This document shows positions 1-64,000 of a stretch of 64,000 nt of DNA, one piece after another. The notes below the pieces were generated by a model. That model did not search any database and was not told the origin of the DNA. It saw only the letters and a program-made list of their open reading frames with translations. Position 1 is the first letter of the stretch. The number at the start of each line of letters is the position of its first letter. Location of the stretch: the sequence record OQ411014.1; one strand, given 5' to 3'. Both the position numbers and the translations under genes were made by a program.

Positions 1-1
1 A

Positions 2-2350
2 ATGTTGGCTCATTGGTGTCTTTGGAACAAAAAACCTGTTTCCCGTGAAGCTGATAACTTTGGTAAAGTTGTTGTTACATATGACCTAGTAGGTCGTGTA
101 CACCTTGACTACTTAGCACTTTACAAGAAACACGCCGGACAAGTTGAACAGTCCTATCGTCTAGATGATATTGCTGAGAAAGTAACTGGCGAAAACAAAG
201 TTGCATACGATGGTTCTTTGAACAAACTATACAACGAAGATTACAAAATGTTCTTACGATATTCTAAGCAGGATAGTATCCTACTGAAGAAAATTGATGA
301 GAAGATGGACTTCATCAGTCTACATAACCGACTAGCTCATAAAGAATGTGTACTAATCAGTACTACAATGGGTTCGGTAGCACTAATCGACACATCTATC
401 ATCAACAAAGCACACAAACGTGGTGAAGTAGTTTTTGATAAGAAGAATCAGGACGAAGTTGAAGTTGATGATCGTTATGATTTTATGGGTGACGATAATG
501 ATGATGGTGAAGAAGAGAAAGTAGCAGCAAAAGCAGCGGGTGCATGGGTACAAGATCCAGTACTGGGTTTAGTTGACTTCTTAGGATGTACTGACTTTAA
601 CAGTCTATATCCAACAGTTCTTCGTTCACTAGGTATGAGTACTGAATGTATTATCGGGCAATTGCGTCATGATTATACTGAAGCACACCTTGAGAAACGT
701 GTTGCAGACCAACGTGCTAAATCTAAATCCAAAGCATTTGAACCGGATTGGACAGCAGCATGGCATGGTTTGTTTGCTAGTATTGAGTTCACAATGGTTC
801 GTGAGAAATCACAAAGCCTAATCAATGTTGATTTGGAAGATGGTAGTACTTTCCAAGCAACTGGTGAACAACTATATGAACTAATCTTTGCTGAAGATAG
901 TACTATTGTTCTTTCCGCTAACGGAACACTATTTGATAAAACCAAAAATGGTGTAATCCCAGAGATCCTTACTGAATGGTACTCTGAGCGTAAATGTCAG
1001 CAGAAGATGGTCATCGATTATAAACACATGTACAGTGACGGTTGGGAATTGCCTTCATCTTCTCTTGACAAGATTGAAGCTGCTATGCAAAACTACACAG
1101 CAGGTACAGAATTTTACCGTACTAACTTACATGATGATGACCCAGTATATCTCCTACGTATTGCACTAACTAATGCAAACTATGAAGATGTAGCTAAACT
1201 TGTGGTTGAGAACGGTCTAGTACTGAAAGATGGTCGTCTATTCTGTAAGAAAGAAGATAAAGACTACTTCAAGAAACAAAGTGCGTTCTGGAAACAGAAC
1301 CAGCAGATTCGTAAGATTCTTCTGAACTCCCTCTATGGTGCACTACTAAACAAAGGTTCTCGTTTCTTTGATAAGCGTCTAGGTCAGTCTGTAACCCTAA
1401 CAGGTCGTAGTATGACTAAACACATGGCATCTCGTATCAATGAGATTGTTACTGGTGAATACAACCACGAAGGTGGATGTGTAATCTATGGTGATACCGA
1501 CTCCGTATATTTCAGTGTTGCTCACTATATGAAAGAACAAGGTTTTGAATTCAACCTAAACCGTACTGAAGTAGTTGATTTGTATGTCAAGATTGGTGAT
1601 GAAATGGGTGAAAACTTCTATGAATTCATGAATGATAGCTTCAACACTGGTATTGAGAAAGGTAAATTGGTTGGTGCAGATCTTGAGATGGTTGGTTCAC
1701 GCGGACTATTCCTGAAGAAGAAGCGTTATGCTATTCTGAAGTACTGGGAAGATGGTTTCCGTAAAGATGAAAATGGTGAAGTTGGTGAAATCAAAGCGAT
1801 GGGATTGGAAATCAAACGTTCCGATACACCTAAGTACATCCAGAACTTCCTACAAAGTACTTTGATTGCACTACTTGTTGGTGAATCCGAAGATGAACTT
1901 CGTGCTCGTGTTCGTGAATTCAAATGTACATTCAAGGATAAACCATCACATGAGAAAGGTGCTCCACGTACAGTGAAGAAGTACACTCATCACGAGGAAG
2001 AGTATCAGAAAACTGGTAAATGTTCCGTATCACACGTTCTAGCTGCAATTCAGTGGAACAAACTATGTGGAATTTACGAAGATAAAACTGTACCAGAAGC
2101 AACTGACGGTACTAAAGTAATCGTCTGTGATCTAAAGCCAAACCCTACAGGTATTCTGAAAATTGGTTATCCAATTGACTGTGTTGAATATCTACCTGAA
2201 TGGTTCCTTGACTTACCATTTGATGATGATAAAATGGAACAATCAATTCTAACCAAGAAACTAAACAACATCTTTGGTATTCTTGATATGGATATTGGTA
2301 TCAATGAGAAGAGTACACTAGCACTTGACAGTGGTTTCTTCGAGTGGTAA
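2..2350 (+). CDS. Family B DNA polymerase (T4 gp43-like), 5'-truncated by window edge
   Basis: PolB motifs DFNSLYP, KILLNSLYG, YGDTDS, KKRY in the ORF translation. Confidence 0.97.
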   Translation: MLAHWCLWNKKPVSREADNFGKVVVTYDLVGRVHLDYLALYKKHAGQVEQSYRLDDIAEKVTGENKVAYDGSLNKLYNEDYKMFLRYSKQDSILLKKIDEKMDFISLHNRLAHKECVLISTTMGSVALIDTSIINKAHKRGEVVFDKKNQDEVEVDDRYDFMGDDNDDGEEEKVAAKAAGAWVQDPVLGLVDFLGCTDFNSLYPTVLRSLGMSTECIIGQLRHDYTEAHLEKRVADQRAKSKSKAFEPDWTAAWHGLFASIEFTMVREKSQSLINVDLEDGSTFQATGEQLYELIFAEDSTIVLSANGTLFDKTKNGVIPEILTEWYSERKCQQKMVIDYKHMYSDGWELPSSSLDKIEAAMQNYTAGTEFYRTNLHDDDPVYLLRIALTNANYEDVAKLVVENGLVLKDGRLFCKKEDKDYFKKQSAFWKQNQQIRKILLNSLYGALLNKGSRFFDKRLGQSVTLTGRSMTKHMASRINEIVTGEYNHEGGCVIYGDTDSVYFSVAHYMKEQGFEFNLNRTEVVDLYVKIGDEMGENFYEFMNDSFNTGIEKGKLVGADLEMVGSRGLFLKKKRYAILKYWEDGFRKDENGEVGEIKAMGLEIKRSDTPKYIQNFLQSTLIALLVGESEDELRARVREFKCTFKDKPSHEKGAPRTVKKYTHHEEEYQKTGKCSVSHVLAAIQWNKLCGIYEDKTVPEATDGTKVIVCDLKPNPTGILKIGYPIDCVEYLPEWFLDLPFDDDKMEQSILTKKLNNIFGILDMDIGINEKSTLALDSGFFEW

Positions 2351-2395
2351 TATAAATGAATGAACCCCAGAAATGGGGTTCGATAAGGATAAAAT

Positions 2396-2812
2396 ATGAA
2401 AAATATTTATGAACGTATTGGTGAAGCAATTCTACAAGGTACTAACAGCCTGTTCTTGGTATGTGACAGTACTGAAGTAGCGTTAGTCAAACGCAAATAC
2501 AATTCCATTGGTACAACCAATCTAAACGGTATTGTATACACCGTATTTGACTTACAGGACGAAGTATCTAATACAGACTCTGACGATTTATCAGAAATGT
2601 ACCGTATTCTTCCTGTATCGCCTTCTACGCAGCCAAACATTACACCTAGTCACAATCATTGGTATAGTCCAAATAACCCGTGGAACGACCCGTGGAATGA
2701 TTGGAATCGAATGAACCCTCTCACTACACCAGTAACACATCCATTCTGGGACAAATTTGGTACATGGTCTAGTACTACTGACTATGATGTGACTTACAAA
2801 GTAAAGAAATAA
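2396..2812 (+). CDS. Hypothetical protein with N/P/W-rich C-terminal half
   Basis: 138-aa ORF, AAGGA RBS upstream; no recognised domain. Confidence 0.7.
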   Translation: MKNIYERIGEAILQGTNSLFLVCDSTEVALVKRKYNSIGTTNLNGIVYTVFDLQDEVSNTDSDDLSEMYRILPVSPSTQPNITPSHNHWYSPNNPWNDPWNDWNRMNPLTTPVTHPFWDKFGTWSSTTDYDVTYKVKK

Positions 2813-2824
2813 AAGTTCAAAAAA

Positions 2825-2854
2825 ATGAGACGTATCTATTTTCTGTGATATAAT
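2825..2854 (+). promoter_or_regulatory. Phage-specific (middle-type) promoter ATGAGACG-N11-TGTGATATAAT
   Basis: Fixed-spacing motif repeated upstream of many replication genes; here upstream of the sliding clamp. Confidence 0.75.
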
Positions 2855-2906
2855 AGATACGTAAATTGATGATGTTACCATAAACAAATATTTTGGAGAT
2901 ATAATA

Positions 2907-3638
2907 ATGGATCTACGCAATGTACTACGTGACCTAGTAAACACCACTTCCGGTATCGATTTCACCTGTATCGCAGTTTCTAATGAAGACCGTGGTGAAG
3001 GTCAACGTGTGTATATGGAATCTTATACAGAAGACAAAACCCTAGTAATGCGTGCTTTCACTAAAGAGAACGTACCAGACTTCGAAGGTCGTTTTGGTCT
3101 AACCAACCTCGGAACTCTTCAAGGTCTAATGAACCTCAAAACCTTCAGTACTGAAGGAACTACTATCACAGTAAACCAGAAAGCTGGTAAGGTTCAAAGT
3201 CTAGGTTTTGCTTCTGAAGATGCAAGTACTGTATTCGTTGTACAGTCCGAGAAATTCATTCCAGCACAACCACGCTTCACTGAGAAAGATTATGCAGTAA
3301 CAGTTGTCCCAACTGCTGCTAAAGTTCAAGAACTAAAGAGCTTCTCTGGTGTGTTCAAGGCAATCAGTGCACTAGCTACTCCATACACTGAAGACGGCAA
3401 TATGTTCTTCCACGTTGGTGAAAAGAACAAGAATAACCACACTGGTGCGATTCAGTTCTCTAAAGCTGAAGGTGATTTGAAACTACAATACGGTTATGCA
3501 ATTGACCGCATTCTTCAAACCCTAGGTCGTGTATCCAATGCAGAATCTGCTTCACTGTCTGTAAGTGCAACTGGTATTCTGAAAGTTACAATTGATACTG
3601 GTCTTGTTGTTTATCAGTTCTTTGTACACGGTTGCTAA
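2907..3638 (+). CDS. DNA polymerase sliding clamp (gp45-like)
   Basis: 243 aa, alternating beta/alpha pattern with FGLTNLGTLQGLMN segment as in phage clamps; near polB. Confidence 0.7.
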   Translation: MDLRNVLRDLVNTTSGIDFTCIAVSNEDRGEGQRVYMESYTEDKTLVMRAFTKENVPDFEGRFGLTNLGTLQGLMNLKTFSTEGTTITVNQKAGKVQSLGFASEDASTVFVVQSEKFIPAQPRFTEKDYAVTVVPTAAKVQELKSFSGVFKAISALATPYTEDGNMFFHVGEKNKNNHTGAIQFSKAEGDLKLQYGYAIDRILQTLGRVSNAESASLSVSATGILKVTIDTGLVVYQFFVHGC

Positions 3639-3645
3639 TATTTGA

Positions 3646-3673
3646 TGGGAGATGAATAATCTCCCAATTTTTT
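3646..3673 (+). terminator. Intrinsic terminator
   Basis: TGGGAGAT-N5-ATCTCCCA followed by T run. Confidence 0.75.
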
Positions 3674-3688
3674 ATTCAGGAGAATACA

Positions 3689-4309
3689 ATGGCAGTCCCA
3701 CGTTTTATTGCTGACCCACATTTGGGGCATCGTAACATTCATAAGTACAGAACAGTATTTGAAAGTCAAAAACATAACGATTTGTATTTCATTCGTGTTC
3801 TTCAAGAATGTAGTACTAAACGTGATAGTATGTTCTTTCTAGGTGATGTAGTATTTGATGAGTACTATCTTGGTGCAATCAAAGAACTTCCTGGTAAGAA
3901 AATTCTTATTCCAGGAAACCATTGTACTGAATATATCCCAATGAAGAAGCTGGTGGATGTGTATGATGAAGTACATGCTTTATTGAAATATAAAGAGTTC
4001 TGGCTCTCACATGCCCCACTTCATCCTGACGAATTGCGTGGGAAACGAAACATTCATGGTCATGTACATACTGCATCAGTACCTGACACAAAGTACTTAA
4101 ACGTATCAGTTGATAGTACTTTTATGAATTATCTACCACGTACACTAACAGAAGTACGAACTGCTTTTGGAGAGCAACAAAGTACTTCACAGCATTACCG
4201 AGGAATTGATGATGCAGATGCATTATCAGTTATTACCTCAAATCCAATTTCCAAGAGTGCATACTATTGGGCGTTGGAAGAATCACGGAAGATTACAATT
4301 ATTTTATAA
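3689..4309 (+). CDS. Calcineurin-like metallophosphoesterase
   Basis: Motifs DPHLGH, GDV, GNH, HGHVH. Confidence 0.9.
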   Translation: MAVPRFIADPHLGHRNIHKYRTVFESQKHNDLYFIRVLQECSTKRDSMFFLGDVVFDEYYLGAIKELPGKKILIPGNHCTEYIPMKKLVDVYDEVHALLKYKEFWLSHAPLHPDELRGKRNIHGHVHTASVPDTKYLNVSVDSTFMNYLPRTLTEVRTAFGEQQSTSQHYRGIDDADALSVITSNPISKSAYYWALEESRKITIIL

Positions 4310-4319
4310 GGAATAAAAA

Positions 4320-4520
4320 ATGCCACTATATACATTTCGCTGCACAGATGAGAAGTGCAACCACTCTGAAGACAAAATTGTAAAGATTGCAGATCGTGAG
4401 AATCCACGGCCTTGTACTAAATGCAATGGTGAAATGCGTCATGAGGCATTTACTGCAGGGGATAAAGGTGCTAACCTATATTTCCGTGGTAACTGGTTCG
4501 CAACAACAGGGAGATACTAA
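4320..4520 (+). CDS. FmdB-family zinc-ribbon protein
   Basis: MPLYTFRC..C / CxxC pattern typical of FmdB-like proteins. Confidence 0.8.
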   Translation: MPLYTFRCTDEKCNHSEDKIVKIADRENPRPCTKCNGEMRHEAFTAGDKGANLYFRGNWFATTGRY

Positions 4521-4521
4521 T

Positions 4522-4818
4522 ATGACTAAACTACGAGCAAACACGGATTACGTTATCGTTGAACTAGTAGGTACTAAGAGCAACGTTACCGAAGCAGGTA
4601 TTATCATGTCCAACGTTGAACAACCAACTCTAGGTCGAGTCATCAGTGTTGGAGCAGGTAAATACTTACCTAATGGTGAACGTCAAGAACATAACATCAT
4701 CGATGGTGATATTGTTATTTTCGGTAAGTCATCACTCAACCAACCAATCCAGATTGATGAAGATAATGTATACTACGTCATGAAGGTTGATGAAGTATTT
4801 GGAACCTATAATGTCTAA
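4522..4818 (+). CDS. groES: Co-chaperonin GroES-like (copy 1)
   Basis: Start reassigned to ATG 4522 (GGAG RBS); D.VIV, TEAGII mobile loop, GRVISVGAG, GDIVIF. Confidence 0.88.
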   Translation: MTKLRANTDYVIVELVGTKSNVTEAGIIMSNVEQPTLGRVISVGAGKYLPNGERQEHNIIDGDIVIFGKSSLNQPIQIDEDNVYYVMKVDEVFGTYNV

Positions 4819-5530
4819 AAAACTACCATTTTGGATAATCCCCGCTCACTGGGGGTTGTCCGGTAAAGCAAAGAAAATTGCTCAAATCAACTATTACAGT
4901 ACTGATCAGTACCAAGCAGATTATGAATGTGCAGAACATATCTATTTGACTGAATATGAAATTGATTCAGCACGTAATGATATTGCGTTGCGTCATAGTA
5001 AGATTCAGAATCTGGAATACAGACTAAACAAACTATCCATTGATGAAAAGCACGGTCGAATCACTGAAAACGAACAAAAGAACAAAGCACTTGACATTCG
5101 TTTGGAAGAGAAAGATATTAGTGAAAAGGATTATGACCGTGAAAAACTTGAACTCCTTCCTGATGGTGAAGAGAAGAGTATTGGAACTATTGAGTACTTG
5201 TTCAAGTACCATGAAATTACTGAACGTGAATATAGCAAAGAACTATATACGTTGCGTAAAGAGCCGTGGATGGATTTCGATTTAGAATTGAATCAAGAAA
5301 CGAATGAGATTGAGTTATCATTTGACTATAATGAATTCTTCTGGAAGAAGTTGAAACATGATGGTCATCCAGGTAATGATGAATATGAAATCATCGAAAA
5401 CTTCATTCGTGATTGGGGACGTAAGATGGCATCAGATGAATACGTAGATGATTACGATTCTAAACTGATGAATGAGAATACTGAACCAGATCTTACTGGA
5501 CTACCGGAAGGTTATCGAGTTTATAAATGA
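4811..5530 (+). CDS. Hypothetical acidic helical protein
   Basis: Long ORF with phage codon usage; probable start ATG 4811. Confidence 0.7.
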   Translation: MSKKLPFWIIPAHWGLSGKAKKIAQINYYSTDQYQADYECAEHIYLTEYEIDSARNDIALRHSKIQNLEYRLNKLSIDEKHGRITENEQKNKALDIRLEEKDISEKDYDREKLELLPDGEEKSIGTIEYLFKYHEITEREYSKELYTLRKEPWMDFDLELNQETNEIELSFDYNEFFWKKLKHDGHPGNDEYEIIENFIRDWGRKMASDEYVDDYDSKLMNENTEPDLTGLPEGYRVYK

Positions 5531-5534
5531 CAAG

Positions 5535-5567
5535 AAAAAAGGAGAACATTGCGTTCTCCTTTTTTTT
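5535..5567. terminator. Bidirectional intrinsic terminator between convergent genes
   Basis: A6-GGAGAAC-N5-GTTCTCC-T8. Confidence 0.85.
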
Positions 5568-5583
5568 ATACTATACTGAAAAA

Positions 5584-6240
5584 TTAATCAAGAATAGCAG
5601 GAATCTGCTTGTGAATCTTGATTGCGAAGTTACCTGCTTGAGCAGGAGTCGCAGATGATTCCAATTTAACTTCACCACCAGTACTGGTCATGAATGGAAC
5701 ACCTGTTAGGTCATCAATTAGTAGACGGCCTTGGTCGATTGCAGTAGTTGGTACGCCTTGGAAAGTAGTAGCGTCACGGTCAAATACGTCAGCACGTTCG
5801 ATTAGGAAAGTGAGAGCACTTGCACCAGTAACGGAAGCAGCACCAGAGATACCATTTGGAGCGTTTTTCCAACCAACAACATCAGCAGCTTGTGCAATGA
5901 GGGAGGTGGATAGAATTACCGCACGTTGTTGAACAACGTCGATAACACGCTTCATATTTGTTTGAGCAGCGAAAGCAGCAGTGTAGTCAACTTCTACGGT
6001 AGCTTCTACGAAAGGAGTGCCGTCAACACGAACTACACCTTTATCGTTTAGGAAAGCAGTGATTTCATCACGCTCAACTGTGTTTAGAAAATGTTGAACA
6101 CCCGCATATGAACATGGAGCACCAGTCACAGCGATAACAACATCACCAGCATTTGCAACAGCGATGGAAACTAGGGCGTTTTTACCATAGAAATAACCAA
6201 GAACGCCACTCTCGGAGAAACCATTAATACGTTCTAACAT
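5584..6240 (-). CDS. Putative virion structural protein (paralogue of 6258-6821)
   Basis: Ala/Val/Gly-rich; shares QRAV(I/L)xTSL and T(F/Y)xIERxDVF motifs with neighbour; downstream of late-type ATAAATA box. Confidence 0.6.
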   Translation of the reverse strand: MLERINGFSESGVLGYFYGKNALVSIAVANAGDVVIAVTGAPCSYAGVQHFLNTVERDEITAFLNDKGVVRVDGTPFVEATVEVDYTAAFAAQTNMKRVIDVVQQRAVILSTSLIAQAADVVGWKNAPNGISGAASVTGASALTFLIERADVFDRDATTFQGVPTTAIDQGRLLIDDLTGVPFMTSTGGEVKLESSATPAQAGNFAIKIHKQIPAILD

Positions 6241-6257
6241 GTTAATTCTCCTTTAAA

Positions 6258-6821
6258 TTATTTAAGTACAGGTAGTGCAGCAAACACTTTAATAGCAACT
6301 GGAACAGCGTCAGCAGCAGAACCGTCTTGTTTGCGGAATACACCAGCTTGACCTAGGTCAGCAACGAATTCAGCACATGGATCAACTGGAACTGGGTATG
6401 CAGCACCTGGACGAACAGCTTGTGCGTTAAACACATCTTGACGTTCGATGATGTAAGTGATACCGAAAGAAGTAGCAGTTAGAACGCCAGTAGAACCGTA
6501 AGCGATTACGTTACCGTCAACTTTACCGAAATCAGCAACAGTTGCATCTACTTCGCCTTTAGCTAGTAGAGAGGTAGTAACTAGTACTGCACGTTGGGAA
6601 AGTAGTTGTGCAACCATAAATTGGTTGTAGTTTGCAGCAGATAGAGCGGTCTGAGCAGCGTTATCGCCAATTTCAGTACCGTCAGGTTGAATAGCGGTTT
6701 CGCCAATTTCAACGTCAGCAGGTAGAGATAGAACTACAGTTACAAAACCGTTATCACCACCCCAGAATTCACGACCATGTGCACTCATGCCATAGTTACG
6801 ATCAAAAGTATTAAGACTCAT
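6258..6821 (-). CDS. Putative virion structural protein (paralogue of 5584-6240)
   Basis: Same shared motifs; AAGGAG RBS on minus strand. Confidence 0.6.
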   Translation of the reverse strand: MSLNTFDRNYGMSAHGREFWGGDNGFVTVVLSLPADVEIGETAIQPDGTEIGDNAAQTALSAANYNQFMVAQLLSQRAVLVTTSLLAKGEVDATVADFGKVDGNVIAYGSTGVLTATSFGITYIIERQDVFNAQAVRPGAAYPVPVDPCAEFVADLGQAGVFRKQDGSAADAVPVAIKVFAALPVLK

Positions 6822-6867
6822 AAAAATCTCCTTGTCTAATTTGTTGCAGATTAATCCTGCTTAAAGT

Positions 6868-6875
6868 TATTTATC
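6868..6875 (-). promoter_or_regulatory. T4-like late promoter box GATAAATA (minus strand)
   Basis: Resembles T4 late consensus TATAAATA; upstream of 6821. Confidence 0.5.
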
Positions 6876-6944
6876 AATTGTGTATTTGCATAACACGGAA
6901 AAGGATGAAATAACATCGTTTTATATGAATTTATTTATCAAATT

Positions 6945-6974
6945 TTGAGACACACAGATTTTATGTGCTATAAT
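6945..6974 (+). promoter_or_regulatory. Middle-type promoter TTGAGACA-N11-TGTGCTATAAT
   Basis: Same spaced motif; upstream of T4-type RNase H. Confidence 0.75.
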
Positions 6975-6982
6975 ACTACTGA

Positions 6983-7993
<1,011 letters not shown>

Positions 7994-7994
7994 T

Positions 7995-8495
7995 ATGCCA
8001 GTACTAAAAATACTAACGGACTATGCATTCATTGCTGAAACTAACGCAGGTGATAAGATTGGTATTCTAATCAATCACGCAGAAGACAGTACTGAACGGA
8101 ATGGGATTGAATTTATTTGTCCAGACGGAACATTAGAATTCAATACTATTGAAGAACTAGAATCTATTATGGGTGAGAAATTCACCTATAAAGAAGTAGA
8201 AACGAAAGATGCGACAACTTCATCTAAGAGTATTGGTGATTATCCTGTAAATGACACAGATAGTGTTTATGATGTACAGGAAGACCCAACAACTGGTTAC
8301 AGTACTTTCTCTAAGAGTAAGAAGTCTAAGAAGCGTTTCTACCCAGGTTGGTTCTTGGTAAAATCCAGTACTGGAACATATAATCCACGGATGACTATCA
8401 GTACTGACATTTATGATGAACGTATTGATACTGATGAACTTTATGGTCCTTTCAAGACATTTATGGAAGTTACATATAAACTAAAAGGACTATGA
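7995..8495 (+). CDS. Hypothetical protein
   Basis: 166-aa ORF in operon with rnh. Confidence 0.7.
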   Translation: MPVLKILTDYAFIAETNAGDKIGILINHAEDSTERNGIEFICPDGTLEFNTIEELESIMGEKFTYKEVETKDATTSSKSIGDYPVNDTDSVYDVQEDPTTGYSTFSKSKKSKKRFYPGWFLVKSSTGTYNPRMTISTDIYDERIDTDELYGPFKTFMEVTYKLKGL

Positions 8496-8496
8496 T

Positions 8497-11803
<3,307 letters not shown>

Positions 11804-11817
11804 TAATTATAATATAA

Positions 11818-13145
<1,328 letters not shown>

Positions 13146-13146
<1 letters not shown>

Positions 13147-13175
13147 GGAGATAAATTCACTTTTTGTGATATAAT
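13146..13175 (+). promoter_or_regulatory. Middle-type promoter TGGAGATA-N11-TGTGATATAAT (SSB P1)
   Basis: Spaced motif. Confidence 0.7.
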
Positions 13176-13241
13176 AGATTTACCAGCTAGTCTGGTGAAG
13201 TAAAAGACTTGAGATTGTCTCTAAAAAATCTTAAAAAATTA

Positions 13242-13271
13242 TTGAGCATTTCGAAAAGAATGTGATATAAT
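13242..13271 (+). promoter_or_regulatory. Middle-type promoter TTGAGCAT-N11-TGTGATATAAT (SSB P2)
   Basis: Spaced motif. Confidence 0.7.
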
Positions 13272-13364
13272 ATAAACATCAAGATGATACGGAAATAAAA
13301 CAACATCTTGATGGTAACAAAGAAACCTAATATAAACCAAGAAACAACGTAAAGGAATACAAAT

Positions 13365-14426
13365 ATGAAATCTCTAGCTGAAATTCGTGCTCAACTACAA
13401 GCTCAAGAAGAAAAAGCCACCGCAATCAAAAACGGTACTTTTACTGGTGAACGTAAAGCTGACGCTTTCCTAGCTTTCTGGAACATCCCAGAGAACACTC
13501 CACTAAATCTACGTTTTCTACCAGATGCGGATGAGAACAACCCATTCTTCTGGCGTGAACGTGACATGATTACACTTGAGTTCAACGGTATCGTTGGTAT
13601 GCACTCTGATAAAGTACGTGTTCAAGTACCATGTAATGAAATGTGGGTTCCAAAATCCTGTCCTGTAACTAACGAACTACGTAAGTGGTACGAAGTTGCT
13701 AAAGAGACTGGTGATGAAGCTCTAAAACAACAAGCAAGCAAATACTGGAAAAAGAAATCCTATCTACTACAATGCTTTATCGCTCCTGATTCTGTAGCTG
13801 TAAAGGATGATATCGCTCCAGAAAACCCAATCCGTCGCGTTCTAGTGAATAAAGAGATTTTCAGTAAAATCACTTCTATTCTAATGAACCCAGGCATCAA
13901 AGAAATGCCAGTTCACTATGAAGGTGGTCGTGACTTTGGTGTAGTAAAAACTAAAAACGGTGGTGGCTTCAACCAGTACAATATGTCCCAGTTCTCCATG
14001 TCTGAGCGTCCATTGAATACTGCTGAACGTGCTGCAATCGAAACATACGGTCTATTCGACCTAGGCGAATTCATGCCAAAACAACCAACTCCTGAAGAAC
14101 TACAAGCAATTGCTGAAATGTTCGAAGCATCAGTTGATGGCAAACCATATGACCCTGCACGTTGGGCTTTCGCTTACCGTCCAGCAGGTGTTCAAAAACC
14201 AACTAGCGGTGCACCTTTTACTCCAGCACCACAACAAGCTCCTACTACTCCTGCTCCACAAGCACCAGTACAGGAAAGTGTTCAACAACCTGCTCCACAG
14301 GCTCCAGTACAACAACCTGTACAACAGCCAGTACAAACTCCAGTAACTCCTGTTACTCCAGCGGCATCTACCGCTCCAGTATCAGCAGCAGATTTGGTTG
14401 CTCGTCTAAAGATGCAAAACAAATAA
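13365..14426 (+). CDS. Single-stranded DNA-binding protein (gp32-like)
   Basis: LRFLPD..PFFW, CPV..YWKKKSY, F.KI, G.DF..K, Y..S.F; directly upstream of uvsX. Confidence 0.88.
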   Translation: MKSLAEIRAQLQAQEEKATAIKNGTFTGERKADAFLAFWNIPENTPLNLRFLPDADENNPFFWRERDMITLEFNGIVGMHSDKVRVQVPCNEMWVPKSCPVTNELRKWYEVAKETGDEALKQQASKYWKKKSYLLQCFIAPDSVAVKDDIAPENPIRRVLVNKEIFSKITSILMNPGIKEMPVHYEGGRDFGVVKTKNGGGFNQYNMSQFSMSERPLNTAERAAIETYGLFDLGEFMPKQPTPEELQAIAEMFEASVDGKPYDPARWAFAYRPAGVQKPTSGAPFTPAPQQAPTTPAPQAPVQESVQQPAPQAPVQQPVQQPVQTPVTPVTPAASTAPVSAADLVARLKMQNK

Positions 14427-14468
14427 TCTGAAGTTGAAGTAAGTAGTAAAGGTAGTATAATAGATAAA

Positions 14469-14493
14469 GGGGCAAAGGATTTGCCCCAATTTT
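14469..14493 (+). terminator. Probable terminator hairpin
   Basis: GGGGCAAA-N3-TTTGCCCC then short T run. Confidence 0.6.
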
Positions 14494-14511
14494 ATTCATG
14501 GAGAAGAATAT

Positions 14512-15630
14512 ATGAAAATGACATCTGGTTTCGCTAACATCCTAAAAAGCAGTACTGCATCTGTAAAGAAAAACTCTGGCGTTAGTATGGGCTTCCATGA
14601 TCCTGACACTTGGGTTAGTACTGGTAACTTAGCATTGAACTACCGTATCAGTGGAGACTTTCGTAAAGGTATCCCACTAGGCAAAGTAACTATGTTTGCT
14701 GGTGAATCTGGTTCTGGTAAATCATTTATCGTTAGTGGAAACATTGCTCGTGAAGCACAACAACAAGGTATCTTCGTAGTACTAATTGACTCCGAAAACG
14801 CATTGGATAGTGATTGGCTTCGTGCTCTAGGTGTTGATACTTCTGAAGAAAAACTTCTAAAAATGAACATGGGTATGATTGGCGACGTTGCTAAATTCAC
14901 TTATGACTTCATTGAAGGTTATCGTAAAGAGTATGAAAACGTTCCACGTGAAGAACGTCAAAAAGTACTGTTCATCATTGACTCTATCGGTATGTTGAAT
15001 ACTGAAATTGCTAATGACCAAATGAAAGCTGGTACTATGAAAGGTGACATGGGTCACAAACCAAAACAACTAAAAGCGTACATCACTAACTGTGTGAACT
15101 CTTTAGGTGCATTGAATATGGGTATGGTCTGTGTAAACCACAGTTACGAATCCCAAGACATGTTCAACCCTGACCCAAAAATCAGTGGTGGTTCTGGTCT
15201 AGTATATGCATCCTCAATCGTAGTTGCGATGGGTAAACTAAAATTGAAAGAAGACCAAGATGGTAACAAAACATCTGATGTGAGCGGTATCCGTTCAAAA
15301 TGTAAAGTCATGAAGACTCGTTACAACAAACCATTTGAAGACGTAGAAATCAAAATCCCTTACGAGCGTGGCATGGACCCACTAAGTGGACTATTTGATA
15401 TGTTCCTCAAATACGAACTACTAACCAAATCCGGTAACCGTTATATGTATGTTGATATCGATACTGGTGAACAAATCCTCATGTTTGAAAAAGCATGGCG
15501 TCAAAATACAAACAAATCGCTTGAACTAGTAATGGAACAGTTCAATCGCCATCCTAATATCTCTCCTATCCTAGAAGATGATAAAGGTGATGAATCCTTT
15601 GGTGATGATATCCCAGACACTGAAGAGTAA
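14512..15630 (+). CDS. uvsX: RecA-like recombinase UvsX
   Basis: Walker A GESGSGKS, IDSENALD, IDSIG, SGGSGLVYASS, KTRYNKPF. Confidence 0.95.
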   Translation: MKMTSGFANILKSSTASVKKNSGVSMGFHDPDTWVSTGNLALNYRISGDFRKGIPLGKVTMFAGESGSGKSFIVSGNIAREAQQQGIFVVLIDSENALDSDWLRALGVDTSEEKLLKMNMGMIGDVAKFTYDFIEGYRKEYENVPREERQKVLFIIDSIGMLNTEIANDQMKAGTMKGDMGHKPKQLKAYITNCVNSLGALNMGMVCVNHSYESQDMFNPDPKISGGSGLVYASSIVVAMGKLKLKEDQDGNKTSDVSGIRSKCKVMKTRYNKPFEDVEIKIPYERGMDPLSGLFDMFLKYELLTKSGNRYMYVDIDTGEQILMFEKAWRQNTNKSLELVMEQFNRHPNISPILEDDKGDESFGDDIPDTEE

Positions 15631-15641
15631 AATAAATTCAC

Positions 15642-15667
15642 ATGGCTACTTTACGGTAGCCATTTTT
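15642..15667 (+). terminator. Intrinsic terminator
   Basis: ATGGCTAC-N6-GTAGCCAT then T run. Confidence 0.7.
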
Positions 15668-15695
15668 AATGCTAGTATAAAACCAAAGGAGTATA

Positions 15696-16163
15696 GTGAT
15701 GAGCAAACCTTGGCATTGGGTAATAAAAGCTGATAAAACTAAGATTGTTGATATGGTACAGTTCTTTGATGCTGAACTGGAACAAGCTCGTAAAGAGATC
15801 AAACAAGTTGGTGTTATCGAGAATATTGCAGCAAAACTCCCTTCTTACCATGAAGAGCGTTTTGGTCAACTACAACAAATCGAAGCAGTGATGGAAGTTC
15901 TTGAACTAGAAATGCGTAAACTCGAATCCGAAAAGTTTCAGTTCTTTCTAGAACACTATCGCCGTGCTTTGTCGTCTGCTGACTGTAAACGTTATGTTGA
16001 AGGTGACAAAGAAGTAGTAGAACAATCAGAACTAATCAACGAAGTTGCGTACATCCGTAACCAATACGTTGGTATCATCAAATCCCTAGAAATGAAAGCA
16101 TTCCAGATTAACAATATCGTTAAACTGCGTACTGCTGGAATTGAAGACGCTCGTATCGACTAA
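15696..16163 (+). CDS. uvsY: Recombination mediator UvsY-like
   Basis: Helical 155 aa with LSSAD..RYVEGD and IIKSLEMKAFQINNIVKLRTAG; follows uvsX. Confidence 0.8.
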   Translation: MMSKPWHWVIKADKTKIVDMVQFFDAELEQARKEIKQVGVIENIAAKLPSYHEERFGQLQQIEAVMEVLELEMRKLESEKFQFFLEHYRRALSSADCKRYVEGDKEVVEQSELINEVAYIRNQYVGIIKSLEMKAFQINNIVKLRTAGIEDARID

Positions 16164-16168
16164 TACAT

Positions 16169-16199
16169 TAGGACGCACATCATTGCGTCCTATTATTTT
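16169..16199 (+). terminator. Probable terminator hairpin
   Basis: TAGGACGCA-N6-TGCGTCCTA then T-rich tract. Confidence 0.65.
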
Positions 16200-16213
16200 A
16201 TATAAGGAATTAT

Positions 16214-17032
16214 ATGTCTAAACTAGAAGAATTCTTGAAGAACGTATCAGTACTGGATACTGAAACCACTGGCGTTGAAAGCGATGATGACATTATCGAA
16301 TTCAGCATTTCCTATCCACATGGTTGTCATGAGAATATTGACACTATCGACAACTACACTCTACGATACAAACCTCTAAAAGATATTCCCCCAGAAGCGA
16401 GTGCAGTCCACTTTATCAGTACTGAAGATGTAGCAAACTGTATCGGTTATGCTGATGATCTAGAAAACATTGATGCTCTTATGGGTTGCCGTAACTACCT
16501 GATTGGTCACAACGTCCAGTTCGACCGTCGTATGATTACTGATAATGAATTCAAACATCGTGGTTCAGTATCCGAATATCTACTTGACGATTCTCGTTGG
16601 ATCTGTACACTACGTCTGGCGAAGAAAATGTTCGCAGAAGATGTTGAATATAAAAACCTAACACTAAGTTATTTGTGGTACAAATTCGGTTGTTATCGTG
16701 ATGTTCATCGTGCAGTCAATGCCCACGCAGCAAAAGATGACGTTTTCATGTGCTACCAAGTACTGGTAAAACTCGTTGAAGTTGCTATTGAGCGTGGTCA
16801 CATTGACCCAACACAAGACATTGGCCCACAAATTACTGAATTCGTAAACACCCCAATCCGTTATACCGTGATGCCATTTGGTAAACACAAGGGTGAACAA
16901 ATGTCTGTAGTACCACTAAACTATATTGAGTGGATGATTCGGAACAGTGACGTTCTAAACGAAGACCAGCCGAACTATGACATGGACTTTGCACACACTC
17001 TAGCAGCAGAATATAGCGAACGTACTAACTAA
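16214..17032 (+). CDS. DEDDh 3'-5' exonuclease (exonuclease X / epsilon-like) with C-terminal MPFGKHKG domain
   Basis: LDTETTG, HNVQFD, HAAKDD, MPFGKHKG. Confidence 0.9.
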   Translation: MSKLEEFLKNVSVLDTETTGVESDDDIIEFSISYPHGCHENIDTIDNYTLRYKPLKDIPPEASAVHFISTEDVANCIGYADDLENIDALMGCRNYLIGHNVQFDRRMITDNEFKHRGSVSEYLLDDSRWICTLRLAKKMFAEDVEYKNLTLSYLWYKFGCYRDVHRAVNAHAAKDDVFMCYQVLVKLVEVAIERGHIDPTQDIGPQITEFVNTPIRYTVMPFGKHKGEQMSVVPLNYIEWMIRNSDVLNEDQPNYDMDFAHTLAAEYSERTN

Positions 17033-17053
17033 TACACAATAAGGAACTCATGG

Positions 17054-18538
17054 ATGAGTAATATTTGTAAGCTAACGCTTCAGGATGAAGTGAATTGTAA
17101 ATTTGAAGAGTTACCTATACAAGTTCGTAATGAGATGGTGAAAGCCGTCTCATACGTGCTACCGTATGCTAAATTCACCCCAGCAGGTCGTTTAGGACGT
17201 TGGGATGGTAAAGTAAACTTTATGAACTTAGGTGGTAGTACTTATTACCATATGCTTGATAAGTTACTACCAATCCTTGAGAAACATAACATTAGTATTG
17301 ACTTGGAAGATCAACGTATCCAACACAACTTCGAGTTCGACGAAATTGATGAGAATCTTTTCAGTTATGTTGAATTTGGTGCAGGTCACCACATGGAAGG
17401 TAAAAGTGTTGTTCTTCGTGAACACCAAGTGAACGCAATCAATGAATGTCTACGCAATCCGCATGGTCTATTGTTAGCTAGTACATCTTCTGGTAAGACA
17501 CTTATTACTGCTGGGCTATCGAAGTGCGTAGAAAAGTATGGACGTAGTATCATCATCGTTCCAAGTACTGACCTAGTACAGCAAACGTATAATGACTATG
17601 AAATGGTTGGATTAGATGCTGGTGTATTCTATGGTGATAAGAAAGAGTTGGGACACCAACACACTATCACAACATGGCAATCATTGAACTCTCTTTGGAA
17701 ACAAACCAAAAAGAATGAAATCCAACTGTCTGAACAAGACATTCATGACTTTATTGATGGTGTCGTATGTGTAATGGTCGATGAAGCCCACACAGCAGCA
17801 GCAGAAGCTCTACAATCAGTACTGGGACAAGTAATGAAGGATATCCCACTACGTTGGGGTCTAACTGGTACTATCCCTAAAGACCCAGTAGTAGCGGCTA
17901 AGATACGTTGTAATGTTGGTGATGTAATCTATACTATTACTGCAAAAGAACTACAAGATAAGAAAATTCTTAGTACTTGTAATGTAAACTGTATCAAACT
18001 AAAAAGTACTTTGAAGTTCGCAACATATCCAGAAGAGATGAAATATCTTGTAACTGACCGTGAGCGAATGGCGTACATTGCACAACTCATTTCTGCAATA
18101 TCCAGTTCAGGTAATACCTTGGTGCTGGTGGATAGACTTGAGGCAGGTGAACTACTTTGTGAGTTCTTGGGGATTCCCAAATCAGAATTCGTTCGAGGAC
18201 AAACTAAGAAGAAAGACCGCGAAGCATCGTATGGTGAGATTCGCTGGGCTGATAACCAAATACTGATTGCAACGTATGGTGTAGCGAGTACAGGTATTAG
18301 TATTTCACGTTTATACAATGTAGTACTGATTGAGCCAGGAAAGAGTTTCGTTCGTACCATCCAGTCCATTGGGCGTGGTTTGCGTCGTGCTGAAGATAAA
18401 GACCACGTAGAGATTTACGATATCAGTGGGTCTAACAAATACTCTGCTAAACACTCCAGAGAACGCATCGCGTACTATGAAGAAGTTCAGTACCCGTATA
18501 CAAAATTGGATGTAAAAGATTGGCAACAAAAAATGTGA
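17054..18538 (+). CDS. uvsW: SF2 DNA helicase UvsW
   Basis: LREHQ, STSSGKT, VDEAH, GLTGT, QSIGRGLR. Confidence 0.93.
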   Translation: MSNICKLTLQDEVNCKFEELPIQVRNEMVKAVSYVLPYAKFTPAGRLGRWDGKVNFMNLGGSTYYHMLDKLLPILEKHNISIDLEDQRIQHNFEFDEIDENLFSYVEFGAGHHMEGKSVVLREHQVNAINECLRNPHGLLLASTSSGKTLITAGLSKCVEKYGRSIIIVPSTDLVQQTYNDYEMVGLDAGVFYGDKKELGHQHTITTWQSLNSLWKQTKKNEIQLSEQDIHDFIDGVVCVMVDEAHTAAAEALQSVLGQVMKDIPLRWGLTGTIPKDPVVAAKIRCNVGDVIYTITAKELQDKKILSTCNVNCIKLKSTLKFATYPEEMKYLVTDRERMAYIAQLISAISSSGNTLVLVDRLEAGELLCEFLGIPKSEFVRGQTKKKDREASYGEIRWADNQILIATYGVASTGISISRLYNVVLIEPGKSFVRTIQSIGRGLRRAEDKDHVEIYDISGSNKYSAKHSRERIAYYEEVQYPYTKLDVKDWQQKM

Positions 18539-18562
18539 TAAAACGTATTTTTGTGATATAAT
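18533..18562 (+). promoter_or_regulatory. Middle-type promoter variant ATGTGATA-N11-TGTGATATAAT
   Basis: Spaced motif with one upstream mismatch. Confidence 0.6.
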
Positions 18563-18600
18563 CAGATGTGTTGATAAACAAAATAAAAGGAATTATATAA

Positions 18601-19038
18601 ATGGAACTTAGATCTAGCATTGCATTCATCGCTGACCAGAAGACACTAGACGTATTAGATGTGTTTTTGAATGACGATTCTATTATGGATGATATGGTAT
18701 CCTCAATTGATTACATTCAAGAGTTAGAACGTGCAGACACTAACGTCTGGCGTTGTAACACCAACGGTGATGAATGGGTCAACATCTATGAATTACAAGA
18801 GCGTATTGCAGCTAAGGATGAATCTCTAAAGTTTGATATCATCTATGCCAGTACTGATGCTAAGACGTTCATTGACGTGATTAGTATTAGTGGCAACTTC
18901 GATTCGTATGTAGATACTGATTTAGACAAAGTACAAGAACTATGTGAAACCTATGGTTTGGAGTTTTACGGTGCAGACGAAGTAGAAGATTACTACTACG
19001 ATGATGAAGAAGAATCTGAAGATGATGAGTACTACTAA
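18601..19038 (+). CDS. Hypothetical acidic protein
   Basis: AAGGA RBS; very acidic C-terminus. Confidence 0.7.
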   Translation: MELRSSIAFIADQKTLDVLDVFLNDDSIMDDMVSSIDYIQELERADTNVWRCNTNGDEWVNIYELQERIAAKDESLKFDIIYASTDAKTFIDVISISGNFDSYVDTDLDKVQELCETYGLEFYGADEVEDYYYDDEEESEDDEYY

Positions 19039-19049
19039 GGAGAAATGAG

Positions 19050-19553
19050 ATGAAAGTATTGACACCAGAAAATAAAACATTCGATATTGATATGGTTACT
19101 GACTGTATTCCAGAAGAGATGTTCTGTGTATTGGATTTGAGTGAGTATGGGGATTCAGATTTCTATTTCAAACATATCCTACACACTGTATCATTCAACA
19201 GTATCAGTGTGGATTTACAAATTGGTGATCGAGTGGTTCAAATCCCACTAGGTTGGCAGATTCTTCTAGGTGATGAAGAAACTGGTATGATTGAGATGTG
19301 CACTATCGAGAACCTTTTGAATATGAAAGATCCACTCGCTTATGTATACAATCCGATTCGTTCTATGTATGCTAAGTTTGAACCAATCAAAGTACTGCAA
19401 GTATATACTCTAACGCAGAAATGGCAGATTCCGTACCTACAGAAAAAGAACCTACTGTGTGTACCACTGCAATCAGGCTCTAATCCTCCGTGTGCATTCT
19501 TTGCGGATGAGAACGAGAAAATTCAAGATTTATATTTAGGAATTGGTGAGTAA
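19050..19553 (+). CDS. Conserved hypothetical beta-rich protein
   Basis: AAGGAG RBS; sequence recalls a protein often found after UvsW in related phages (from memory). Confidence 0.7.
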   Translation: MKVLTPENKTFDIDMVTDCIPEEMFCVLDLSEYGDSDFYFKHILHTVSFNSISVDLQIGDRVVQIPLGWQILLGDEETGMIEMCTIENLLNMKDPLAYVYNPIRSMYAKFEPIKVLQVYTLTQKWQIPYLQKKNLLCVPLQSGSNPPCAFFADENEKIQDLYLGIGE

Positions 19554-19554
19554 C

Positions 19555-20403
19555 ATGTTTGATTTCAGTACAACTAAAAAATCTTCAGAAGAAATAGAAC
19601 TGACCAAAGAAAGTAATATCAAACTGGACATGAACAATCTGTTAGCTAAGATTGATACAGCAGATTACAAATATTATGATTCACTCACTGATAAGGAGAA
19701 GAAGCACTTCACGCCTTATACAGTACTAAGGTGGGTGAGTTCACTTGATGACAGTATGCTCGTAACCTATGGTGCGAAGCGTGTTGAGGATATTTTTGGT
19801 AAGTGGAGTGCTGGTGGTAAAGAAGCACTAAACGAGCTACGTACTGAACTTCAATCTGCTGGCATCAATATCATCAGCATTGCAAAATATGAACACGGGA
19901 AATATGACTGGCGAATTAAGTTCGCCGTCCCGAACAAAGAAACTGCTGATAATCTAATGGAAGCTATGAAAGAGTTCACAATCACTGGCGGTGAAATCAT
20001 CTCTTTGATTGATAGTCTAACTGCTAAGTATCATTTGATTATGTTGAATGACATGGTGAATGATGGTTTCTGGAGTCTCAAGGAACACCCTGAGTTGGTA
20101 TATCAGTTATTATGTTCAGTATCTGATATGGTTGGGGCAGAGAAGCGAGCACACACATGGCTTCCTTTCCCAAAAGGTCTAAAAAACGTTGACAAAACCA
20201 TCTTTGAGATTATAAAATCTACACAAACTGGATTGACAGCAAACCAACTCACCGAAGAAGAGTATAAGATTTTGTTGTCAGGTTACAATAAGAGTTCTTT
20301 TACAGAGTTGCTTGATGAGATGGGATATCAAGAATCTGAGAAGAAAAGTACATTGAAACAATTCAAATCGGAATGTGAGAAATATGACCAGAGCTACAAG
20401 TAA
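19555..20403 (+). CDS. Putative clamp-loader small subunit (gp62-like) with insertion
   Basis: Y..LRW, N..FWSL..HPEL.Y.LL, H.W pattern loosely matches T4 gp62; start likely ATG 19555. Confidence 0.4.
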   Translation: MFDFSTTKKSSEEIELTKESNIKLDMNNLLAKIDTADYKYYDSLTDKEKKHFTPYTVLRWVSSLDDSMLVTYGAKRVEDIFGKWSAGGKEALNELRTELQSAGINIISIAKYEHGKYDWRIKFAVPNKETADNLMEAMKEFTITGGEIISLIDSLTAKYHLIMLNDMVNDGFWSLKEHPELVYQLLCSVSDMVGAEKRAHTWLPFPKGLKNVDKTIFEIIKSTQTGLTANQLTEEEYKILLSGYNKSSFTELLDEMGYQESEKKSTLKQFKSECEKYDQSYK

Positions 20404-21094
20404 GAGCACAGATTTTCAATGTTGTTTCTGTGATAAGAAATTCAAACGTGAAGAAACAATTCTTACTCATAAATGCACTAAACGCGACCGATACAATGAC
20501 CGAGACTCCCGCCAAATGCGGGAGGCTTTTCGTATCTATATGCATTTTATGACTTTCAACCGTATGAGCATTAAAAAAGGCGTAGAGCCTTTAATGCATT
20601 TCATCAAGTCCAAGTACTTCAATGAGTTCTATGATCTTGCGGGGTATGTACTACAAACTGACATACTAAACAAAGAAGATTTCATAACTAATATTATAAG
20701 TACTGGAAAAAAGGTATATGAATGGACTACCACAAAAACTCTAACAGAGTGGACTATTCAATGTATCAAGAATGAACACCCTACATATGCTGTAGAAAGA
20801 TCCATCCCTGCCTTAGTTGAATGGGGAGCATTGAATGAATGTGAATGGAACACTTTCTTTGCAAATGTTAGTACTGAACGTGCGATTCGTTGGCTTGAGA
20901 CAGGAAAGATCTCACCTTGGTTGATCTATACTGCTGCCCCTGAGAGTGGGAATAAACTATTATCGCGTTTTTCGGACACTGAATTGGATTACATTTACCA
21001 GTATATTGAACCTACGTTCTTCACTCGTAAGATGATCAAATACGATGCCGAGTGTAAACGTATTCGTGAATTACTGACAGGAGCCGGATTATGA
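20384..21094 (+). CDS. Hypothetical protein with N-terminal C2H-C zinc finger
   Basis: FQCCFCDKKFKREETILTHKC. Confidence 0.7.
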   Translation: MTRATSKSTDFQCCFCDKKFKREETILTHKCTKRDRYNDRDSRQMREAFRIYMHFMTFNRMSIKKGVEPLMHFIKSKYFNEFYDLAGYVLQTDILNKEDFITNIISTGKKVYEWTTTKTLTEWTIQCIKNEHPTYAVERSIPALVEWGALNECEWNTFFANVSTERAIRWLETGKISPWLIYTAAPESGNKLLSRFSDTELDYIYQYIEPTFFTRKMIKYDAECKRIRELLTGAGL

Positions 21095-21462
21095 CGAATA
21101 TCTATAACAAAACACCAAGCAATAAAAACCTTGATGCAGAAGCAGAACAGATGTATGATACAATGAACAATGTGAAGAAAGAAAAATCACAATCACCAAT
21201 TGTAAAGAGTGTTGGTCGCGTAACTGAGATAACTTTAGGTGATTCGAAGTTTTCAGTGCATGATCCAGTACGGATTGAAAATATCATCAAGTTAGCAGAG
21301 AAGCACGAATCCAGCATTACGCAAATTCGTCAATCTATTCGGTCAACGAATCTGGTTATAAAACAACTTCAACAGAGAGTTGGTTCGTTGGAATCTGAAC
21401 TGAAAGCTATAAAGGACAAATTGAACAATGGATATCAAAACGGATACGGCAGTTCATTATAA
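21091..21462 (+). CDS. Hypothetical coiled-coil protein
   Basis: Overlapping start/stop with neighbours; C-terminal heptads. Confidence 0.65.
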   Translation: MTNIYNKTPSNKNLDAEAEQMYDTMNNVKKEKSQSPIVKSVGRVTEITLGDSKFSVHDPVRIENIIKLAEKHESSITQIRQSIRSTNLVIKQLQQRVGSLESELKAIKDKLNNGYQNGYGSSL

Positions 21463-22072
21463 GAAAGCACGAACAGATATTGACATTGACTTTAAAGATG
21501 CTAAGTCTGTTATCGCACAATTGCCGTGTATTAGAAGTACTGAAAAGATTACTGAAGATGGATTGATGGTTCATAATAGTGGTGTTCATTTTGATAACAT
21601 ACCATTTGATCCTGTGAGTGGGTTAGCTAGTATTCAATACAAAGAAGCAGAAAGGTTAGGATATCAAAAGGTCGATATTCTATCACAATCTGCTTATGTA
21701 CACGTTCGAGACAGAGAACATTTGAAAGAGCTAATGGCACGCGAGCCTGATTGGGGGTTATTACTTGAACCTGAGATTGTAAACGAACTCTCACAAATCA
21801 AGAAGCACCTCACATTGCTAACCGTATGGAAACCTTCTTCCATTGATGAATTAGCTATGTTCCTTGCAATGATTCGCCCTGGTAAAAGGAAGTGTCAAAG
21901 TATGAATAGTTGGGATGAAGTAAAAGGGACTGTTTGGGATTATAGTACAATTGAGTTGAACGGTGAAGGTAAGAAACTACCATACTTCAAGAAGCCCCAT
22001 GCTTATGCATACAGCTTGATGATTGTAGTCCAACTAAATGCTCTAGTTGAGCATCTTATTTCTTCTTCTTGA
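21428..22072 (+). CDS. DnaE (Pol III alpha)-like catalytic fragment, C-terminal half of a split minimal enzyme
   Basis: TDIDIDF, HNSGV, GYQKVDIL, LAMIRPG, FKKPHAYAY match DnaE PDFDVDF, HAGGV, GLVKFDFL, VALFRPG, FNKSHSAAY. Confidence 0.85.
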   Translation: MDIKTDTAVHYKKARTDIDIDFKDAKSVIAQLPCIRSTEKITEDGLMVHNSGVHFDNIPFDPVSGLASIQYKEAERLGYQKVDILSQSAYVHVRDREHLKELMAREPDWGLLLEPEIVNELSQIKKHLTLLTVWKPSSIDELAMFLAMIRPGKRKCQSMNSWDEVKGTVWDYSTIELNGEGKKLPYFKKPHAYAYSLMIVVQLNALVEHLISSS

Positions 22073-22409
22073 GAGCAACATTCCGACGCTTGATACGTTT
22101 TGTAGGGATATTACTGAGAGAGATAACTGGTCCAGAAACAAAGTTTATGGTATCGGTATTAAATCTCTTAGTGTATCCTTCAAAAATTTCCATTTCTTCA
22201 CGTAAGAAAATACATACTGGAATAGAACGATTGCTTTGTTCCCACCAGTATTTTGCAAGACTAAGAAGTTCTTCTTGCTGAGACTCATCCATCATCTGGA
22301 AACAATACATAGTACTGTACTGTTTGCTTTTGATTTTGATGATTCCGTAGTAAGTGATACCGTCATGCTCAAGTACGGTCACGTAAGGGTAAGTTTTGTG
22401 ATTGTTCAT
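22056..22409 (-). CDS. Conserved hypothetical protein with basic C-terminus
   Basis: YYGII, WWEQSNRSIP..IFL, KRIKRR; TATAAATA box upstream on minus strand. Confidence 0.75.
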   Translation of the reverse strand: MNNHKTYPYVTVLEHDGITYYGIIKIKSKQYSTMYCFQMMDESQQEELLSLAKYWWEQSNRSIPVCIFLREEMEIFEGYTKRFNTDTINFVSGPVISLSNIPTKRIKRRNVALKKKK

Positions 22410-22417
22410 AGCACTTC

Positions 22418-22452
22418 CATAAATATTATATAATTAATACAAAGTATTTATA
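22418..22452. promoter_or_regulatory. Two oppositely oriented late-type boxes (CATAAATA on +, TATAAATA on -)
   Basis: 22418-22425 on plus and 22445-22452 on minus, in a 53-bp gap between divergent genes. Confidence 0.55.
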
Positions 22453-22462
22453 GGGAAAAATA

Positions 22463-23434
22463 ATGGCACATCATGGCTTATATATGTATCCGTGGAACAA
22501 CGAAGTATCATTAGGCAACTTCAACATGCCTTACAATAATGAGAATATCGTAATTTATCGCGGTGCTAACAACACATTGTCCTTCACTGTACATAACGCT
22601 GATGGAAAATACACCTTACTTAAAGATAACCAGTACTTAGTGTTCAGTATCTTTGATGCAAGAAATAACACTAAAATATTTGATACTACTTTGGAAAAAG
22701 TACAACCATCTTGGGTTTCTGAATCTGGACAAGCCAGACAAACTCTAGGTAATAAGAAAAAAGTTTACTACGGATGTTTAGTACCAGCAGGTGTCATACA
22801 AGATTTGAGTCCTGGTTCGAAGTACCGCTGGAGTATCATCAAAGTAACTATGGATGGATCTTTAATTGAACCAACTGAATACTTGTACACTGGTTTGGAT
22901 TATGAAGCTAGTGCTGAGTTGATTGTAAAAGACACTGCATCCCCTGCATTTGTTCCATCACAAGAGATTAGTGACAAACATAATTCCAGTTGGCTACCAA
23001 TCAAACACCCAGAGCGTGAACCTATTGCGAATGGTATCAAAGGTGATTTTGAAGTTCTTCATTCATCATCTATTCGTGCAGGTTGCCAATATGGTCTAGT
23101 TGAAGGATTGAGTACTATTGCCTTTTACTTTAAAAATTTCGTAGGTAGAATCCAGCTACAAGGTTGCTTGGCTAACAATAGCCCAATGGATTCTGAAAAC
23201 TACAAATGGTTCATCATTAAGTTAGATGACAAAGAGTACATTGAAAGTGGATTCGATGAGAATGGAATACCAAAAACAATTGATGGAATTCAACCATTTA
23301 ACTTCCGTGGTAACTTCATGTGGTTGCGGGTTGTGTGTGTCATACCACCAGTAGTTAGAAACTATCCACCTAATGAAGTAGTGAAGTTGTACGAACCACT
23401 GTTAACCGTTCCTAAAATTTTAATTCGACGATAA
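22463..23434 (+). CDS. Putative virion structural protein (beta-rich)
   Basis: IYRGANNTLSFTV N-terminus, late-type box upstream; no enzyme motif. Confidence 0.6.
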   Translation: MAHHGLYMYPWNNEVSLGNFNMPYNNENIVIYRGANNTLSFTVHNADGKYTLLKDNQYLVFSIFDARNNTKIFDTTLEKVQPSWVSESGQARQTLGNKKKVYYGCLVPAGVIQDLSPGSKYRWSIIKVTMDGSLIEPTEYLYTGLDYEASAELIVKDTASPAFVPSQEISDKHNSSWLPIKHPEREPIANGIKGDFEVLHSSSIRAGCQYGLVEGLSTIAFYFKNFVGRIQLQGCLANNSPMDSENYKWFIIKLDDKEYIESGFDENGIPKTIDGIQPFNFRGNFMWLRVVCVIPPVVRNYPPNEVVKLYEPLLTVPKILIRR

Positions 23435-23464
23435 TTGAGACATAATGGAAAAGTGTGATATAAT
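23435..23464 (+). promoter_or_regulatory. Middle-type promoter TTGAGACA-N11-TGTGATATAAT
   Basis: Spaced motif upstream of primase. Confidence 0.78.
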
Positions 23465-23492
23465 CGTTGATACGAAACATGAGGATAGCACA

Positions 23493-24539
23493 ATGAATCC
23501 AGTACAAATTATTATGGCGACAGTCATGAATGATCCAGTACCAGCATTAGGGGTCTGGAAGTCATACAACTGTCCAGCATGTGTTTATCGTGGTCAGTCC
23601 AGACCGGATGTTCGTCATCGCGGTAATCACATGTTTACGAACGAAGGTTCTGTAATCTACAACTGTTATAACTGTCACTTAAAGACAGGTTGGAGTCCTG
23701 GAAAATATATGAGCAAAGATATGGCATCTTTGCTCTCTTATTTTGGGATATCCCAGAAATCACAAACCGAACTTGACTTTTATATAAAAGAGATGGTTGA
23801 AAGTGGTGATTTCAATCAACAAGAAGAAACAGCAGCACAACGCTTATATCAGCGTATAACGAAACGAGAGTTTCCAAAAGGTACTAAGTCTTTCTTAGAT
23901 TGGGTGAATGAAGAAACAATCCCAAATGAGTTTCTTAGTGTCTTGAATGAAGTAAATGGAAGAAACCCGTACTTACTCGATTTGGATTTATATTGGAGTC
24001 CGTCGAAAGAGAACCGGATGTATGACAGATTTATTATTCCATATTACATGAACGGTCAGCTTGTCGGCTATACTGCTCGACATAAAGATTTGTCCAGTTC
24101 AATGAGATATGTGAACCATGTTAGTACTTCATTGTTGTATAACTTTGATTTACTGAACGATCCAAATATCAAAACAGTACTAGTAGCTGAAGGGCCAATA
24201 GATGCAGCATTGATGGGAGGTGTTTCAGCTAACAACTACTATCTTGGTGCAGCCCAAATTGAAGTACTATTGGCAGCGAAAGAACGAGGAAAACGTATTG
24301 TAATAGTTCCAGACCGAGATAAGGATGGTCTAGTTACAATAGAACAAGCGATAGAGTTAGGATTCTCTGTATCATTCCCTGATTATGGAACAGTACGAGA
24401 TTCTAAAGGTATCAGATATATAAAAGATTTCGATGAAGCATGTGCAAAGTACGGACGATTATTTTGCATTCAAATGATTCACTCCAGTATCGTGGATGAA
24501 GCATTCTATATTCGAGCACAGTCAGACAAATGGATTTGA
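23493..24539 (+). CDS. DNA primase (gp61/DnaG-like)
   Basis: Zinc-binding CPAC...CYNC, IIPY..G..VGYTAR, TOPRIM EGPIDA and DRDKDG; start moved to ATG 23493 (GAGG RBS, downstream of promoter). Confidence 0.88.
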   Translation: MNPVQIIMATVMNDPVPALGVWKSYNCPACVYRGQSRPDVRHRGNHMFTNEGSVIYNCYNCHLKTGWSPGKYMSKDMASLLSYFGISQKSQTELDFYIKEMVESGDFNQQEETAAQRLYQRITKREFPKGTKSFLDWVNEETIPNEFLSVLNEVNGRNPYLLDLDLYWSPSKENRMYDRFIIPYYMNGQLVGYTARHKDLSSSMRYVNHVSTSLLYNFDLLNDPNIKTVLVAEGPIDAALMGGVSANNYYLGAAQIEVLLAAKERGKRIVIVPDRDKDGLVTIEQAIELGFSVSFPDYGTVRDSKGIRYIKDFDEACAKYGRLFCIQMIHSSIVDEAFYIRAQSDKWI

Positions 24540-24550
24540 GGAAATAATAA

Positions 24551-26092
24551 ATGGTAAACACGGATGTAACCCAGTACAGTATTCAAGCACAAGAACGCCT
24601 ACTAGCAAAGATTCTTAGTAACCCAGAGTTGTATGTTCGTTGTAAAAACATTCTTCGTCCTGAGTACTTTGATAACGTATTCCGTAATAGTATTGAGTTC
24701 GTGAATGAATACGCAGTAAAATATAGTGAACTACCACCACTTGACGATATCAACTTCAAAGGTGGTATGGAATACAAACAAACTCCAGTATCAGATTTGC
24801 ACCAACAATCAGTACTGGACGATATCTCTGCATTCTGTCGTCATAAAGCACTAGCTTTGGCTGTACAGAAAGGAATGGAATTAGTACACCAAAAGAAATA
24901 TGGTGGTATTGAAGAACTAATTCGTGAAGCAATGCTAGTATCAGTACAGAACGAGTTAGGTCTGGACATTTACGAAGACCCAACATCTGTAATCAAATCA
25001 CTAGCTGATATGCAAGGTTCTTTCAAGAGTGGTTGGGATACTCTTGACTATAAATTATTTGGTGGCTTCGGTCGTCAAGAACTTGAAATCTTTGCAGCAG
25101 CATCTGGTGGTGGTAAGTCTGTAGTACTACAAAACTTAGCTGTGAACTTCTCCAAGTCAGGACTAAATGGTGCGTACATTTCTCTTGAACTTGCAAAAGA
25201 ACTTGTCGCTGTACGTATCTATGGTATGCTTATTGACAAGAAACAGCAGGAAGTAAAAACTGATATTGATAACACAGCACTACAGGTAAAGATTGAAGAG
25301 AAGACTAACGGTATGTTACGTATCCACCGTCTTCCAGAATCTGTCAGTACTACAAACGATATTGAAAGTTATCTACGTGAACTCCAGATCAAAACTGGTG
25401 TAAAACTAGATTACGTATGTGTGGACTACCTTGATCTACTAACATCTGACCGTTGTACTGCTCAAGATAAATCTAACGCATTCGTGAAAGATAAGTTCGT
25501 ATCGGAAGAACTACGTGCATTAGCAATGAAAATGGACATTACTGTTTTCACCGCTTGTCAGTTCAACCGTGATGGTGTAAAAGGTGAAGACAAGAAATCT
25601 TCTTCACAAATCGCTGGTGGTATTTCCAAAATCTATACTGCGGATAACGTAATCTTTATTGATGGTCGTAAAGACGTAGGTGAAATGTGGTTTGACTTCC
25701 AAAAAACTCGTAACAGTTCAGCAGTAGGTTCCCGTCTACGTATGTCTTATAACATGGATTCACTTCGTGTTCTTGACCATGCAATGACCGTTGAACAAAT
25801 GCAACAAGAAACATCATTCCAGCATAGTGGTAAAGTACGTATTGGTGGTGGTAATGTTTTATCTTCTCCATCTGCCCCGACTGCAATCCAACAATTGCAT
25901 AATTCTATGAAGAATGTAGTTCGTCCTCTTCAAGCACCTACCAGTACTGAAGAAGTTGTAGAAAGTACCGTTTCAGAAAGTACTACCGGTACTAATGAAC
26001 CTGCATATGCAAATACTGCACTAAATACTTCAAATACACCTTCCAATGGTCGTGTTGATAATATGAGGAAATTCTTACAGAATAGGAAATAA
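24551..26092 (+). CDS. Replicative DNA helicase (gp41/DnaB-like)
   Basis: Walker A ASGGGKS, SLEL, VDYLDL, TACQFNR, KTRNS; long low-complexity C-tail. Confidence 0.93.
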   Translation: MVNTDVTQYSIQAQERLLAKILSNPELYVRCKNILRPEYFDNVFRNSIEFVNEYAVKYSELPPLDDINFKGGMEYKQTPVSDLHQQSVLDDISAFCRHKALALAVQKGMELVHQKKYGGIEELIREAMLVSVQNELGLDIYEDPTSVIKSLADMQGSFKSGWDTLDYKLFGGFGRQELEIFAAASGGGKSVVLQNLAVNFSKSGLNGAYISLELAKELVAVRIYGMLIDKKQQEVKTDIDNTALQVKIEEKTNGMLRIHRLPESVSTTNDIESYLRELQIKTGVKLDYVCVDYLDLLTSDRCTAQDKSNAFVKDKFVSEELRALAMKMDITVFTACQFNRDGVKGEDKKSSSQIAGGISKIYTADNVIFIDGRKDVGEMWFDFQKTRNSSAVGSRLRMSYNMDSLRVLDHAMTVEQMQQETSFQHSGKVRIGGGNVLSSPSAPTAIQQLHNSMKNVVRPLQAPTSTEEVVESTVSESTTGTNEPAYANTALNTSNTPSNGRVDNMRKFLQNRK

Positions 26093-26095
26093 AAG

Positions 26096-26362
26096 ATGTC
26101 CGGTAAACATAACCTACTTGATAGTATTATAAATTATGCTCCCGTAAAGGAAGATTTATATACTTTTAGTAATAGAGCCGATCACGCAATCAATGCTGTG
26201 ATAAATCTAATGGAAAGTATCGAATCAGATTTCAGTCCTGACGAAGCTGAAGATTTGAAAAAGCGTCTTTTCCTTAGTATCAAAAACCGCGACTATCGGA
26301 AGTTTCAACGTGGGCTAGAGAATATAGCCCTCAATGAAAAACGAAATTCAAGGGGCGAATAA
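26096..26362 (+). CDS. Hypothetical protein
   Basis: 88-aa ORF coupled to next gene. Confidence 0.7.
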   Translation: MSGKHNLLDSIINYAPVKEDLYTFSNRADHAINAVINLMESIESDFSPDEAEDLKKRLFLSIKNRDYRKFQRGLENIALNEKRNSRGE

Positions 26363-26544
26363 TGTCAAAGAAAACTAAAAAATTGAAAGAGAATGCTTCT
26401 GCTGGTGCAACATCAGCAGGTGCAATCGCATCGGTTCCTACTGGTCTACATTACTCAATTCTAATGCGTATCCCAAAGAGTGATTTCTTCGGGTATTCTG
26501 AAGTTGATGAAACAGGTAAGAAAAAGACTAAAAAAGGAAAGTAA
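26362..26544 (+). CDS. Small basic hypothetical protein (LKE-NASAGATSAG)
   Basis: Coupled ORF; basic termini. Confidence 0.6.
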   Translation: MSKKTKKLKENASAGATSAGAIASVPTGLHYSILMRIPKSDFFGYSEVDETGKKKTKKGK

Positions 26545-26943
26545 ATGAAAGCCTACACATTCTATACAATACATACAGTTGTAGATATTGGTGATGGTAG
26601 TACTGCTACAATTGTGGACGGTAAGTTTACTGGTGCTATGAATTTGTCACGAATAGTTGAAGCCGTAATGGTTTACGACTATCCGATGATGGTAAGTGTT
26701 GTTCGGGATGAAGTTGATCTATCCAAAAGCAATAATAGTGAATTTTATGATTTACCTTCCTCATGGGGTAAATGTATTGTCAGTACTTTCAAATTCACTA
26801 TTCCAATGAACGTCACCATCAATCTAACTGGGATACCATTAGTATTACCATCAATAGTAAATGGTACACGTATTACTAAATTCAACGCAGCGTTGAGTAC
26901 GCGTAATATTAGTATTAGTAAACAGACACTTTGGTCTGCCTGA
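26545..26943 (+). CDS. Hypothetical protein, possible distant relative of the 5584-6821 pair
   Basis: NLSRIVEAV segment resembles NMKRVIDVV. Confidence 0.6.
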   Translation: MKAYTFYTIHTVVDIGDGSTATIVDGKFTGAMNLSRIVEAVMVYDYPMMVSVVRDEVDLSKSNNSEFYDLPSSWGKCIVSTFKFTIPMNVTINLTGIPLVLPSIVNGTRITKFNAALSTRNISISKQTLWSA

Positions 26944-26986
26944 TAAATAATCAGGAATAAGAACACAGATTTCTTTTGGAGAGAAT

Positions 26987-27958
26987 ATGGACATACAACA
27001 AACTGCCGAACAACTGCAAAAATTCGCAGATGCACATGGCCTGAACATGGATTGTTCAGTACTACTAGATCAGATGGACTCTGGTGATTTCATTGAACTC
27101 AATGGGGCAATTGACAACTCTGATAACCATTCTATTATGCAGATTCTGCAAAAATACAAAGCACGCTTGAGTGAGAGCTATGGTTACTTTACTGGGAATA
27201 TCCTAGTTGAATCTTATGGCTTGAATTTCATCAACTCATTGAGCTATAATTCTCTTGAGAAATTTTTCAAAGAGAACGTATCTTTTGCAATGCATGATAA
27301 TAGTCATTTGACGATTGCAGAAATGAAAACAATTGCATATGATCATGCAAACATTGATAACGTTTCTGTGTTTATGGAAGATAATAACCCACAAGCACAA
27401 CTTACTGCTAACATTATTGCTAATGCAAACACTCGCCAACAACAAACGCAAGTGAACCCACAAACGCAAGCAAAAATGAAACAAGCTGAGTTACAACGTA
27501 ACTCCGGTAACAACGCAATGAAAGTTACTGTACCAGGTAATCAGTCTGGTACTAACAACGTAGCAACTCTTGTTGGTGTTGATCCAGGACCAACTGAACA
27601 GCAGACGTTGGTGGTAACTAAAGATCCTCAAAAACAAAACCAAGTAAATGTTTATGGTTTGGATGACGTGAATCCTGTAGACCAACAAGGTCAAATCAAC
27701 ATGACTGAAGAGTATTCTCCACAAGAGATCAATCAAGATGTTATGGCTCCAAGCGGTGCACACCCTGAGAGTGGTGGGCCATCCCCACTAACAGTTACTG
27801 AACCTGGTATTGGTGGTATCATTCAAGCTATTGCACATATCGAGTCCGAAGATAATATTCATGGTGATGAAAGCCCAATGGGTAATCAATCAATGAATGA
27901 TGAGAACGATATTATTGCACAAATCATTGATAACTGTTCTAAGATGCGAGGCCGCTAA
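26987..27958 (+). CDS. Hypothetical Q/N-rich late protein
   Basis: GATAAATA box at 26942, GGAG RBS. Confidence 0.7.
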   Translation: MDIQQTAEQLQKFADAHGLNMDCSVLLDQMDSGDFIELNGAIDNSDNHSIMQILQKYKARLSESYGYFTGNILVESYGLNFINSLSYNSLEKFFKENVSFAMHDNSHLTIAEMKTIAYDHANIDNVSVFMEDNNPQAQLTANIIANANTRQQQTQVNPQTQAKMKQAELQRNSGNNAMKVTVPGNQSGTNNVATLVGVDPGPTEQQTLVVTKDPQKQNQVNVYGLDDVNPVDQQGQINMTEEYSPQEINQDVMAPSGAHPESGGPSPLTVTEPGIGGIIQAIAHIESEDNIHGDESPMGNQSMNDENDIIAQIIDNCSKMRGR

Positions 27959-28188
27959 TGAGAATGACCACGAATATCTATGGTCACTCAGTAATGGTAT
28001 CAAATGAAGAATATTCAGTATTGAAAAAAATCAAAGAGCGTGGTAAGATCCCCGCTCTCAAGATTCAAGAATATTACAGAACTGTAGCAGACAAATTGGT
28101 TTCTCGTGGAGTACTAAATAAAGTTCACGAGGATGGAAAGGATTTCTATGAACCAATAGGGAGTGAAGATGAAAGACAGCACAAGTGA
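27958..28188 (+). CDS. Small hypothetical protein (winged-helix-like pattern)
   Basis: Coupled ORF; ADKLVSRGVL..V pattern. Confidence 0.6.
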   Translation: MRMTTNIYGHSVMVSNEEYSVLKKIKERGKIPALKIQEYYRTVADKLVSRGVLNKVHEDGKDFYEPIGSEDERQHK

Positions 28189-28891
28189 TTTTATGGAAGG
28201 AATGCTATCGTCTTTGAATGATATTGAAGATGGTATCCAACCACAATCTCGACCACAACAAAATTACAATCACAATCAGAACCCAAATCAAGGTTTTGAT
28301 GTATATGCGGCACAAGCCGAATCTGCTGCTCGTGCACTCAATGAAACTAAAAACCTCTTAGAAGGTCTAACTGACATTGGGTTTGAATATGGAAATATCA
28401 ACAATCCAGACGCAGAAGCACAATCACAGCGTGCACCAACATATTCTGAATCACCAAGTACTTATGCACAACCAGTGTATAATGAACCAAAAATCCAGAA
28501 GCCATCGCGTCACTGGAGCTTAGTTGAGAATATTTTACAAGGTACTAAGAGTACTAAAGTATACAGTATAAAATGTAATTACAGTAACGAAGTACTAATG
28601 GATGGCATGTTGATGTTTGAATCATCCCAAACGTTAGTAAACTTACTCAATGAAGGACGTAATCTTTCGGACATAAAAGTACTAGGGATTATAAGTTCTG
28701 GTATACAGTACAGTACTGTTGTTATGGAAACACTTCGCAATGTGAAGAAACGCCAAAAAGTACTAAACGAATCACAGTATGATGTAGCCAAAGATCTTGA
28801 TGTGGTTATTTCAGAGAAGAAGAATGAAGCCAAACAACTAAGAAATCGTGTAATCAAATTTTTAGTTGACGAAGGATACATAACTAAATAA
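28163..28891 (+). CDS. Hypothetical protein
   Basis: 242-aa ORF, phage codon usage. Confidence 0.7.
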   Translation: MKMKDSTSDFMEGMLSSLNDIEDGIQPQSRPQQNYNHNQNPNQGFDVYAAQAESAARALNETKNLLEGLTDIGFEYGNINNPDAEAQSQRAPTYSESPSTYAQPVYNEPKIQKPSRHWSLVENILQGTKSTKVYSIKCNYSNEVLMDGMLMFESSQTLVNLLNEGRNLSDIKVLGIISSGIQYSTVVMETLRNVKKRQKVLNESQYDVAKDLDVVISEKKNEAKQLRNRVIKFLVDEGYITK

Positions 28892-28924
28892 AATAGGAAT
28901 TGACTATTATAAGGAAATATACAA

Positions 28925-29554
28925 ATGTCTAAGAATTTTTCTAAATTGATGGAAACTGCTAACAAAGGTGAAGCAATGTCTTACATTCGTCTAAACGAAT
29001 CTAACATTGAGAAAGCTGAAATTGTTCTAGCAGTCAAAGGCGAGATTGTTGACAAGCTACAACGTCAAGCTGAAGTAATCAACAACATGGGCGTGGACGT
29101 ATTAGGCCCACTACTAGATCGTATCAAAGCTGAACATGGTCTTGAATCTGCTGAAAGTTTCCGTAACAACATCAGCGGCCTATTAGAGCACGCAGTAAAA
29201 ACTCTAATGGATGTAAAAGATAAGATCAGTACTGAAACTCTAAAACTAACTGGTGATATTACCAATGAACCTAGTATCAGTGAACTAGGTGCAGGTGCAG
29301 ATGAAATGTCTCTTGACATGCAAACTCCAGAGTTTGACTTTGAAGCAGATGCAGATTTTGAAGATATTGATGTTGAACCAACTCCAGCAGAACGTGAAAT
29401 GAAAGAATCCGTTCAACCTAAACGTATCGGTATTGAGATTGAAAGTAAGTCCGGTGTTGTAGGTCGCAAGTTCTTCGAGAGCAAGCAATCTATGAAAACT
29501 TGGCTAACTGAAAACGAACACAAAATCAAACGCGTTATTGGTATGGTAAAATAA
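28925..29554 (+). CDS. Hypothetical helical protein, possible prohead core/scaffold
   Basis: AATAAATA box at 28887, AAGGA RBS, several LxE motifs. Confidence 0.6.
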   Translation: MSKNFSKLMETANKGEAMSYIRLNESNIEKAEIVLAVKGEIVDKLQRQAEVINNMGVDVLGPLLDRIKAEHGLESAESFRNNISGLLEHAVKTLMDVKDKISTETLKLTGDITNEPSISELGAGADEMSLDMQTPEFDFEADADFEDIDVEPTPAEREMKESVQPKRIGIEIESKSGVVGRKFFESKQSMKTWLTENEHKIKRVIGMVK

Positions 29555-29563
29555 GGATACAGG

Positions 29564-29890
29564 ATGAAATTCAGTGAACTAACTGAAGTCGCTCCTGAGA
29601 AGAATATCCAAAGTATGATCATGACCACTGCACTATCTTTAGTTGCAACTGGTCGTGAAGAAGTGAAACTACAATCACTAATTGGTGAAATCAAAAAGCG
29701 TACTAACATTGATGTTCCATACAACGTTATGGTTGACATTCTTAGTAACCTACCTTTTGTAACTGATGTAAATAGTGATGTAGTTACCTTCGGTGGTGAG
29801 GATACCAGTACTGATGCCCCTGAAGAGGATTCAGCAGATATCGTTGCTGATATGGCATCAAAAGCGGCGTCAAGTAATTTGAAGCAATAA
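29564..29890 (+). CDS. Hypothetical acidic protein
   Basis: AGGA RBS; 108 aa. Confidence 0.7.
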   Translation: MKFSELTEVAPEKNIQSMIMTTALSLVATGREEVKLQSLIGEIKKRTNIDVPYNVMVDILSNLPFVTDVNSDVVTFGGEDTSTDAPEEDSADIVADMASKAASSNLKQ

Positions 29891-29891
29891 A

Positions 29892-29921
29892 TTGAGACAG
29901 ATTTACATAATGTGATATAAT
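29892..29921 (+). promoter_or_regulatory. Middle-type promoter TTGAGACA-N11-TGTGATATAAT
   Basis: Spaced motif. Confidence 0.78.
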
Positions 29922-29933
29922 AGGAGTACAAGG

Positions 29934-30647
29934 ATGTACATACCACCAATCGTAGAACGATTCACTTATGCAGGTTACGAGAGAATAGAAGGCGGCCCAG
30001 AAGGTCGCCTTTATTCAACTCCAAGTGGTAATCTTCCTTCAGTAACTACAATATTATCTGCAACTGATAATAATGAAGGATTGAAGCAGTGGCGGGAATT
30101 CGTTGGAAACGAAAAAGCAGATGCAATCTGTTTGGAAGCAACAACAATTGGTACGTTTATGCACGAAAATCTGGAGAACCGATTGATTGGTAAACCTGAT
30201 CATGAAGGTGGAATGCCAGTACGAGTACTAGCTCGTAGAATGGCAGATGTTATTCAGAATGAAGCATGGCCTCATATAAATGAGGTATGGGGACAAGAAG
30301 TACCGTTGTACTATGAAGGATTATGGGCTGGCACTACTGACTTGGTAGGAGTTCACAATGGACTACCTACAATTATGGATTACAAAAATTCACGTAAAGA
30401 AAAGAAATGGAAACAGATTGAGAACTATCGTATGCAGCTTGCAGCTTATGCTCTTGCTCATAACTATCAGTTCGGTACGGATATAAATAGAGGCGTGATT
30501 TTTATTTGTGTTCGAAAAGATCCAAACAATCCAACATATCAAGAGTTCGTTGTTGAAGGAGATGACTTCAAAGAGGCTTGTAATATGTGGATTGAACGAG
30601 TTGAACAATATTATACTTTACGCGGAGAAATACAACATGGGAACTAG
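29934..30647 (+). CDS. PD-(D/E)XK exonuclease (lambda-exo/Cas4-like fold)
   Basis: LPSVTTIL, GT.MH, E..LY, AGTTDL, IMDYKNS, QLAAYA. Confidence 0.9.
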   Translation: MYIPPIVERFTYAGYERIEGGPEGRLYSTPSGNLPSVTTILSATDNNEGLKQWREFVGNEKADAICLEATTIGTFMHENLENRLIGKPDHEGGMPVRVLARRMADVIQNEAWPHINEVWGQEVPLYYEGLWAGTTDLVGVHNGLPTIMDYKNSRKEKKWKQIENYRMQLAAYALAHNYQFGTDINRGVIFICVRKDPNNPTYQEFVVEGDDFKEACNMWIERVEQYYTLRGEIQHGN

Positions 30648-31230
30648 AACTATGAAACAAGACATTTTTACTATCAAAGCAATCGAATCTAAAGGTTATG
30701 AACTAGAAGAACTAATCACTCGTTCCGATGAAGAGATCGAGAAACTCCCACTAAGTGCTAAACTAATCACTTTCATTCAAGAGCTAAAAACTCGTGGTGG
30801 TAAAACTGCTGACCAACTAGCAGAACAAATCGCAGACCTAATGATGCGTGAAGAAAATGAACCAGCACCTGCTGTAGTTGAAGCATATGCAGATGTTAGC
30901 GAAGAAGTAGAAGAACTACCAACTATTACAATGTTAGTTGATGATGAAACTGAAATTGTAGTACAAGGTGACGAAGTTACTATCGAAGCTGAAACTATTG
31001 TCGTAGAAACTAAAGAAGTCCCAGTAGAACGCACTGAAGCTGCTCCTGATGATATTGCAGTCATCCGTGAAGCACTAGCAGCGAAAGAAGCAAAATCTTT
31101 CCAACCTTTCATCAAACACTTGAAAGCAGCAGTTCCAGCATCTATCCTAGACGCAGTAGACAGTACTGTAGTATCTGATCTAATCGATGCTCGTATTGCT
31201 GAAGTCAAGGCAGCAGCAGAAAAGAAATAA
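30637..31230 (+). CDS. Hypothetical very acidic protein
   Basis: Start at ATG 30637 with GGAG RBS. Confidence 0.7.
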   Translation: MGTRTMKQDIFTIKAIESKGYELEELITRSDEEIEKLPLSAKLITFIQELKTRGGKTADQLAEQIADLMMREENEPAPAVVEAYADVSEEVEELPTITMLVDDETEIVVQGDEVTIEAETIVVETKEVPVERTEAAPDDIAVIREALAAKEAKSFQPFIKHLKAAVPASILDAVDSTVVSDLIDARIAEVKAAAEKK

Positions 31231-31260
31231 ATAATCCTATAATATTATAGGAGATAATAT

Positions 31261-31827
31261 ATGGCACAACAACAAGTCGCTCTACAGCAAGTACGTTCCG
31301 GTAAACAGCGTGATTTACCGGACGCTTTAGAGAAAGGTCAAATAGGTTTCAGTACTGACGTTGGTCGTTTGTTCATTGGTTTACCATCCGCATCAGAACC
31401 ATCCTCTTTGGTCGCGGGTCGTAATTGGACAAATGCACCTAACTCTGGTAAAGAAAACGTAGAAATACTAACAGAATTTACACCGTGGGAAATCATAAAT
31501 GATTTGGTAAGTAAGCCAAACGTTATTGAAGTCCCTCCGTCAACAACACTAACATCCACTATTCGAAGTAAATCACGTGCATTCATAAATTATGTTGCAT
31601 ATGATGACACAACTGTGTTAGAATCTGGATCAGTACAAATTGTAGTAGATGGTACACGTACTCTTCTATCACAACAAAACAACACGAATCAGGATGATGG
31701 TATCTTTATGATTACTTTCTTGGAACCTTCATATGATTCAACGTCTCAACGAATGACTATGCCAGTACAGAATAGTAGTACTCGCAAATTCACAGTTGAA
31801 TTCCTTATAAGTGGGTGGGATAAGTAA
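31261..31827 (+). CDS. Putative virion/tail protein with Mtd/hyaluronidase-type N-terminal motif
   Basis: LEKGQIGFSTDVGRLFIG; AATAAATA box at 31226. Confidence 0.6.
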   Translation: MAQQQVALQQVRSGKQRDLPDALEKGQIGFSTDVGRLFIGLPSASEPSSLVAGRNWTNAPNSGKENVEILTEFTPWEIINDLVSKPNVIEVPPSTTLTSTIRSKSRAFINYVAYDDTTVLESGSVQIVVDGTRTLLSQQNNTNQDDGIFMITFLEPSYDSTSQRMTMPVQNSSTRKFTVEFLISGWDK

Positions 31828-31849
31828 AAAAAGGCTTTCCCGCCTTTTT
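31828..31849 (+). terminator. Probable terminator
   Basis: AAAAAGGC-N6-GCCTTTTT. Confidence 0.6.
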
Positions 31850-31891
31850 ATTCCCCTATATAAAATTACAGTAAACAAACAAGGATGTATA

Positions 31892-34213
31892 ATGATCAAC
31901 GTTACAAAACGTAATGGTGCGTTAGAAGCACTAGACTTAGAAAAAATTCACCAAATTCTTTTCTTCGCAGCAGATAAACTTAGTGGTGTTTCCGTATCTG
32001 AAATTGAGTTACGTGCTCAACTACAGTTCCATGAGGGCATCAAAACAAGTGAAATCCATGATATCCTTATCAAAGCTGCATCCGAATTGATTAGTGCTGA
32101 AACTCCTAATTACCAATACGTTGCTGGTCGTCTAATCAACTACTCTCTACGGAAAGTCGTTTACGGTACTTATGAACCAATCAAGTTCTCAACTCATGTA
32201 CAAGACCTAGTAGACCGTGGGATTTATGATCCTGAAGTACTGGAAAAGTATTCGATGCTTGAGATTGAAGAACTCGGCAAATACATCAAACATAAGCGAG
32301 ATGATAAATTCACTTATGCAGCGATGGAACAATGGCTCGGTAAGTATCTATGTAAGAACCGTGTTACTAAAGAAATTTATGAAACCCCACAGATGGCTTA
32401 CATGCTAATGTCTGCTATTATTTTTATGGAATACGACCCAAGTACTCGTATGTCCTATGTGAAACGCTTCTACGATTCCATTAGTAACTTTGATATTAGC
32501 CTACCAACACCAATCATGGCTGGTCTACGTACTAACACTCGCCAGTTTAGCTCTTGTGTAGTACTGAACATTGGTGATAGCCTTGATAGTATTGGTTCTT
32601 CTAACCATGCAATTCTACGTTACATCTCCCGTAAAGCTGGTCTAGGTATCAACTTTGGTCGTGTACGTGCAATTGACTCTGCTATTCGTGGTGGTGATGC
32701 AGTCCATACTGGCGTTATCCCATTCATCGCAGCAGCAGCAAAAACTGTAAAATCCTGTTCTCAGGGTGGCGTTCGTGGTGGTGCAGCAACTATCCACTTC
32801 CCACTATGGCACTATGAGTTTGAAAGTCTTGTAGTACTGAAGAATAACAAAGGAACCGAATTCAACCGTGTACGTCAAATGGACTACTGCTTCCAATTGA
32901 ACGAAACACTATATGAGCGTTTATGTACTCGCGGTGATATCTCTTTCTTCTCCCCAAGTGACGTTCCAGGGCTATATGAAGCATTCTGTGTTGATAATGC
33001 AACATTCGAAAAGCTATACGTACAATACGAAAACGACCCAAGCATTCGTCGCAAGACTATGCCAGCGGTAGAAGTGTTTACTATTCTAATGAACGAACGT
33101 TCCAGTACTGGTCGTATCTACATTCAGAATATTGACAGTACTAACGAACACTCACCATTTGACCCAACTGTTGCACCGATTGAACAGAGTAACTTGTGTC
33201 AAGAAATCGCACTACCTTCAGTTCCATTTGAAGATGTGAATGGTGATGATGGTCTAATCAGTCTATGTACACTAGCAGCAATCAACTGGGGTAACTTCGA
33301 AAACCCAAGTGATATGGAAAACGCGTGTGATCTATCTGTTCGTGCATTAGATTCACTACTAGCATACCAAGACTACCCAGTAGGCCACGCTAAACGTGCT
33401 ACAGACTTGTATCGTCCACTAGGTGTTGGTATCATCAACCTAGCTTACTTCCTAGCTAAACGTGGTCTACGCTACGATGAAGGTGCATTAGAGACAGTGA
33501 ACGAGTGGGCTGAAGCATGGTCTTACTACTTACTGAAATCTTCGGTAGAACTTGCAAAAGAGAAAGGACGTTGTGAAGGATTTGAAAATCTCCGGTATGC
33601 TCAAGGTATTCTCCCAGTAGATACTTATAAGCGAACTGTTGATGAACTAGTAAGTCCTGAACTAAAAATGGATTGGGATTCTCTCCGTGCTGATATCGCT
33701 GAATATGGCATTCGTAACGCAACTACAATGGCACTAATGCCAGCGGAAACAAGTGCACAAATCAGTAACAGTACTAACGGTATTGAACCACCACGTAGTC
33801 TAGTAAGTATCAAGGCATCCAAAGATGGTATCTTGAAACAAGTAGTACCAGAAATTGGTAAACTCAAAAACAACTACACCCTACTATGGGATATGAAAGA
33901 CAACAGTGGTTATCTGAAAATTGTTGCAGTACTGCAAAAATACATAGACCAGAGTATTAGTGCTAATACTAGCTACAACCCAGCTAACTATCCAGATGGT
34001 AAACTATCAATGAAACTTCTTCTTGGTGAATTACTACTCGCATATAAGTACGGCGTGAAGAACCTGTACTATATGAACACCAACGACCAAGCAGGAGAAG
34101 TTGATGTATCTAAAACCGCAACCGATGGGAATAAAGTCCCTGAATTGAAAGGATTTATCCTTTCAAATATTCCGCTCGATGATGAAGGTGGATGCGATTC
34201 CTGTACTATCTAA
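31892..34213 (+). CDS. nrdA: Class Ia ribonucleotide reductase alpha subunit
   Basis: ATP cone VTKRNG, PTPIMAG, SSCV, SNLCQE, RNATTMALMPAETS, C-terminal CDSC; start ATG 31892 (AAGGA RBS). Confidence 0.97.
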   Translation: MINVTKRNGALEALDLEKIHQILFFAADKLSGVSVSEIELRAQLQFHEGIKTSEIHDILIKAASELISAETPNYQYVAGRLINYSLRKVVYGTYEPIKFSTHVQDLVDRGIYDPEVLEKYSMLEIEELGKYIKHKRDDKFTYAAMEQWLGKYLCKNRVTKEIYETPQMAYMLMSAIIFMEYDPSTRMSYVKRFYDSISNFDISLPTPIMAGLRTNTRQFSSCVVLNIGDSLDSIGSSNHAILRYISRKAGLGINFGRVRAIDSAIRGGDAVHTGVIPFIAAAAKTVKSCSQGGVRGGAATIHFPLWHYEFESLVVLKNNKGTEFNRVRQMDYCFQLNETLYERLCTRGDISFFSPSDVPGLYEAFCVDNATFEKLYVQYENDPSIRRKTMPAVEVFTILMNERSSTGRIYIQNIDSTNEHSPFDPTVAPIEQSNLCQEIALPSVPFEDVNGDDGLISLCTLAAINWGNFENPSDMENACDLSVRALDSLLAYQDYPVGHAKRATDLYRPLGVGIINLAYFLAKRGLRYDEGALETVNEWAEAWSYYLLKSSVELAKEKGRCEGFENLRYAQGILPVDTYKRTVDELVSPELKMDWDSLRADIAEYGIRNATTMALMPAETSAQISNSTNGIEPPRSLVSIKASKDGILKQVVPEIGKLKNNYTLLWDMKDNSGYLKIVAVLQKYIDQSISANTSYNPANYPDGKLSMKLLLGELLLAYKYGVKNLYYMNTNDQAGEVDVSKTATDGNKVPELKGFILSNIPLDDEGGCDSCTI

Positions 34214-34221
34214 TAACAATC

Positions 34222-34252
34222 AACTACCCAATGCTATGTTGGGTAGTTTTTT
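34222..34252 (+). terminator. Intrinsic terminator
   Basis: AACTACCCAA-N7-TTGGGTAGTT then T run. Confidence 0.8.
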
Positions 34253-34276
34253 AATAAAAAACGAGGTAAAGTAAAA

Positions 34277-35041
34277 ATGAAAGTTGATTATTACAAACCA
34301 ATGTCACTTGATTTTATTGAAGAATTTTGGGAAGACCTTGATATGAATCTTGTGATTCAGAAACAAAATCTACCAGAGGACTTCATTTCTAAACATATCA
34401 ATAAGCTAGACACTAACGCACTCGCACGGTATCAGAAACTATCTGTTGATTTCATCAAAGAGAAATGGGAATGGTTTGATAAGAATATTGTTATGCAATA
34501 TATTGTTATGCCGATGGAATGGATTGCAGAGAAGTGGGATGAACTAAAAAACACTGCTGCTGACACCATTGCGAAGTATCAGAAGCTAACAGTTGACTTC
34601 ATCAAAGAGAAGTGGGATACTTGGAGCACTGCTGCTACTGAGTTCATTTCGAAGTATCAGAAGCTAACAGTTGACTTCATCAAAGAGAAGTGGGATTATT
34701 TGGATAAGAACTATATTTCTCAATTCCAAACACTAACAACCGACTTTATCAAAGATAGTCTTTCAACATTGAATGCTAAAGCTGTTGCTGTATTCCAAAT
34801 CATAGAAGATAGTGTTCGTACTCTATTAGGACTACCAGCACCTGCCGCTACAATCACTGGTAATCAAATCCTTGCATTTGATCCATGTTCTGATGGTATG
34901 GCACGTTTCAACGCACACACACCAGACAACAATACAGTACTAACATGGAATGAACTACTACGTCTCCATGGTGGTACACAAGAAGGTAATCGTGATATTC
35001 ACTGGTTATCATGGAAATTAGGAAAATCTATAAACACATAA
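34277..35041 (+). CDS. Tandem helical-repeat protein (about 7 x 23-26 aa, YQKLxxDFIKEKW)
   Basis: Repeats visible in protein and DNA; GAGG RBS. Confidence 0.8.
   Translation: MKVDYYKPMSLDFIEEFWEDLDMNLVIQKQNLPEDFISKHINKLDTNALARYQKLSVDFIKEKWEWFDKNIVMQYIVMPMEWIAEKWDELKNTAADTIAKYQKLTVDFIKEKWDTWSTAATEFISKYQKLTVDFIKEKWDYLDKNYISQFQTLTTDFIKDSLSTLNAKAVAVFQIIEDSVRTLLGLPAPAATITGNQILAFDPCSDGMARFNAHTPDNNTVLTWNELLRLHGGTQEGNRDIHWLSWKLGKSINT
34572..34696 (+). repeat. 47-bp exact direct repeat, period 78 bp
   Basis: CGAAGTATCAGAAGCTAACAGTTGACTTCATCAAAGAGAAGTGGGAT at 34572-34618 and 34650-34696. Confidence 0.92.
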
Positions 35042-35051
35042 GGAAATGAGA

Positions 35052-36188
35052 ATGTCTGTATTTGCAAAAAATGAAAAATCCCATTTGGAAAAGAAAATGT
35101 TTTTTGACGAAGCAGTTGATATTCAACGTTTTGAACACGTAAAATATTCTGCTATTGATCGTCTATCTGAAACACAATTGGGGTTCTTCTGGCTTCCACA
35201 GGAAGTTGACGTAACTCGTGACAAGATTGACTTTGAAATGCTATCTCCAGTAGAGAAACACATCTTCACTTCTAACTTGAAACGTCAAATTCTACTTGAC
35301 TCTGTTCAAGGTCGTGGTCCAAGCCTAACACTACTTCCTTATACTTCTCTTCCAGAGATTGAAGGTTTCATTAGTATTTGGGATTTCGTGGAAGGTGCTA
35401 TTCATAGTCGTTCCTATACGCACATTATCCGTAACGTATATCCGAACCCATCTGAAGTATTTGACACTATGTTGGATATTCCAGAGATTACTTCATGTGC
35501 AGCGGACGTATCAAAGTACTATGACCGTCTTGATGAGTTGGGTTTACAGTACCGTATGCTTGGTGAAGGTACACATGTTGTAAATGGCGAAACTGTAGTA
35601 GTTGACATGCGTGAACTGAAGAAAGCACTATGGTTATGTTTGAACAGTATCAACGTACTGGAAGGTATTCGTTTTTATGTTTCCTTTGCTTGTTCGTGGG
35701 CTTTTGCACAGAATAAGAAAATGGAAGGTAACGCTAAAATCATCAAACTAATTTGTCGTGATGAGAACCTTCACCTTGCAGCAACACAAATGTGGTTACG
35801 TCTACTCAAGAAAGATGATCCAGATTTCGTGAGTATCGCTGAAGAATGTCAAGAAGAAGTTCAACAAATGTTCCTTGATGCAATTCGTCAAGAAGAAGAG
35901 TGGGCTGACTTCCTATTCAAAGACGGTTCTATGATTGGTGTGAACGCACAAATTCTGAAAGAATACATTCGTTTCATCGGCTCCAAACGTATGCAAGCGG
36001 TTGGTGTGAAATGTCCTTTCCGCGTAAGTAAAACTAACCCACTACCGTGGACTGAGTTCTGGATTAGCGGTTCTGAAATCCAGGTAGCTCCACAAGAAAC
36101 TGAACTAAGTTCATATATCACAGGTGGTATCGTGAACGATCTAGATGATGACTTCTTTGCTGAATTCAAATCTGTAACTACATTATAA
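35052..36188 (+). CDS. nrdB: Class Ia ribonucleotide reductase beta subunit
   Basis: FFWLPQEV, LLDSVQGRG, E.IHSRSYT, LEGIRFYVSF, RDENLH, APQETE. Confidence 0.97.
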   Translation: MSVFAKNEKSHLEKKMFFDEAVDIQRFEHVKYSAIDRLSETQLGFFWLPQEVDVTRDKIDFEMLSPVEKHIFTSNLKRQILLDSVQGRGPSLTLLPYTSLPEIEGFISIWDFVEGAIHSRSYTHIIRNVYPNPSEVFDTMLDIPEITSCAADVSKYYDRLDELGLQYRMLGEGTHVVNGETVVVDMRELKKALWLCLNSINVLEGIRFYVSFACSWAFAQNKKMEGNAKIIKLICRDENLHLAATQMWLRLLKKDDPDFVSIAEECQEEVQQMFLDAIRQEEEWADFLFKDGSMIGVNAQILKEYIRFIGSKRMQAVGVKCPFRVSKTNPLPWTEFWISGSEIQVAPQETELSSYITGGIVNDLDDDFFAEFKSVTTL

Positions 36189-36194
36189 AAGTAA

Positions 36195-36225
36195 ATGGAG
36201 AGCATAATATGTTCTCCATCTTTTT
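36195..36225 (+). terminator. Intrinsic terminator
   Basis: ATGGAGAGC-N7-GTTCTCCAT then T run. Confidence 0.7.
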
Positions 36226-36236
36226 GAGGGTATATA

Positions 36237-36407
36237 ATGAATAGTTCTGTGTTTAGCTTTCTACCAGATACTGTCTATCGATTTCATTTGGTTGACGGAA
36301 ACCAAATAACTGGTATCATCACTCAAGTGTTTGATGATGGAATCGAGGTTTCTAATCGACGAATCGTTCAAGACAAAATTGTTTTTTGGTACGAAGTTGA
36401 AGAATAA
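36237..36407 (+). CDS. Small 56-aa ORF missing from the track, possible Sm-like/SH3-like beta fold
   Basis: Hand-translated MNSSVFSFLPDTVYRFHLVDGNQITGIITQVFDDGIEVSNRRIVQDKIVFWYEVEE; GAGG RBS; fills the gap exactly. Confidence 0.65.
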   Translation: MNSSVFSFLPDTVYRFHLVDGNQITGIITQVFDDGIEVSNRRIVQDKIVFWYEVEE

Positions 36408-36700
<293 letters not shown>

Positions 36701-36717
36701 GAACAGGAGCAATACTA

Positions 36718-37443
36718 ATGGCTAAAACTACTCTAGACCTGAATGCACAACTTCAGCAAGTAATCGAATTCATGACTGTTGTTGGTCAAACTGTGAATAC
36801 TCATGAAACTTACGCAACACCAAAAGTTGCAGACTTCCGTACTCGTCTCATCGAAGAAGAAGTTTTCGGTAAGAAAGAATTAGTTGATTCGATGAATAAT
36901 GATGATGTTGTGGGTGTTCTTGATGGTCTATGTGACGTTCTATATGTAACCTATGGTGCTCTAGCAACCTATGGTCTAGAACTAGACACTTCAGTATCTC
37001 ATCCGGTAGAAATCGCGGATGGTGGTTCTAAGCAGATTTTCAAACACACTGCATTTGAACTAATTCGCTCTATCTCTGGTGCAGTAGAGCAATACAAACG
37101 CGGCGTTGAACTAGGTGACTTCCGCACAATGATTCGTGGTCTTGGTAATGTCATTTTTCAAGTAACTCGCATTGCTGAAGAATACAATATCTCTCTTCAA
37201 GCACCATTCGCTGAAGTTCATGCGTCCAACATGAGTAAGCTATGTACAACCGAGCAGCAAGCAATTGATAGTATTGCTGAACGTGTAGAAGCTAATAACG
37301 ACAAGAGTGCTGATTATATTGGTGCTACTATTGCTCGCGTTGAAGTGAATGGTAAAGAGTACTTTGTTATTCGCCGTGCCTCCGACAATAAAGTACTGAA
37401 AGGTAATGGCTTCTTTGAACCTAACCTAGCTAAGTACGTGTAA
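36718..37443 (+). CDS. All-alpha NTP pyrophosphohydrolase (MazG/PRA-PH/dUTPase-like)
   Basis: LIEEE, LDGLCDVLYVTYG, FAEVHASNMSK, KVLKG. Confidence 0.88.
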   Translation: MAKTTLDLNAQLQQVIEFMTVVGQTVNTHETYATPKVADFRTRLIEEEVFGKKELVDSMNNDDVVGVLDGLCDVLYVTYGALATYGLELDTSVSHPVEIADGGSKQIFKHTAFELIRSISGAVEQYKRGVELGDFRTMIRGLGNVIFQVTRIAEEYNISLQAPFAEVHASNMSKLCTTEQQAIDSIAERVEANNDKSADYIGATIARVEVNGKEYFVIRRASDNKVLKGNGFFEPNLAKYV

Positions 37444-37448
37444 TAAAA

Positions 37449-37480
37449 AAAAGGGACATATAAAAAAATATGTCCCTTTT
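37449..37480. terminator. Bidirectional terminator between convergent genes
   Basis: AAAAGGGACATA-N8-TATGTCCCTTTT. Confidence 0.85.
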
Positions 37481-37485
37481 GGGTT

Positions 37486-38154
37486 TTAAAATTTCCACAT
37501 AGATTTTTGAACATCTGAAATAATCGGACTAATATCTGTAACAACTTGTGTTATTTGGTTATTGTCATACTCTCTATTGAGAGTTAGCATAATGTATCCA
37601 ATAACCGAATAACCATCATTGGCAGAAATAGGGATGGTTACTACAGTTTTATATGCAATATGAACATTGGCATTTTGATTACAAGTAAACTCACTACCAG
37701 CTTCAAAAATGTCTTCACATTCTGAACGAATAGCTGTGATGTTTTCATAATGCACTTTGTTCAACAGTATTTCTTGAAAAATACGTTTATTGATGATAGT
37801 ACTGTGTATCTTATCTTCGATTGGTTCTAAACCATTCCGATTTACCGACGCAACACCAATTTGGCCTTTAAACATATCCGATGTTTCGGAATCTTTACCT
37901 TCTGGTACGAATTTGTATAAAACCACGTTGACAACCTCTTCTTGTTGAGCTAGAATATCCGCAAAACGTGAATTGATTATTGCTGTTTCAGCACTTTCAC
38001 TACTCATATGTGTTTGTACAAAAGGGATAACATCATTGACCAAAAGTTCTTTGATGTTATCAACAATTAATATTATAAAAACACTAACAAATATACACGC
38101 TAGTGATGTTATAAATCGAATGATTTTTTGTTTTTTATCTATATGCCCTTGCAT
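37486..38154 (-). CDS. T4 gpT-like holin candidate (one TM helix plus periplasmic GAF-like domain), copy 2
   Basis: N-terminal TM; VLYKFVP resembles T4 T AVYSFRP; C-terminal IPI..GY.IGYIML; start MQG at 38154 (GAGGTG RBS). Confidence 0.55.
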   Translation of the reverse strand: MQGHIDKKQKIIRFITSLACIFVSVFIILIVDNIKELLVNDVIPFVQTHMSSESAETAIINSRFADILAQQEEVVNVVLYKFVPEGKDSETSDMFKGQIGVASVNRNGLEPIEDKIHSTIINKRIFQEILLNKVHYENITAIRSECEDIFEAGSEFTCNQNANVHIAYKTVVTIPISANDGYSVIGYIMLTLNREYDNNQITQVVTDISPIISDVQKSMWKF

Positions 38155-38165
38155 GTCACACCTCA

Positions 38166-38915
<750 letters not shown>

Positions 38916-38952
38916 TTATTATGTAATATTATTTACTAAAAAATGCATAAAA

Positions 38953-38982
38953 ATGAGACAGTACGGAGATTTGTGATATAAT
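38953..38982 (+). promoter_or_regulatory. Middle-type promoter ATGAGACA-N11-TGTGATATAAT
   Basis: Spaced motif. Confidence 0.75.
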
Positions 38983-39006
38983 ATTCAAAACATACCGGAG
39001 CAAAAC

Positions 39007-39371
39007 ATGAATTTTATCGTTACGTATGCACAAATACTTGGACTCAACATCATGCTGATTATAATCGCATGTACATCACCAACTGCTGCATTTAGCACTT
39101 ACTTGGTACTATGTATAGTTTCACTCGTGATTGCTATAGTGTACCGTACCCTCTTCACCAGAGCATTAGGTGGTGAGCTTGATATTCCACATGAATGGAA
39201 GTTCATACCACATACATTCCCTAAAGAAAACAAAGTAACATACATTTGTAGTACTATCATTCATATGGGATTGAGTATTTTTATTCTACATTCGTTTGTA
39301 CTTCCAATCATGATGCTTGTGATTTTGGTAGTTCGAATTTATAATTGTAATTTATTTGAGAAGATTCTTTT

Positions 39372-39384
<13 letters not shown>
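39007..39384 (+). CDS. Integral membrane protein (about 4 TM)
   Basis: Hydrophobic stretches; GGAG RBS. Confidence 0.7.
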
Positions 39385-40309
<925 letters not shown>

Positions 40310-40346
40310 TCACACGAAGTGACAGGAACACATAAAGGGAATTATA

Positions 40347-41693
40347 ATGAGTAATATTACGCTTACGGAAAAGCAACAAAGTACTTTTGATGATTTTATC
40401 GAACGTGTGCATAACTACCCAGGACGCTCTATCTGTGTTCTTGTCGGATATGCTGGTACAGGTAAAACAACATTAGTATCTGAGATAGTACGGAACTTAC
40501 ATTCCGAGTACAACATTGCAGTAACATCACCAACGCATAAGGCGAACTCTGTTATTCGCAATATGCTAATCAATAACGTAGGTCTAAAGAAAGATGATGC
40601 ACAGGTTAGTACTATTCACTCTTTCTTAGGATTGAAGTTAGTATATGAAAAGAACCATCAAGTACTGAAGCATGACCCACAATCTAAGAATAGTAACTCC
40701 TATGTTGATATTCTGATTGTTGATGAATGTTCCATGATTTCCGAAGAGATGTACAATCACATCATGAACCAGATTCACCGTGTTCGACGTGCAATTCTTT
40801 TCATCGGTGACTCATGTCAGCTACCACCAGTTGAAGCTGAAGGTACTATTGGTGAAACCAAACTAAGTCCAACGTTTGATGTACCAGTGAAGTACGAACT
40901 ACAAGAAGTTCTGCGTCAAGCAATGGATAACCCAATCATCAAAGTTGCAACTGCAATTCGTGAATGTATTGGTACTAAGAACAACCCGATGGATATCCTC
41001 AATGCGATTGATGGTTATGATACAATCACACCAATCACTGACGAGGCTTTATTTTTGGACGTGTATAAAGCATATATTTGTGAGAACATTGGTTCAGCGA
41101 AGAAGATTTTTGATTTCGTACAAGAAAACAAAATCATTGCTTATACAAACTACAGAGTGAACTATGCAAACATGTTCATTCGGAGTGAAGTATTCCCTGA
41201 ACACAAAGAAACCGAGTTCGTCAAGGGTGAACCAATTGTCTTTGAATCCGTAACAGAAAACTGTTCATACACTGTACAGCAAATGATTCAATGTCCTGAA
41301 GTTCGTGAAGAACAATTCTTGGGTATTGATTGTTGGCAGTTCAAACTTCCAAACGGAAACTATATCTTAGGTGTAGGGCCATATAGTCGTTTAGCTCTAG
41401 AAGACCATCTTGATAAGTTAGTGAAGAAGATTGAAAAGAAAGAGATGAACCCACTAACACAGAAGCCATATGGTTGGCAAGATTATTACATTATCAAGAA
41501 CAAGATAAACATAATCAACTACCCGTATGCAACAACGGCACATAAGTCTCAAGGTAGCACGTTCAACAATATCTGGTTCGATACTGATTTTATTGATCGT
41601 ATTGCCAATAACGATACTAAATGTCGTATCATGTACACAGCGATGACTCGCCCACGTTATAGTGTTCTACTACGTAAGAACGCGAGTTGGTAA
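40347..41693 (+). CDS. dda: Dda/RecD-like SF1B helicase
   Basis: GYAGTGKT, SPTHKA, TIHSFLGL, IVDECSM, GDSCQLPPV, TAHKSQGSTF, YTAMTR. Confidence 0.93.
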   Translation: MSNITLTEKQQSTFDDFIERVHNYPGRSICVLVGYAGTGKTTLVSEIVRNLHSEYNIAVTSPTHKANSVIRNMLINNVGLKKDDAQVSTIHSFLGLKLVYEKNHQVLKHDPQSKNSNSYVDILIVDECSMISEEMYNHIMNQIHRVRRAILFIGDSCQLPPVEAEGTIGETKLSPTFDVPVKYELQEVLRQAMDNPIIKVATAIRECIGTKNNPMDILNAIDGYDTITPITDEALFLDVYKAYICENIGSAKKIFDFVQENKIIAYTNYRVNYANMFIRSEVFPEHKETEFVKGEPIVFESVTENCSYTVQQMIQCPEVREEQFLGIDCWQFKLPNGNYILGVGPYSRLALEDHLDKLVKKIEKKEMNPLTQKPYGWQDYYIIKNKINIINYPYATTAHKSQGSTFNNIWFDTDFIDRIANNDTKCRIMYTAMTRPRYSVLLRKNASW

Positions 41694-41770
41694 ATAAGTA
41701 CTGTGGCGTAATGTCACAGTACTGTTATCGTACAATAAATAATAAAAAGATATTGTTTCGGAGATATAAA

Positions 41771-42322
41771 ATGAACAATCTATTTCAACCTTTTAGTATC
41801 GAGATTCCAGGCCAGCTTTTGGATGACAAACGTTTTTACGAGTATGAAGACTTTGATGGTGACAACTACACTGTCCCAACTGATGCAAACGTACTTGACA
41901 AAGCAAAAGCATATATTCGTATGCAACAACTCAAGCGTAAGCTATCTGAGTGTACCGTACCATTGTACTGCACTGTAGAGTTCACCACTCCAGGTACATG
42001 TAGTACTGTCCCAACTGGTGCAAAAATCACTGTAGGGTACTTGAGTTTCGAACCATTTATTAGCACACTAGACCCAATCCCAGTATATGCTGATGAAGCT
42101 GCTGCTGGTGCAGGTGCTGCTGGTGTTATTCAGAAAATTGTTGACGAAGTTCTTGCATCTGACATTGATCAAGAGTATGCTGTACTACAGAAGTTATACC
42201 AACAAGAAAACAACCCAATTGACAAAGTAGTATATCCTTACCGTGAAATCTATATGGATTACATTGATGTAGCGAAAGCTGATCCAGCGGTAAACAGTAC
42301 TGTAACTTACGTCAAACTATAA
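41771..42322 (+). CDS. Hypothetical late/virion protein
   Basis: AATAAATA box at 41734, GGAG RBS before ATG 41771. Confidence 0.65.
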   Translation: MNNLFQPFSIEIPGQLLDDKRFYEYEDFDGDNYTVPTDANVLDKAKAYIRMQQLKRKLSECTVPLYCTVEFTTPGTCSTVPTGAKITVGYLSFEPFISTLDPIPVYADEAAAGAGAAGVIQKIVDEVLASDIDQEYAVLQKLYQQENNPIDKVVYPYREIYMDYIDVAKADPAVNSTVTYVKL

Positions 42323-42346
42323 TTTATTACACAGGAGCTATTGACA

Positions 42347-42538
42347 ATGGAAGGTCAAACTTTTTATAATCGCATTCTTGAAGACAAAGCAACGTTCGAC
42401 CGCACGATTTATGATCTTGAACTAATGATTCAAGATGCTCCTAATCCACGCATTCGTACACAAGCTGAACTCGCAAAGAATTATCTAGTACAAGTACAAC
42501 TGATTTGCGATGCACTAAAAAAACATAATAATGATTGA
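42347..42538 (+). CDS. Small hypothetical protein
   Basis: AGGAG RBS; start TTG 42341 or ATG 42347. Confidence 0.55.
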   Translation: MEGQTFYNRILEDKATFDRTIYDLELMIQDAPNPRIRTQAELAKNYLVQVQLICDALKKHNND

Positions 42539-42563
42539 CAGTTAGAAAGAAAGACATTATTAT
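42535..42563 (+). promoter_or_regulatory. Sigma70-type promoter TTGACA-N17-TATTAT
   Basis: Near-consensus, upstream of IF3 gene. Confidence 0.8.
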
Positions 42564-42642
42564 ACACACATGCACTACAAAGTGGGATGGAAAAGCTATC
42601 CCACTAAAAATTCAAAAACACTATCTGGAGATGTGAATTTAT

Positions 42643-43143
42643 ATGAAATCTATTATTGCCAACAACGAAATTACTGCAACTTCCGTTCGTCTAGTTACTG
42701 AAGGGTCAAGTGAAGTACTGGCAATTGATAAAGCGTTAGCTAAAGCTCGCAATGAAGGTTTGGATCTAATCCAAGTAACTGAACATGATGTTCCGGTTGT
42801 GAAGATTGCTGACCTGAACAAGTTCAAATACGAGCAAAAACAAGCTGAGAAAGCTGCACAGAAGAAGCAACGTGCTAACATCATTCAGACTAAAGAAATC
42901 CAATTCGCTTCAAATACTCAAGAGAATGATCTTGCAGTAAAAGCAAAGAATGCTCGTAAGTTTATCGAAGAAGGTAAACAAGTACATATCGTAATGAAAG
43001 CTGCTGGTCGTTTAGGCACACAAACTGACTCCAACATTGAAACACTAGGGGCGTTTGTTGAACGTCTAGGTGAGAATGTTGAGTTCGTTCAGAAAGTAGA
43101 AGTTCAGGGTAAAAACATCACTTGCACTGTGAAAGCCAAATAA
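42643..43143 (+). CDS. infC: Translation initiation factor IF-3
   Basis: ANNEI.A..VRLV, LDLIQV, PVVKIADLNKFKYEQK, KEIQF, ARKFI..G..V. Confidence 0.95.
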   Translation: MKSIIANNEITATSVRLVTEGSSEVLAIDKALAKARNEGLDLIQVTEHDVPVVKIADLNKFKYEQKQAEKAAQKKQRANIIQTKEIQFASNTQENDLAVKAKNARKFIEEGKQVHIVMKAAGRLGTQTDSNIETLGAFVERLGENVEFVQKVEVQGKNITCTVKAK

Positions 43144-43162
43144 TAAAAAGGATTGAGTTAGA

Positions 43163-43699
43163 ATGAAAAATGAAATCGAGCAACAGATTTTTCAAACGAA
43201 TCCTCTGCCAGTAGTAAAAACTACTTATAAGGATTCAGTATATTACGTCGCGGGTAAGCATGACCTTACTCGTTATGTCGAAAATGTTTCAGCGGCAAAG
43301 AGTGAAGAGTTTCGTGTTGAAGCAGCACTAAAACATCTCATCAATGATCGCCCTGAAGTGAATAAGTTGAATGTTCCAATGTTTGACTTTATTCTTCTCG
43401 ACGACCCAAAAACCACGGCAAACTTCGTTTCAATGTATTGCTATGATGTTCTACATTTTGATGATGACCGTTGTAACGAAGTAATTGAAGCACTGAATAC
43501 AGTAGGTTCTTACTATGTTGGTACTTACAGTGATGAACTCACTCTAACTCTAGCACACCTACTAGAAGAAGCTAACTCCCAACTGGACCAAAATCTAGGT
43601 TGGAATAAGATGGAACGTCAACCAGCAGATGATGCATTAGTTGATGCAATGGTTCTTCTAGAAAAACTAATCGAGCGTGATTACCCGCAAGATCTATAA
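43163..43699 (+). CDS. ClpS-like adaptor domain with N- and C-terminal extensions
   Basis: FILLDDPKTTANFV...LNTVGSYYVGTYS matches ClpS V.L.NDDYTPMEFV...VH..GKAICGVF. Confidence 0.7.
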   Translation: MKNEIEQQIFQTNPLPVVKTTYKDSVYYVAGKHDLTRYVENVSAAKSEEFRVEAALKHLINDRPEVNKLNVPMFDFILLDDPKTTANFVSMYCYDVLHFDDDRCNEVIEALNTVGSYYVGTYSDELTLTLAHLLEEANSQLDQNLGWNKMERQPADDALVDAMVLLEKLIERDYPQDL

Positions 43700-43707
43700 C
43701 AATAACT

Positions 43708-45234
<1,527 letters not shown>

Positions 45235-45240
45235 ATATCA

Positions 45241-45270
45241 GGGAGCGTCTATGACGTTCCCAATTTTTTT
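45241..45270 (+). terminator. Intrinsic terminator
   Basis: GGGAGCGTC-N3-GACGTTCCC then T run. Confidence 0.7.
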
Positions 45271-45298
45271 GAGATAACCAAATTATTTGTGATATAAT
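45269..45298 (+). promoter_or_regulatory. Middle-type promoter TTGAGATA-N11-TGTGATATAAT
   Basis: Spaced motif upstream of topoisomerase. Confidence 0.78.
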
Positions 45299-45333
45299 AC
45301 AGAAGCTAAGAGACAACATAAAGGAAAATACAA

Positions 45334-47304
45334 ATGGCAAAGAAACAATCATCTGTCATGGAAGAACATGGAATCCAACAACTAACCGAATATGAACACG
45401 CCCGAATCAGGACAGAAATGTATCTTGGTTCACGTTCTGTGCATGAACAGATGGCTCTTATCTTTGGTGAAACAGGCTATGCAGTACTGAACACTGCTTG
45501 GGTTCCAGCACTACTAACATCTATTCGTGAAGTTCTTGATAACTCCCTTGACGAATTCGTGAAAGCAATGGTGAAAGACCCTGAACTACGCGTGACGTAT
45601 GATGAAGGAACTCTAAGCATCGTGGTTTCCGACAACGGTCGCGGTATTCCAATTGACTACGTACCAGATACGCAAAAGAACTTGTGTACTATGGTAATGA
45701 CTGAAATGAAAACTGGTCGTAACTTCAATGATGACGAACGTGAAAACGTCATTGGTATGAACGGTCTTGGTGGTTCAGTTGTAATGATTGTTAGTGAAAC
45801 TGCTGAACTGGAAATCCATCGTGCTGGTCGTCCATACAAAACCACAAGCAGTAATGATGGTTATGATGGAATGTACAAATTTACACAGAAATTCAGCGAA
45901 GGAACTCACATGTTCCCTGACCTACAAATCAATGAACCAACGATTCGTAAAGTCAAAGCTGATAAGACTGGTACTACAATTCGTTTCAAACTAAGCCCAG
46001 CAGTATTCCCGAACCTAGTACTACCAACTGAACTAATCTATAGTATCCTAAAAGAGATTAGTGCTGCGAACCCTACCTACAAAATCTTCCTGAACGACAA
46101 ACGTATTCAGTCTAAAGGTGGAGTAGAGAAAGGTCTATTTGGTAAAGCTAAACTAATGACCCTAAGTGTGAAAGACCCAGGCTTTGACAGTACTTTTTAC
46201 ATCGTTCCTGATTCAGTAGAAGGACAAAGTACTAATTTCCACATGCATGGTCTAGTAAACAACGCCCCAGCGTTAGAAGGTGGCACTCACCTAGAAACAT
46301 TCAAGAAGTTCTTTGCATTAGGTATTGGGACTTCTCTTGAGAAAGAAGCTAAGCGTCGTAAAGTAAAACTAAAACCCAACCGTTCTGATATTGAAGAAGG
46401 TCTATTGATTTACAATATCACACGTATGAACTCTCCATCGTTCAACTCACAGACTAAGACTAAACTAACGAATGAAAATGTTATTCGTCCTGTACAGCAA
46501 GCTATGAGTACTGAATGGTTTGATGAGTTAGTGAAGAAAAATAAGGAGTGGGTGGATTCAATCTTTACTCGTTGTGCTGAACGTACGAACAAGAAAGATG
46601 CAGATGAAGATCGTCGTCTAGCAAAGAAACTACTAAAAGGTAAAGTAGCTAAACTCCGTGATGCAACTGGTACTGACCGTTCCAAATGTATCCTACTAAT
46701 CGCAGAAGGTGATTCCGCAATTAGTAACATGTCCGGTGCTCGTGATTCTGCGATTCATGGTATTCTTCCGTTGCGTGGTAAAATCATGAACGTGAACGGT
46801 ACTGAGAAAACTAAAGATCTAATGGATAGTGATTCTCTACGTGACATTATGGCATCAATCAACCTAATCCCAGGACAAAAAGCTGTACGTTCAGAACTGA
46901 ACTATGGTAAGCTATATATCTGTGCGGATGAGGATGAGGATGGTAAGAACATTGGTGCACTAGTGTGTAACTTCCTATTCAAATTCTGGCCTGAACTATT
47001 CCAAGACCCAGAAAATCCGTTTGTTTACATCTTCAAAACTCCATTTATTATTTTGGAGAAAGGTAAAGAAAGTCGTTATTTCTATGGTCATAACGTGCAT
47101 GAATTCAACCCTGACGAATGGAAAGGATGGAAAGCAACTCGTGCAAAAGGACTAGGAACACTAGAGAAATCCAACTTCCGTGATGCACTAACCGATGGCG
47201 TAGCAATCGCAATCACTGATGACGGTAACTTAGGTGCAACATTAGACCTCATCTTCAATAAAGGTCGTTCCGATGACCGTAAAGAATGGATGAAGGACGA
47301 GTAA
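45334..47304 (+). CDS. Type IIA topoisomerase ATPase/TOPRIM subunit (gp39+gp60 fused, GyrB/ParE-like)
   Basis: EVLDNSLDE, DNGRGIP, GMNGLGG, EGDSA, PLRGKIMN, DEDEDG, KGLG. Confidence 0.96.
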   Translation: MAKKQSSVMEEHGIQQLTEYEHARIRTEMYLGSRSVHEQMALIFGETGYAVLNTAWVPALLTSIREVLDNSLDEFVKAMVKDPELRVTYDEGTLSIVVSDNGRGIPIDYVPDTQKNLCTMVMTEMKTGRNFNDDERENVIGMNGLGGSVVMIVSETAELEIHRAGRPYKTTSSNDGYDGMYKFTQKFSEGTHMFPDLQINEPTIRKVKADKTGTTIRFKLSPAVFPNLVLPTELIYSILKEISAANPTYKIFLNDKRIQSKGGVEKGLFGKAKLMTLSVKDPGFDSTFYIVPDSVEGQSTNFHMHGLVNNAPALEGGTHLETFKKFFALGIGTSLEKEAKRRKVKLKPNRSDIEEGLLIYNITRMNSPSFNSQTKTKLTNENVIRPVQQAMSTEWFDELVKKNKEWVDSIFTRCAERTNKKDADEDRRLAKKLLKGKVAKLRDATGTDRSKCILLIAEGDSAISNMSGARDSAIHGILPLRGKIMNVNGTEKTKDLMDSDSLRDIMASINLIPGQKAVRSELNYGKLYICADEDEDGKNIGALVCNFLFKFWPELFQDPENPFVYIFKTPFIILEKGKESRYFYGHNVHEFNPDEWKGWKATRAKGLGTLEKSNFRDALTDGVAIAITDDGNLGATLDLIFNKGRSDDRKEWMKDE

Positions 47305-47377
47305 TTCAGTACTGAACTGTGAGGGGTAAATATCCCTCACAACAGATAGGATATCAAGAAACAAAGAGGCAAAGGAT

Positions 47378-48781
47378 ATGGCTAAAAAGCAAAACGAGAG
47401 TATTTCTAACGCAACCCTAACACTACTGGACTATGTGAGTTCAGAGTACATCAACCAATCATCACTGGAATATGCAATCAGTACTCTAGACCGTGCAATT
47501 CCAGGTATTGATGGACTAAAAGCATCACAACGTAAAGCAATCTTCACTATCAGTAAAGTTAGTGGTGAAATCAAAACTGTATCAGCAGCAGGACGTATGA
47601 TCAGTGATGGCATTTATCTACACGGTGACGCATCTGCATCTGGTACTTTACAGAACCTAGCATCACCAGTAGTGAATAACTACCCACTAATTGGCAAACG
47701 TGGTGGTTTCGGGAACCAAGCGAACCCTGAGCCAGCAAGTGCACGTTATACATATGTAAAGAAAACCAAAGTCACTGAAGCTCTAGTACTGCGTGATATG
47801 GATGTAGTTCCAATGCAAGAGAACTACGATGGTACAACTATGGAACCACGTCACTTCTTACCTATTATTCCTTTGTGTCTATTCGGTAACGATAGTATGT
47901 CTGTAGGTTACAAAAGTATTATTATGCCGTACAAATTAGAAGATATTATTGACAACTGTATTCGAGTAATTGACAATAAGAAGTTAGTTGATATGATGCC
48001 GTACTATGTAAGTGTAGGTGCATCACCGAACGTAACTAAACTTGAAGAACTAAAGTACGAGTTCTATGGTAAAGCTGAAGTTATCGATGCAAGTACTGTA
48101 CGTATCACTGGTTTACCTCCTTATCGTAAGCTAGAAACTTTCGTTGAGAAACTAATCTCTATGTCCGATGATGGTTCTATTCGTGATTATGACGATAACA
48201 GTACTGACTTAGTGAACATTACAGTGAAGCTCCCACGTGGTACTTCTGCAAAATGGACTGAAAAAGATGTAATTGAATATTTTGGCCTATCCAAGAAAGT
48301 AACTGAAAAACTAAACGTTCTAGGTGAAAATGGATTGGTCAAATCGTACACCAATACTTTGGACATTATTCGTGACTTCGTTGATTTCCGTTTCAAGTAC
48401 TATGTAAAACGTTATGAGAAGAAACTGGAAGCAGCAGCCGCAGAAGTTCGATACAAAGCTCTAGTACAGGAATGTTTCCATAATGATATGATTGGTAAAA
48501 TCAAAGGCTTCCAGAACCGTGCTGAACTAGTTGCATTCGTTGAATCACTAAACACTGAAATTGAAGCATCTGATGAAAACATTCAGAGCATTGTGAACTA
48601 TCCATCTTACCGTTGGACTCAAGAGAACTATCAGAAAGTTCTTGAAGAAATCCAACACGCTTTAGGTCTAATGGATGAGTACAATGATTTACTTTCCAAT
48701 CACGATAAGATTTGGGCGATTTACAAAAATGAACTACTAGAACTACGGGCTATGGACTGCACTCCTAAGTCAGAGGACTAA
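47378..48781 (+). CDS. Type IIA topoisomerase breakage-reunion subunit (gp52, GyrA/ParC-like)
   Basis: IDGLKASQRK, YLHGD, ASARYT active-site Tyr, EP..LPIIP. Confidence 0.95.
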   Translation: MAKKQNESISNATLTLLDYVSSEYINQSSLEYAISTLDRAIPGIDGLKASQRKAIFTISKVSGEIKTVSAAGRMISDGIYLHGDASASGTLQNLASPVVNNYPLIGKRGGFGNQANPEPASARYTYVKKTKVTEALVLRDMDVVPMQENYDGTTMEPRHFLPIIPLCLFGNDSMSVGYKSIIMPYKLEDIIDNCIRVIDNKKLVDMMPYYVSVGASPNVTKLEELKYEFYGKAEVIDASTVRITGLPPYRKLETFVEKLISMSDDGSIRDYDDNSTDLVNITVKLPRGTSAKWTEKDVIEYFGLSKKVTEKLNVLGENGLVKSYTNTLDIIRDFVDFRFKYYVKRYEKKLEAAAAEVRYKALVQECFHNDMIGKIKGFQNRAELVAFVESLNTEIEASDENIQSIVNYPSYRWTQENYQKVLEEIQHALGLMDEYNDLLSNHDKIWAIYKNELLELRAMDCTPKSED

Positions 48782-48787
48782 TACACT

Positions 48788-48810
48788 AAAGGACGCACTA
48801 TGCGTCCTTT
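48788..48810 (+). terminator. Probable terminator hairpin
   Basis: AAAGGACGCA-N3-TGCGTCCTTT. Confidence 0.65.
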
Positions 48811-48815
48811 GTTAT

Positions 48816-48823
48816 TATAAATA
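48816..48823 (+). promoter_or_regulatory. T4-type late promoter TATAAATA
   Basis: Perfect T4 late consensus upstream of 48855. Confidence 0.65.
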
Positions 48824-48854
48824 CTCCGTAGCTTTTAATTAATTGGAGAAACAT

Positions 48855-51236
48855 ATGGCACAATTCATACCACGTTGGGATTTGAAGGCTGACACAAATA
48901 TTATTACTGAAGGTGGTACTACCTATGTGCGTATAAACATCAACAGGGATAAAATTAGTGATCCTTCATTATATGAGATTGAAGATAATCAATATTTAGA
49001 ATTAACATACCGCATTACTGGTACAGGTGAAACATTAGAAGAACGAGATTTTGAGTTATCAGTAGGTGAAGATTTAAATAATTTAAAGCCAATCAGTGAA
49101 ACCAGCACTTATCGTAATATGTTAGGAACACACACTGTTAAATTGGATACCAAATCATTCGAATTGGGAAATAATCTCTCAAAAACAGCTTATTACTTGA
49201 AACTTTATTGCGTAGTTGATGGTGTGTGGGATGGTCCTGAAACATTAGAATTCATTCTAGACACAATGAACATTGTCACTATTACCGAAGGACAAATTTC
49301 AAATGAAGAAGCGTCGGGTAGTATTGGTACAAATACGGCTAAGATTGCATACAATGACAGTACTGAAATATGGGTAACACCATCACTAACAGTACGTGAT
49401 GAAATGTACAGTATTTGTGAAATGCACTATGGTTCGAATAGTCGTGCTTTCGTACAAGCATTTGGTAGATGTAAACCTTACTCTGGTCCTATTGTAGAAG
49501 ATTCATCTAATCGTGTATTCTATCCTATGTATCAAATGGTAAATCTAGCACCGTCAGCAATACCCAGCACTAACAGGACTGGTCATGGTACAGTACTGAA
49601 TCCTGATCCTACTGCAACATTCCCACCTAGTGGTGAAGAAATGCCAGTGGTAATTCGGGATGAGTTAGGGAACAACATTGAAACTGGTTTGAGCTTAAAT
49701 GGTAATGGTCAATTACTCGGAACCTTTCTCTACGATTCTGATCCAATAGATGGTTACTTTAGAGTTAAAATTGTTGCACCAACTGCATATTATACAACTG
49801 AGCGTGATGCATTTTATATCGGTAAGCGTTTTAAAGCGTATCAAATGTGGGTATGTCCACAAGATACATCTTACATCAAAGGTTCACCAACACCAGGCCA
49901 CCTTTACCAATTAAAGAACACTGTAATTTATCCTTATGTTATCAAGGACTTCACGGAGAACTCAATTCACTATCCAATCTTTGAAGAAAATGACTGGATT
50001 GATTTGGGATATTATGATGTGAGTTTGGGTTCTGGTATTATTGGACAAGAAAGAACTTTCCGTATGATTATCAATGGTAACACCGGAGATGGCATTAGTT
50101 TTATCACTGATACTGATTTAGGTTCCATCCATGTGGGTGAGTATTTTGGTCACACGGTATATCCGTCGATTCAAGCCTCTGGTACATTAGTAACTTATAA
50201 GATTCTTGAATCATCAAGAGATGACATTACTAAGTACAACATTGATTTAACCGCAGATGGGATTATGGTCGGTACTGCTTATGCACAAAGTACTGATTTT
50301 AGTGCTAATGACGAAATACACTTAGAGTTTGATGTACAAGCAACAGACAAGAGTGGTGCTAGTGTAACTGCAACATTCAAGATTAGAATTACCCGTGGCT
50401 TCGGTCAGAACTTCCTAAGTGCATTTGTAAAACCACATATGCCATTTGAACGTAAGTGGTTTAAAATGATCAGTACTTCTAATTTTGTGAACCAAGAGTA
50501 CTATAGAACATCTGATGATCGTTATGGGTTACAGAAGTTTCCTAAGATGCTATTGAAAGAGAACTTTGTCAGTACTACTTATATGTACGAATCATTACAA
50601 GCAATGAAGAATACATTACGAGATAACTTAGTGAAGCCTGATACTGGAGCACCAGTACCGACAGGGACGTTTGGTTTTAGTTTAGGTAACTATAAAATTC
50701 GTTCAGCACTTGACAGTTTAGGCAACGTACTGTATGATGTACTATATCGTGAAATCCATCCTAAAGGTACTAGTGTTCCTATCTCTATGGAACCGTTGAA
50801 GTACACTACTCAAGACAATGGATTCTTGGCTGAGTTCTTTGGATTGCGTGAGAACATTGTCAGTACTGTAGGTGAAGACACCACGAACTTGCTATCTGAC
50901 CCGACTGATTTACAGAACCGTGGTTTGTATGTAGATGCAATTACTGGAATCTCGAAGGAAATGTTAGACACAGTTCCACGATACATGAACCATCCATATA
51001 CTGGTGATGGAGTTAAGGCTGGATTTTTGCCTGTAATTCCTGTAGCATACTTTAAGCCAGGTCAAGCTGAAGCATTCTTTAACACACTAATCCGTTCCAA
51101 TGAGTATCAGGAATTGGTGAATGAAGAGTTTGAGATTACATACGTTGAGTTCCAATACTTCTTTTTGCAGTACGCTAAATACGTTCAAGAGAACTATACT
51201 GTACAAATTAAAGAACAAAGTTTATTGGGAGGGTAA
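48855..51236 (+). CDS. Large virion structural protein (baseplate/tail-like, Ig/cadherin-type segment)
   Basis: Beta-rich, TDLGSIHVGEYF and DLTADG.MVGT segments; late promoter; GGAG RBS. Confidence 0.6.
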   Translation: MAQFIPRWDLKADTNIITEGGTTYVRININRDKISDPSLYEIEDNQYLELTYRITGTGETLEERDFELSVGEDLNNLKPISETSTYRNMLGTHTVKLDTKSFELGNNLSKTAYYLKLYCVVDGVWDGPETLEFILDTMNIVTITEGQISNEEASGSIGTNTAKIAYNDSTEIWVTPSLTVRDEMYSICEMHYGSNSRAFVQAFGRCKPYSGPIVEDSSNRVFYPMYQMVNLAPSAIPSTNRTGHGTVLNPDPTATFPPSGEEMPVVIRDELGNNIETGLSLNGNGQLLGTFLYDSDPIDGYFRVKIVAPTAYYTTERDAFYIGKRFKAYQMWVCPQDTSYIKGSPTPGHLYQLKNTVIYPYVIKDFTENSIHYPIFEENDWIDLGYYDVSLGSGIIGQERTFRMIINGNTGDGISFITDTDLGSIHVGEYFGHTVYPSIQASGTLVTYKILESSRDDITKYNIDLTADGIMVGTAYAQSTDFSANDEIHLEFDVQATDKSGASVTATFKIRITRGFGQNFLSAFVKPHMPFERKWFKMISTSNFVNQEYYRTSDDRYGLQKFPKMLLKENFVSTTYMYESLQAMKNTLRDNLVKPDTGAPVPTGTFGFSLGNYKIRSALDSLGNVLYDVLYREIHPKGTSVPISMEPLKYTTQDNGFLAEFFGLRENIVSTVGEDTTNLLSDPTDLQNRGLYVDAITGISKEMLDTVPRYMNHPYTGDGVKAGFLPVIPVAYFKPGQAEAFFNTLIRSNEYQELVNEEFEITYVEFQYFFLQYAKYVQENYTVQIKEQSLLGG

Positions 51237-51240
51237 TAGT

Positions 51241-51549
51241 ATGTTTAATCCATTTTTCAATCCACAAAACATGACTGACAAAGAACTTAATCAGAAAATC
51301 ATTGACATGAGCACTCGCATCACGAATGCTCGTGCTGGTGGTGCAAGTTCTGAAATTATTGGTAATATGTATGCAATCTTAGATGCGTGTGAAGAAGAAA
51401 ACTATATTCGTTATTCATCAAAAGAGGCTGAATCTTGGCGTGATGACGGTGCTTGTATGTTTGATCTAAATGACTACTTAGATTCAGAAGAGGATAATAA
51501 GAAACCACATGAAAGTTCAAGGAAACAGATCTATAAGCCAGGATGGTGA
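51241..51549 (+). CDS. Hypothetical protein
   Basis: Start ATG 51241 with GGAGG RBS. Confidence 0.7.
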   Translation: MFNPFFNPQNMTDKELNQKIIDMSTRITNARAGGASSEIIGNMYAILDACEEENYIRYSSKEAESWRDDGACMFDLNDYLDSEEDNKKPHESSRKQIYKPGW

Positions 51550-52027
51550 TGTACGTTGTAATCTTAACGCAGTAGTTTATGCTATGAACTGCGGTCAAGA
51601 CATACAGTACATTCAACTGGATGATATATCGGAATTTGAGCGAGAGAAGTTCAACACTAACTGTAAGAACTTCGGGTTATCCCAACGTATGCTGGATTAT
51701 ACTATAGAGCATGATAAGAACCATGAGCTATGGCGTTATGATCCAGTATACGACAAGATCAACTTGCTTGATTTTTTCTTAGAAAAGTGTACTACCGAAG
51801 AAGGTAGAGAACGTGTTCGATACGAAATTGGTTTGTACGAACACTACAACATGACCAAACTACTACGTTGTATGATTTGGTTAGTTGACTATATGGAAGA
51901 TAAAGAAATCTTCTGGGGATTAGGTCGTGGTAGCTCCGTTGCGAGTTATTGTCTATTCCTGTTAGGGTTGCATCTGGTGGATTCTGTGAAATATTCACTC
52001 GATGTGAACGAATTTTTGAAATGGTAA
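51509..52027 (+). CDS. DnaE (Pol III alpha)-like fragment, N-terminal half of the split minimal enzyme
   Basis: ERVRYEI...WGLGRGSSVASYCLFLLGLHLVDSVKYSLDVNEFLK matches DnaE ERLETEL...[36 protein letters not shown]. Confidence 0.85.
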   Translation: MKVQGNRSISQDGDVRCNLNAVVYAMNCGQDIQYIQLDDISEFEREKFNTNCKNFGLSQRMLDYTIEHDKNHELWRYDPVYDKINLLDFFLEKCTTEEGRERVRYEIGLYEHYNMTKLLRCMIWLVDYMEDKEIFWGLGRGSSVASYCLFLLGLHLVDSVKYSLDVNEFLKW

Positions 52028-52045
52028 AGAAAAATGTGATATAAT
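52016..52045 (+). promoter_or_regulatory. Middle-type promoter variant TTGAAATG-N11-TGTGATATAAT
   Basis: Perfect downstream element, degenerate upstream element. Confidence 0.6.
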
Positions 52046-52076
52046 AGATATCACATAAACAAGAAAAGGATTTTTT

Positions 52077-52454
52077 ATGGGTAAGAAACACACATCTTAT
52101 CGTGGTGTTGCCATCGATATGGAAATGTTGAAGTTCCAAAACCAAACTGCAACTGCACTAGGTAACGCTAATATGAACGCTCGCGGCGATAAAATCGGTC
52201 GTGGTGGTTCTATAATCAAAACACGCGAAGAGCTACTCGCTGAACGTGAGCGTGAAATGCAACTACCTGATATCATGCCTGAACACACCAGTCACAGTAC
52301 TGCACCTGCTATCGATGATGGTTTTGATGACAGTATGTTTGAAATTGCTGAAGTTGAACCAGTGCAAGAAGTACAAGCTGAAGAAGCTGCTGCACCTAAG
52401 AAAGCACCAGTGAAACGTGCTAAGACTAAAGAAGACACTGATAATCAGGAGTAA
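52077..52454 (+). CDS. Conserved hypothetical protein
   Basis: ALGNANMNARGDKIGRGG; upstream of GroES copy 2. Confidence 0.75.
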   Translation: MGKKHTSYRGVAIDMEMLKFQNQTATALGNANMNARGDKIGRGGSIIKTREELLAEREREMQLPDIMPEHTSHSTAPAIDDGFDDSMFEIAEVEPVQEVQAEEAAAPKKAPVKRAKTKEDTDNQE

Positions 52455-52458
52455 TATA

Positions 52459-52779
52459 ATGGAATCTAAAGTGATGAAAGCTGGGGTTGGTAAAGTTGTT
52501 GTTACTAACCTAGACCGTGGTGAGCAAGTCTCTGAAGCTGGTATCGTTCTTCGTGACGATGACGGTACTTTACGTGGTATTCACCCACGCTGGGGTCAAG
52601 TTTATTCTGTAGGTGATGATGTTACTGACGTAAATGTCGGTGATTGGGTTCTAGTGGTACATGGTCGTTGGTCACGTACTATTGAAGTTGATGGTGTCGA
52701 ACTAAACCTCGTGGACTATCCAGAGAACGTAATGATTGCATCTCCTACTCGTCCTAAAGATCTTTTTATTGGTTACTAA
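52459..52779 (+). CDS. groES: Co-chaperonin GroES-like (copy 2)
   Basis: SEAGIVL, WGQVYSVG, VGDWVLV; start ATG 52459 (AGGAG RBS). Confidence 0.82.
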   Translation: MESKVMKAGVGKVVVTNLDRGEQVSEAGIVLRDDDGTLRGIHPRWGQVYSVGDDVTDVNVGDWVLVVHGRWSRTIEVDGVELNLVDYPENVMIASPTRPKDLFIGY

Positions 52780-52790
52780 AATGTATAATC

Positions 52791-52819
52791 GCCCAGAAAA
52801 TATTTCTGGGCTTCTTTTT
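52791..52819 (+). terminator. Intrinsic terminator
   Basis: GCCCAGAAA-N3-TTTCTGGGC then T-rich tract. Confidence 0.75.
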
Positions 52820-52830
52820 GAAGGTGTGTT

Positions 52831-53109
52831 ATGATATCAGAAGATGGAAAGTACTTCATATTTGAAGACGCAAAATTAGTTCCTAAGAAGGGAAAGTTCT
52901 ACTTGGAATATCCCACGAATAAACGTAAAGTGTTCGAAGTTAGCGAATCAACATTCAAAATGACTATTGTTAACGCAGCATCTGCACGGGCTTCGGGTTG
53001 GGAACTTCCTGGAGCAGCAAATAACATTGATTATCTTCTTGACCAACTAGAAATGTCAGAAGACTTATTCTCTGCGATGCTTTTTGATTACACCGAATGG
53101 AAATACTAA
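52831..53109 (+). CDS. Hypothetical protein
   Basis: 92-aa ORF with GAAGGTG RBS. Confidence 0.65.
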   Translation: MISEDGKYFIFEDAKLVPKKGKFYLEYPTNKRKVFEVSESTFKMTIVNAASARASGWELPGAANNIDYLLDQLEMSEDLFSAMLFDYTEWKY

Positions 53110-53123
53110 GAGGAATATAAAAT

Positions 53124-54080
53124 ATGGCTATTACCCTATGGACTGAAAAATACCGCCCACGTACTCTAGCTGATTATGTTTTCAAAAACCCAGCTTTCCG
53201 TCAGAAGATGGAAGAGTGGATTCGTACTGGTGAGATTCCTCATATTGGTTTCTTCGGTCCAGCAGGTACAGGTAAAACCTCAGCACTACAAGTTCTAATC
53301 AATGGGCTTATTGAGAATGGTTTTATCGATCCTAGCGATGTGACAGTACTGAACATGTCCGATGAAGGTATGGATGCAGTACGTGATAAAATCGACGCAG
53401 CCGCACGTCTAGCTTGCTTTGGTTCTTATCGTATCTTCGTACTAGAAGAAATGGAACAGATGCACCAGAAAGCACAGGGTTCTCTGAAGCGTATCATGGA
53501 GGATTACCATGAGAATGCTCGTTTCATCCTAACTTCTAACGAACCACACAAAATCCTAAAACCAATCCTATCTCGTGTACAATCCATTATGATTGAAAAA
53601 CACGATATGGAACAGTTCATGGAGAAAGTATGCACAGTACTACTCGCTGAAGGTGTAGAACTAGAAACTGAAGAAAGTATCAATCTTGTCCAGAAGTACA
53701 TCAAGAAAACTTTCCCTGATTTCCGTAAAACTCTAAACCTTCTACAGTGTTCCGTTGTAGACAACAAGCTAGTCCAAGTTGAAGAATCAATTGACGGTAC
53801 TGCGTCTTATCGTGATAGTATTGTTGCAGCGTTACAAGCTGGTAACATTCGTCAGATGCGTGAAGAGATTGTTCAGAACATTCCTGAAGATGAAATTGAC
53901 AGTTTCTTCTCCTTCCTGTATCGTAATGTTGATATGTTCACAACTGATGAAGTGAATGTAATGAAAATCAAGGTGAAAATCCGTGATGCAGTTGTGAAAC
54001 AAGCATCTGTATCTGACCGTGAAATGAACCTATCCGCACTCTTGTGTGAAATTGACCTAATTTGTTCTGGGGAAATGTAA
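53124..54080 (+). CDS. Clamp-loader large subunit (gp44/RFC-like AAA+)
   Basis: LWTEKYRPRTL, GPAGTGKT, LEEME, FILTSN, SRVQ, PDFRK. Confidence 0.95.
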   Translation: MAITLWTEKYRPRTLADYVFKNPAFRQKMEEWIRTGEIPHIGFFGPAGTGKTSALQVLINGLIENGFIDPSDVTVLNMSDEGMDAVRDKIDAAARLACFGSYRIFVLEEMEQMHQKAQGSLKRIMEDYHENARFILTSNEPHKILKPILSRVQSIMIEKHDMEQFMEKVCTVLLAEGVELETEESINLVQKYIKKTFPDFRKTLNLLQCSVVDNKLVQVEESIDGTASYRDSIVAALQAGNIRQMREEIVQNIPEDEIDSFFSFLYRNVDMFTTDEVNVMKIKVKIRDAVVKQASVSDREMNLSALLCEIDLICSGEM

Positions 54081-54706
54081 TGAAGAAACGTGTATGTATT
54101 TTTGATGTTGATGAAGTACTGTTAGACTGGATGGAAGGTTTACGTTCATTTGTTGAAAAACATTATGATATCCATCCAGTAGGACTACCATCTGATTTCT
54201 CGTTAGTAGAGTGGTTGGGTGTTGAGTCCAGTGATGTTCGTGATATCATCAAACATTTCAATGAACGTGCATATGAATTCGGCCTTCTTGGTCGAGTTGA
54301 AGATGATGCTTACGAGTACTTACGAGTACTACGTAAGAACTTCCCAGATGTTGGATTTATCGCTCTAACCAAGAGCGGTACTGGTGGTCATGGTAAAGTA
54401 CTGCGTCAAGTGAACTTAGAGAACCAGTACCCTGGCATCTTCGATGAAGTTCATATTGTTGAGATGTATGAATCTAAACGTACTGCTCTGCATAAGCTAC
54501 AGGTGCAGTATGATGTGCAACTCTTTGTTGATGATTACTTAGCTAACATCACGACTGCCAAGGACTTAGGTATTCGTTCTATCATGTTCGCTTCTAGCCA
54601 TAACTATCAATACAAAGATAGTACTGATTTCGAGTACATCCCGAACTGGTATCAATTACAACGCACAATTTCGTATTCCCTTTTACAAGGTAGTCACAAA
54701 AAATAA
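54080..54706 (+). CDS. HAD-family 5'(3')-deoxyribonucleotidase-like phosphatase
   Basis: FDVDEVLLD motif I, LT, K, FVDDY. Confidence 0.85.
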   Translation: MKKRVCIFDVDEVLLDWMEGLRSFVEKHYDIHPVGLPSDFSLVEWLGVESSDVRDIIKHFNERAYEFGLLGRVEDDAYEYLRVLRKNFPDVGFIALTKSGTGGHGKVLRQVNLENQYPGIFDEVHIVEMYESKRTALHKLQVQYDVQLFVDDYLANITTAKDLGIRSIMFASSHNYQYKDSTDFEYIPNWYQLQRTISYSLLQGSHKK

Positions 54707-54747
54707 GTAGTAAATAGGTATATATAAATTACGAAAAGGATTTTATA

Positions 54748-55317
54748 ATGAGTAATACTAGTTCTTCACCAGTACAGACATTATATGATCAAGACGGTCT
54801 TCTCGACATCCTTTTGGGTGTTGAGAAGTATTTTGATGATATGGATTTGTACGCTTATAAGAATTGGATTTACGGTGAACTTGTTGAGGGGCCAATAACC
54901 TCGAAGTACTGGGTTGAAGTAACCTTTAAGTACGATCACGACACATTCCCTGATCCAATCGCTACCCAAATGTTTGAAAAACAAGGGACTAAAGTCTTTG
55001 TAAAAAATGACTTCGAAATAAAACCCATTTCTCACCCTAGAAAATTAGGTGATATGGAAACAGTAGCTGCACAGGGTGCTGGGCTAAGTTTACCTGCTGA
55101 TGAGAAAAAACCAATTATATTATATCGTTTCCAAATTCCACGCCGCATCGTGAACCCTGAAAGTTTCGATGAGTACAAACTAATGACTTCAGTATTCAAT
55201 AGTAATGACGAAGACGAAGTTGCACCAATGATGGATATGGATAGCGAAGATGACGTTGCTGAAATGGATGCACAATTCGGTGATGAACAACCACAGCAAC
55301 AACAAGGGGGTCTATAA
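54748..55317 (+). CDS. Conserved hypothetical protein
   Basis: DLYAYKNW..GELVEGP...KYWVEVTF...PDP; acidic tail. Confidence 0.75.
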   Translation: MSNTSSSPVQTLYDQDGLLDILLGVEKYFDDMDLYAYKNWIYGELVEGPITSKYWVEVTFKYDHDTFPDPIATQMFEKQGTKVFVKNDFEIKPISHPRKLGDMETVAAQGAGLSLPADEKKPIILYRFQIPRRIVNPESFDEYKLMTSVFNSNDEDEVAPMMDMDSEDDVAEMDAQFGDEQPQQQQGGL

Positions 55318-55997
55318 TGTCCGAATTGAATGAACATGCACTAAGACCTTCAGTACTGAAAGATTTAGTTTACGAGATTATCAGTGTAGATGAATACACT
55401 CCTAAAGTCGGTGAAGGTAATATTGTTGTTGCTTTTCAGGTAAAAGACAACTATGATGCTGCTTATGACTTGAGTTCTTTTATTGAGAAATCACCACTAG
55501 GTGTAGTCGATACTGAAGCTAATGAAACTCCTAACGTTGATGGACGCTACATTGTTTTCGCTGAATTTGAACGTGATGGTGAGTTTCCTAAGAAGCTACT
55601 AACTCTTCTAAAGACAATTGAAAATCTATGTCCAAATCCAGGTTGGAAGTTACAACTATACGGAGTAAACGATCCAATTGATGTTGATTTTGATGTAGTG
55701 AGTACTCGTATTGATTTGACTCACCCTGAAGATTTGACTGAGTTCTTTGACCCAGCGTGTGTGAAAGCTGTAGTACTAGAGAATACAATCTGTTTAGAAA
55801 CTGCTTATGGTGACTTGCATTATACGAAAGGAAGTGCTAAAGTATCTGAGAAGTTTGTAGAAACAGTACTGAAAGAAGGTGCTTATGACCTTGATGACAC
55901 CAGACTAAGTTCTATCTTAGGTTCTGGCTATGATGTAGTGAAAGCTGGCAACCAGTACATCGTAGGACATAAAGGAAAGTATTTCATACTACGTTAA
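55317..55997 (+). CDS. Conserved hypothetical protein
   Basis: LKDLV...ISVDEY.PK.G; coupled to previous gene. Confidence 0.75.
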   Translation: MSELNEHALRPSVLKDLVYEIISVDEYTPKVGEGNIVVAFQVKDNYDAAYDLSSFIEKSPLGVVDTEANETPNVDGRYIVFAEFERDGEFPKKLLTLLKTIENLCPNPGWKLQLYGVNDPIDVDFDVVSTRIDLTHPEDLTEFFDPACVKAVVLENTICLETAYGDLHYTKGSAKVSEKFVETVLKEGAYDLDDTRLSSILGSGYDVVKAGNQYIVGHKGKYFILR

Positions 55998-55999
55998 CC

Positions 56000-56797
56000 A
56001 TGCGTGTATTGAATAAACTTATTGCTTTACATGAGCGTACAAGAATTGAAACCCAATCTTCAGGTAGGGTTGGGTTGAGTAAACGTATGTTCGTAAGAAC
56101 GTACGAAATTAATAGAATTGGAAGAAATTACGACGATTGTACGCGAGACGATGTAAGTACTGAACTTATTTTAAGAACGTACCTAGCCCGTAAGGTCTTT
56201 ATAAATGAAAAGAAATTACGTGGTAAGTACTATATTGAAGAGTTTTACGAACGAGAGAACGAATTTACACTAGGATTATGGGTAATCTTTTGTAATGAAG
56301 TTTTCGGTGAGTACATGCCAGAATTACCAGTACCAACCACGTACGCAGAACTTGAGCGTATCTTTATGAGCAAAGCTATGCATATGAATTTCTCATTGCA
56401 TAAGTGCGTTAAAGATGCAGTTATTCACAACCAAATCAAAGATTCACAGTACTGTAAGAGTATGAAGGATTTTGATTTATTTTGTTCATTACCGGGCGAA
56501 CCTGGATGGACAGCATTTCAAAATGGTGCTATACTAGCTGAACCTGGTAGAACAGAACCACCGCAACGTTTGTTGCAAGCAACATTAGGGATGTACAAGC
56601 TGGAGCACTTAGGAGCACCAGAACCGTACAAACACTTTTGGAAGGAACAAGCAACACTTTCTATGAAGAAAGCTATTGCTATTATGGAAAAGCATTATAT
56701 AGTGCGATTCCGAAACGCAGCGATGTACGACTTACCGTTCATGCCAGAAAGGTTTGAACCTGTCAGTACTTTCGTCTGGAATGTAAAAAGGGCGTAA
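56000..56797 (+). CDS. Hypothetical protein
   Basis: 265-aa ORF; no motif recognised. Confidence 0.65.
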   Translation: MRVLNKLIALHERTRIETQSSGRVGLSKRMFVRTYEINRIGRNYDDCTRDDVSTELILRTYLARKVFINEKKLRGKYYIEEFYERENEFTLGLWVIFCNEVFGEYMPELPVPTTYAELERIFMSKAMHMNFSLHKCVKDAVIHNQIKDSQYCKSMKDFDLFCSLPGEPGWTAFQNGAILAEPGRTEPPQRLLQATLGMYKLEHLGAPEPYKHFWKEQATLSMKKAIAIMEKHYIVRFRNAAMYDLPFMPERFEPVSTFVWNVKRA

Positions 56798-56813
56798 ATC
56801 AAACGTCCTTTTT
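56785..56813 (+). terminator. Intrinsic terminator
   Basis: AAAAAGGGCGT-N7-ACGTCCTTTTT. Confidence 0.65.
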
Positions 56814-56826
56814 CTTTGAAAATATA

Positions 56827-56855
56827 TTGACACACCGATTAGTCTTAGATATAAT
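56827..56855 (+). promoter_or_regulatory. Consensus sigma70 (early) promoter TTGACA-N17-TATAAT
   Basis: Perfect consensus. Confidence 0.9.
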
Positions 56856-56887
56856 ACAAATTCCAAAACTACATAAGGATTCAAAAT

Positions 56888-57379
56888 ATGAAAATTCAAT
56901 TCTTCTACACCTCTGGTCATTCCTTTACTGCAACTAACGTAGTTTCTTATGGTGAAGCGGAAGATGATTCAGGTATCATTGTTTATAAAACTGAATCATA
57001 TCGTGGTGATATTTGTACAGTTGCAGAACACCAAGTACCTACTTTTGACCTACTGTTTGCTATCGTATCACCACAGCATGGTGAACTACCAGAAGAAGGT
57101 GAAATTCATACTACTACCATTATTCATGGTCGTGCTTCTAAATTTGATATTGCTGTAGCAGTAGCACAGATGAAAGAAATCATCGGTGAAGCACATCAAG
57201 AAGCAATCATTGAAGAAAAACGCCGTGTATTCCGTGAAGAAGAACATGCGAAATATCGTGCACGTCGCAAAGAAGCACGGCAAAAAGCTATCCAGATTCA
57301 AGACAATGAGTTTGTTCGCAGTGCGGCGGCAGCAGCTAAAATGATTGACGAAGTTATTCAATGCCAGCCTAAAAAATAA
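56888..57379 (+). CDS. Hypothetical early protein
   Basis: AAGGA RBS, sigma70 promoter. Confidence 0.75.
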   Translation: MKIQFFYTSGHSFTATNVVSYGEAEDDSGIIVYKTESYRGDICTVAEHQVPTFDLLFAIVSPQHGELPEEGEIHTTTIIHGRASKFDIAVAVAQMKEIIGEAHQEAIIEEKRRVFREEEHAKYRARRKEARQKAIQIQDNEFVRSAAAAAKMIDEVIQCQPKK

Positions 57380-57380
57380 G

Positions 57381-57409
57381 TTGACTTAGTTATGTCAGTA
57401 CTGTAAACT
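57381..57409 (+). promoter_or_regulatory. Sigma70-type promoter TTGACT-N17-TAAACT with AGTACT in spacer
   Basis: Near-consensus; AGTACT at 57397-57402. Confidence 0.7.
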
Positions 57410-57471
57410 AAGTTCATTCAATAGGGAGATTCTTTTGAATTTCCCTCTTTTTTTAACTAGGAGAAAAACAA

Positions 57472-58707
57472 ATGAAAGGTAAGTATTTTTTTGTTGAAAA
57501 CGGTAAAGAAATCGAAATCCAAGAATTCAATTACGAGTACTATCGTAACTCCCTGCTGCGTAATTGGGATAAACTTAAAAACTCCAATTTTAAGTTCTAT
57601 CTGAATCTGGTAATTTCTAAAACAGTACTGTCTAATGGTGAACTCGAATTTGATGTTCGTAAACTACCATTGGATGAAATTTACTATAGCTCACGTCGTC
57701 TTCGCATCCAGAAATTGATTATGGATGACATTATGTTTGACCGTTCGTTGCGTGTTCAGGATCTTCCTTTACCTAAACTGACTCGTGAATACAATGAATG
57801 GAAGGAACAACAAGAAGCTAAAGCTAAAATGCCATTGCCTGCACCAACGGTTAACGTTCCAGTATATAAATCTGCTGAACGTGTAGAAGTTGATAAAACG
57901 GATGCTCGCATTCCTGATATTATTCAGTTCAGTACTGCATATACTGGTTTGCAGAATTTTGATATCCAGGGTAACGTACTGCAAGTACTGGACTGGATTG
58001 TGAACTACGATGTTTGTAACCGCGAGTTGGCTGTTCAATCGCAGGGTATTTCTGAAAAGAAAATCACACTATCCAGTGCTATCAATGATAATAGTAAGTA
58101 CCTTGAAAGTGTGTTCGATAAACTTCGCGTAACAATGGAAGAACTATTCCCATTGAAACCATCTTTACTGAAACGTATGTTCGGTAAGAACGATGGCCTA
58201 GAAGTGAAAGAAAAGGACATGAGTAAAGTACTGTCAACTCTTCAAAGTGCGGTGAAGTTTGATTATACTCGCTTTGAAGGTATCAAAACTCTGTTTGATG
58301 AAATCAATGCAGATATTGAAACGTTACAGAAGAACATCGATTGTGGTCAAACGGCTTGTCAGTTCCAGGTTTCAGTACTGGAAGATAAGTTCGAATGGGA
58401 ACTCGGTGCTGCTCGTTTAGAAAAGGTTGGTGTAGCTACTGATATTATGTTAGCATCACTTATCAGTACTCGTCAGGAGTTCATGGTGAACTTCAACCGT
58501 ATGAACGAAGTGCAAACCATCCTGATTCCGCTGGTGGTTGATCGTCTTCAGAGTCAAGTTGGTTCTAAGATTGATGCACAAACTGAAAAGACAATCCGTG
58601 CATTAGCATATGGTGCATCTTCTAGTCCTGCTGAAGAGGAAGAGAAAGCGAACCACATCACTATTGATGAAGAACCTAGTCGCGGTGTCGCTTTTCGTAA
58701 GCAATAA
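57472..58707 (+). CDS. Divergent TelA-like coiled-coil protein with extra N-terminal domain
   Basis: C-terminal half helical with LLKRMFG and NRMNEVQTILIPL, paralleling the neighbour. Confidence 0.5.
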   Translation: MKGKYFFVENGKEIEIQEFNYEYYRNSLLRNWDKLKNSNFKFYLNLVISKTVLSNGELEFDVRKLPLDEIYYSSRRLRIQKLIMDDIMFDRSLRVQDLPLPKLTREYNEWKEQQEAKAKMPLPAPTVNVPVYKSAERVEVDKTDARIPDIIQFSTAYTGLQNFDIQGNVLQVLDWIVNYDVCNRELAVQSQGISEKKITLSSAINDNSKYLESVFDKLRVTMEELFPLKPSLLKRMFGKNDGLEVKEKDMSKVLSTLQSAVKFDYTRFEGIKTLFDEINADIETLQKNIDCGQTACQFQVSVLEDKFEWELGAARLEKVGVATDIMLASLISTRQEFMVNFNRMNEVQTILIPLVVDRLQSQVGSKIDAQTEKTIRALAYGASSSPAEEEEKANHITIDEEPSRGVAFRKQ

Positions 58708-58726
58708 AAAAGATTCAAAAAAGATG

Positions 58727-58755
58727 TTGACAGGGAGTATGTAGGAACCTATAAT
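58727..58755 (+). promoter_or_regulatory. Consensus sigma70 (early) promoter TTGACA-N17-TATAAT
   Basis: Perfect consensus. Confidence 0.9.
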
Positions 58756-58804
58756 ACTCCCATACCAAACGAGATGTACTTAAACAACCCATAAGGAACA
58801 CAAA

Positions 58805-59950
58805 ATGTCCGAGAAAGAAATCAACCCAAAAGCAATCGTAAAAACAAAAGCAAAAGCAAAAGCAAAAAAAGCAGCTACTGTATCTCGTACGATTGATGAA
58901 ACTATTGATTTTGTTGATGTTGAAACCAAGAATCTTCCTGCTGCTCCAGTACTGAAAGATTCTAAAGGTGGTACTCTAGCTCTGACCATCGAGAATATCA
59001 ACACTCTAGGTACTGATGTTGGTACTGGTATTGGTAAACTCTCTGATGATATTCTTCGTCAGGTGAACGTAGCGAACGACAATACCGAATTTGGTAAGTC
59101 CGTAAGTACTATTCTGACTCTAACCCGTAAGGTTGATATTGAGTCCCTGAACGGTGAGCAGACTGGTCTTCTGGCTAAGTTCCGTAACATGTTCAAAGAT
59201 GTGAAACATCGTGTATCTGACCAGTTGACTAACAGCCACGAACAGATCCAAGAAGTTGTCGCTACTCTGGAAACTGGTATCAACCGTATGCGTGGTGAAG
59301 CTGAATGGCTGAAACAAACTTACGATGCGAACATTGTATATCTGAAAGAACTCGAAGAAGTAGTACTGAACATTCAAGAAGTACGTGAAGTTGAAGATGC
59401 GAAACTCAAAGAACTTCTCGCTGATGACAGTACTGAAATGCACATTCTTGATGCACAAAAGATGATTTCTGAAGCTCTGTCCAAGCAAGAAGATAAAGTA
59501 AACCGTCTGATTCACCTGTGTCGTCTGAACGCACCACAAATCATGGCTATGCGTGGTGTGAACATCAACACAATTGATAAGTTCGAATCTCTGAAAACTG
59601 TAGTAATTCCAGCTTGGAAATCTAAGATTGCTCAAGGTCTGATTACTGATCGTCAGCGTCGTGATAACGAACTGGGTGAAATGATGGACAACGAAACTAA
59701 CCGTCTGTTCCTTGAAAGTGCTAAACAAACCAGTACTAACATGGTAACAGCAGCTAAATCCGCACAACGAGGGGTAGTAGATATCAAAACTCTACGTGAA
59801 GTACAGAAGATTACCACACAGGGTATCAAAGAAACTATCGCAGTACAGAAAGCAGGTGAAGCAGAACGTGAAGCAGCAAAACGTGAACTAGCTAACATGC
59901 GTATCGAACTTCGTGATACTCTACGCGATATCAAAAACGAATCTCGCTAA
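58805..59950 (+). CDS. telA: Toxic anion resistance protein TelA family
   Basis: GLLAKFRNMF, QI..VV..L, APQI.AM..VN...I.K, VIPAWK, N.LF..SA, VVDI.TL. Confidence 0.85.
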   Translation: MSEKEINPKAIVKTKAKAKAKKAATVSRTIDETIDFVDVETKNLPAAPVLKDSKGGTLALTIENINTLGTDVGTGIGKLSDDILRQVNVANDNTEFGKSVSTILTLTRKVDIESLNGEQTGLLAKFRNMFKDVKHRVSDQLTNSHEQIQEVVATLETGINRMRGEAEWLKQTYDANIVYLKELEEVVLNIQEVREVEDAKLKELLADDSTEMHILDAQKMISEALSKQEDKVNRLIHLCRLNAPQIMAMRGVNINTIDKFESLKTVVIPAWKSKIAQGLITDRQRRDNELGEMMDNETNRLFLESAKQTSTNMVTAAKSAQRGVVDIKTLREVQKITTQGIKETIAVQKAGEAEREAAKRELANMRIELRDTLRDIKNESR

Positions 59951-59957
59951 GACATAC

Positions 59958-59984
59958 AGTGCCACTTTATGTGGCACTTTTTTT
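59958..59984 (+). terminator. Intrinsic terminator
   Basis: AGTGCCAC-N5-GTGGCACT then T run. Confidence 0.85.
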
Positions 59985-60001
59985 AATTCAATGGAGGATA
60001 T

Positions 60002-60685
60002 ATGACCCGTAGAAGTGCATTAGATATTGAAACGTTATCTACTCCTGAACATTCAGGTTATAGCATTGTTGTCCCGAACTTTGCATTCGTAACCATTCCT
60101 GAAGGGGATGAAGAACTAGAGTGGATGTACGTGAAGTGTCCTATCCAGGATCAACTTGACGCTGGACTAAAACTCAGTACTCATGGTATGGATTTCTGGT
60201 ATAACCTTTGTGCTAAAGAATACCAACACGCACATAAAGAAGTACTTGATTGTAACTCTCTCAGTACTGTTCAGATTTACACGAATGCAAAATATGCAAA
60301 CACCAACACTCAGAACCTGCCGTTGTCAATTCGTCAATTCGTTTACGGTAACAGTACTGGTGAACAGTTAGAGTTTGATAATGCACCAGAAGTGTTCGGT
60401 AACGGGTGTAATTTCGATTGCTCGATTCTTCAACAAAACATCCTAACTATGTACGGCACTGGTGAACTATGGCACTACAGTTCTCCACAGAATGCCCGTA
60501 CTCTAAAGAATCGCATCAATCCTGATGAACGTGATCGTATGGATAAGTACGTCAGTACTAAATTGGAAGAGTTCTGTGCTTCTCTACCACCGGAAGTTGG
60601 CACTATGCAATTACACCATCCACTGTATGATGCAGCCCGTGAAGCACTACAGATGAAATGTTGCTTAGATATCTTGACATTCTAA
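60002..60685 (+). CDS. DEDDh 3'-5' exonuclease (DexA/Rv2179c-like)
   Basis: LDIETLST, GNGCNFDCSIL, HHPLYDA. Confidence 0.85.
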   Translation: MTRRSALDIETLSTPEHSGYSIVVPNFAFVTIPEGDEELEWMYVKCPIQDQLDAGLKLSTHGMDFWYNLCAKEYQHAHKEVLDCNSLSTVQIYTNAKYANTNTQNLPLSIRQFVYGNSTGEQLEFDNAPEVFGNGCNFDCSILQQNILTMYGTGELWHYSSPQNARTLKNRINPDERDRMDKYVSTKLEEFCASLPPEVGTMQLHHPLYDAAREALQMKCCLDILTF

Positions 60686-60701
60686 TATATGTACGTATAA
60701 T
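60674..60701 (+). promoter_or_regulatory. Sigma70 promoter TTGACA-N16-TATAAT
   Basis: Consensus hexamers, 16-bp spacer. Confidence 0.8.
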
Positions 60702-60740
60702 GGGTATCAACAGTGATGCCCTTTTTAACAGGAGAACAAG

Positions 60741-61838
60741 ATGCTCAATTTTGCTATATTAGCCATACCAAGTATCATCGTCCTGATTGTGATGAAGTAC
60801 AAATACGATCATCACATCAGTACTAAAGAAGTACTAATCCACGCTGGTGCAATTATTGTAATGTCACTAGTTGTACTTGGACTAACGTATGCAGTACTGT
60901 ACGCTAAGTTGGGTGATGTTGAAATACTCAACGGTGAAGTAACGAATAAGTACAAACACACCGAATGGTGTACACAAAGTTCATCATGTAAGTACTATAC
61001 ATGGCATGAACGATGTTCTTACAGTACTGATTCTAAAGGTAAACGAACTAAGTCATGTGTATCGTATAAAGTATTTGATTATACATATGAAGTTGATTGG
61101 TATGTTGAAAGTACTGTAGGTTCTAATGTGATTGAGCGAGTGAACCGACAAGGTACACAAATGCCATCACGATGGGCGGCAGTGAAGATGGGCGACCCAG
61201 CAGCAGCAGAACATTATTACACGAATTATCTATTCGCTGATGAACATTCATTGTTTGCTGAAAGAAAGTTCGAAGAGTCATATGATGTGGAATATCAGAA
61301 AGAAATTCCTGATTATCCTTCGGTGTATGATTACTACAATGTAAGTCATATCGTAAACAGTACTAAACATAGTGTTGCAGGATATGAACAATATATTGCC
61401 AATGAGTTAAAAACTCTAGGCAAAGAAAAACAACTAAATTTAGTAATAGTGCTTTACAACCACAACGATCCATTATATACTGATGCTCTACTTAGCAAAT
61501 GGCGTGGTGGGAAAAAGAATGATGTAATCATGATGTTCGGTTTAGACGCAGATGGAACAGTTCGTTCATTCAGAAGTACTTCGTTTGCACAAGGTATGAA
61601 GAATGAGATGTTGCACAGTACTTTACGTATTGACGCACTATCTGAAAAGATGAACATCCATTTGCTTGAGAAACAAGTAAAGACAGTTGCAGAAAAATTC
61701 AATAGACTTCCTAACGAGGACTTCAAATACATGAAGTACAAGATGGAACCTAAGAAAGAGTTCATCGTACTGGGTTCAATCGTACTGTTAGTTATGTCTA
61801 TTTTTATTGGCTTATATATGAGAGATAATGAATTATGA
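60741..61838 (+). CDS. Membrane protein (2 N-terminal TM, large extracytoplasmic domain with Cys pairs, C-terminal TM)
   Basis: Hydrophobic ends; W.GGKKNDV motif; AGGAG RBS. Confidence 0.8.
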   Translation: MLNFAILAIPSIIVLIVMKYKYDHHISTKEVLIHAGAIIVMSLVVLGLTYAVLYAKLGDVEILNGEVTNKYKHTEWCTQSSSCKYYTWHERCSYSTDSKGKRTKSCVSYKVFDYTYEVDWYVESTVGSNVIERVNRQGTQMPSRWAAVKMGDPAAAEHYYTNYLFADEHSLFAERKFEESYDVEYQKEIPDYPSVYDYYNVSHIVNSTKHSVAGYEQYIANELKTLGKEKQLNLVIVLYNHNDPLYTDALLSKWRGGKKNDVIMMFGLDADGTVRSFRSTSFAQGMKNEMLHSTLRIDALSEKMNIHLLEKQVKTVAEKFNRLPNEDFKYMKYKMEPKKEFIVLGSIVLLVMSIFIGLYMRDNEL

Positions 61839-62392
61839 GTAAAGGACTTATTTTAGTAATCGGTGTAATCGTTATTGTAGTACTGGGTGGTTTAGGTCTT
61901 CTGAGTACTTACACTTCAGTCCATGACAAAGCAACTGAATTTGAATCGAACATTGAACGTCTGTACAAGGCTTCAGAAAACGATTTGAGTAATTACACTC
62001 TAACCATCAAGGATAAGACACAAATCTCCGAAATGTATGTTGGTGACTTGCGTTCTGTTATTGGTGAATACTTCAACGGTAAACAAGGTGTTACTGAGAA
62101 ACAAGTAATGTCCTTTATCCAACAGCACATCCCGAACTTGGATAGTAAGATTTACCAAGAACTACTGGCAACGATTGAAGGTGGTCGTAAACAGTTCGCT
62201 AACACACAGAAGTTGAAAATTGACCAGTGTGCATCGTATGATAAATTCCGTAAAAGTTTCTGGAATTCTAAAATCATCGATAACGGTACTTTCCCTGGTA
62301 AGAACGTTGAACATTGGTGTACGGTAGTGTCTGACCAACAAACCCGAACAGCAATGCAAACTGGGATTCAAGAACCAATCAAATTTAGATAA
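61835..62392 (+). CDS. Membrane-anchored helical protein (LemA-like topology)
   Basis: N-terminal signal anchor, coiled coil; overlaps previous stop. Confidence 0.7.
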   Translation: MSKGLILVIGVIVIVVLGGLGLLSTYTSVHDKATEFESNIERLYKASENDLSNYTLTIKDKTQISEMYVGDLRSVIGEYFNGKQGVTEKQVMSFIQQHIPNLDSKIYQELLATIEGGRKQFANTQKLKIDQCASYDKFRKSFWNSKIIDNGTFPGKNVEHWCTVVSDQQTRTAMQTGIQEPIKFR

Positions 62393-62399
62393 TAATACA

Positions 62400-62429
62400 G
62401 CGAAAGGTCATATGGCCTTTCGCTTTTTT
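62400..62429 (+). terminator. Intrinsic terminator
   Basis: GCGAAAGGTC-N4-GGCCTTTCGC then T run. Confidence 0.8.
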
Positions 62430-62442
62430 GCGAGGAATACAT

Positions 62443-63042
62443 ATGCGTGAAGTACTGTTTACATTAGCTGATGGGTTAGCAACTTCCCATAAAGCAATCA
62501 AAGAAACTAATCTATATAAAGAACTCAAACGATACAAATCTAACAATTTTAGTTATGTAGTAACGCCTGAAAATATTGAAATTTCTGCTCATGCTACATA
62601 CACAGAACCGCCACCACCCAAGACTGGTCCAGCTTTGTCAACCAATAGTATTAGCGTTCCTAATGGTGCTATGACAGGCTACTACTTTTCAGGACCACAT
62701 AATTATTTTATAAAGCTAAAACTCATTCTCAATGCATGGAATGAAGTTCTGAATATTCGCATAGTTCGCAATGTGAATAACCCCAACACTATCAACACTG
62801 TAGGTTCGCACTCATTTACCATTACCAATGACGGTCAAAGTAACTACAGTCTAGAAGATGGTGGAGATCTTTTACATAACGTGCTATTTGTTGATAAAGA
62901 CTATATCCTTTATGATGGGAAGGTGTATAATATCAATAGTTCTCCTACTGCATTCAATGAATCAATGTTCGGTGACACAATTACAGTACTGGATTTTGTG
63001 GAGATCAAAGAACGCTTTGAAGCTATCGTACGTGAAGGATAA
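62443..63042 (+). CDS. Hypothetical protein
   Basis: GAGG RBS before ATG 62443. Confidence 0.7.
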   Translation: MREVLFTLADGLATSHKAIKETNLYKELKRYKSNNFSYVVTPENIEISAHATYTEPPPPKTGPALSTNSISVPNGAMTGYYFSGPHNYFIKLKLILNAWNEVLNIRIVRNVNNPNTINTVGSHSFTITNDGQSNYSLEDGGDLLHNVLFVDKDYILYDGKVYNINSSPTAFNESMFGDTITVLDFVEIKERFEAIVREG

Positions 63043-63046
63043 AAAA

Positions 63047-63520
63047 ATGTCAGAATTGTATGAAGAGTTTATTGAAGATGATGAAGCTGGTTACAACGAA
63101 ACACTAATTCATGGTGTTCGTGCATTGGTCAGTACTGGCATTCTAAAGAACATTAAGAGTGTTCAGGATGCAGTTCAATCTGGTTGTGCTTTCGAAATGG
63201 ATATCCTAGACAAAACTAATGTCTGGAATTCATTGAAGTGCAAAACCAATTACAACTCAATCTGTGTTGATTTTCTTTTACAGCCAGGAACACCCGAAAC
63301 CCGAAAAATGCATGTTGTATTCAGGGATGGTAAATGTATATTCTTTAGCGTTAGTATTCATGATATTGTCATGGACGTTGTTTTGTGTGATGATTCATTT
63401 ATGTTCAGCTATGGTGATAACATTACATATTCACATTTTGAAGAACATGAGTTCCAGTACTCTACATGTTCTGAAGCAGTCGCTTCTTTATTAGCACTAT
63501 CTAAAACTCGTAAGGAGTAA
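63047..63520 (+). CDS. Hypothetical acidic protein
   Basis: AAGGA RBS before ATG 63047. Confidence 0.7.
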   Translation: MSELYEEFIEDDEAGYNETLIHGVRALVSTGILKNIKSVQDAVQSGCAFEMDILDKTNVWNSLKCKTNYNSICVDFLLQPGTPETRKMHVVFRDGKCIFFSVSIHDIVMDVVLCDDSFMFSYGDNITYSHFEEHEFQYSTCSEAVASLLALSKTRKE

Positions 63521-63523
63521 AAC

Positions 63524-63880
63524 ATGACTTGGATTTATCTTATTCTTTTATTCTCTGTAGTACTGTACCTTTTCTTTCTGAAAGGTGTTTCTGTAGTACT
63601 ACGCAAGATTGACAGTACTGAATGTGACGGTTCGATTGTGGATGTAATCATGGATTACCCACGTACAGTACTTGTGGGTTTATTTGTATTCTTGCTTATG
63701 TCCTTGTTTACTGTGCGTTATCAGATTGGTCAGATGTATGACTGTTCTGTTCGTAGTTCAGTACAGCAGGTACAAACGCAATATTCATGGTACTTTGATG
63801 TATGTCAGTTCAAGAACAAGTCCGGTGTTTGGATTGATTTCAAACAAGTTCGTGCTACACCGGATGGTGAGGAAGAGTAA
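63524..63880 (+). CDS. Small membrane protein (2 TM)
   Basis: AAGGAG RBS; two hydrophobic segments. Confidence 0.75.
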   Translation: MTWIYLILLFSVVLYLFFLKGVSVVLRKIDSTECDGSIVDVIMDYPRTVLVGLFVFLLMSLFTVRYQIGQMYDCSVRSSVQQVQTQYSWYFDVCQFKNKSGVWIDFKQVRATPDGEEE

Positions 63881-63886
63881 TATATA

Positions 63887-64000
63887 ATGTTCGAATTTGA
63901 AGAAGAGATTTATTTTGATCCTTCTGAAGATGGCTATACACACCTAAATGCGTATAGTAAAGGACGTACACGTTTGGGGAGGATGCTATCTAATTTTGCA
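63887..64000 (+). CDS. Partial ORF, possibly NADAR-like family (3'-truncated)
   Basis: Hand-translated MFEFEEEIYFDPSEDGYTHLNAYSKGRTRLGRMLSNFA. Confidence 0.55.
   Translation, partial: MFEFEEEIYFDPSEDGYTHLNAYSKGRTRLGRMLSNFA

Follow-up and report, generated by a model that had tools for sequence, protein, structure and literature searches.

The window analysed here, that is, the whole stretch of 64,000 nt, corresponds to bases 186,001-250,000 of Escherichia phage EJP2 and has a base composition of A.334, T.283, G.203 and C.180. The palindrome AGTACT is dispersed over it in exactly 196 copies, compared with 20.9 expected from zero-order composition (9.4x). A first-pass annotation of the same DNA had counted about 195 by hand and spoken of a tenfold excess, which agrees with the exact count and becomes stronger in the whole genome of 349 kb, where 1312 copies are present against 116 expected (about 11x, about one per 270 bp, 3.76/kb). 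The word is real but longer than it appeared to be at that time: the preferred form is yAGTACTr and the best form is CAGTACTG, the commonest 8-mer of the EJP2 genome with 425 copies against 4.1 expected. The genomic excess is nested, being 2.8x for GTAC, 11x for AGTACT and 103x for CAGTACTG. No earlier report of this enrichment was found in the literature. The features of the window are as follows.

1..64000, no strand: 196 dispersed AGTACT sites, the first at 359 and the last at 63667, with a mean spacing of 325 bp
558 (first) to 63613 (last), no strand: CAGTACTG octamers by count, 52 of the 196 sites (0.8 expected)
12883..14550, no strand: a site-free stretch of 1668 bp, covering EJP02_275
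35521..37357, no strand: the window's longest site-free stretch, 1837 bp, with the ribonucleotide reductase beta gene and three small genes
41697..41723, no strand: two intergenic sites at a distance of 21 bp, which together make up a perfect inverted repeat of 9 bp, AGTACTGTG ... CACAGTACT
45334..48781, + strand: the type II topoisomerase genes EJP02_319 (GyrB-like) and EJP02_320 (GyrA-like), from annotation and Pfam
54315..54330, no strand: a pair of sites 10 bp apart within a CDS, ACGAGTACTTACGAGTACT
60819..60835, no strand: a pair of sites 11 bp apart within a CDS, from the coordinates of the sites

Sites are scattered in a near-Poisson manner in the window (CV of spacing, 0.98) and near-randomly over the whole genome, in genes of either strand (3.65/kb on +, 3.26/kb on -) and of all expression classes. 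The sole non-random peak of pair distances in the genome lies at 9-11 bp, 11 bp alone accounting for 26 pairs (4.9 expected), and the pair at 60819..60835 has the same one-helical-turn spacing as early promoters at the genome ends. The intergenic pair lies just 3' of a RecD/Dda-like helicase gene (end 41693), the next gene starting from 41771. Some genes are poor in the word: EJP02_275, which from its synteny with Hallingskeid and 121Q is the putative positional counterpart of the relatives' single-strand DNA-binding protein gene, has no site in 1062 bp, the major capsid protein gene has 1.6/kb and a gap of 2.7 kb is present at portal-scaffold. Highly expressed or conserved genes thus resist AGTACT, so the word carries a cost.

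The flanks are also palindromic. About 52% of the sites have C at -1 and about 52% have G at +1; by frame, the two values are 56% and 51% in AGT-ACT and 50% and 64% in xxA-GTA-CTx, while in the third frame, xAG-TAC-Txx, C is the most frequent base at -1 (44%). The information profile consists of a strong 6-bp core, weaker positions at +/-1 and a faint symmetric T/A bias to +/-4.

The first-pass annotation had noted that phages usually avoid 6-bp palindromes, and the excess is indeed exceptional in EJP2, a genome otherwise purged of them: no other one exceeds 2x, and most other restriction palindromes are avoided by these phages (GCGC, 0 against 441 expected). The maximal-order Markov expectation is high, 165.6 in the window and 1105 in the genome, but this does not refute the excess, because 1312 of the 1966 AGTAC and 1312 of the 1889 GTACT in the genome lie within full AGTACT, so these sub-words inherit the signal and do not explain it. 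All 18 one-mismatch neighbours occur at 0.96-2.8x in EJP2, that is, none is depleted.

Codon choice, retention and gain

AGTACT had been said to fall in all three codon phases as well as in intergenic DNA. CDS sites in the window do number 108, 63 and 23 in AGT-ACT, xxA-GTA-CTx and xAG-TAC-Txx, respectively, and those of the genome 565, 411 and 182, with 152 more in intergenic DNA. The intergenic part of the claim stands on the genome, of which the density is 5.7/kb there against 3.6/kb in CDS; the window itself holds only four fully intergenic sites, two of them being the pair at 41697..41723. When protein and codon usage were preserved by synonymous permutation, 53.1 +/- 6.3 sites were expected in the window CDS, and when codon order was shuffled, 28.2 +/- 4.8, compared with 194 observed; in the genome the excess is 3.7x (z = 57) and 6.9x (z = 85), respectively, so it persists in the codon-preserving shuffles that had been proposed as a check. 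Synonymous choice, also proposed for examination, does create the site: Ser-Thr is written as AGT-ACT in 64% of the pairs against 13-16% expected (58-68% in each genome region), x-Val-Leu as xxA-GTA-CTx in 411 of 701 cases against 73.6, and [KQE]-Tyr-[T-start] as AGTACT in 178 of 376 against 40.7. Furthermore, the dipeptides ST, VL and QY are themselves 1.4-1.6x in excess and the reversed TS and LV are not.

It might be supposed that the excess comes from a preference for certain codons or dicodons, or from a signal in the mRNA, because AGT, ACT, GTA and TAC are common codons in EJP2 and the phage has matching tRNAs. The chance of this is negligible, since the excess outlasts a null that holds every gene's protein and codon usage, the three frames are occupied, the density is higher in intergenic DNA than in CDS and the flanks, read in the coding sense, keep their symmetry in the two frames used most. 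AGTACT more probably causes the codon bias than follows from it, because AGT makes up 27% of the Ser codons away from Thr and 64% of Ser-Thr pairs are AGT-ACT. The phage tRNA-Ser(ACU) and tRNA-Ser(GCU) decode AGU, the codon imposed by the word, and may represent an adaptation to its burden; as such, they are counted as support for a selected word.

The word is also retained among relatives. Between EJP2 and its closest relative, Hallingskeid, the third codon position has an identity of 0.833 within sites and of 0.554 elsewhere; within sites, positions 1 and 2 are near background. Whole sites are retained in 62%, compared with 7-33% for one-mismatch control words. In a four-genome alignment of 26.7 kb, 14 sites are common to all the genomes and 22, 22, 16 and 8 are private, whereas control words of the same composition have 0-2 sites in all four. 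The density is consequently kept up by retention together with many lineage-specific gains. Full octamers are no better retained than other AGTACT sites (16/28 versus 58/93), and at about 99% identity an underpowered comparison of substitutions in sites and elsewhere gave 8/1158 versus 563/62433 (p = 0.63), so that no exclusion of substitutions from sites was measurable. AGTATT and AATACT, the products of deamination, do not dominate among the decay variants. Nulls, conservation and dipeptides therefore agree with the first-pass annotation that a positive force at the DNA level, rather than amino acid pairs or codon usage, maintains the word: it is as DNA that AGTACT is preserved and constantly re-formed, with codon choice and even the protein sequence giving way to it.

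Early promoters and relatives

Repeated early promoters of the sigma-70 type carry AGTACT at the -35 edge, in the spacer or at the -10 edge. Among 31 early-type promoters of EJP2, the word ends on the first T of -35 in 23 and lies within the spacer in 17, and 16 have both sites, 11 bp apart. Both arrangements (-35 edge and spacer) are present in the early promoters of PBECO4 too. These promoters are paralogous copies, so common descent, and not function, may be part of the reason why they share the sites.

Enrichment was found in Hallingskeid (9.3x, region sampled), Turkey5 (6.5x), 121Q (4.4x), SD-2_S15 (4.4x), RaK2 (7.4x), GAP32 (6.4x) and Serratia phage BF (6.9x), that is, in all five enterobacterial Rak2-like lineages sampled (4-9x), and among the genomes sampled it is confined to Enterobacterales phages. 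The Pseudomonas relative PA5oct has no site (5.4 expected) and Vibrio phage KVP40 has four (4.9 expected), so neither is enriched. A like excess in the host or in unrelated phages of similar composition would have spoken against the word being special; E. coli K-12 has 3 sites in a 50-kb sample against 11.6 expected, and phage T5, of similar GC, has 1 against 9.8. The host genome is, on this 3-site sample, about 60 times poorer in AGTACT per kb than EJP2 (0.06 versus 3.76). In the favoured reading, selection would have made AGTACT a "signature word" in the DNA of the jumbo phages of the enterobacterial Rak2-like group, although sequence data do not separate selection from a drive by biased conversion with certainty.

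Known dispersed words

The nearest analogue appears to be the cyanobacterial palindrome HIP1 (GCGATCGC), which is methylated and contains the orphan-methylase targets CGATCG and GATC; other HIP words have reportedly been described by Elhai. HIP1 and AGTACT are both short perfect palindromes in excess by one to two orders of magnitude, occur in all coding frames and in non-coding DNA at about one per few hundred to thousand bases, are retained at orthologous positions above background and have no established function; the excess of AGTACT in EJP2 is at least tenfold and goes beyond composition and codon usage. However, HIP1 belongs to a cellular lineage and AGTACT to a lytic phage clade, where it also lies on core promoter elements, and no modification was reported at AGTACT in the closest relative (PMC11780129). 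Chi (GCTGGTGG), DNA uptake sequences and KOPS are, like AGTACT, short words dense over the whole genome, and AGTACT resembles Chi in being an overrepresented 5-8-mer spread genome-wide. Those words are retained through reading by a DNA-processing machine and mark self versus foreign DNA. They differ in being asymmetric, orientation-biased and present at one per 1-5 kb, whereas AGTACT is palindromic, with one per 0.27 kb, and in having a cognate machine, whereas none is known for AGTACT.

Phage proteins bound genome-wide, with preferred sites over early promoters, have precedents as well, the likeness being in the proposed mechanism only. The phi29 p6 and SPO1 TF1 proteins coat the genome and also silence early promoters, recognising bendability or hydroxymethyluracil DNA and no defined word. 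The stoperators of cluster A mycobacteriophages are dispersed repressor sites, about 30 per genome, which are asymmetric, oriented with transcription and serve lysogeny. AGTACT lies on early promoters and within genes as stoperators do, but it is palindromic and not oriented with transcription, and no repressor or helix-turn-helix protein for it was identified among the window's Pfam hits or in a SlmA search.

What may read AGTACT

AGTACT is the recognition site of ScaI, so the word equals a known Type II site; such sites are normally avoided by phages, whereas this one is in excess and its cognate methylase is not evident. A covalent self mark, that is, a phage enzyme which modifies AGTACT, shields the sites and marks phage DNA, was the first of two readers proposed in the first-pass annotation, which had also recommended a search of the genome for methyltransferases. 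This search gave only two genes, a Dam-family N6A and a short C5 methylase, and none evident for AGTACT; in the window, as had been stated, no candidate enzyme is obvious, the Pfam hits showing no DNA-binding or modification domain. Both methylases are orthologous to those of relatives in which modification is limited to GATC, CCWGG and, for Kaldavass, TGCAT, the C5 orthologue of Hallingskeid being 84.6% identical in a phage with the same 9.3x enrichment. EJP2 shows no avoidance of CCWGG (1.2x), as expected if this is the C5 target. By comparison of native and amplified DNA with Nanopore, Hallingskeid was modified only at GATC and CCWGG, and Kaldavass at these and at TGCAT, so no methylation of AGTACT is reported in either relative, although the authors could not assign motifs one-to-one to enzymes and regarded host methylases as a possible source (PMC11780129). 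In addition, ten enzymes cut fEgEco12 DNA as predicted (PMC13070987). From the published data on relatives, a covalent mark at AGTACT in EJP2 is unlikely. Protection would explain why this sole palindrome is tolerated by a purging genome, and the orphan methylases are conserved across the clade, which, together with the loose assignment of the Hallingskeid motifs and the identity with the ScaI site, speaks for such a mark; protection, however, accounts for tolerance and not for an 11-fold excess, and the deamination products are not the main decay variants, so we consider it quite improbable as the explanation.

Some factor probably reads AGTACT on phage DNA, and the second proposal of the first-pass annotation (an organising or packaging protein), in the form of a sequence-specific organising or binding protein, is the favoured one, which we infer from the symmetric flanks (in most frames), the promoter placement and the host depletion. 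Tentatively, the most likely case is that a symmetric (dimeric) factor, peculiar to this phage clade, non-covalently recognises the selected word in double-stranded DNA, because no modification is seen in the closest relative and the flanks are two-fold symmetric in most frames. Through its dense sites, the unmodified phage chromosome would carry its identity in its sequence and so stand apart from the AGTACT-poor host genome. This identity could be used for coating or compaction, for sparing by nucleases or for targeting transcription or replication, and the reader would be placed to shut off early transcription, because AGTACT lies at the -35 edge, in the spacer or at the -10 edge. A reader protein was found neither in the precomputed Pfam hits of the window, which lack a DNA-binding domain, nor by a search of the EJP2 genome for SlmA. 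Against a reader, 1312 unprotected ScaI-type sites are risky for a phage that purges restriction sites, and this is left unaccounted for.

The word need not be useful at all if biased mismatch repair or gene conversion (very-short-patch-like) turns near-matches into AGTACT, a drive reportedly proposed earlier for the cyanobacterial HIP palindromes. Many lineage-specific gains beside retention, the even conversion of compatible dipeptides in all gene classes, the near-Poisson scatter and a word without known function or reader are consistent with it, and it would mimic selection in conservation tests. The substrate of a conversion should, however, be depleted, as CTWGG is in E. coli, yet all 18 one-mismatch neighbours escape depletion, which argues for selection rather than conversion. 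Moreover, no Vsr-type gene was seen in the EJP2 annotation, highly expressed or conserved genes resist the word, and a cost sustained over five lineages favours a benefit. Methylation at AGTACT was also not detected in the closest relative (PMC11780129). This drive is rather unlikely. A little less probable is a Chi-like signal on single-stranded DNA that attenuates or switches a translocating helicase-nuclease of phage or host, in which a palindrome would act from either direction in a many-ended genome replicated by recombination. EJP2 has T4-type genes for recombination-dependent replication (UvsX, UvsY, UvsW, gp46/47, a Dda-like helicase and a RecB-family exonuclease), the dense, even scatter suits an end-protection signal, and the E. 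coli Chi octamer itself is enriched on the coding strand (23 against 5.5 +/- 1.9), which shows that selection acts in this genome on words directed at nucleases. On the other hand, it would leave unexplained why early promoters have sites placed at -35, in the spacer and at -10, AGTACT with its flanks is palindromic and lacks the replication orientation bias of an asymmetric word, all Chi sequences known to us are asymmetric and orientation-dependent, and at one per 270 bp AGTACT is about 17 times denser than Chi in E. coli.

The phage type II topoisomerase is the only recognisable two-fold symmetric DNA-cleaving or DNA-binding enzyme encoded in the window (Pfam hits HATPase_c, DNA_gyraseB, Toprim and DNA_topoisoIV), and as a reader EJP02_319/320 is a speculative candidate. 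AGTACT would be its preferred site, with breaks staggered by 4 bases around GTAC, and the density of sites would make the unlinking of a 350-kb chromosome faster. The information profile resembles a G-segment preference and the nested excess fits additive half-site energies; T4-type phages carry a related topoisomerase, however, and KVP40 is not enriched, and the known preferences of type II topoisomerases are weak and degenerate, so this is very improbable. A host protein which phage DNA activates or titrates, the obvious candidate being the nucleoid-occlusion factor SlmA, is less probable again and highly doubtful; the limitation to Enterobacterales phages would suit it, but an AGTACT site is not known to us for any E. 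coli protein other than SlmA. SlmA sites serve a dimeric helix-turn-helix protein and, like the phage word, are palindromes dispersed on a chromosome, with a consensus, GTGAGTACTCAC, that contains the identical 6-bp core (A4, G5 and mirror positions), but they number about 50 in E. coli against 1312 AGTACT in EJP2, and SlmA requires G1, T2, A4 and G5 with a purine at position 3 (GTR AGY RCT YAC) (PMC3020112). The flanks which SlmA demands are lacking in the phage, GTRAGYRCTYAC matching once in the 349-kb genome, and EJP2 favours the disallowed pyrimidine at position 3, with 754 YAGTACTR against 146 RAGTACTY.

Abundance and distribution of AGTACT

Escherichia phage EJP2 (OQ411014.1, 349,185 bp) is a jumbo myovirus of the genus Asteriusvirus in the Rak2-like 'group 2.2', and the window, which spans positions 186,001-250,000 of this genome, carries its replication, recombination and nucleotide-metabolism module together with the large terminase gene. 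AGTACT occurs 196 times in the window against 20.9 predicted from the composition (A.334, T.283, G.203, C.180), in agreement with the first-pass annotation, which had counted about 195 sites and estimated a tenfold excess. For the genome-wide tests the EJP2 genome was reassembled from eight annotated pieces, and it contains 1312 sites vs 116 expected, that is, 11.3x. The remaining 6-bp palindromes reach at most 1.7x in the window and 2x genome-wide. C immediately precedes and G immediately follows the word, each at ~52% of the sites, and the extended form CAGTACTG is the commonest 8-mer of the genome (425 vs 4.1 expected), with nothing beyond these flanks except a faint symmetric T/A bias. Enrichment is nested: 2.8x for GTAC, about 5x for AGTAC and GTACT, 11x for AGTACT and 103x for CAGTACTG.

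The annotation had allowed that the excess might disappear after correction for these sub-words. Under a maximal-order Markov model 1105 sites are expected in the genome against the 1312 observed, and the excess falls to 1.2x, but this correction was rejected as a test because AGTAC and GTACT sit within full AGTACT in two thirds of cases, so that the 5-mers are mostly made of the word itself; their excess is a consequence of AGTACT and not its cause. A general palindrome-making mutation such as quasi-palindrome template switching was also rejected, as none of the other tolerated palindromes is above 2x. Site spacing is close to Poisson except for a sharp peak at 9-11 bp, and helical phasing or site arrays were dismissed since this peak is the only departure from Poisson-like scatter.

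Observed AGTACT in relatives and comparison genomes (fold values are enrichment)
Hallingskeid, orthologous region, 46.5 kb: 9.3x
Turkey5, orthologous region, 45.7 kb: 6.5x
121Q, orthologous region, 35.7 kb: 4.4x
SD-2_S15, orthologous region, 42.6 kb: 4.4x
Klebsiella phage RaK2, 30 kb: 7.4x
Cronobacter phage GAP32, 30 kb: 6.4x
Serratia phage BF, 16 kb: 6.9x
Pseudomonas phage PA5oct (related), 16 kb: 0 observed, 5.4 expected
Vibrio phage KVP40 (T4-like), 16 kb: 4 observed, 4.9 expected
Coliphage T5 (similar GC), 30 kb: 1 observed, 9.8 expected
E. coli K-12, 50 kb: 3 observed, 11.6 expected

Among the genomes sampled, the enrichment is confined to the enterobacterial Rak2-like clade. The possibility, also raised in the annotation, that the host and unrelated phages share the excess is contradicted by E. 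coli K-12 and T5, and per kb host DNA is about 60-fold poorer in AGTACT than phage DNA.

Codon choice, maintenance and cost

In the coding sequences of the genome 1158 sites are observed, vs 313 +/- 15 (z = 57) when synonymous codons are permuted within genes, which keeps protein and codon usage, and 167 +/- 12 (z = 85) when codon order is shuffled; for the window's annotated genes the observed number is 194 and the corresponding nulls are 53 and 28. The sites use all three codon phases (AGT-ACT 565, xxA-GTA-CTx 411 and xAG-TAC-Txx 182 in the genome) as well as intergenic DNA, as had been noted from the window, and are denser in the latter (5.7/kb) than in coding sequence (3.6/kb). Ser-Thr pairs are spelled AGT-ACT in 64% of cases vs 13-16% expected, x-Val-Leu is spelled xxA-GTA-CTx in 411/701 (74 expected), and Lys/Gln/Glu-Tyr followed by a T-initial codon takes the form of the word in 178/376 (41 expected). 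AGTACT therefore arises through synonymous codon choice, which the annotation had proposed to examine, and a coding by-product is excluded.

The proteins of EJP2 are themselves bent by AGTACT. Ser-Thr ranks third among over-represented dipeptides (1.63x), Gln-Tyr fourth (1.58x) and Val-Leu seventh (1.44x), and the reversed Thr-Ser and Leu-Val stand at expectation; Tyr-Cys and Cys-Thr, which lead the ranking at 1.7x apiece, could be encoded by codons that hold parts of the extended word. In addition, the phage encodes its own tRNAs, two of the six reading AGY serine codons and the others being Ser(UGA), Thr(UGU), Arg(UCU) and Met:

EJP2 genome 264,487-268,540 (locus L006 28487-32540), outside the window: six phage tRNAs

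The two tRNA-Ser anticodons, ACU and GCU, read AGU, an otherwise rare codon which AGTACT imposes. The ACU anticodon is unusual in having A at position 34, and it is the exact complement of AGU.

Maintenance of the sites was examined mainly against Hallingskeid, an Erwinia phage with 76% nucleotide identity over 44 kb. EJP2 sites are intact there in 62% of cases, vs 24% for all hexamers and 7-33% for eight control words (one-mismatch or same-codon). Identity at codon position 3 is 83% within sites and 55% outside, and positions 1 and 2 are near background (87.5% vs 83.6% and 90.4% vs 89.7%, respectively); the retention pattern is weaker but alike against Turkey5, 121Q and the Salmonella phage SD-2_S15. 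In a four-genome alignment of 26.7 kb, all four share 14 sites, and a further 22, 22, 16 and 8 each occur in a single genome, so retention goes together with creation of new sites; for control words of equal composition, only 0-2 sites are shared by the four. The annotation's inference of positive selection on the DNA stands. A pressure specific to gene class or strand was rejected, since conversion of compatible dipeptides is uniform: Ser-Thr is converted to AGT-ACT in 58-68% of cases across early-type and structural regions, and site density by gene strand is 3.65 vs 3.26 sites/kb.

Where sites are missing over the longest stretches, the genes concerned are conserved or highly expressed (portal-scaffold, an SSB-homologous gene and NrdB), which indicates that AGTACT carries a cost, and density is also low in the major capsid protein gene. 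These stretches were not accepted as foreign islands, because such genes are not recent acquisitions, and because density is normal in the intein of the terminase gene:

Window 9164-11800, + strand: large terminase, EJP02_273

EJP02_273 has 878 aa, whereas its counterparts in Hallingskeid, 121Q and SD-2_S15 have about 546 aa. A LAGLIDADG_3 domain lies in the extra N-terminal ~330 aa, which also resemble regions of DnaB or 'exonuclease' proteins from unrelated phages; the extension is therefore an intein with a homing endonuclease. The RaK2 terminase is likewise long (889 aa).

Contigs ~99% identical to the EJP2 window are found in the public runs SRR20950768, SRR10874834 and SRR36216633 (loci L021, L022 and L023), so EJP2-like phages appear to be repeatedly sampled in public sequencing, and such population data are minable for selection on AGTACT sites. 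A polymorphism test on these contigs, underpowered at such a short distance, gave p = 0.63.

Possible readers of the word

Covalent modification of AGTACT is unlikely. EJP2 has two methylase genes, one for an N6A enzyme of the Dam family and one for a C5 enzyme of 285 aa. The C5 enzyme has 84.6% identity to that of Hallingskeid, and about 75% to those of Kaldavass and 121Q. Native-vs-amplified Nanopore sequencing of Hallingskeid and Kaldavass gave only GATC, CCWGG and, in Kaldavass, TGCAT, and no nicks were reported (PMC11780129); CCWGG is not avoided in EJP2. Methylation of the Dam/Dcm/CpG type was reported for RaK2 (PMC3622015), and ten enzymes cut fEgEco12 DNA as predicted (PMC13070987). 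No digestion with ScaI, whose recognition site is AGTACT, was found in the published work consulted on these phages. The annotation's suggestion of a DNA-modifying enzyme is accordingly disfavoured. SlmA, the nucleoid-occlusion factor of E. coli, binds GTGAGTACTCAC, in which G1 and T2 are needed and position 3 must be a purine (PMC3020112). Only one SlmA-type site occurs in the 349 kb of EJP2, where the disallowed pyrimidine is preferred at position 3, so SlmA was excluded as the reader on its flank requirements; a search for an SlmA/TetR homologue in EJP2 gave none (best E = 0.4).

The word is built into early promoters, which are repeated at the genome ends:

EJP2 0-9 kb and 338-349 kb (loci L002 and L008): an early promoter cassette in ~30 nearly identical copies

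These sigma-70-type promoters have the form AAAAAGTAC-TTGCAy-AGTACTGAaaAAGCG-TATAAT. A site ends on the first T of the -35 hexamer in 23/31 and a site lies in the spacer in 17/31, and both, 11 bp apart on one helix face, are present in 16/31. Each cassette continues into a conserved leader, …TATAATGTTTTAyATCGAGAGCGGGAA…, with very small genes downstream. PBECO4 (locus L017) has the same arrangement and another class with AGTACTG directly next to the -10 element, and about 100 related records carry 10-30 cassette copies per genome. A single copy of the 72-nt cassette, ~86% identical, is also present in at least two records of ~150 kb from unrelated phages (vB_EcoM_UP17 and one labelled Campylobacter phage B15), which suggests transfer or convergence; organism names among the matches include Justusliebigvirus and Phapecoctavirus. 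The double-site promoter AGTACTTGCAYAGTACTG had no exact match in IMG/VR.

C(-1) and G(+1) are preferred in the two most-used frames, and in the third, too, C is the base most often found at -1, so the positive evidence suggests a two-fold symmetric reader of double-stranded DNA. Because of this flank symmetry and of the promoter-built sites, a clade-specific DNA-binding factor is the favoured candidate, although the early promoters are paralogues, which limits the weight of their sites. Such a factor would coat or mark the phage chromosome via AGTACT and, when bound at the early promoters, would occlude RNA polymerase and shut them off. The organising or packaging protein named in the annotation remains plausible in this form, but the genes of the window have no DNA-binding domain on record. 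A fuller proposal, which we hold only tentatively and think rather unlikely, is that the array is a sequence-encoded self-identity, read by a putative clade protein that would tell the phage chromosome from host DNA, spare it from nucleases, compact it or redirect transcription, and through the same binding effect early shut-off; it would be a functional substitute, in jumbo phages with unmodified DNA, for the covalent hypermodification of T4. The spread of AGTACT by biased repair or conversion, without benefit to the phage, seems to us improbable: such a drive is expected to deplete its substrates, yet none of the 18 one-mismatch neighbours is depleted, and the Vsr-like conversion signature sought among them was not found.

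Comparison with known systems and other words

The AGTACT excess is a genome-wide and clade-wide constraint at the DNA level that distorts the proteome, and it is apparently unreported: no prior description of it, of CAGTACTG or of the promoter word was found in literature searches for phage AGTACT and promoter words or in the papers on EJP2, CBB, RaK2, fEgEco12 and comparative jumbo-phage genomics. The closest analogue is HIP1 of cyanobacteria, which shares its statistics and conservation, but HIP1 is methylated and cellular; to our knowledge, its function is still without explanation. Chi, uptake sequences and KOPS are also selected genome-wide words but, unlike AGTACT, they are asymmetric and 4-20 times sparser. 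Genome-wide DNA binding that also silences early promoters has precedents among phages in phi29 p6, SPO1 TF1 and the stoperators of mycobacteriophages, although none has a defined palindrome at this density.

Should a protein read AGTACT, the word would be a label of a whole viral chromosome that is encoded genetically and needs no chemical modification, with a selective value that reshapes codon usage, the tRNA set and dipeptides over 350 kb and in five sampled lineages. It would also offer a tractable model for the old puzzle of highly iterated palindromes, a lytic coliphage being far easier to recode, pull down and sequence than a cyanobacterium. If it is spread by repair drive instead, it would be a new case of non-adaptive genome sculpting in viruses.

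Restriction avoidance has strongly shaped the EJP2 genome, and AGTACT alone stands apart from it. GCGC is absent from the 349 kb of EJP2 (441 expected) and from every AGTACT-rich relative sampled, but not from PA5oct, KVP40 or T5. About 25 other 6-bp palindromes have 0-1 copies in EJP2: AAGCTT (116 expected), GGATCC, CTCGAG, GTCGAC, CAGCTG, GAGCTC, GGTACC, GCATGC, CGATCG, AGCGCT, TCCGGA, TGGCCA and TGCGCA have none, and CTGCAG and CCATGG have one copy each; GAATTC and GATATC are not avoided. AGTACT density together with GCGC absence is a simple metagenome signature for this phage group, and strong activity against these phages, which are candidates for therapy, is predicted for restriction systems of the ScaI or RsaI type.

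Two intergenic sites at window 41697-41723, directly 3' of the Dda/RecD-like helicase gene, form a perfect 9-bp inverted repeat, AGTACTGTG-N9-CACAGTACT, which is followed by no T-run and is thus not an obvious intrinsic terminator. The window has 51 copies of CAGCAG, which we take to be an EcoP15I-type recognition sequence, and 33 of its complement CTGCTG, both about 5x over composition; this may reflect ordinary Gln/Ala codon repetition or an orientation bias of such a site. The E. coli Chi octamer GCTGGTGG occurs 27 times on the + strand and 10 times on the - strand of EJP2, vs about 1.7 and 1.4 expected, and 23 times on the coding strand vs 5.5 +/- 1.9 under the synonymous-permutation null. 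Chi-related hexamers are among the top words of the window (e.g., CTGGTG, TGGTGA and GGTGGT) and also of the relatives.

Follow-up and report, generated by a model that had tools for sequence, protein, structure and literature searches.

A minimal Pol III alpha core carried by two distant genes of the jumbo coliphage EJP2, with a probable accessory role in the phage replisome

Escherichia phage EJP2, a jumbo coliphage, encodes two proteins that correspond to consecutive pieces of a minimal core of the bacterial DNA polymerase III alpha subunit (Pol III alpha, C family). Judged from their sequences, the two chains probably constitute an obligate two-chain enzyme, most likely an accessory DNA polymerase that copies a template within the phage replisome. 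The DNA considered here, referred to as the window, is a stretch of 64,000 nucleotides from record OQ411014.1. An initial annotation of the window had described two open reading frames (ORFs) as the halves of a C-family core of about 390 residues split at one point. Both ORFs are present on the + strand. The first, referred to as the N piece (51509..52027, 172 aa), comprises the N-terminal subdomain of the Pol III alpha palm, and the second, the C piece (21428..22072, 214 aa), comprises the catalytic part of the palm with shortened fingers. Together they amount to 386 residues in two chains, and their genes are separated by 29.4 kb.

Both genes are still labelled 'hypothetical protein' in GenBank and the EJP2 paper makes no mention of either piece. 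The split polymerase of EJP2 is the group 2.2 system described by Iyer et al. (2021, Viruses 13:63; PMC7824862) and is in that respect already known. The naturally unsplit forms, the two gene blocks in which the pieces are anchored and the zinc-finger neighbour, none of which is reported in that study, are new here.

Identification of the N-terminal piece

The N piece scores 33.2 bits with the Pfam family DNA_pol3_alpha (PF07733), which is above the family's own cut-off of 23.9; its residues 92-171 are aligned to profile positions 16-95 of 260. It belongs to phrog_11127 (1.6e-80), with weak matches to phrog_405 and phrog_11165, and its residues 1-90 have no family match. The nine best matches of the N-piece family profile in the PDB are all Pol III alpha (9/9), and the profile is aligned to residues 336-406 of M. 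tuberculosis DnaE1 and 320-392 of E. coli Pol III alpha. In Pol III alpha the incoming nucleotide is bound through its triphosphate, which the G-R-G-S-S loop holds. In the N piece this triphosphate-binding loop, G-x-G-R-G-S-S, occupies residues 137-143, and G-R-G-S-S is identical in all 89 N pieces compared (89/89). An AF2 model of the N piece (pLDDT 82.0) retrieves only Pol III alpha among its best 12 Foldseek matches in the PDB, with PolC at ranks 15-16.

Identification of the C-terminal piece

The C piece belongs to phrog_11778 (1.7e-102). With its family profile the top six PDB matches are Pol III alpha, in four collinear blocks, the match starting at residue 413 of M. tuberculosis DnaE1. 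The best matches of both pieces in this per-ORF homology check, which the initial annotation had proposed, are thus Pol III alpha. A search of the PDB with the single C-piece sequence gave dynein, a chance match, and the family profile was needed to reach Pol III alpha.

The motif D-I-D-I-D is found at residues 17-21 of the C piece and the catalytic residues are D17, D19 and D21, together with K81-x-D83. In the profile alignments D17 and D19 fall on the D-I-D of M. tuberculosis DnaE1 (413-424) and, in E. coli Pol III alpha, on the D-x-D segment at chain residues 402-421; K81-x-D83 falls on the L-K-M-D block. Two finger motifs follow, R150-P151-G and F-K-K-x-H191-A. The catalytic aspartates had been described as intact, and D17, D19 and D83, as well as K81 and P151, are each identical in 231 of 231 C pieces. 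D21 is retained in 224 of these, R150 in 229 and H191 in 228. Even in members at 27 % identity the three metal-binding aspartates, the lysine of K-x-D and the triphosphate loop are invariant.

The AF2 model of the C piece (pLDDT 92.8) has only Pol III alpha among its best 12 Foldseek matches in the PDB, while its matches in BFVD are phage DnaE-type polymerases. For both pieces the PDB matches reach probabilities of up to 1.00 with TM-scores of 0.33-0.48 on the query, the remaining matches being noise. The E-values of the profile matches to Pol III alpha are modest (0.003-0.017), and the case for homology stands on the agreement of several independent lines, no one of which is a strong score.

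One domain with a fixed break point

The profiles of the two pieces match adjacent positions of Pol III alpha, which identifies the two proteins as consecutive pieces of one domain. Together with the PF07733 match this bears out the earlier proposal of a core divided at a single point. The break separates the triphosphate-binding subdomain from the first catalytic strand, and it is at the identical point in all members of the family, which comprise hundreds of sequences. The chain of the N piece stops one residue past ...EFLK, the family-wide break point. In the C piece about 15 residues precede the D-x-D strand, and in its relatives often 0-5.

Compared with the full-length enzyme, the two pieces together have lost most of the thumb, and they have no PHP domain, distal fingers, beta-binding domain, OB fold or C-terminal tail. 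No PHP (PF02811), OB-fold or intein/Hint family is detected at E <= 1 in either piece, and the chain of the C piece ends about 25 residues past the F-K-K-x-H-A motif, in agreement with the earlier statement that the PHP domain, OB fold and C-terminal tail are absent. The thumb, described before as mostly gone, is cut down to a beta-hairpin, with 62 residues between D-x-D and K-x-D versus about 150 in E. coli Pol III alpha. The scores obtained with the NCBIfam models of DnaE are 14-54 bits against cut-offs of 434-1806.

Naturally unsplit relatives

Rare relatives in which the two halves are continuous through the break point have been identified as single chains of 375-376 aa and 336 aa. In four of them (P0271, P0363, P0364 and P0352) both halves lie in one chain a few residues apart, and a plain linker of about 10 residues bridges the halves in the unsplit relatives. 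These contiguous proteins align to DnaE models through the junction. P0271 is aligned to the DnaE model TIGR00594 in a single alignment that spans the break point, which corroborates the initial claim that the halves are consecutive in Pol III alpha.

One unsplit form is encoded on a small contig, directly behind a Rep-type 'Replicase' gene. Scans of IMG/VR with P0271 and P0352 revealed no longer contigs with unsplit forms. One metagenome scan for such forms yielded a stand-alone C piece (L015) instead, and two further loci from the metagenome scan (L016, L017) are ordinary DnaE genes of 1160 aa and not relevant here. The unsplit forms may have arisen by re-fusion, or the pieces by repeated splitting; the neighbour-joining tree is midpoint-rooted, carries no bootstrap support and does not fix the direction of change.

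Distribution, selection and gene neighbourhood

The numbers of phage records are 94 for the N piece and 96 for the C piece; the genus tallies match and the two pieces diverge in parallel, so that the co-occurrence on which the initial annotation had made its reading depend is observed. The separation of the two genes varies from 4 to 224 kb across the phage genomes. The presence of the same pair in about 95 phage genomes places this arrangement far beyond chance.

Both genes are under strong purifying selection. Between EJP2 and phage CBB pN is 0.13 and 0.16 and pS 0.82 and 0.70 for the two polymerase genes; dN/dS, the measure proposed earlier, is only bounded by these values, as synonymous sites have reached saturation in comparisons of EJP2 with its sequenced relatives. 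In the same comparison the selection on both pieces is as tight as that on DnaB and the clamp loader, or tighter.

Each piece is anchored in a conserved block of genes. The C piece is preceded by the gene of a C2H2-type zinc-finger protein (20375..21094, + strand, 239 aa, phrog_11058) and followed by those of a DnaG-like primase (23445-24539, + strand) and a DnaB-type helicase (24551-26092, + strand; DnaB_C at 3.5e-18). The primase assignment is based on sub-threshold Toprim and DNAG_N matches and on the annotation in CBB and PA5oct. The order zinc finger, C piece, primase and DnaB is kept from EJP2 to PA5oct, Atu_ph07 and SCTP-2. The primase-DnaB block that follows the C piece is conserved in CBB, PA5oct, Atu_ph07, SCTP-2 and the metagenomic locus L010. 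A small convergent gene (22056..22409, - strand, 117 aa, phrog_11637) shares 17 nt with the 3' end of the C piece. As a neighbour it is conserved, adjoining the C piece also in CBB, PA5oct, Atu_ph07 and SCTP-2.

The N piece is followed on the + strand by a 125-aa protein (52077-52454), a GroES-like protein (52417-52779) and a clamp-loader subunit of the gp44/RFC type (53124-54080; Pfam DNA_pol3_delta2, AAA and Gp44_lid). This order is identical in CBB, PA5oct, Atu_ph07 and SCTP-2. The 29 kb between the two pieces encode, besides primase and DnaB, a ribonucleotide reductase, a Dda-like helicase and a topoisomerase II. The window also encodes a gp32-like protein, RecA/UvsX, an SF2 helicase and a family B DNA polymerase (2..2350, + strand; PF00136 at 2.8e-23), the ORF of which possibly starts before the window. 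The family B polymerase and the primase had both been recognised earlier.

Virion proteins are present inside the same conserved blocks. Since the conserved gene order of T4-like and jumbo phages retains unrelated genes too, the neighbourhood is weak evidence of function.

The zinc-finger neighbour

The zinc-finger protein has four invariant residues, C16, C19, H32 and C34, and only positions 14-33 of its profile correspond to classical C2H2 fingers. Searches of Pfam, NCBIfam and the PDB revealed this single classical finger and nothing more; no resemblance to the Pol III alpha parts that the pair lacks was found. It occurs in 91 phage records with genus tallies equal to those of the two pieces. 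Its gene lies upstream of the C piece in all of the split loci examined (9/9) and in several of them abuts or overlaps it. For three metagenomic loci (L005, L010 and L011) an adjacent N piece had been considered; the ORF abutting the C piece in them is the zinc-finger protein.

Its position upstream of the C piece and its shared distribution make the zinc-finger protein a candidate third subunit; it is likewise a candidate partner of the primase. It may restore a capacity to bind nucleic acid that disappeared together with the thumb and the C-terminal domains. A three-part enzyme can be tentatively envisaged, in which the zinc finger would be the nucleic-acid-binding subunit of a primer-extension polymerase linking the primase-helicase to the clamp loader, with the single-chain core of 336-376 aa serving small replicons. 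This extended scheme is speculative and rather improbable as a whole; if it were true, the core of 336-376 aa would be the smallest natural C-family polymerase.

Proposed function and alternative explanations

The N piece is predicted to contribute a helical subdomain with the G-R-G-S-S loop for the triphosphate, and the C piece the strands on which the three metal-binding aspartates lie, as well as the proximal finger motifs. Neither chain has a complete active site, and therefore we infer that the two must associate after translation, without splicing. The assembled pair would be an obligate heterodimeric nucleotidyl transferase acting beside the family B polymerase, the presumed main replicase, where it might for instance extend primers, synthesise the lagging strand or carry out repair synthesis. 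An accessory role in the replisome is proposed because each half lies in a conserved replisome block and because the polymerase-specific finger motifs are kept. However, Pol III alpha owes its grip on primer-template DNA and its processivity largely to parts that the pair is without (thumb, distal fingers, beta-binding domain, OB fold, PHP domain), so that templated DNA synthesis is not assured.

The heterodimer could instead be a specialised nucleotidyl transferase, catalysing untemplated addition, making a signalling or modified nucleotide or tailing DNA or RNA ends. The fold of Pol-beta-like nucleotidyl transferases includes many non-templated enzymes, the parts of Pol III alpha that hold DNA are mostly gone from the phage pair, and the phage already has a family B polymerase. 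However, the R-P-G and F-x-K-x-H-A finger motifs are specific to Pol III alpha and nearly invariant, structural matches are to Pol III alpha and PolC solely with other nucleotidyl transferases not above noise, and the neighbouring genes are those of primase, helicase and clamp loader, not of nucleotide modification or defence. The gene context favours a replisome role over non-templated synthesis, and we regard a specialised transferase as rather unlikely. Far less probable is that the pieces are non-catalytic accessory or scaffold proteins of the replisome of polymerase descent. Inactivated polymerase homologues act in that way in other families, but the invariance of the aspartates, the K-x-D lysine and the triphosphate loop would be unexpected of a purely structural protein.

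The remaining two explanations are refuted, the second of them at the level of sequence, and we give them almost no weight. Only the small size of the pieces and the distance between them would speak for decaying remnants of a captured dnaE, or for a gene broken by insertion or by an assembly error. A break point shared by hundreds of sequences and strong purifying selection are at odds with decay; the intervening 29 kb hold primase, DnaB and the other genes named above, and the recurrence of the pair, 4 to 224 kb apart, in about 95 independently sequenced genomes excludes the assembly artefact that the initial annotation had named as a possible objection. Joining of the two products by a split intein has a precedent in Synechocystis, where dnaE consists of two distant genes whose products are joined by protein trans-splicing. 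The phage sequences contradict it, as the earlier claim that split-intein motifs are absent had implied: the N piece stops one residue after the last segment homologous to Pol III alpha, no extra sequence is found at the end of the N piece or the start of the C piece, intein/Hint families are undetected at E <= 1 and the unsplit relatives have a plain linker. The short termini of both pieces at the break leave no room for intein halves.

The accessory DNA polymerase that we prefer would, if active, be the smallest known C-family polymerase core, at about one third of the size of Pol III alpha, and a natural case of an active site divided over two polypeptides. It would reveal which parts of the bacterial replicase catalysis truly needs. 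It would also give a second replisome polymerase to these jumbo phages, a large and widespread group with several therapy candidates. The system has a bearing on the origin of the C family, because Iyer et al. (PMC7824862) regard the mini-polymerase as a model of the ancestral C-family form. The unsplit relatives and the co-distributed zinc-finger protein provide structural and comparative handles on the system.

Comparison with known systems

Bacterial Pol III alpha (DnaE1) shares with the EJP2 pair the Pol-beta-like palm, the three catalytic aspartates, the G-R-G-S loop and the R-P-G and F-N-K-S-H-type motifs, in the same order. The reference structures are those of E. coli (2hnh), T. aquaticus (2hpi, 3e0d, 4iqj) and M. 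tuberculosis (5lew, 7pu7). The bacterial protein is a single chain of about 900-1200 aa, compared with 386 aa in two chains in EJP2.

Bacillus has a second C-family polymerase, DnaE3, beside PolC, which is thought to extend primers. The likeness to EJP2 is a functional analogy only, in that the phage pair is likewise proposed to be a second C-family polymerase beside the main replicase. DnaE3 is full-length and binds the clamp, whereas the EJP2 pair is a minimal, putative enzyme beside a main replicase of family B.

The split DnaE of cyanobacteria resembles the EJP2 pair as a C-family polymerase made from two genes that are far apart. It carries intein parts and is spliced to a full-length chain, while the EJP2 pair has no intein; the break in EJP2 is inside the palm before the catalytic strand, and elsewhere in the cyanobacterial DnaE.

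Among viral proteins, the top structural matches are the contiguous DnaE-type polymerases of phages (569-1329 aa in BFVD), which share the fold of the pair. Unlike the EJP2 pair they are single, much longer chains, usually with a PHP domain. In group 3.2 jumbo phages, such as phage G, a contiguous DnaE-type enzyme is the main polymerase (PMC7824862).

The closest system is the split minimal Pol III alpha of group 2.2 jumbo phages, recognised by computational analysis (Iyer et al. 2021; PMC7824862). The initial annotation had stated that such fragments are annotated in related jumbo phages and that no functional test was known; this is in accordance with that study and with the literature, in which we found no functional test and no functional, structural or gene-level expression data for the split mini-polymerase. 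Iyer et al. (PMC7824862) described an N-terminal NTP-binding unit and a C-terminal unit that binds Mg2+ and template, encoded by distant genes, and occurring without other Pol III domains and with a family B polymerase, a gp32-type SSB, a UvsW-type helicase and a clamp loader. The EJP2 window holds the group 2.2 context, with the family B polymerase, gp32-like protein, RecA/UvsX, SF2 helicase, DnaB and clamp loader. The same N and C pair is present in Atu_ph07 and in the Rak2-like phages, which that study had named, and the group 2.2 split Pol III alpha is the same as the EJP2 pair, nothing essential being different.

Homology of the two pieces to Pol III alpha

Two ORFs of Escherichia phage EJP2, a Rak2-related jumbo phage (OQ411014.1, 349,185 bp; the window matches it at 100 %, with its base 1 at base 186,001 of the record), had been read in the initial annotation as a minimal C-family polymerase of about 390 aa split into two genes. 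Both are present exactly at the coordinates proposed there and amount to 386 aa in total: the C piece (21428-22072, + strand, 214 aa), which carries the catalytic aspartates, and the N piece (51509-52027, + strand, 172 aa), which carries the triphosphate-binding G-R-G-S-S loop. Each start codon lies within the 3' end of the preceding same-strand ORF and the two genes are thus embedded in + strand gene runs. Both are annotated as 'hypothetical protein' in the record, and the EJP2 genome paper mentions neither.

The N piece matches the Pfam family DNA_pol3_alpha (PF07733) with 33.2 bits against a curated threshold of 23.9, residues 92-171 corresponding to profile positions 16-95 of 260. When an N-piece profile of 26 relatives was compared with the PDB, the nine best matches were all Pol III alpha (E = 0.003-0.013), the profile spanning residues 336-406 of M. 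tuberculosis DnaE1 and 320-392 of the E. coli protein. The six best matches of the C-piece profile (24 relatives) are also all Pol III alpha (best E = 0.017), with four collinear aligned blocks: D-I-D-I-D at M. tuberculosis residues 413-424, K-x-D in the L-K-M-D block near 580, R-P-G near 660 and F-K-K-x-H-A at F-N-K-S-H-A, 773-788. Since the matches of the two profiles are adjacent and collinear, the pieces are consecutive segments of one domain, as had been suggested from the sequence.

AlphaFold2 models of the C and N pieces are confident, with a mean pLDDT of 92.8 and 82.0 respectively. Foldseek against the PDB gives Pol III alpha as the top twelve matches of each model and noise for all else, PolC appearing lower down the N-piece list at ranks 15-16; in BFVD, the viral structure library, phage polymerases of the DnaE type (569-1329 aa) match best. 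The individual E-values to Pol III alpha are modest, and the case for homology rests on Pfam, the two profile searches, the two fold searches and collinearity agreeing with one another.

Anatomy and conservation of the minimal core

No PHP domain, OB fold or intein family is matched by either piece at E <= 1, and most of the thumb is missing, both in keeping with the initial annotation. The D-x-D and K-x-D motifs are separated by 62 residues, compared with about 150 in E. coli Pol III alpha, and this stretch is modelled as a β-hairpin with no thumb domain. The spacing from R-P-G to F-K-K-x-H-A is 38 residues against about 115 in Pol III alpha, which runs on for some 400 residues past the latter motif, the C piece stopping after about 25. 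NCBIfam DnaE models score 14-54 bits against cut-offs of 434-1806. Because of the absent domains, the short spacings and these low scores, the split protein is a minimal core of palm and proximal fingers rather than a DnaE orthologue. No family was matched by N-piece residues 1-90, within which two positions, N49 and W75, are conserved.

Every near-full-length member retrieved was aligned, comprising 231 C pieces (27-100 % identical to that of EJP2) and 89 N pieces. The catalytic aspartates are intact: D17, D19 and D83, along with K81 and P151, are identical in 231/231 C pieces, D21 in 224, R150 in 229 and H191 in 228. G137, G139, R140, G141, S142, S143 and S146 are identical in 89/89 N pieces. 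The active site is composite and distributed over two chains. In the comparison of EJP2 with Pectobacterium phage CBB, the C piece has 0.13 and the N piece 0.16 non-synonymous differences per site; synonymous sites are saturated (0.82 and 0.70, respectively). This constraint is at least as strong as that on DnaB and the clamp loader of the same two phages. With the residues invariant and the genes under such constraint, decay, chance or a purely structural role is very unlikely.

One unit in two distant genes

By tblastn, 94 phage records contain the N piece and 96 the C piece. The two co-occur, and their counts per genus match (N/C: Escherichia 34/34, Pseudomonas 11/11, Klebsiella 10/11, Salmonella 8/8, Erwinia 8/8, Xanthomonas 4/4, Yersinia 4/4). 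They also diverge in parallel, identities to EJP2 being 81/82 % in 121Q, 76/79 % in CBB, 58/62 % in XaC1 and about 30/39 % in Atu_ph07. The C piece is also found by tblastn in Alishewanella phage Slickus01 (OQ508957.1), which at 141.6 kb is well below jumbo size. In Escherichia phage CMSTMSU (MH494197.1) the C piece and the zinc-finger protein described below each match as three joined pieces, and each gene is thus interrupted twice in the deposited sequence, through sequencing errors or real breaks.

The distance between the two genes varies widely, from about 4 kb in Ralstonia RsoM2USA, where N precedes C, through 14 kb in Stenotrophomonas CM1, 29 kb in EJP2, 34 kb in CBB, 44 kb in PA5oct, 116 kb in SCTP-2 and 182 kb in Atu_ph07 to 224 kb in Phosso. 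The 29 kb of EJP2 encode a virion protein, primase, DnaB, both ribonucleotide reductase subunits, a Dda-like helicase and topoisomerase II. These intervening genes, and the recurrence of the split in relatives at varied distances, rule out an insertion or an assembly artefact as its cause. The break point is common to every member: N pieces end directly after ...EFLK and C pieces begin 0-16 residues ahead of the D-x-D strand, leaving no room for intein halves, which the initial annotation had likewise not seen.

Natural unsplit forms

An exhaustive profile search with the C-piece alignment retrieved 539 representatives at E <= 0.001. Among the best 150, nearly all are stand-alone proteins of about 180-220 aa or shorter fragments, and two are longer contiguous proteins. 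In one single-chain relative, P0271 (375 aa), residues 8-186 correspond to the N-piece profile (hhalign 99.8 %, E = 3e-28) and residues 190-371 to the C-piece profile. Two relatives of it from other samples, P0363 and P0364 (376 aa), are 78-81 % identical, and a fourth contiguous form, P0352 (336 aa), is very divergent and its N part is shortened. The alignment of P0271 with the DnaE model TIGR00594 is a single stretch (residues 92-206, profile positions 302-417) that crosses the EJP2 break point uninterrupted, which confirms the join. By the classical gene-fusion argument, such natural single chains indicate that the split halves work together. No earlier description of them was found in the accessible literature.

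A midpoint-rooted neighbour-joining tree built from 160 C domains places the three 375-aa forms about 14 nodes deep within the stand-alone C pieces, with P0352 nested in a different part. The tree is without bootstrap and hence tentatively suggests a contiguous state in at least two places within the split diversity, by re-fusion or repeated splitting. In L004 the fused gene stands at the C-piece locus, and a small reverse gene and a struct323-like gene come after it. P0352 is encoded on an 8-kb contig (L003, JGI 3300080032), immediately after a 552-aa gene that it overlaps and that has a PF03090 'Replicase' domain and an HTH, the two genes spanning 1516-4181. This context hints at a use of the mini-polymerase in small replicons as well, outside jumbo phages. 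The unsplit forms are known from short contigs only: scans of IMG/VR with P0271 and P0352 and one metagenome scan gave no longer contig, the latter returning a stand-alone C piece (L015) and two ordinary 1160-aa DnaE genes.

Shortened contiguous phage DnaE-type polymerases (e.g. 569, 738-830 and 374 aa) are among the BFVD matches of the C-piece model and are intermediate between the full-length enzyme and the minimal split form; phrog_11165 (782 aa) is another.

Gene neighbourhoods and the zinc-finger protein

The two halves are each embedded in a conserved replisome block of their own, a two-block context for which no earlier description was found in the accessible literature. The C-piece block, kept in EJP2, CBB, PA5oct, Atu_ph07, SCTP-2 and metagenomic locus L010, runs from a zinc-finger protein, in places a small gene, and the C piece to a small convergent gene, a virion protein, a DnaG-like primase and DnaB helicase. 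The N-piece block, kept in the same five phages, comprises the N piece, a 125-aa protein, a GroES-like protein and a gp44/RFC-type clamp loader.

The zinc-finger protein (20375-21094, + strand, 239 aa, phrog_11058) has a single N-terminal classical C2H2-type finger, unusual in phages, with C16, C19, H32 and C34 invariant; only positions 14-33 of its profile match classical C2H2 fingers. The 91 phage records that have it are spread over the genera just as those of the two pieces are. In 9/9 split loci examined it lies upstream of the C piece, whose start it abuts or overlaps in PA5oct, L005/L006, L011 and L015. In L005/L006 the adjacency is kept with no primase or DnaB within 10 kb. None was seen beside the unsplit forms within their short flanks. 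The protein may belong to the mini-polymerase as a third subunit, or may be a primase partner; a stand-alone primase-type zinc ribbon has been mentioned in these phages (Iyer et al. 2021, PMC7824862).

The small convergent gene (22056-22409, - strand, phrog_11637) overlaps the C-piece 3' end by 17 nt, and its position is conserved in CBB, PA5oct, Atu_ph07 and SCTP-2. Elsewhere in the window, an ORF of 878 aa (9164-11800, + strand) combines homing-endonuclease domains (LAGLIDADG_3 and Hom_end, residues 281-357) with an ATPase domain of the T4-type large terminase further along the chain (residues 422-626); this terminase may contain an intein or be fused to a homing endonuclease. At 58805-59950 on the + strand the phage encodes a protein of the TelA family (toxic anion resistance; PF05816, 6e-37).

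Proposed function and comparison with earlier work

After translation, the N and C proteins would very probably come together as an obligate heterodimer that has a single active site. Retention of the polymerase-specific finger motifs, along with the two anchoring blocks, inclines us, by a modest preference, to a template-dependent accessory DNA polymerase of the replisome. The main rival, a specialised and possibly non-templated nucleotidyl transferase, draws on the loss of nearly all DNA-holding domains and is considered unlikely.

The literature searched offers no biochemical, structural or gene-level expression study of either piece, and the initial annotation likewise knew of no functional test. 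In RefSeq and PHROGs (phrog_11127 for the N piece, phrog_11778 for the C piece) both are already labelled 'DNA polymerase'; the label 'putative membrane protein' given to the C piece in several GenBank records, some of them older, including those of GAP32, Erwinia pEa_SNUABM and Salmonella 7t3, is a misannotation, given its fold and motifs. The split mini-polymerase is real and was correctly read from the sequence, and is already known as a computational discovery, having been described as a split minimal Pol III alpha of group 2.2 jumbo phages, in which an NTP-binding N protein and a Mg2+- and template-binding C protein come from distant genes and accompany a family B polymerase (Iyer et al. 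2021, PMC7824862). Those authors suggest its cooperation with the family B enzyme, in the synthesis of one strand or in repair, and regard the split Pol III alpha as a model of the ancestral enzyme (PMC7824862).
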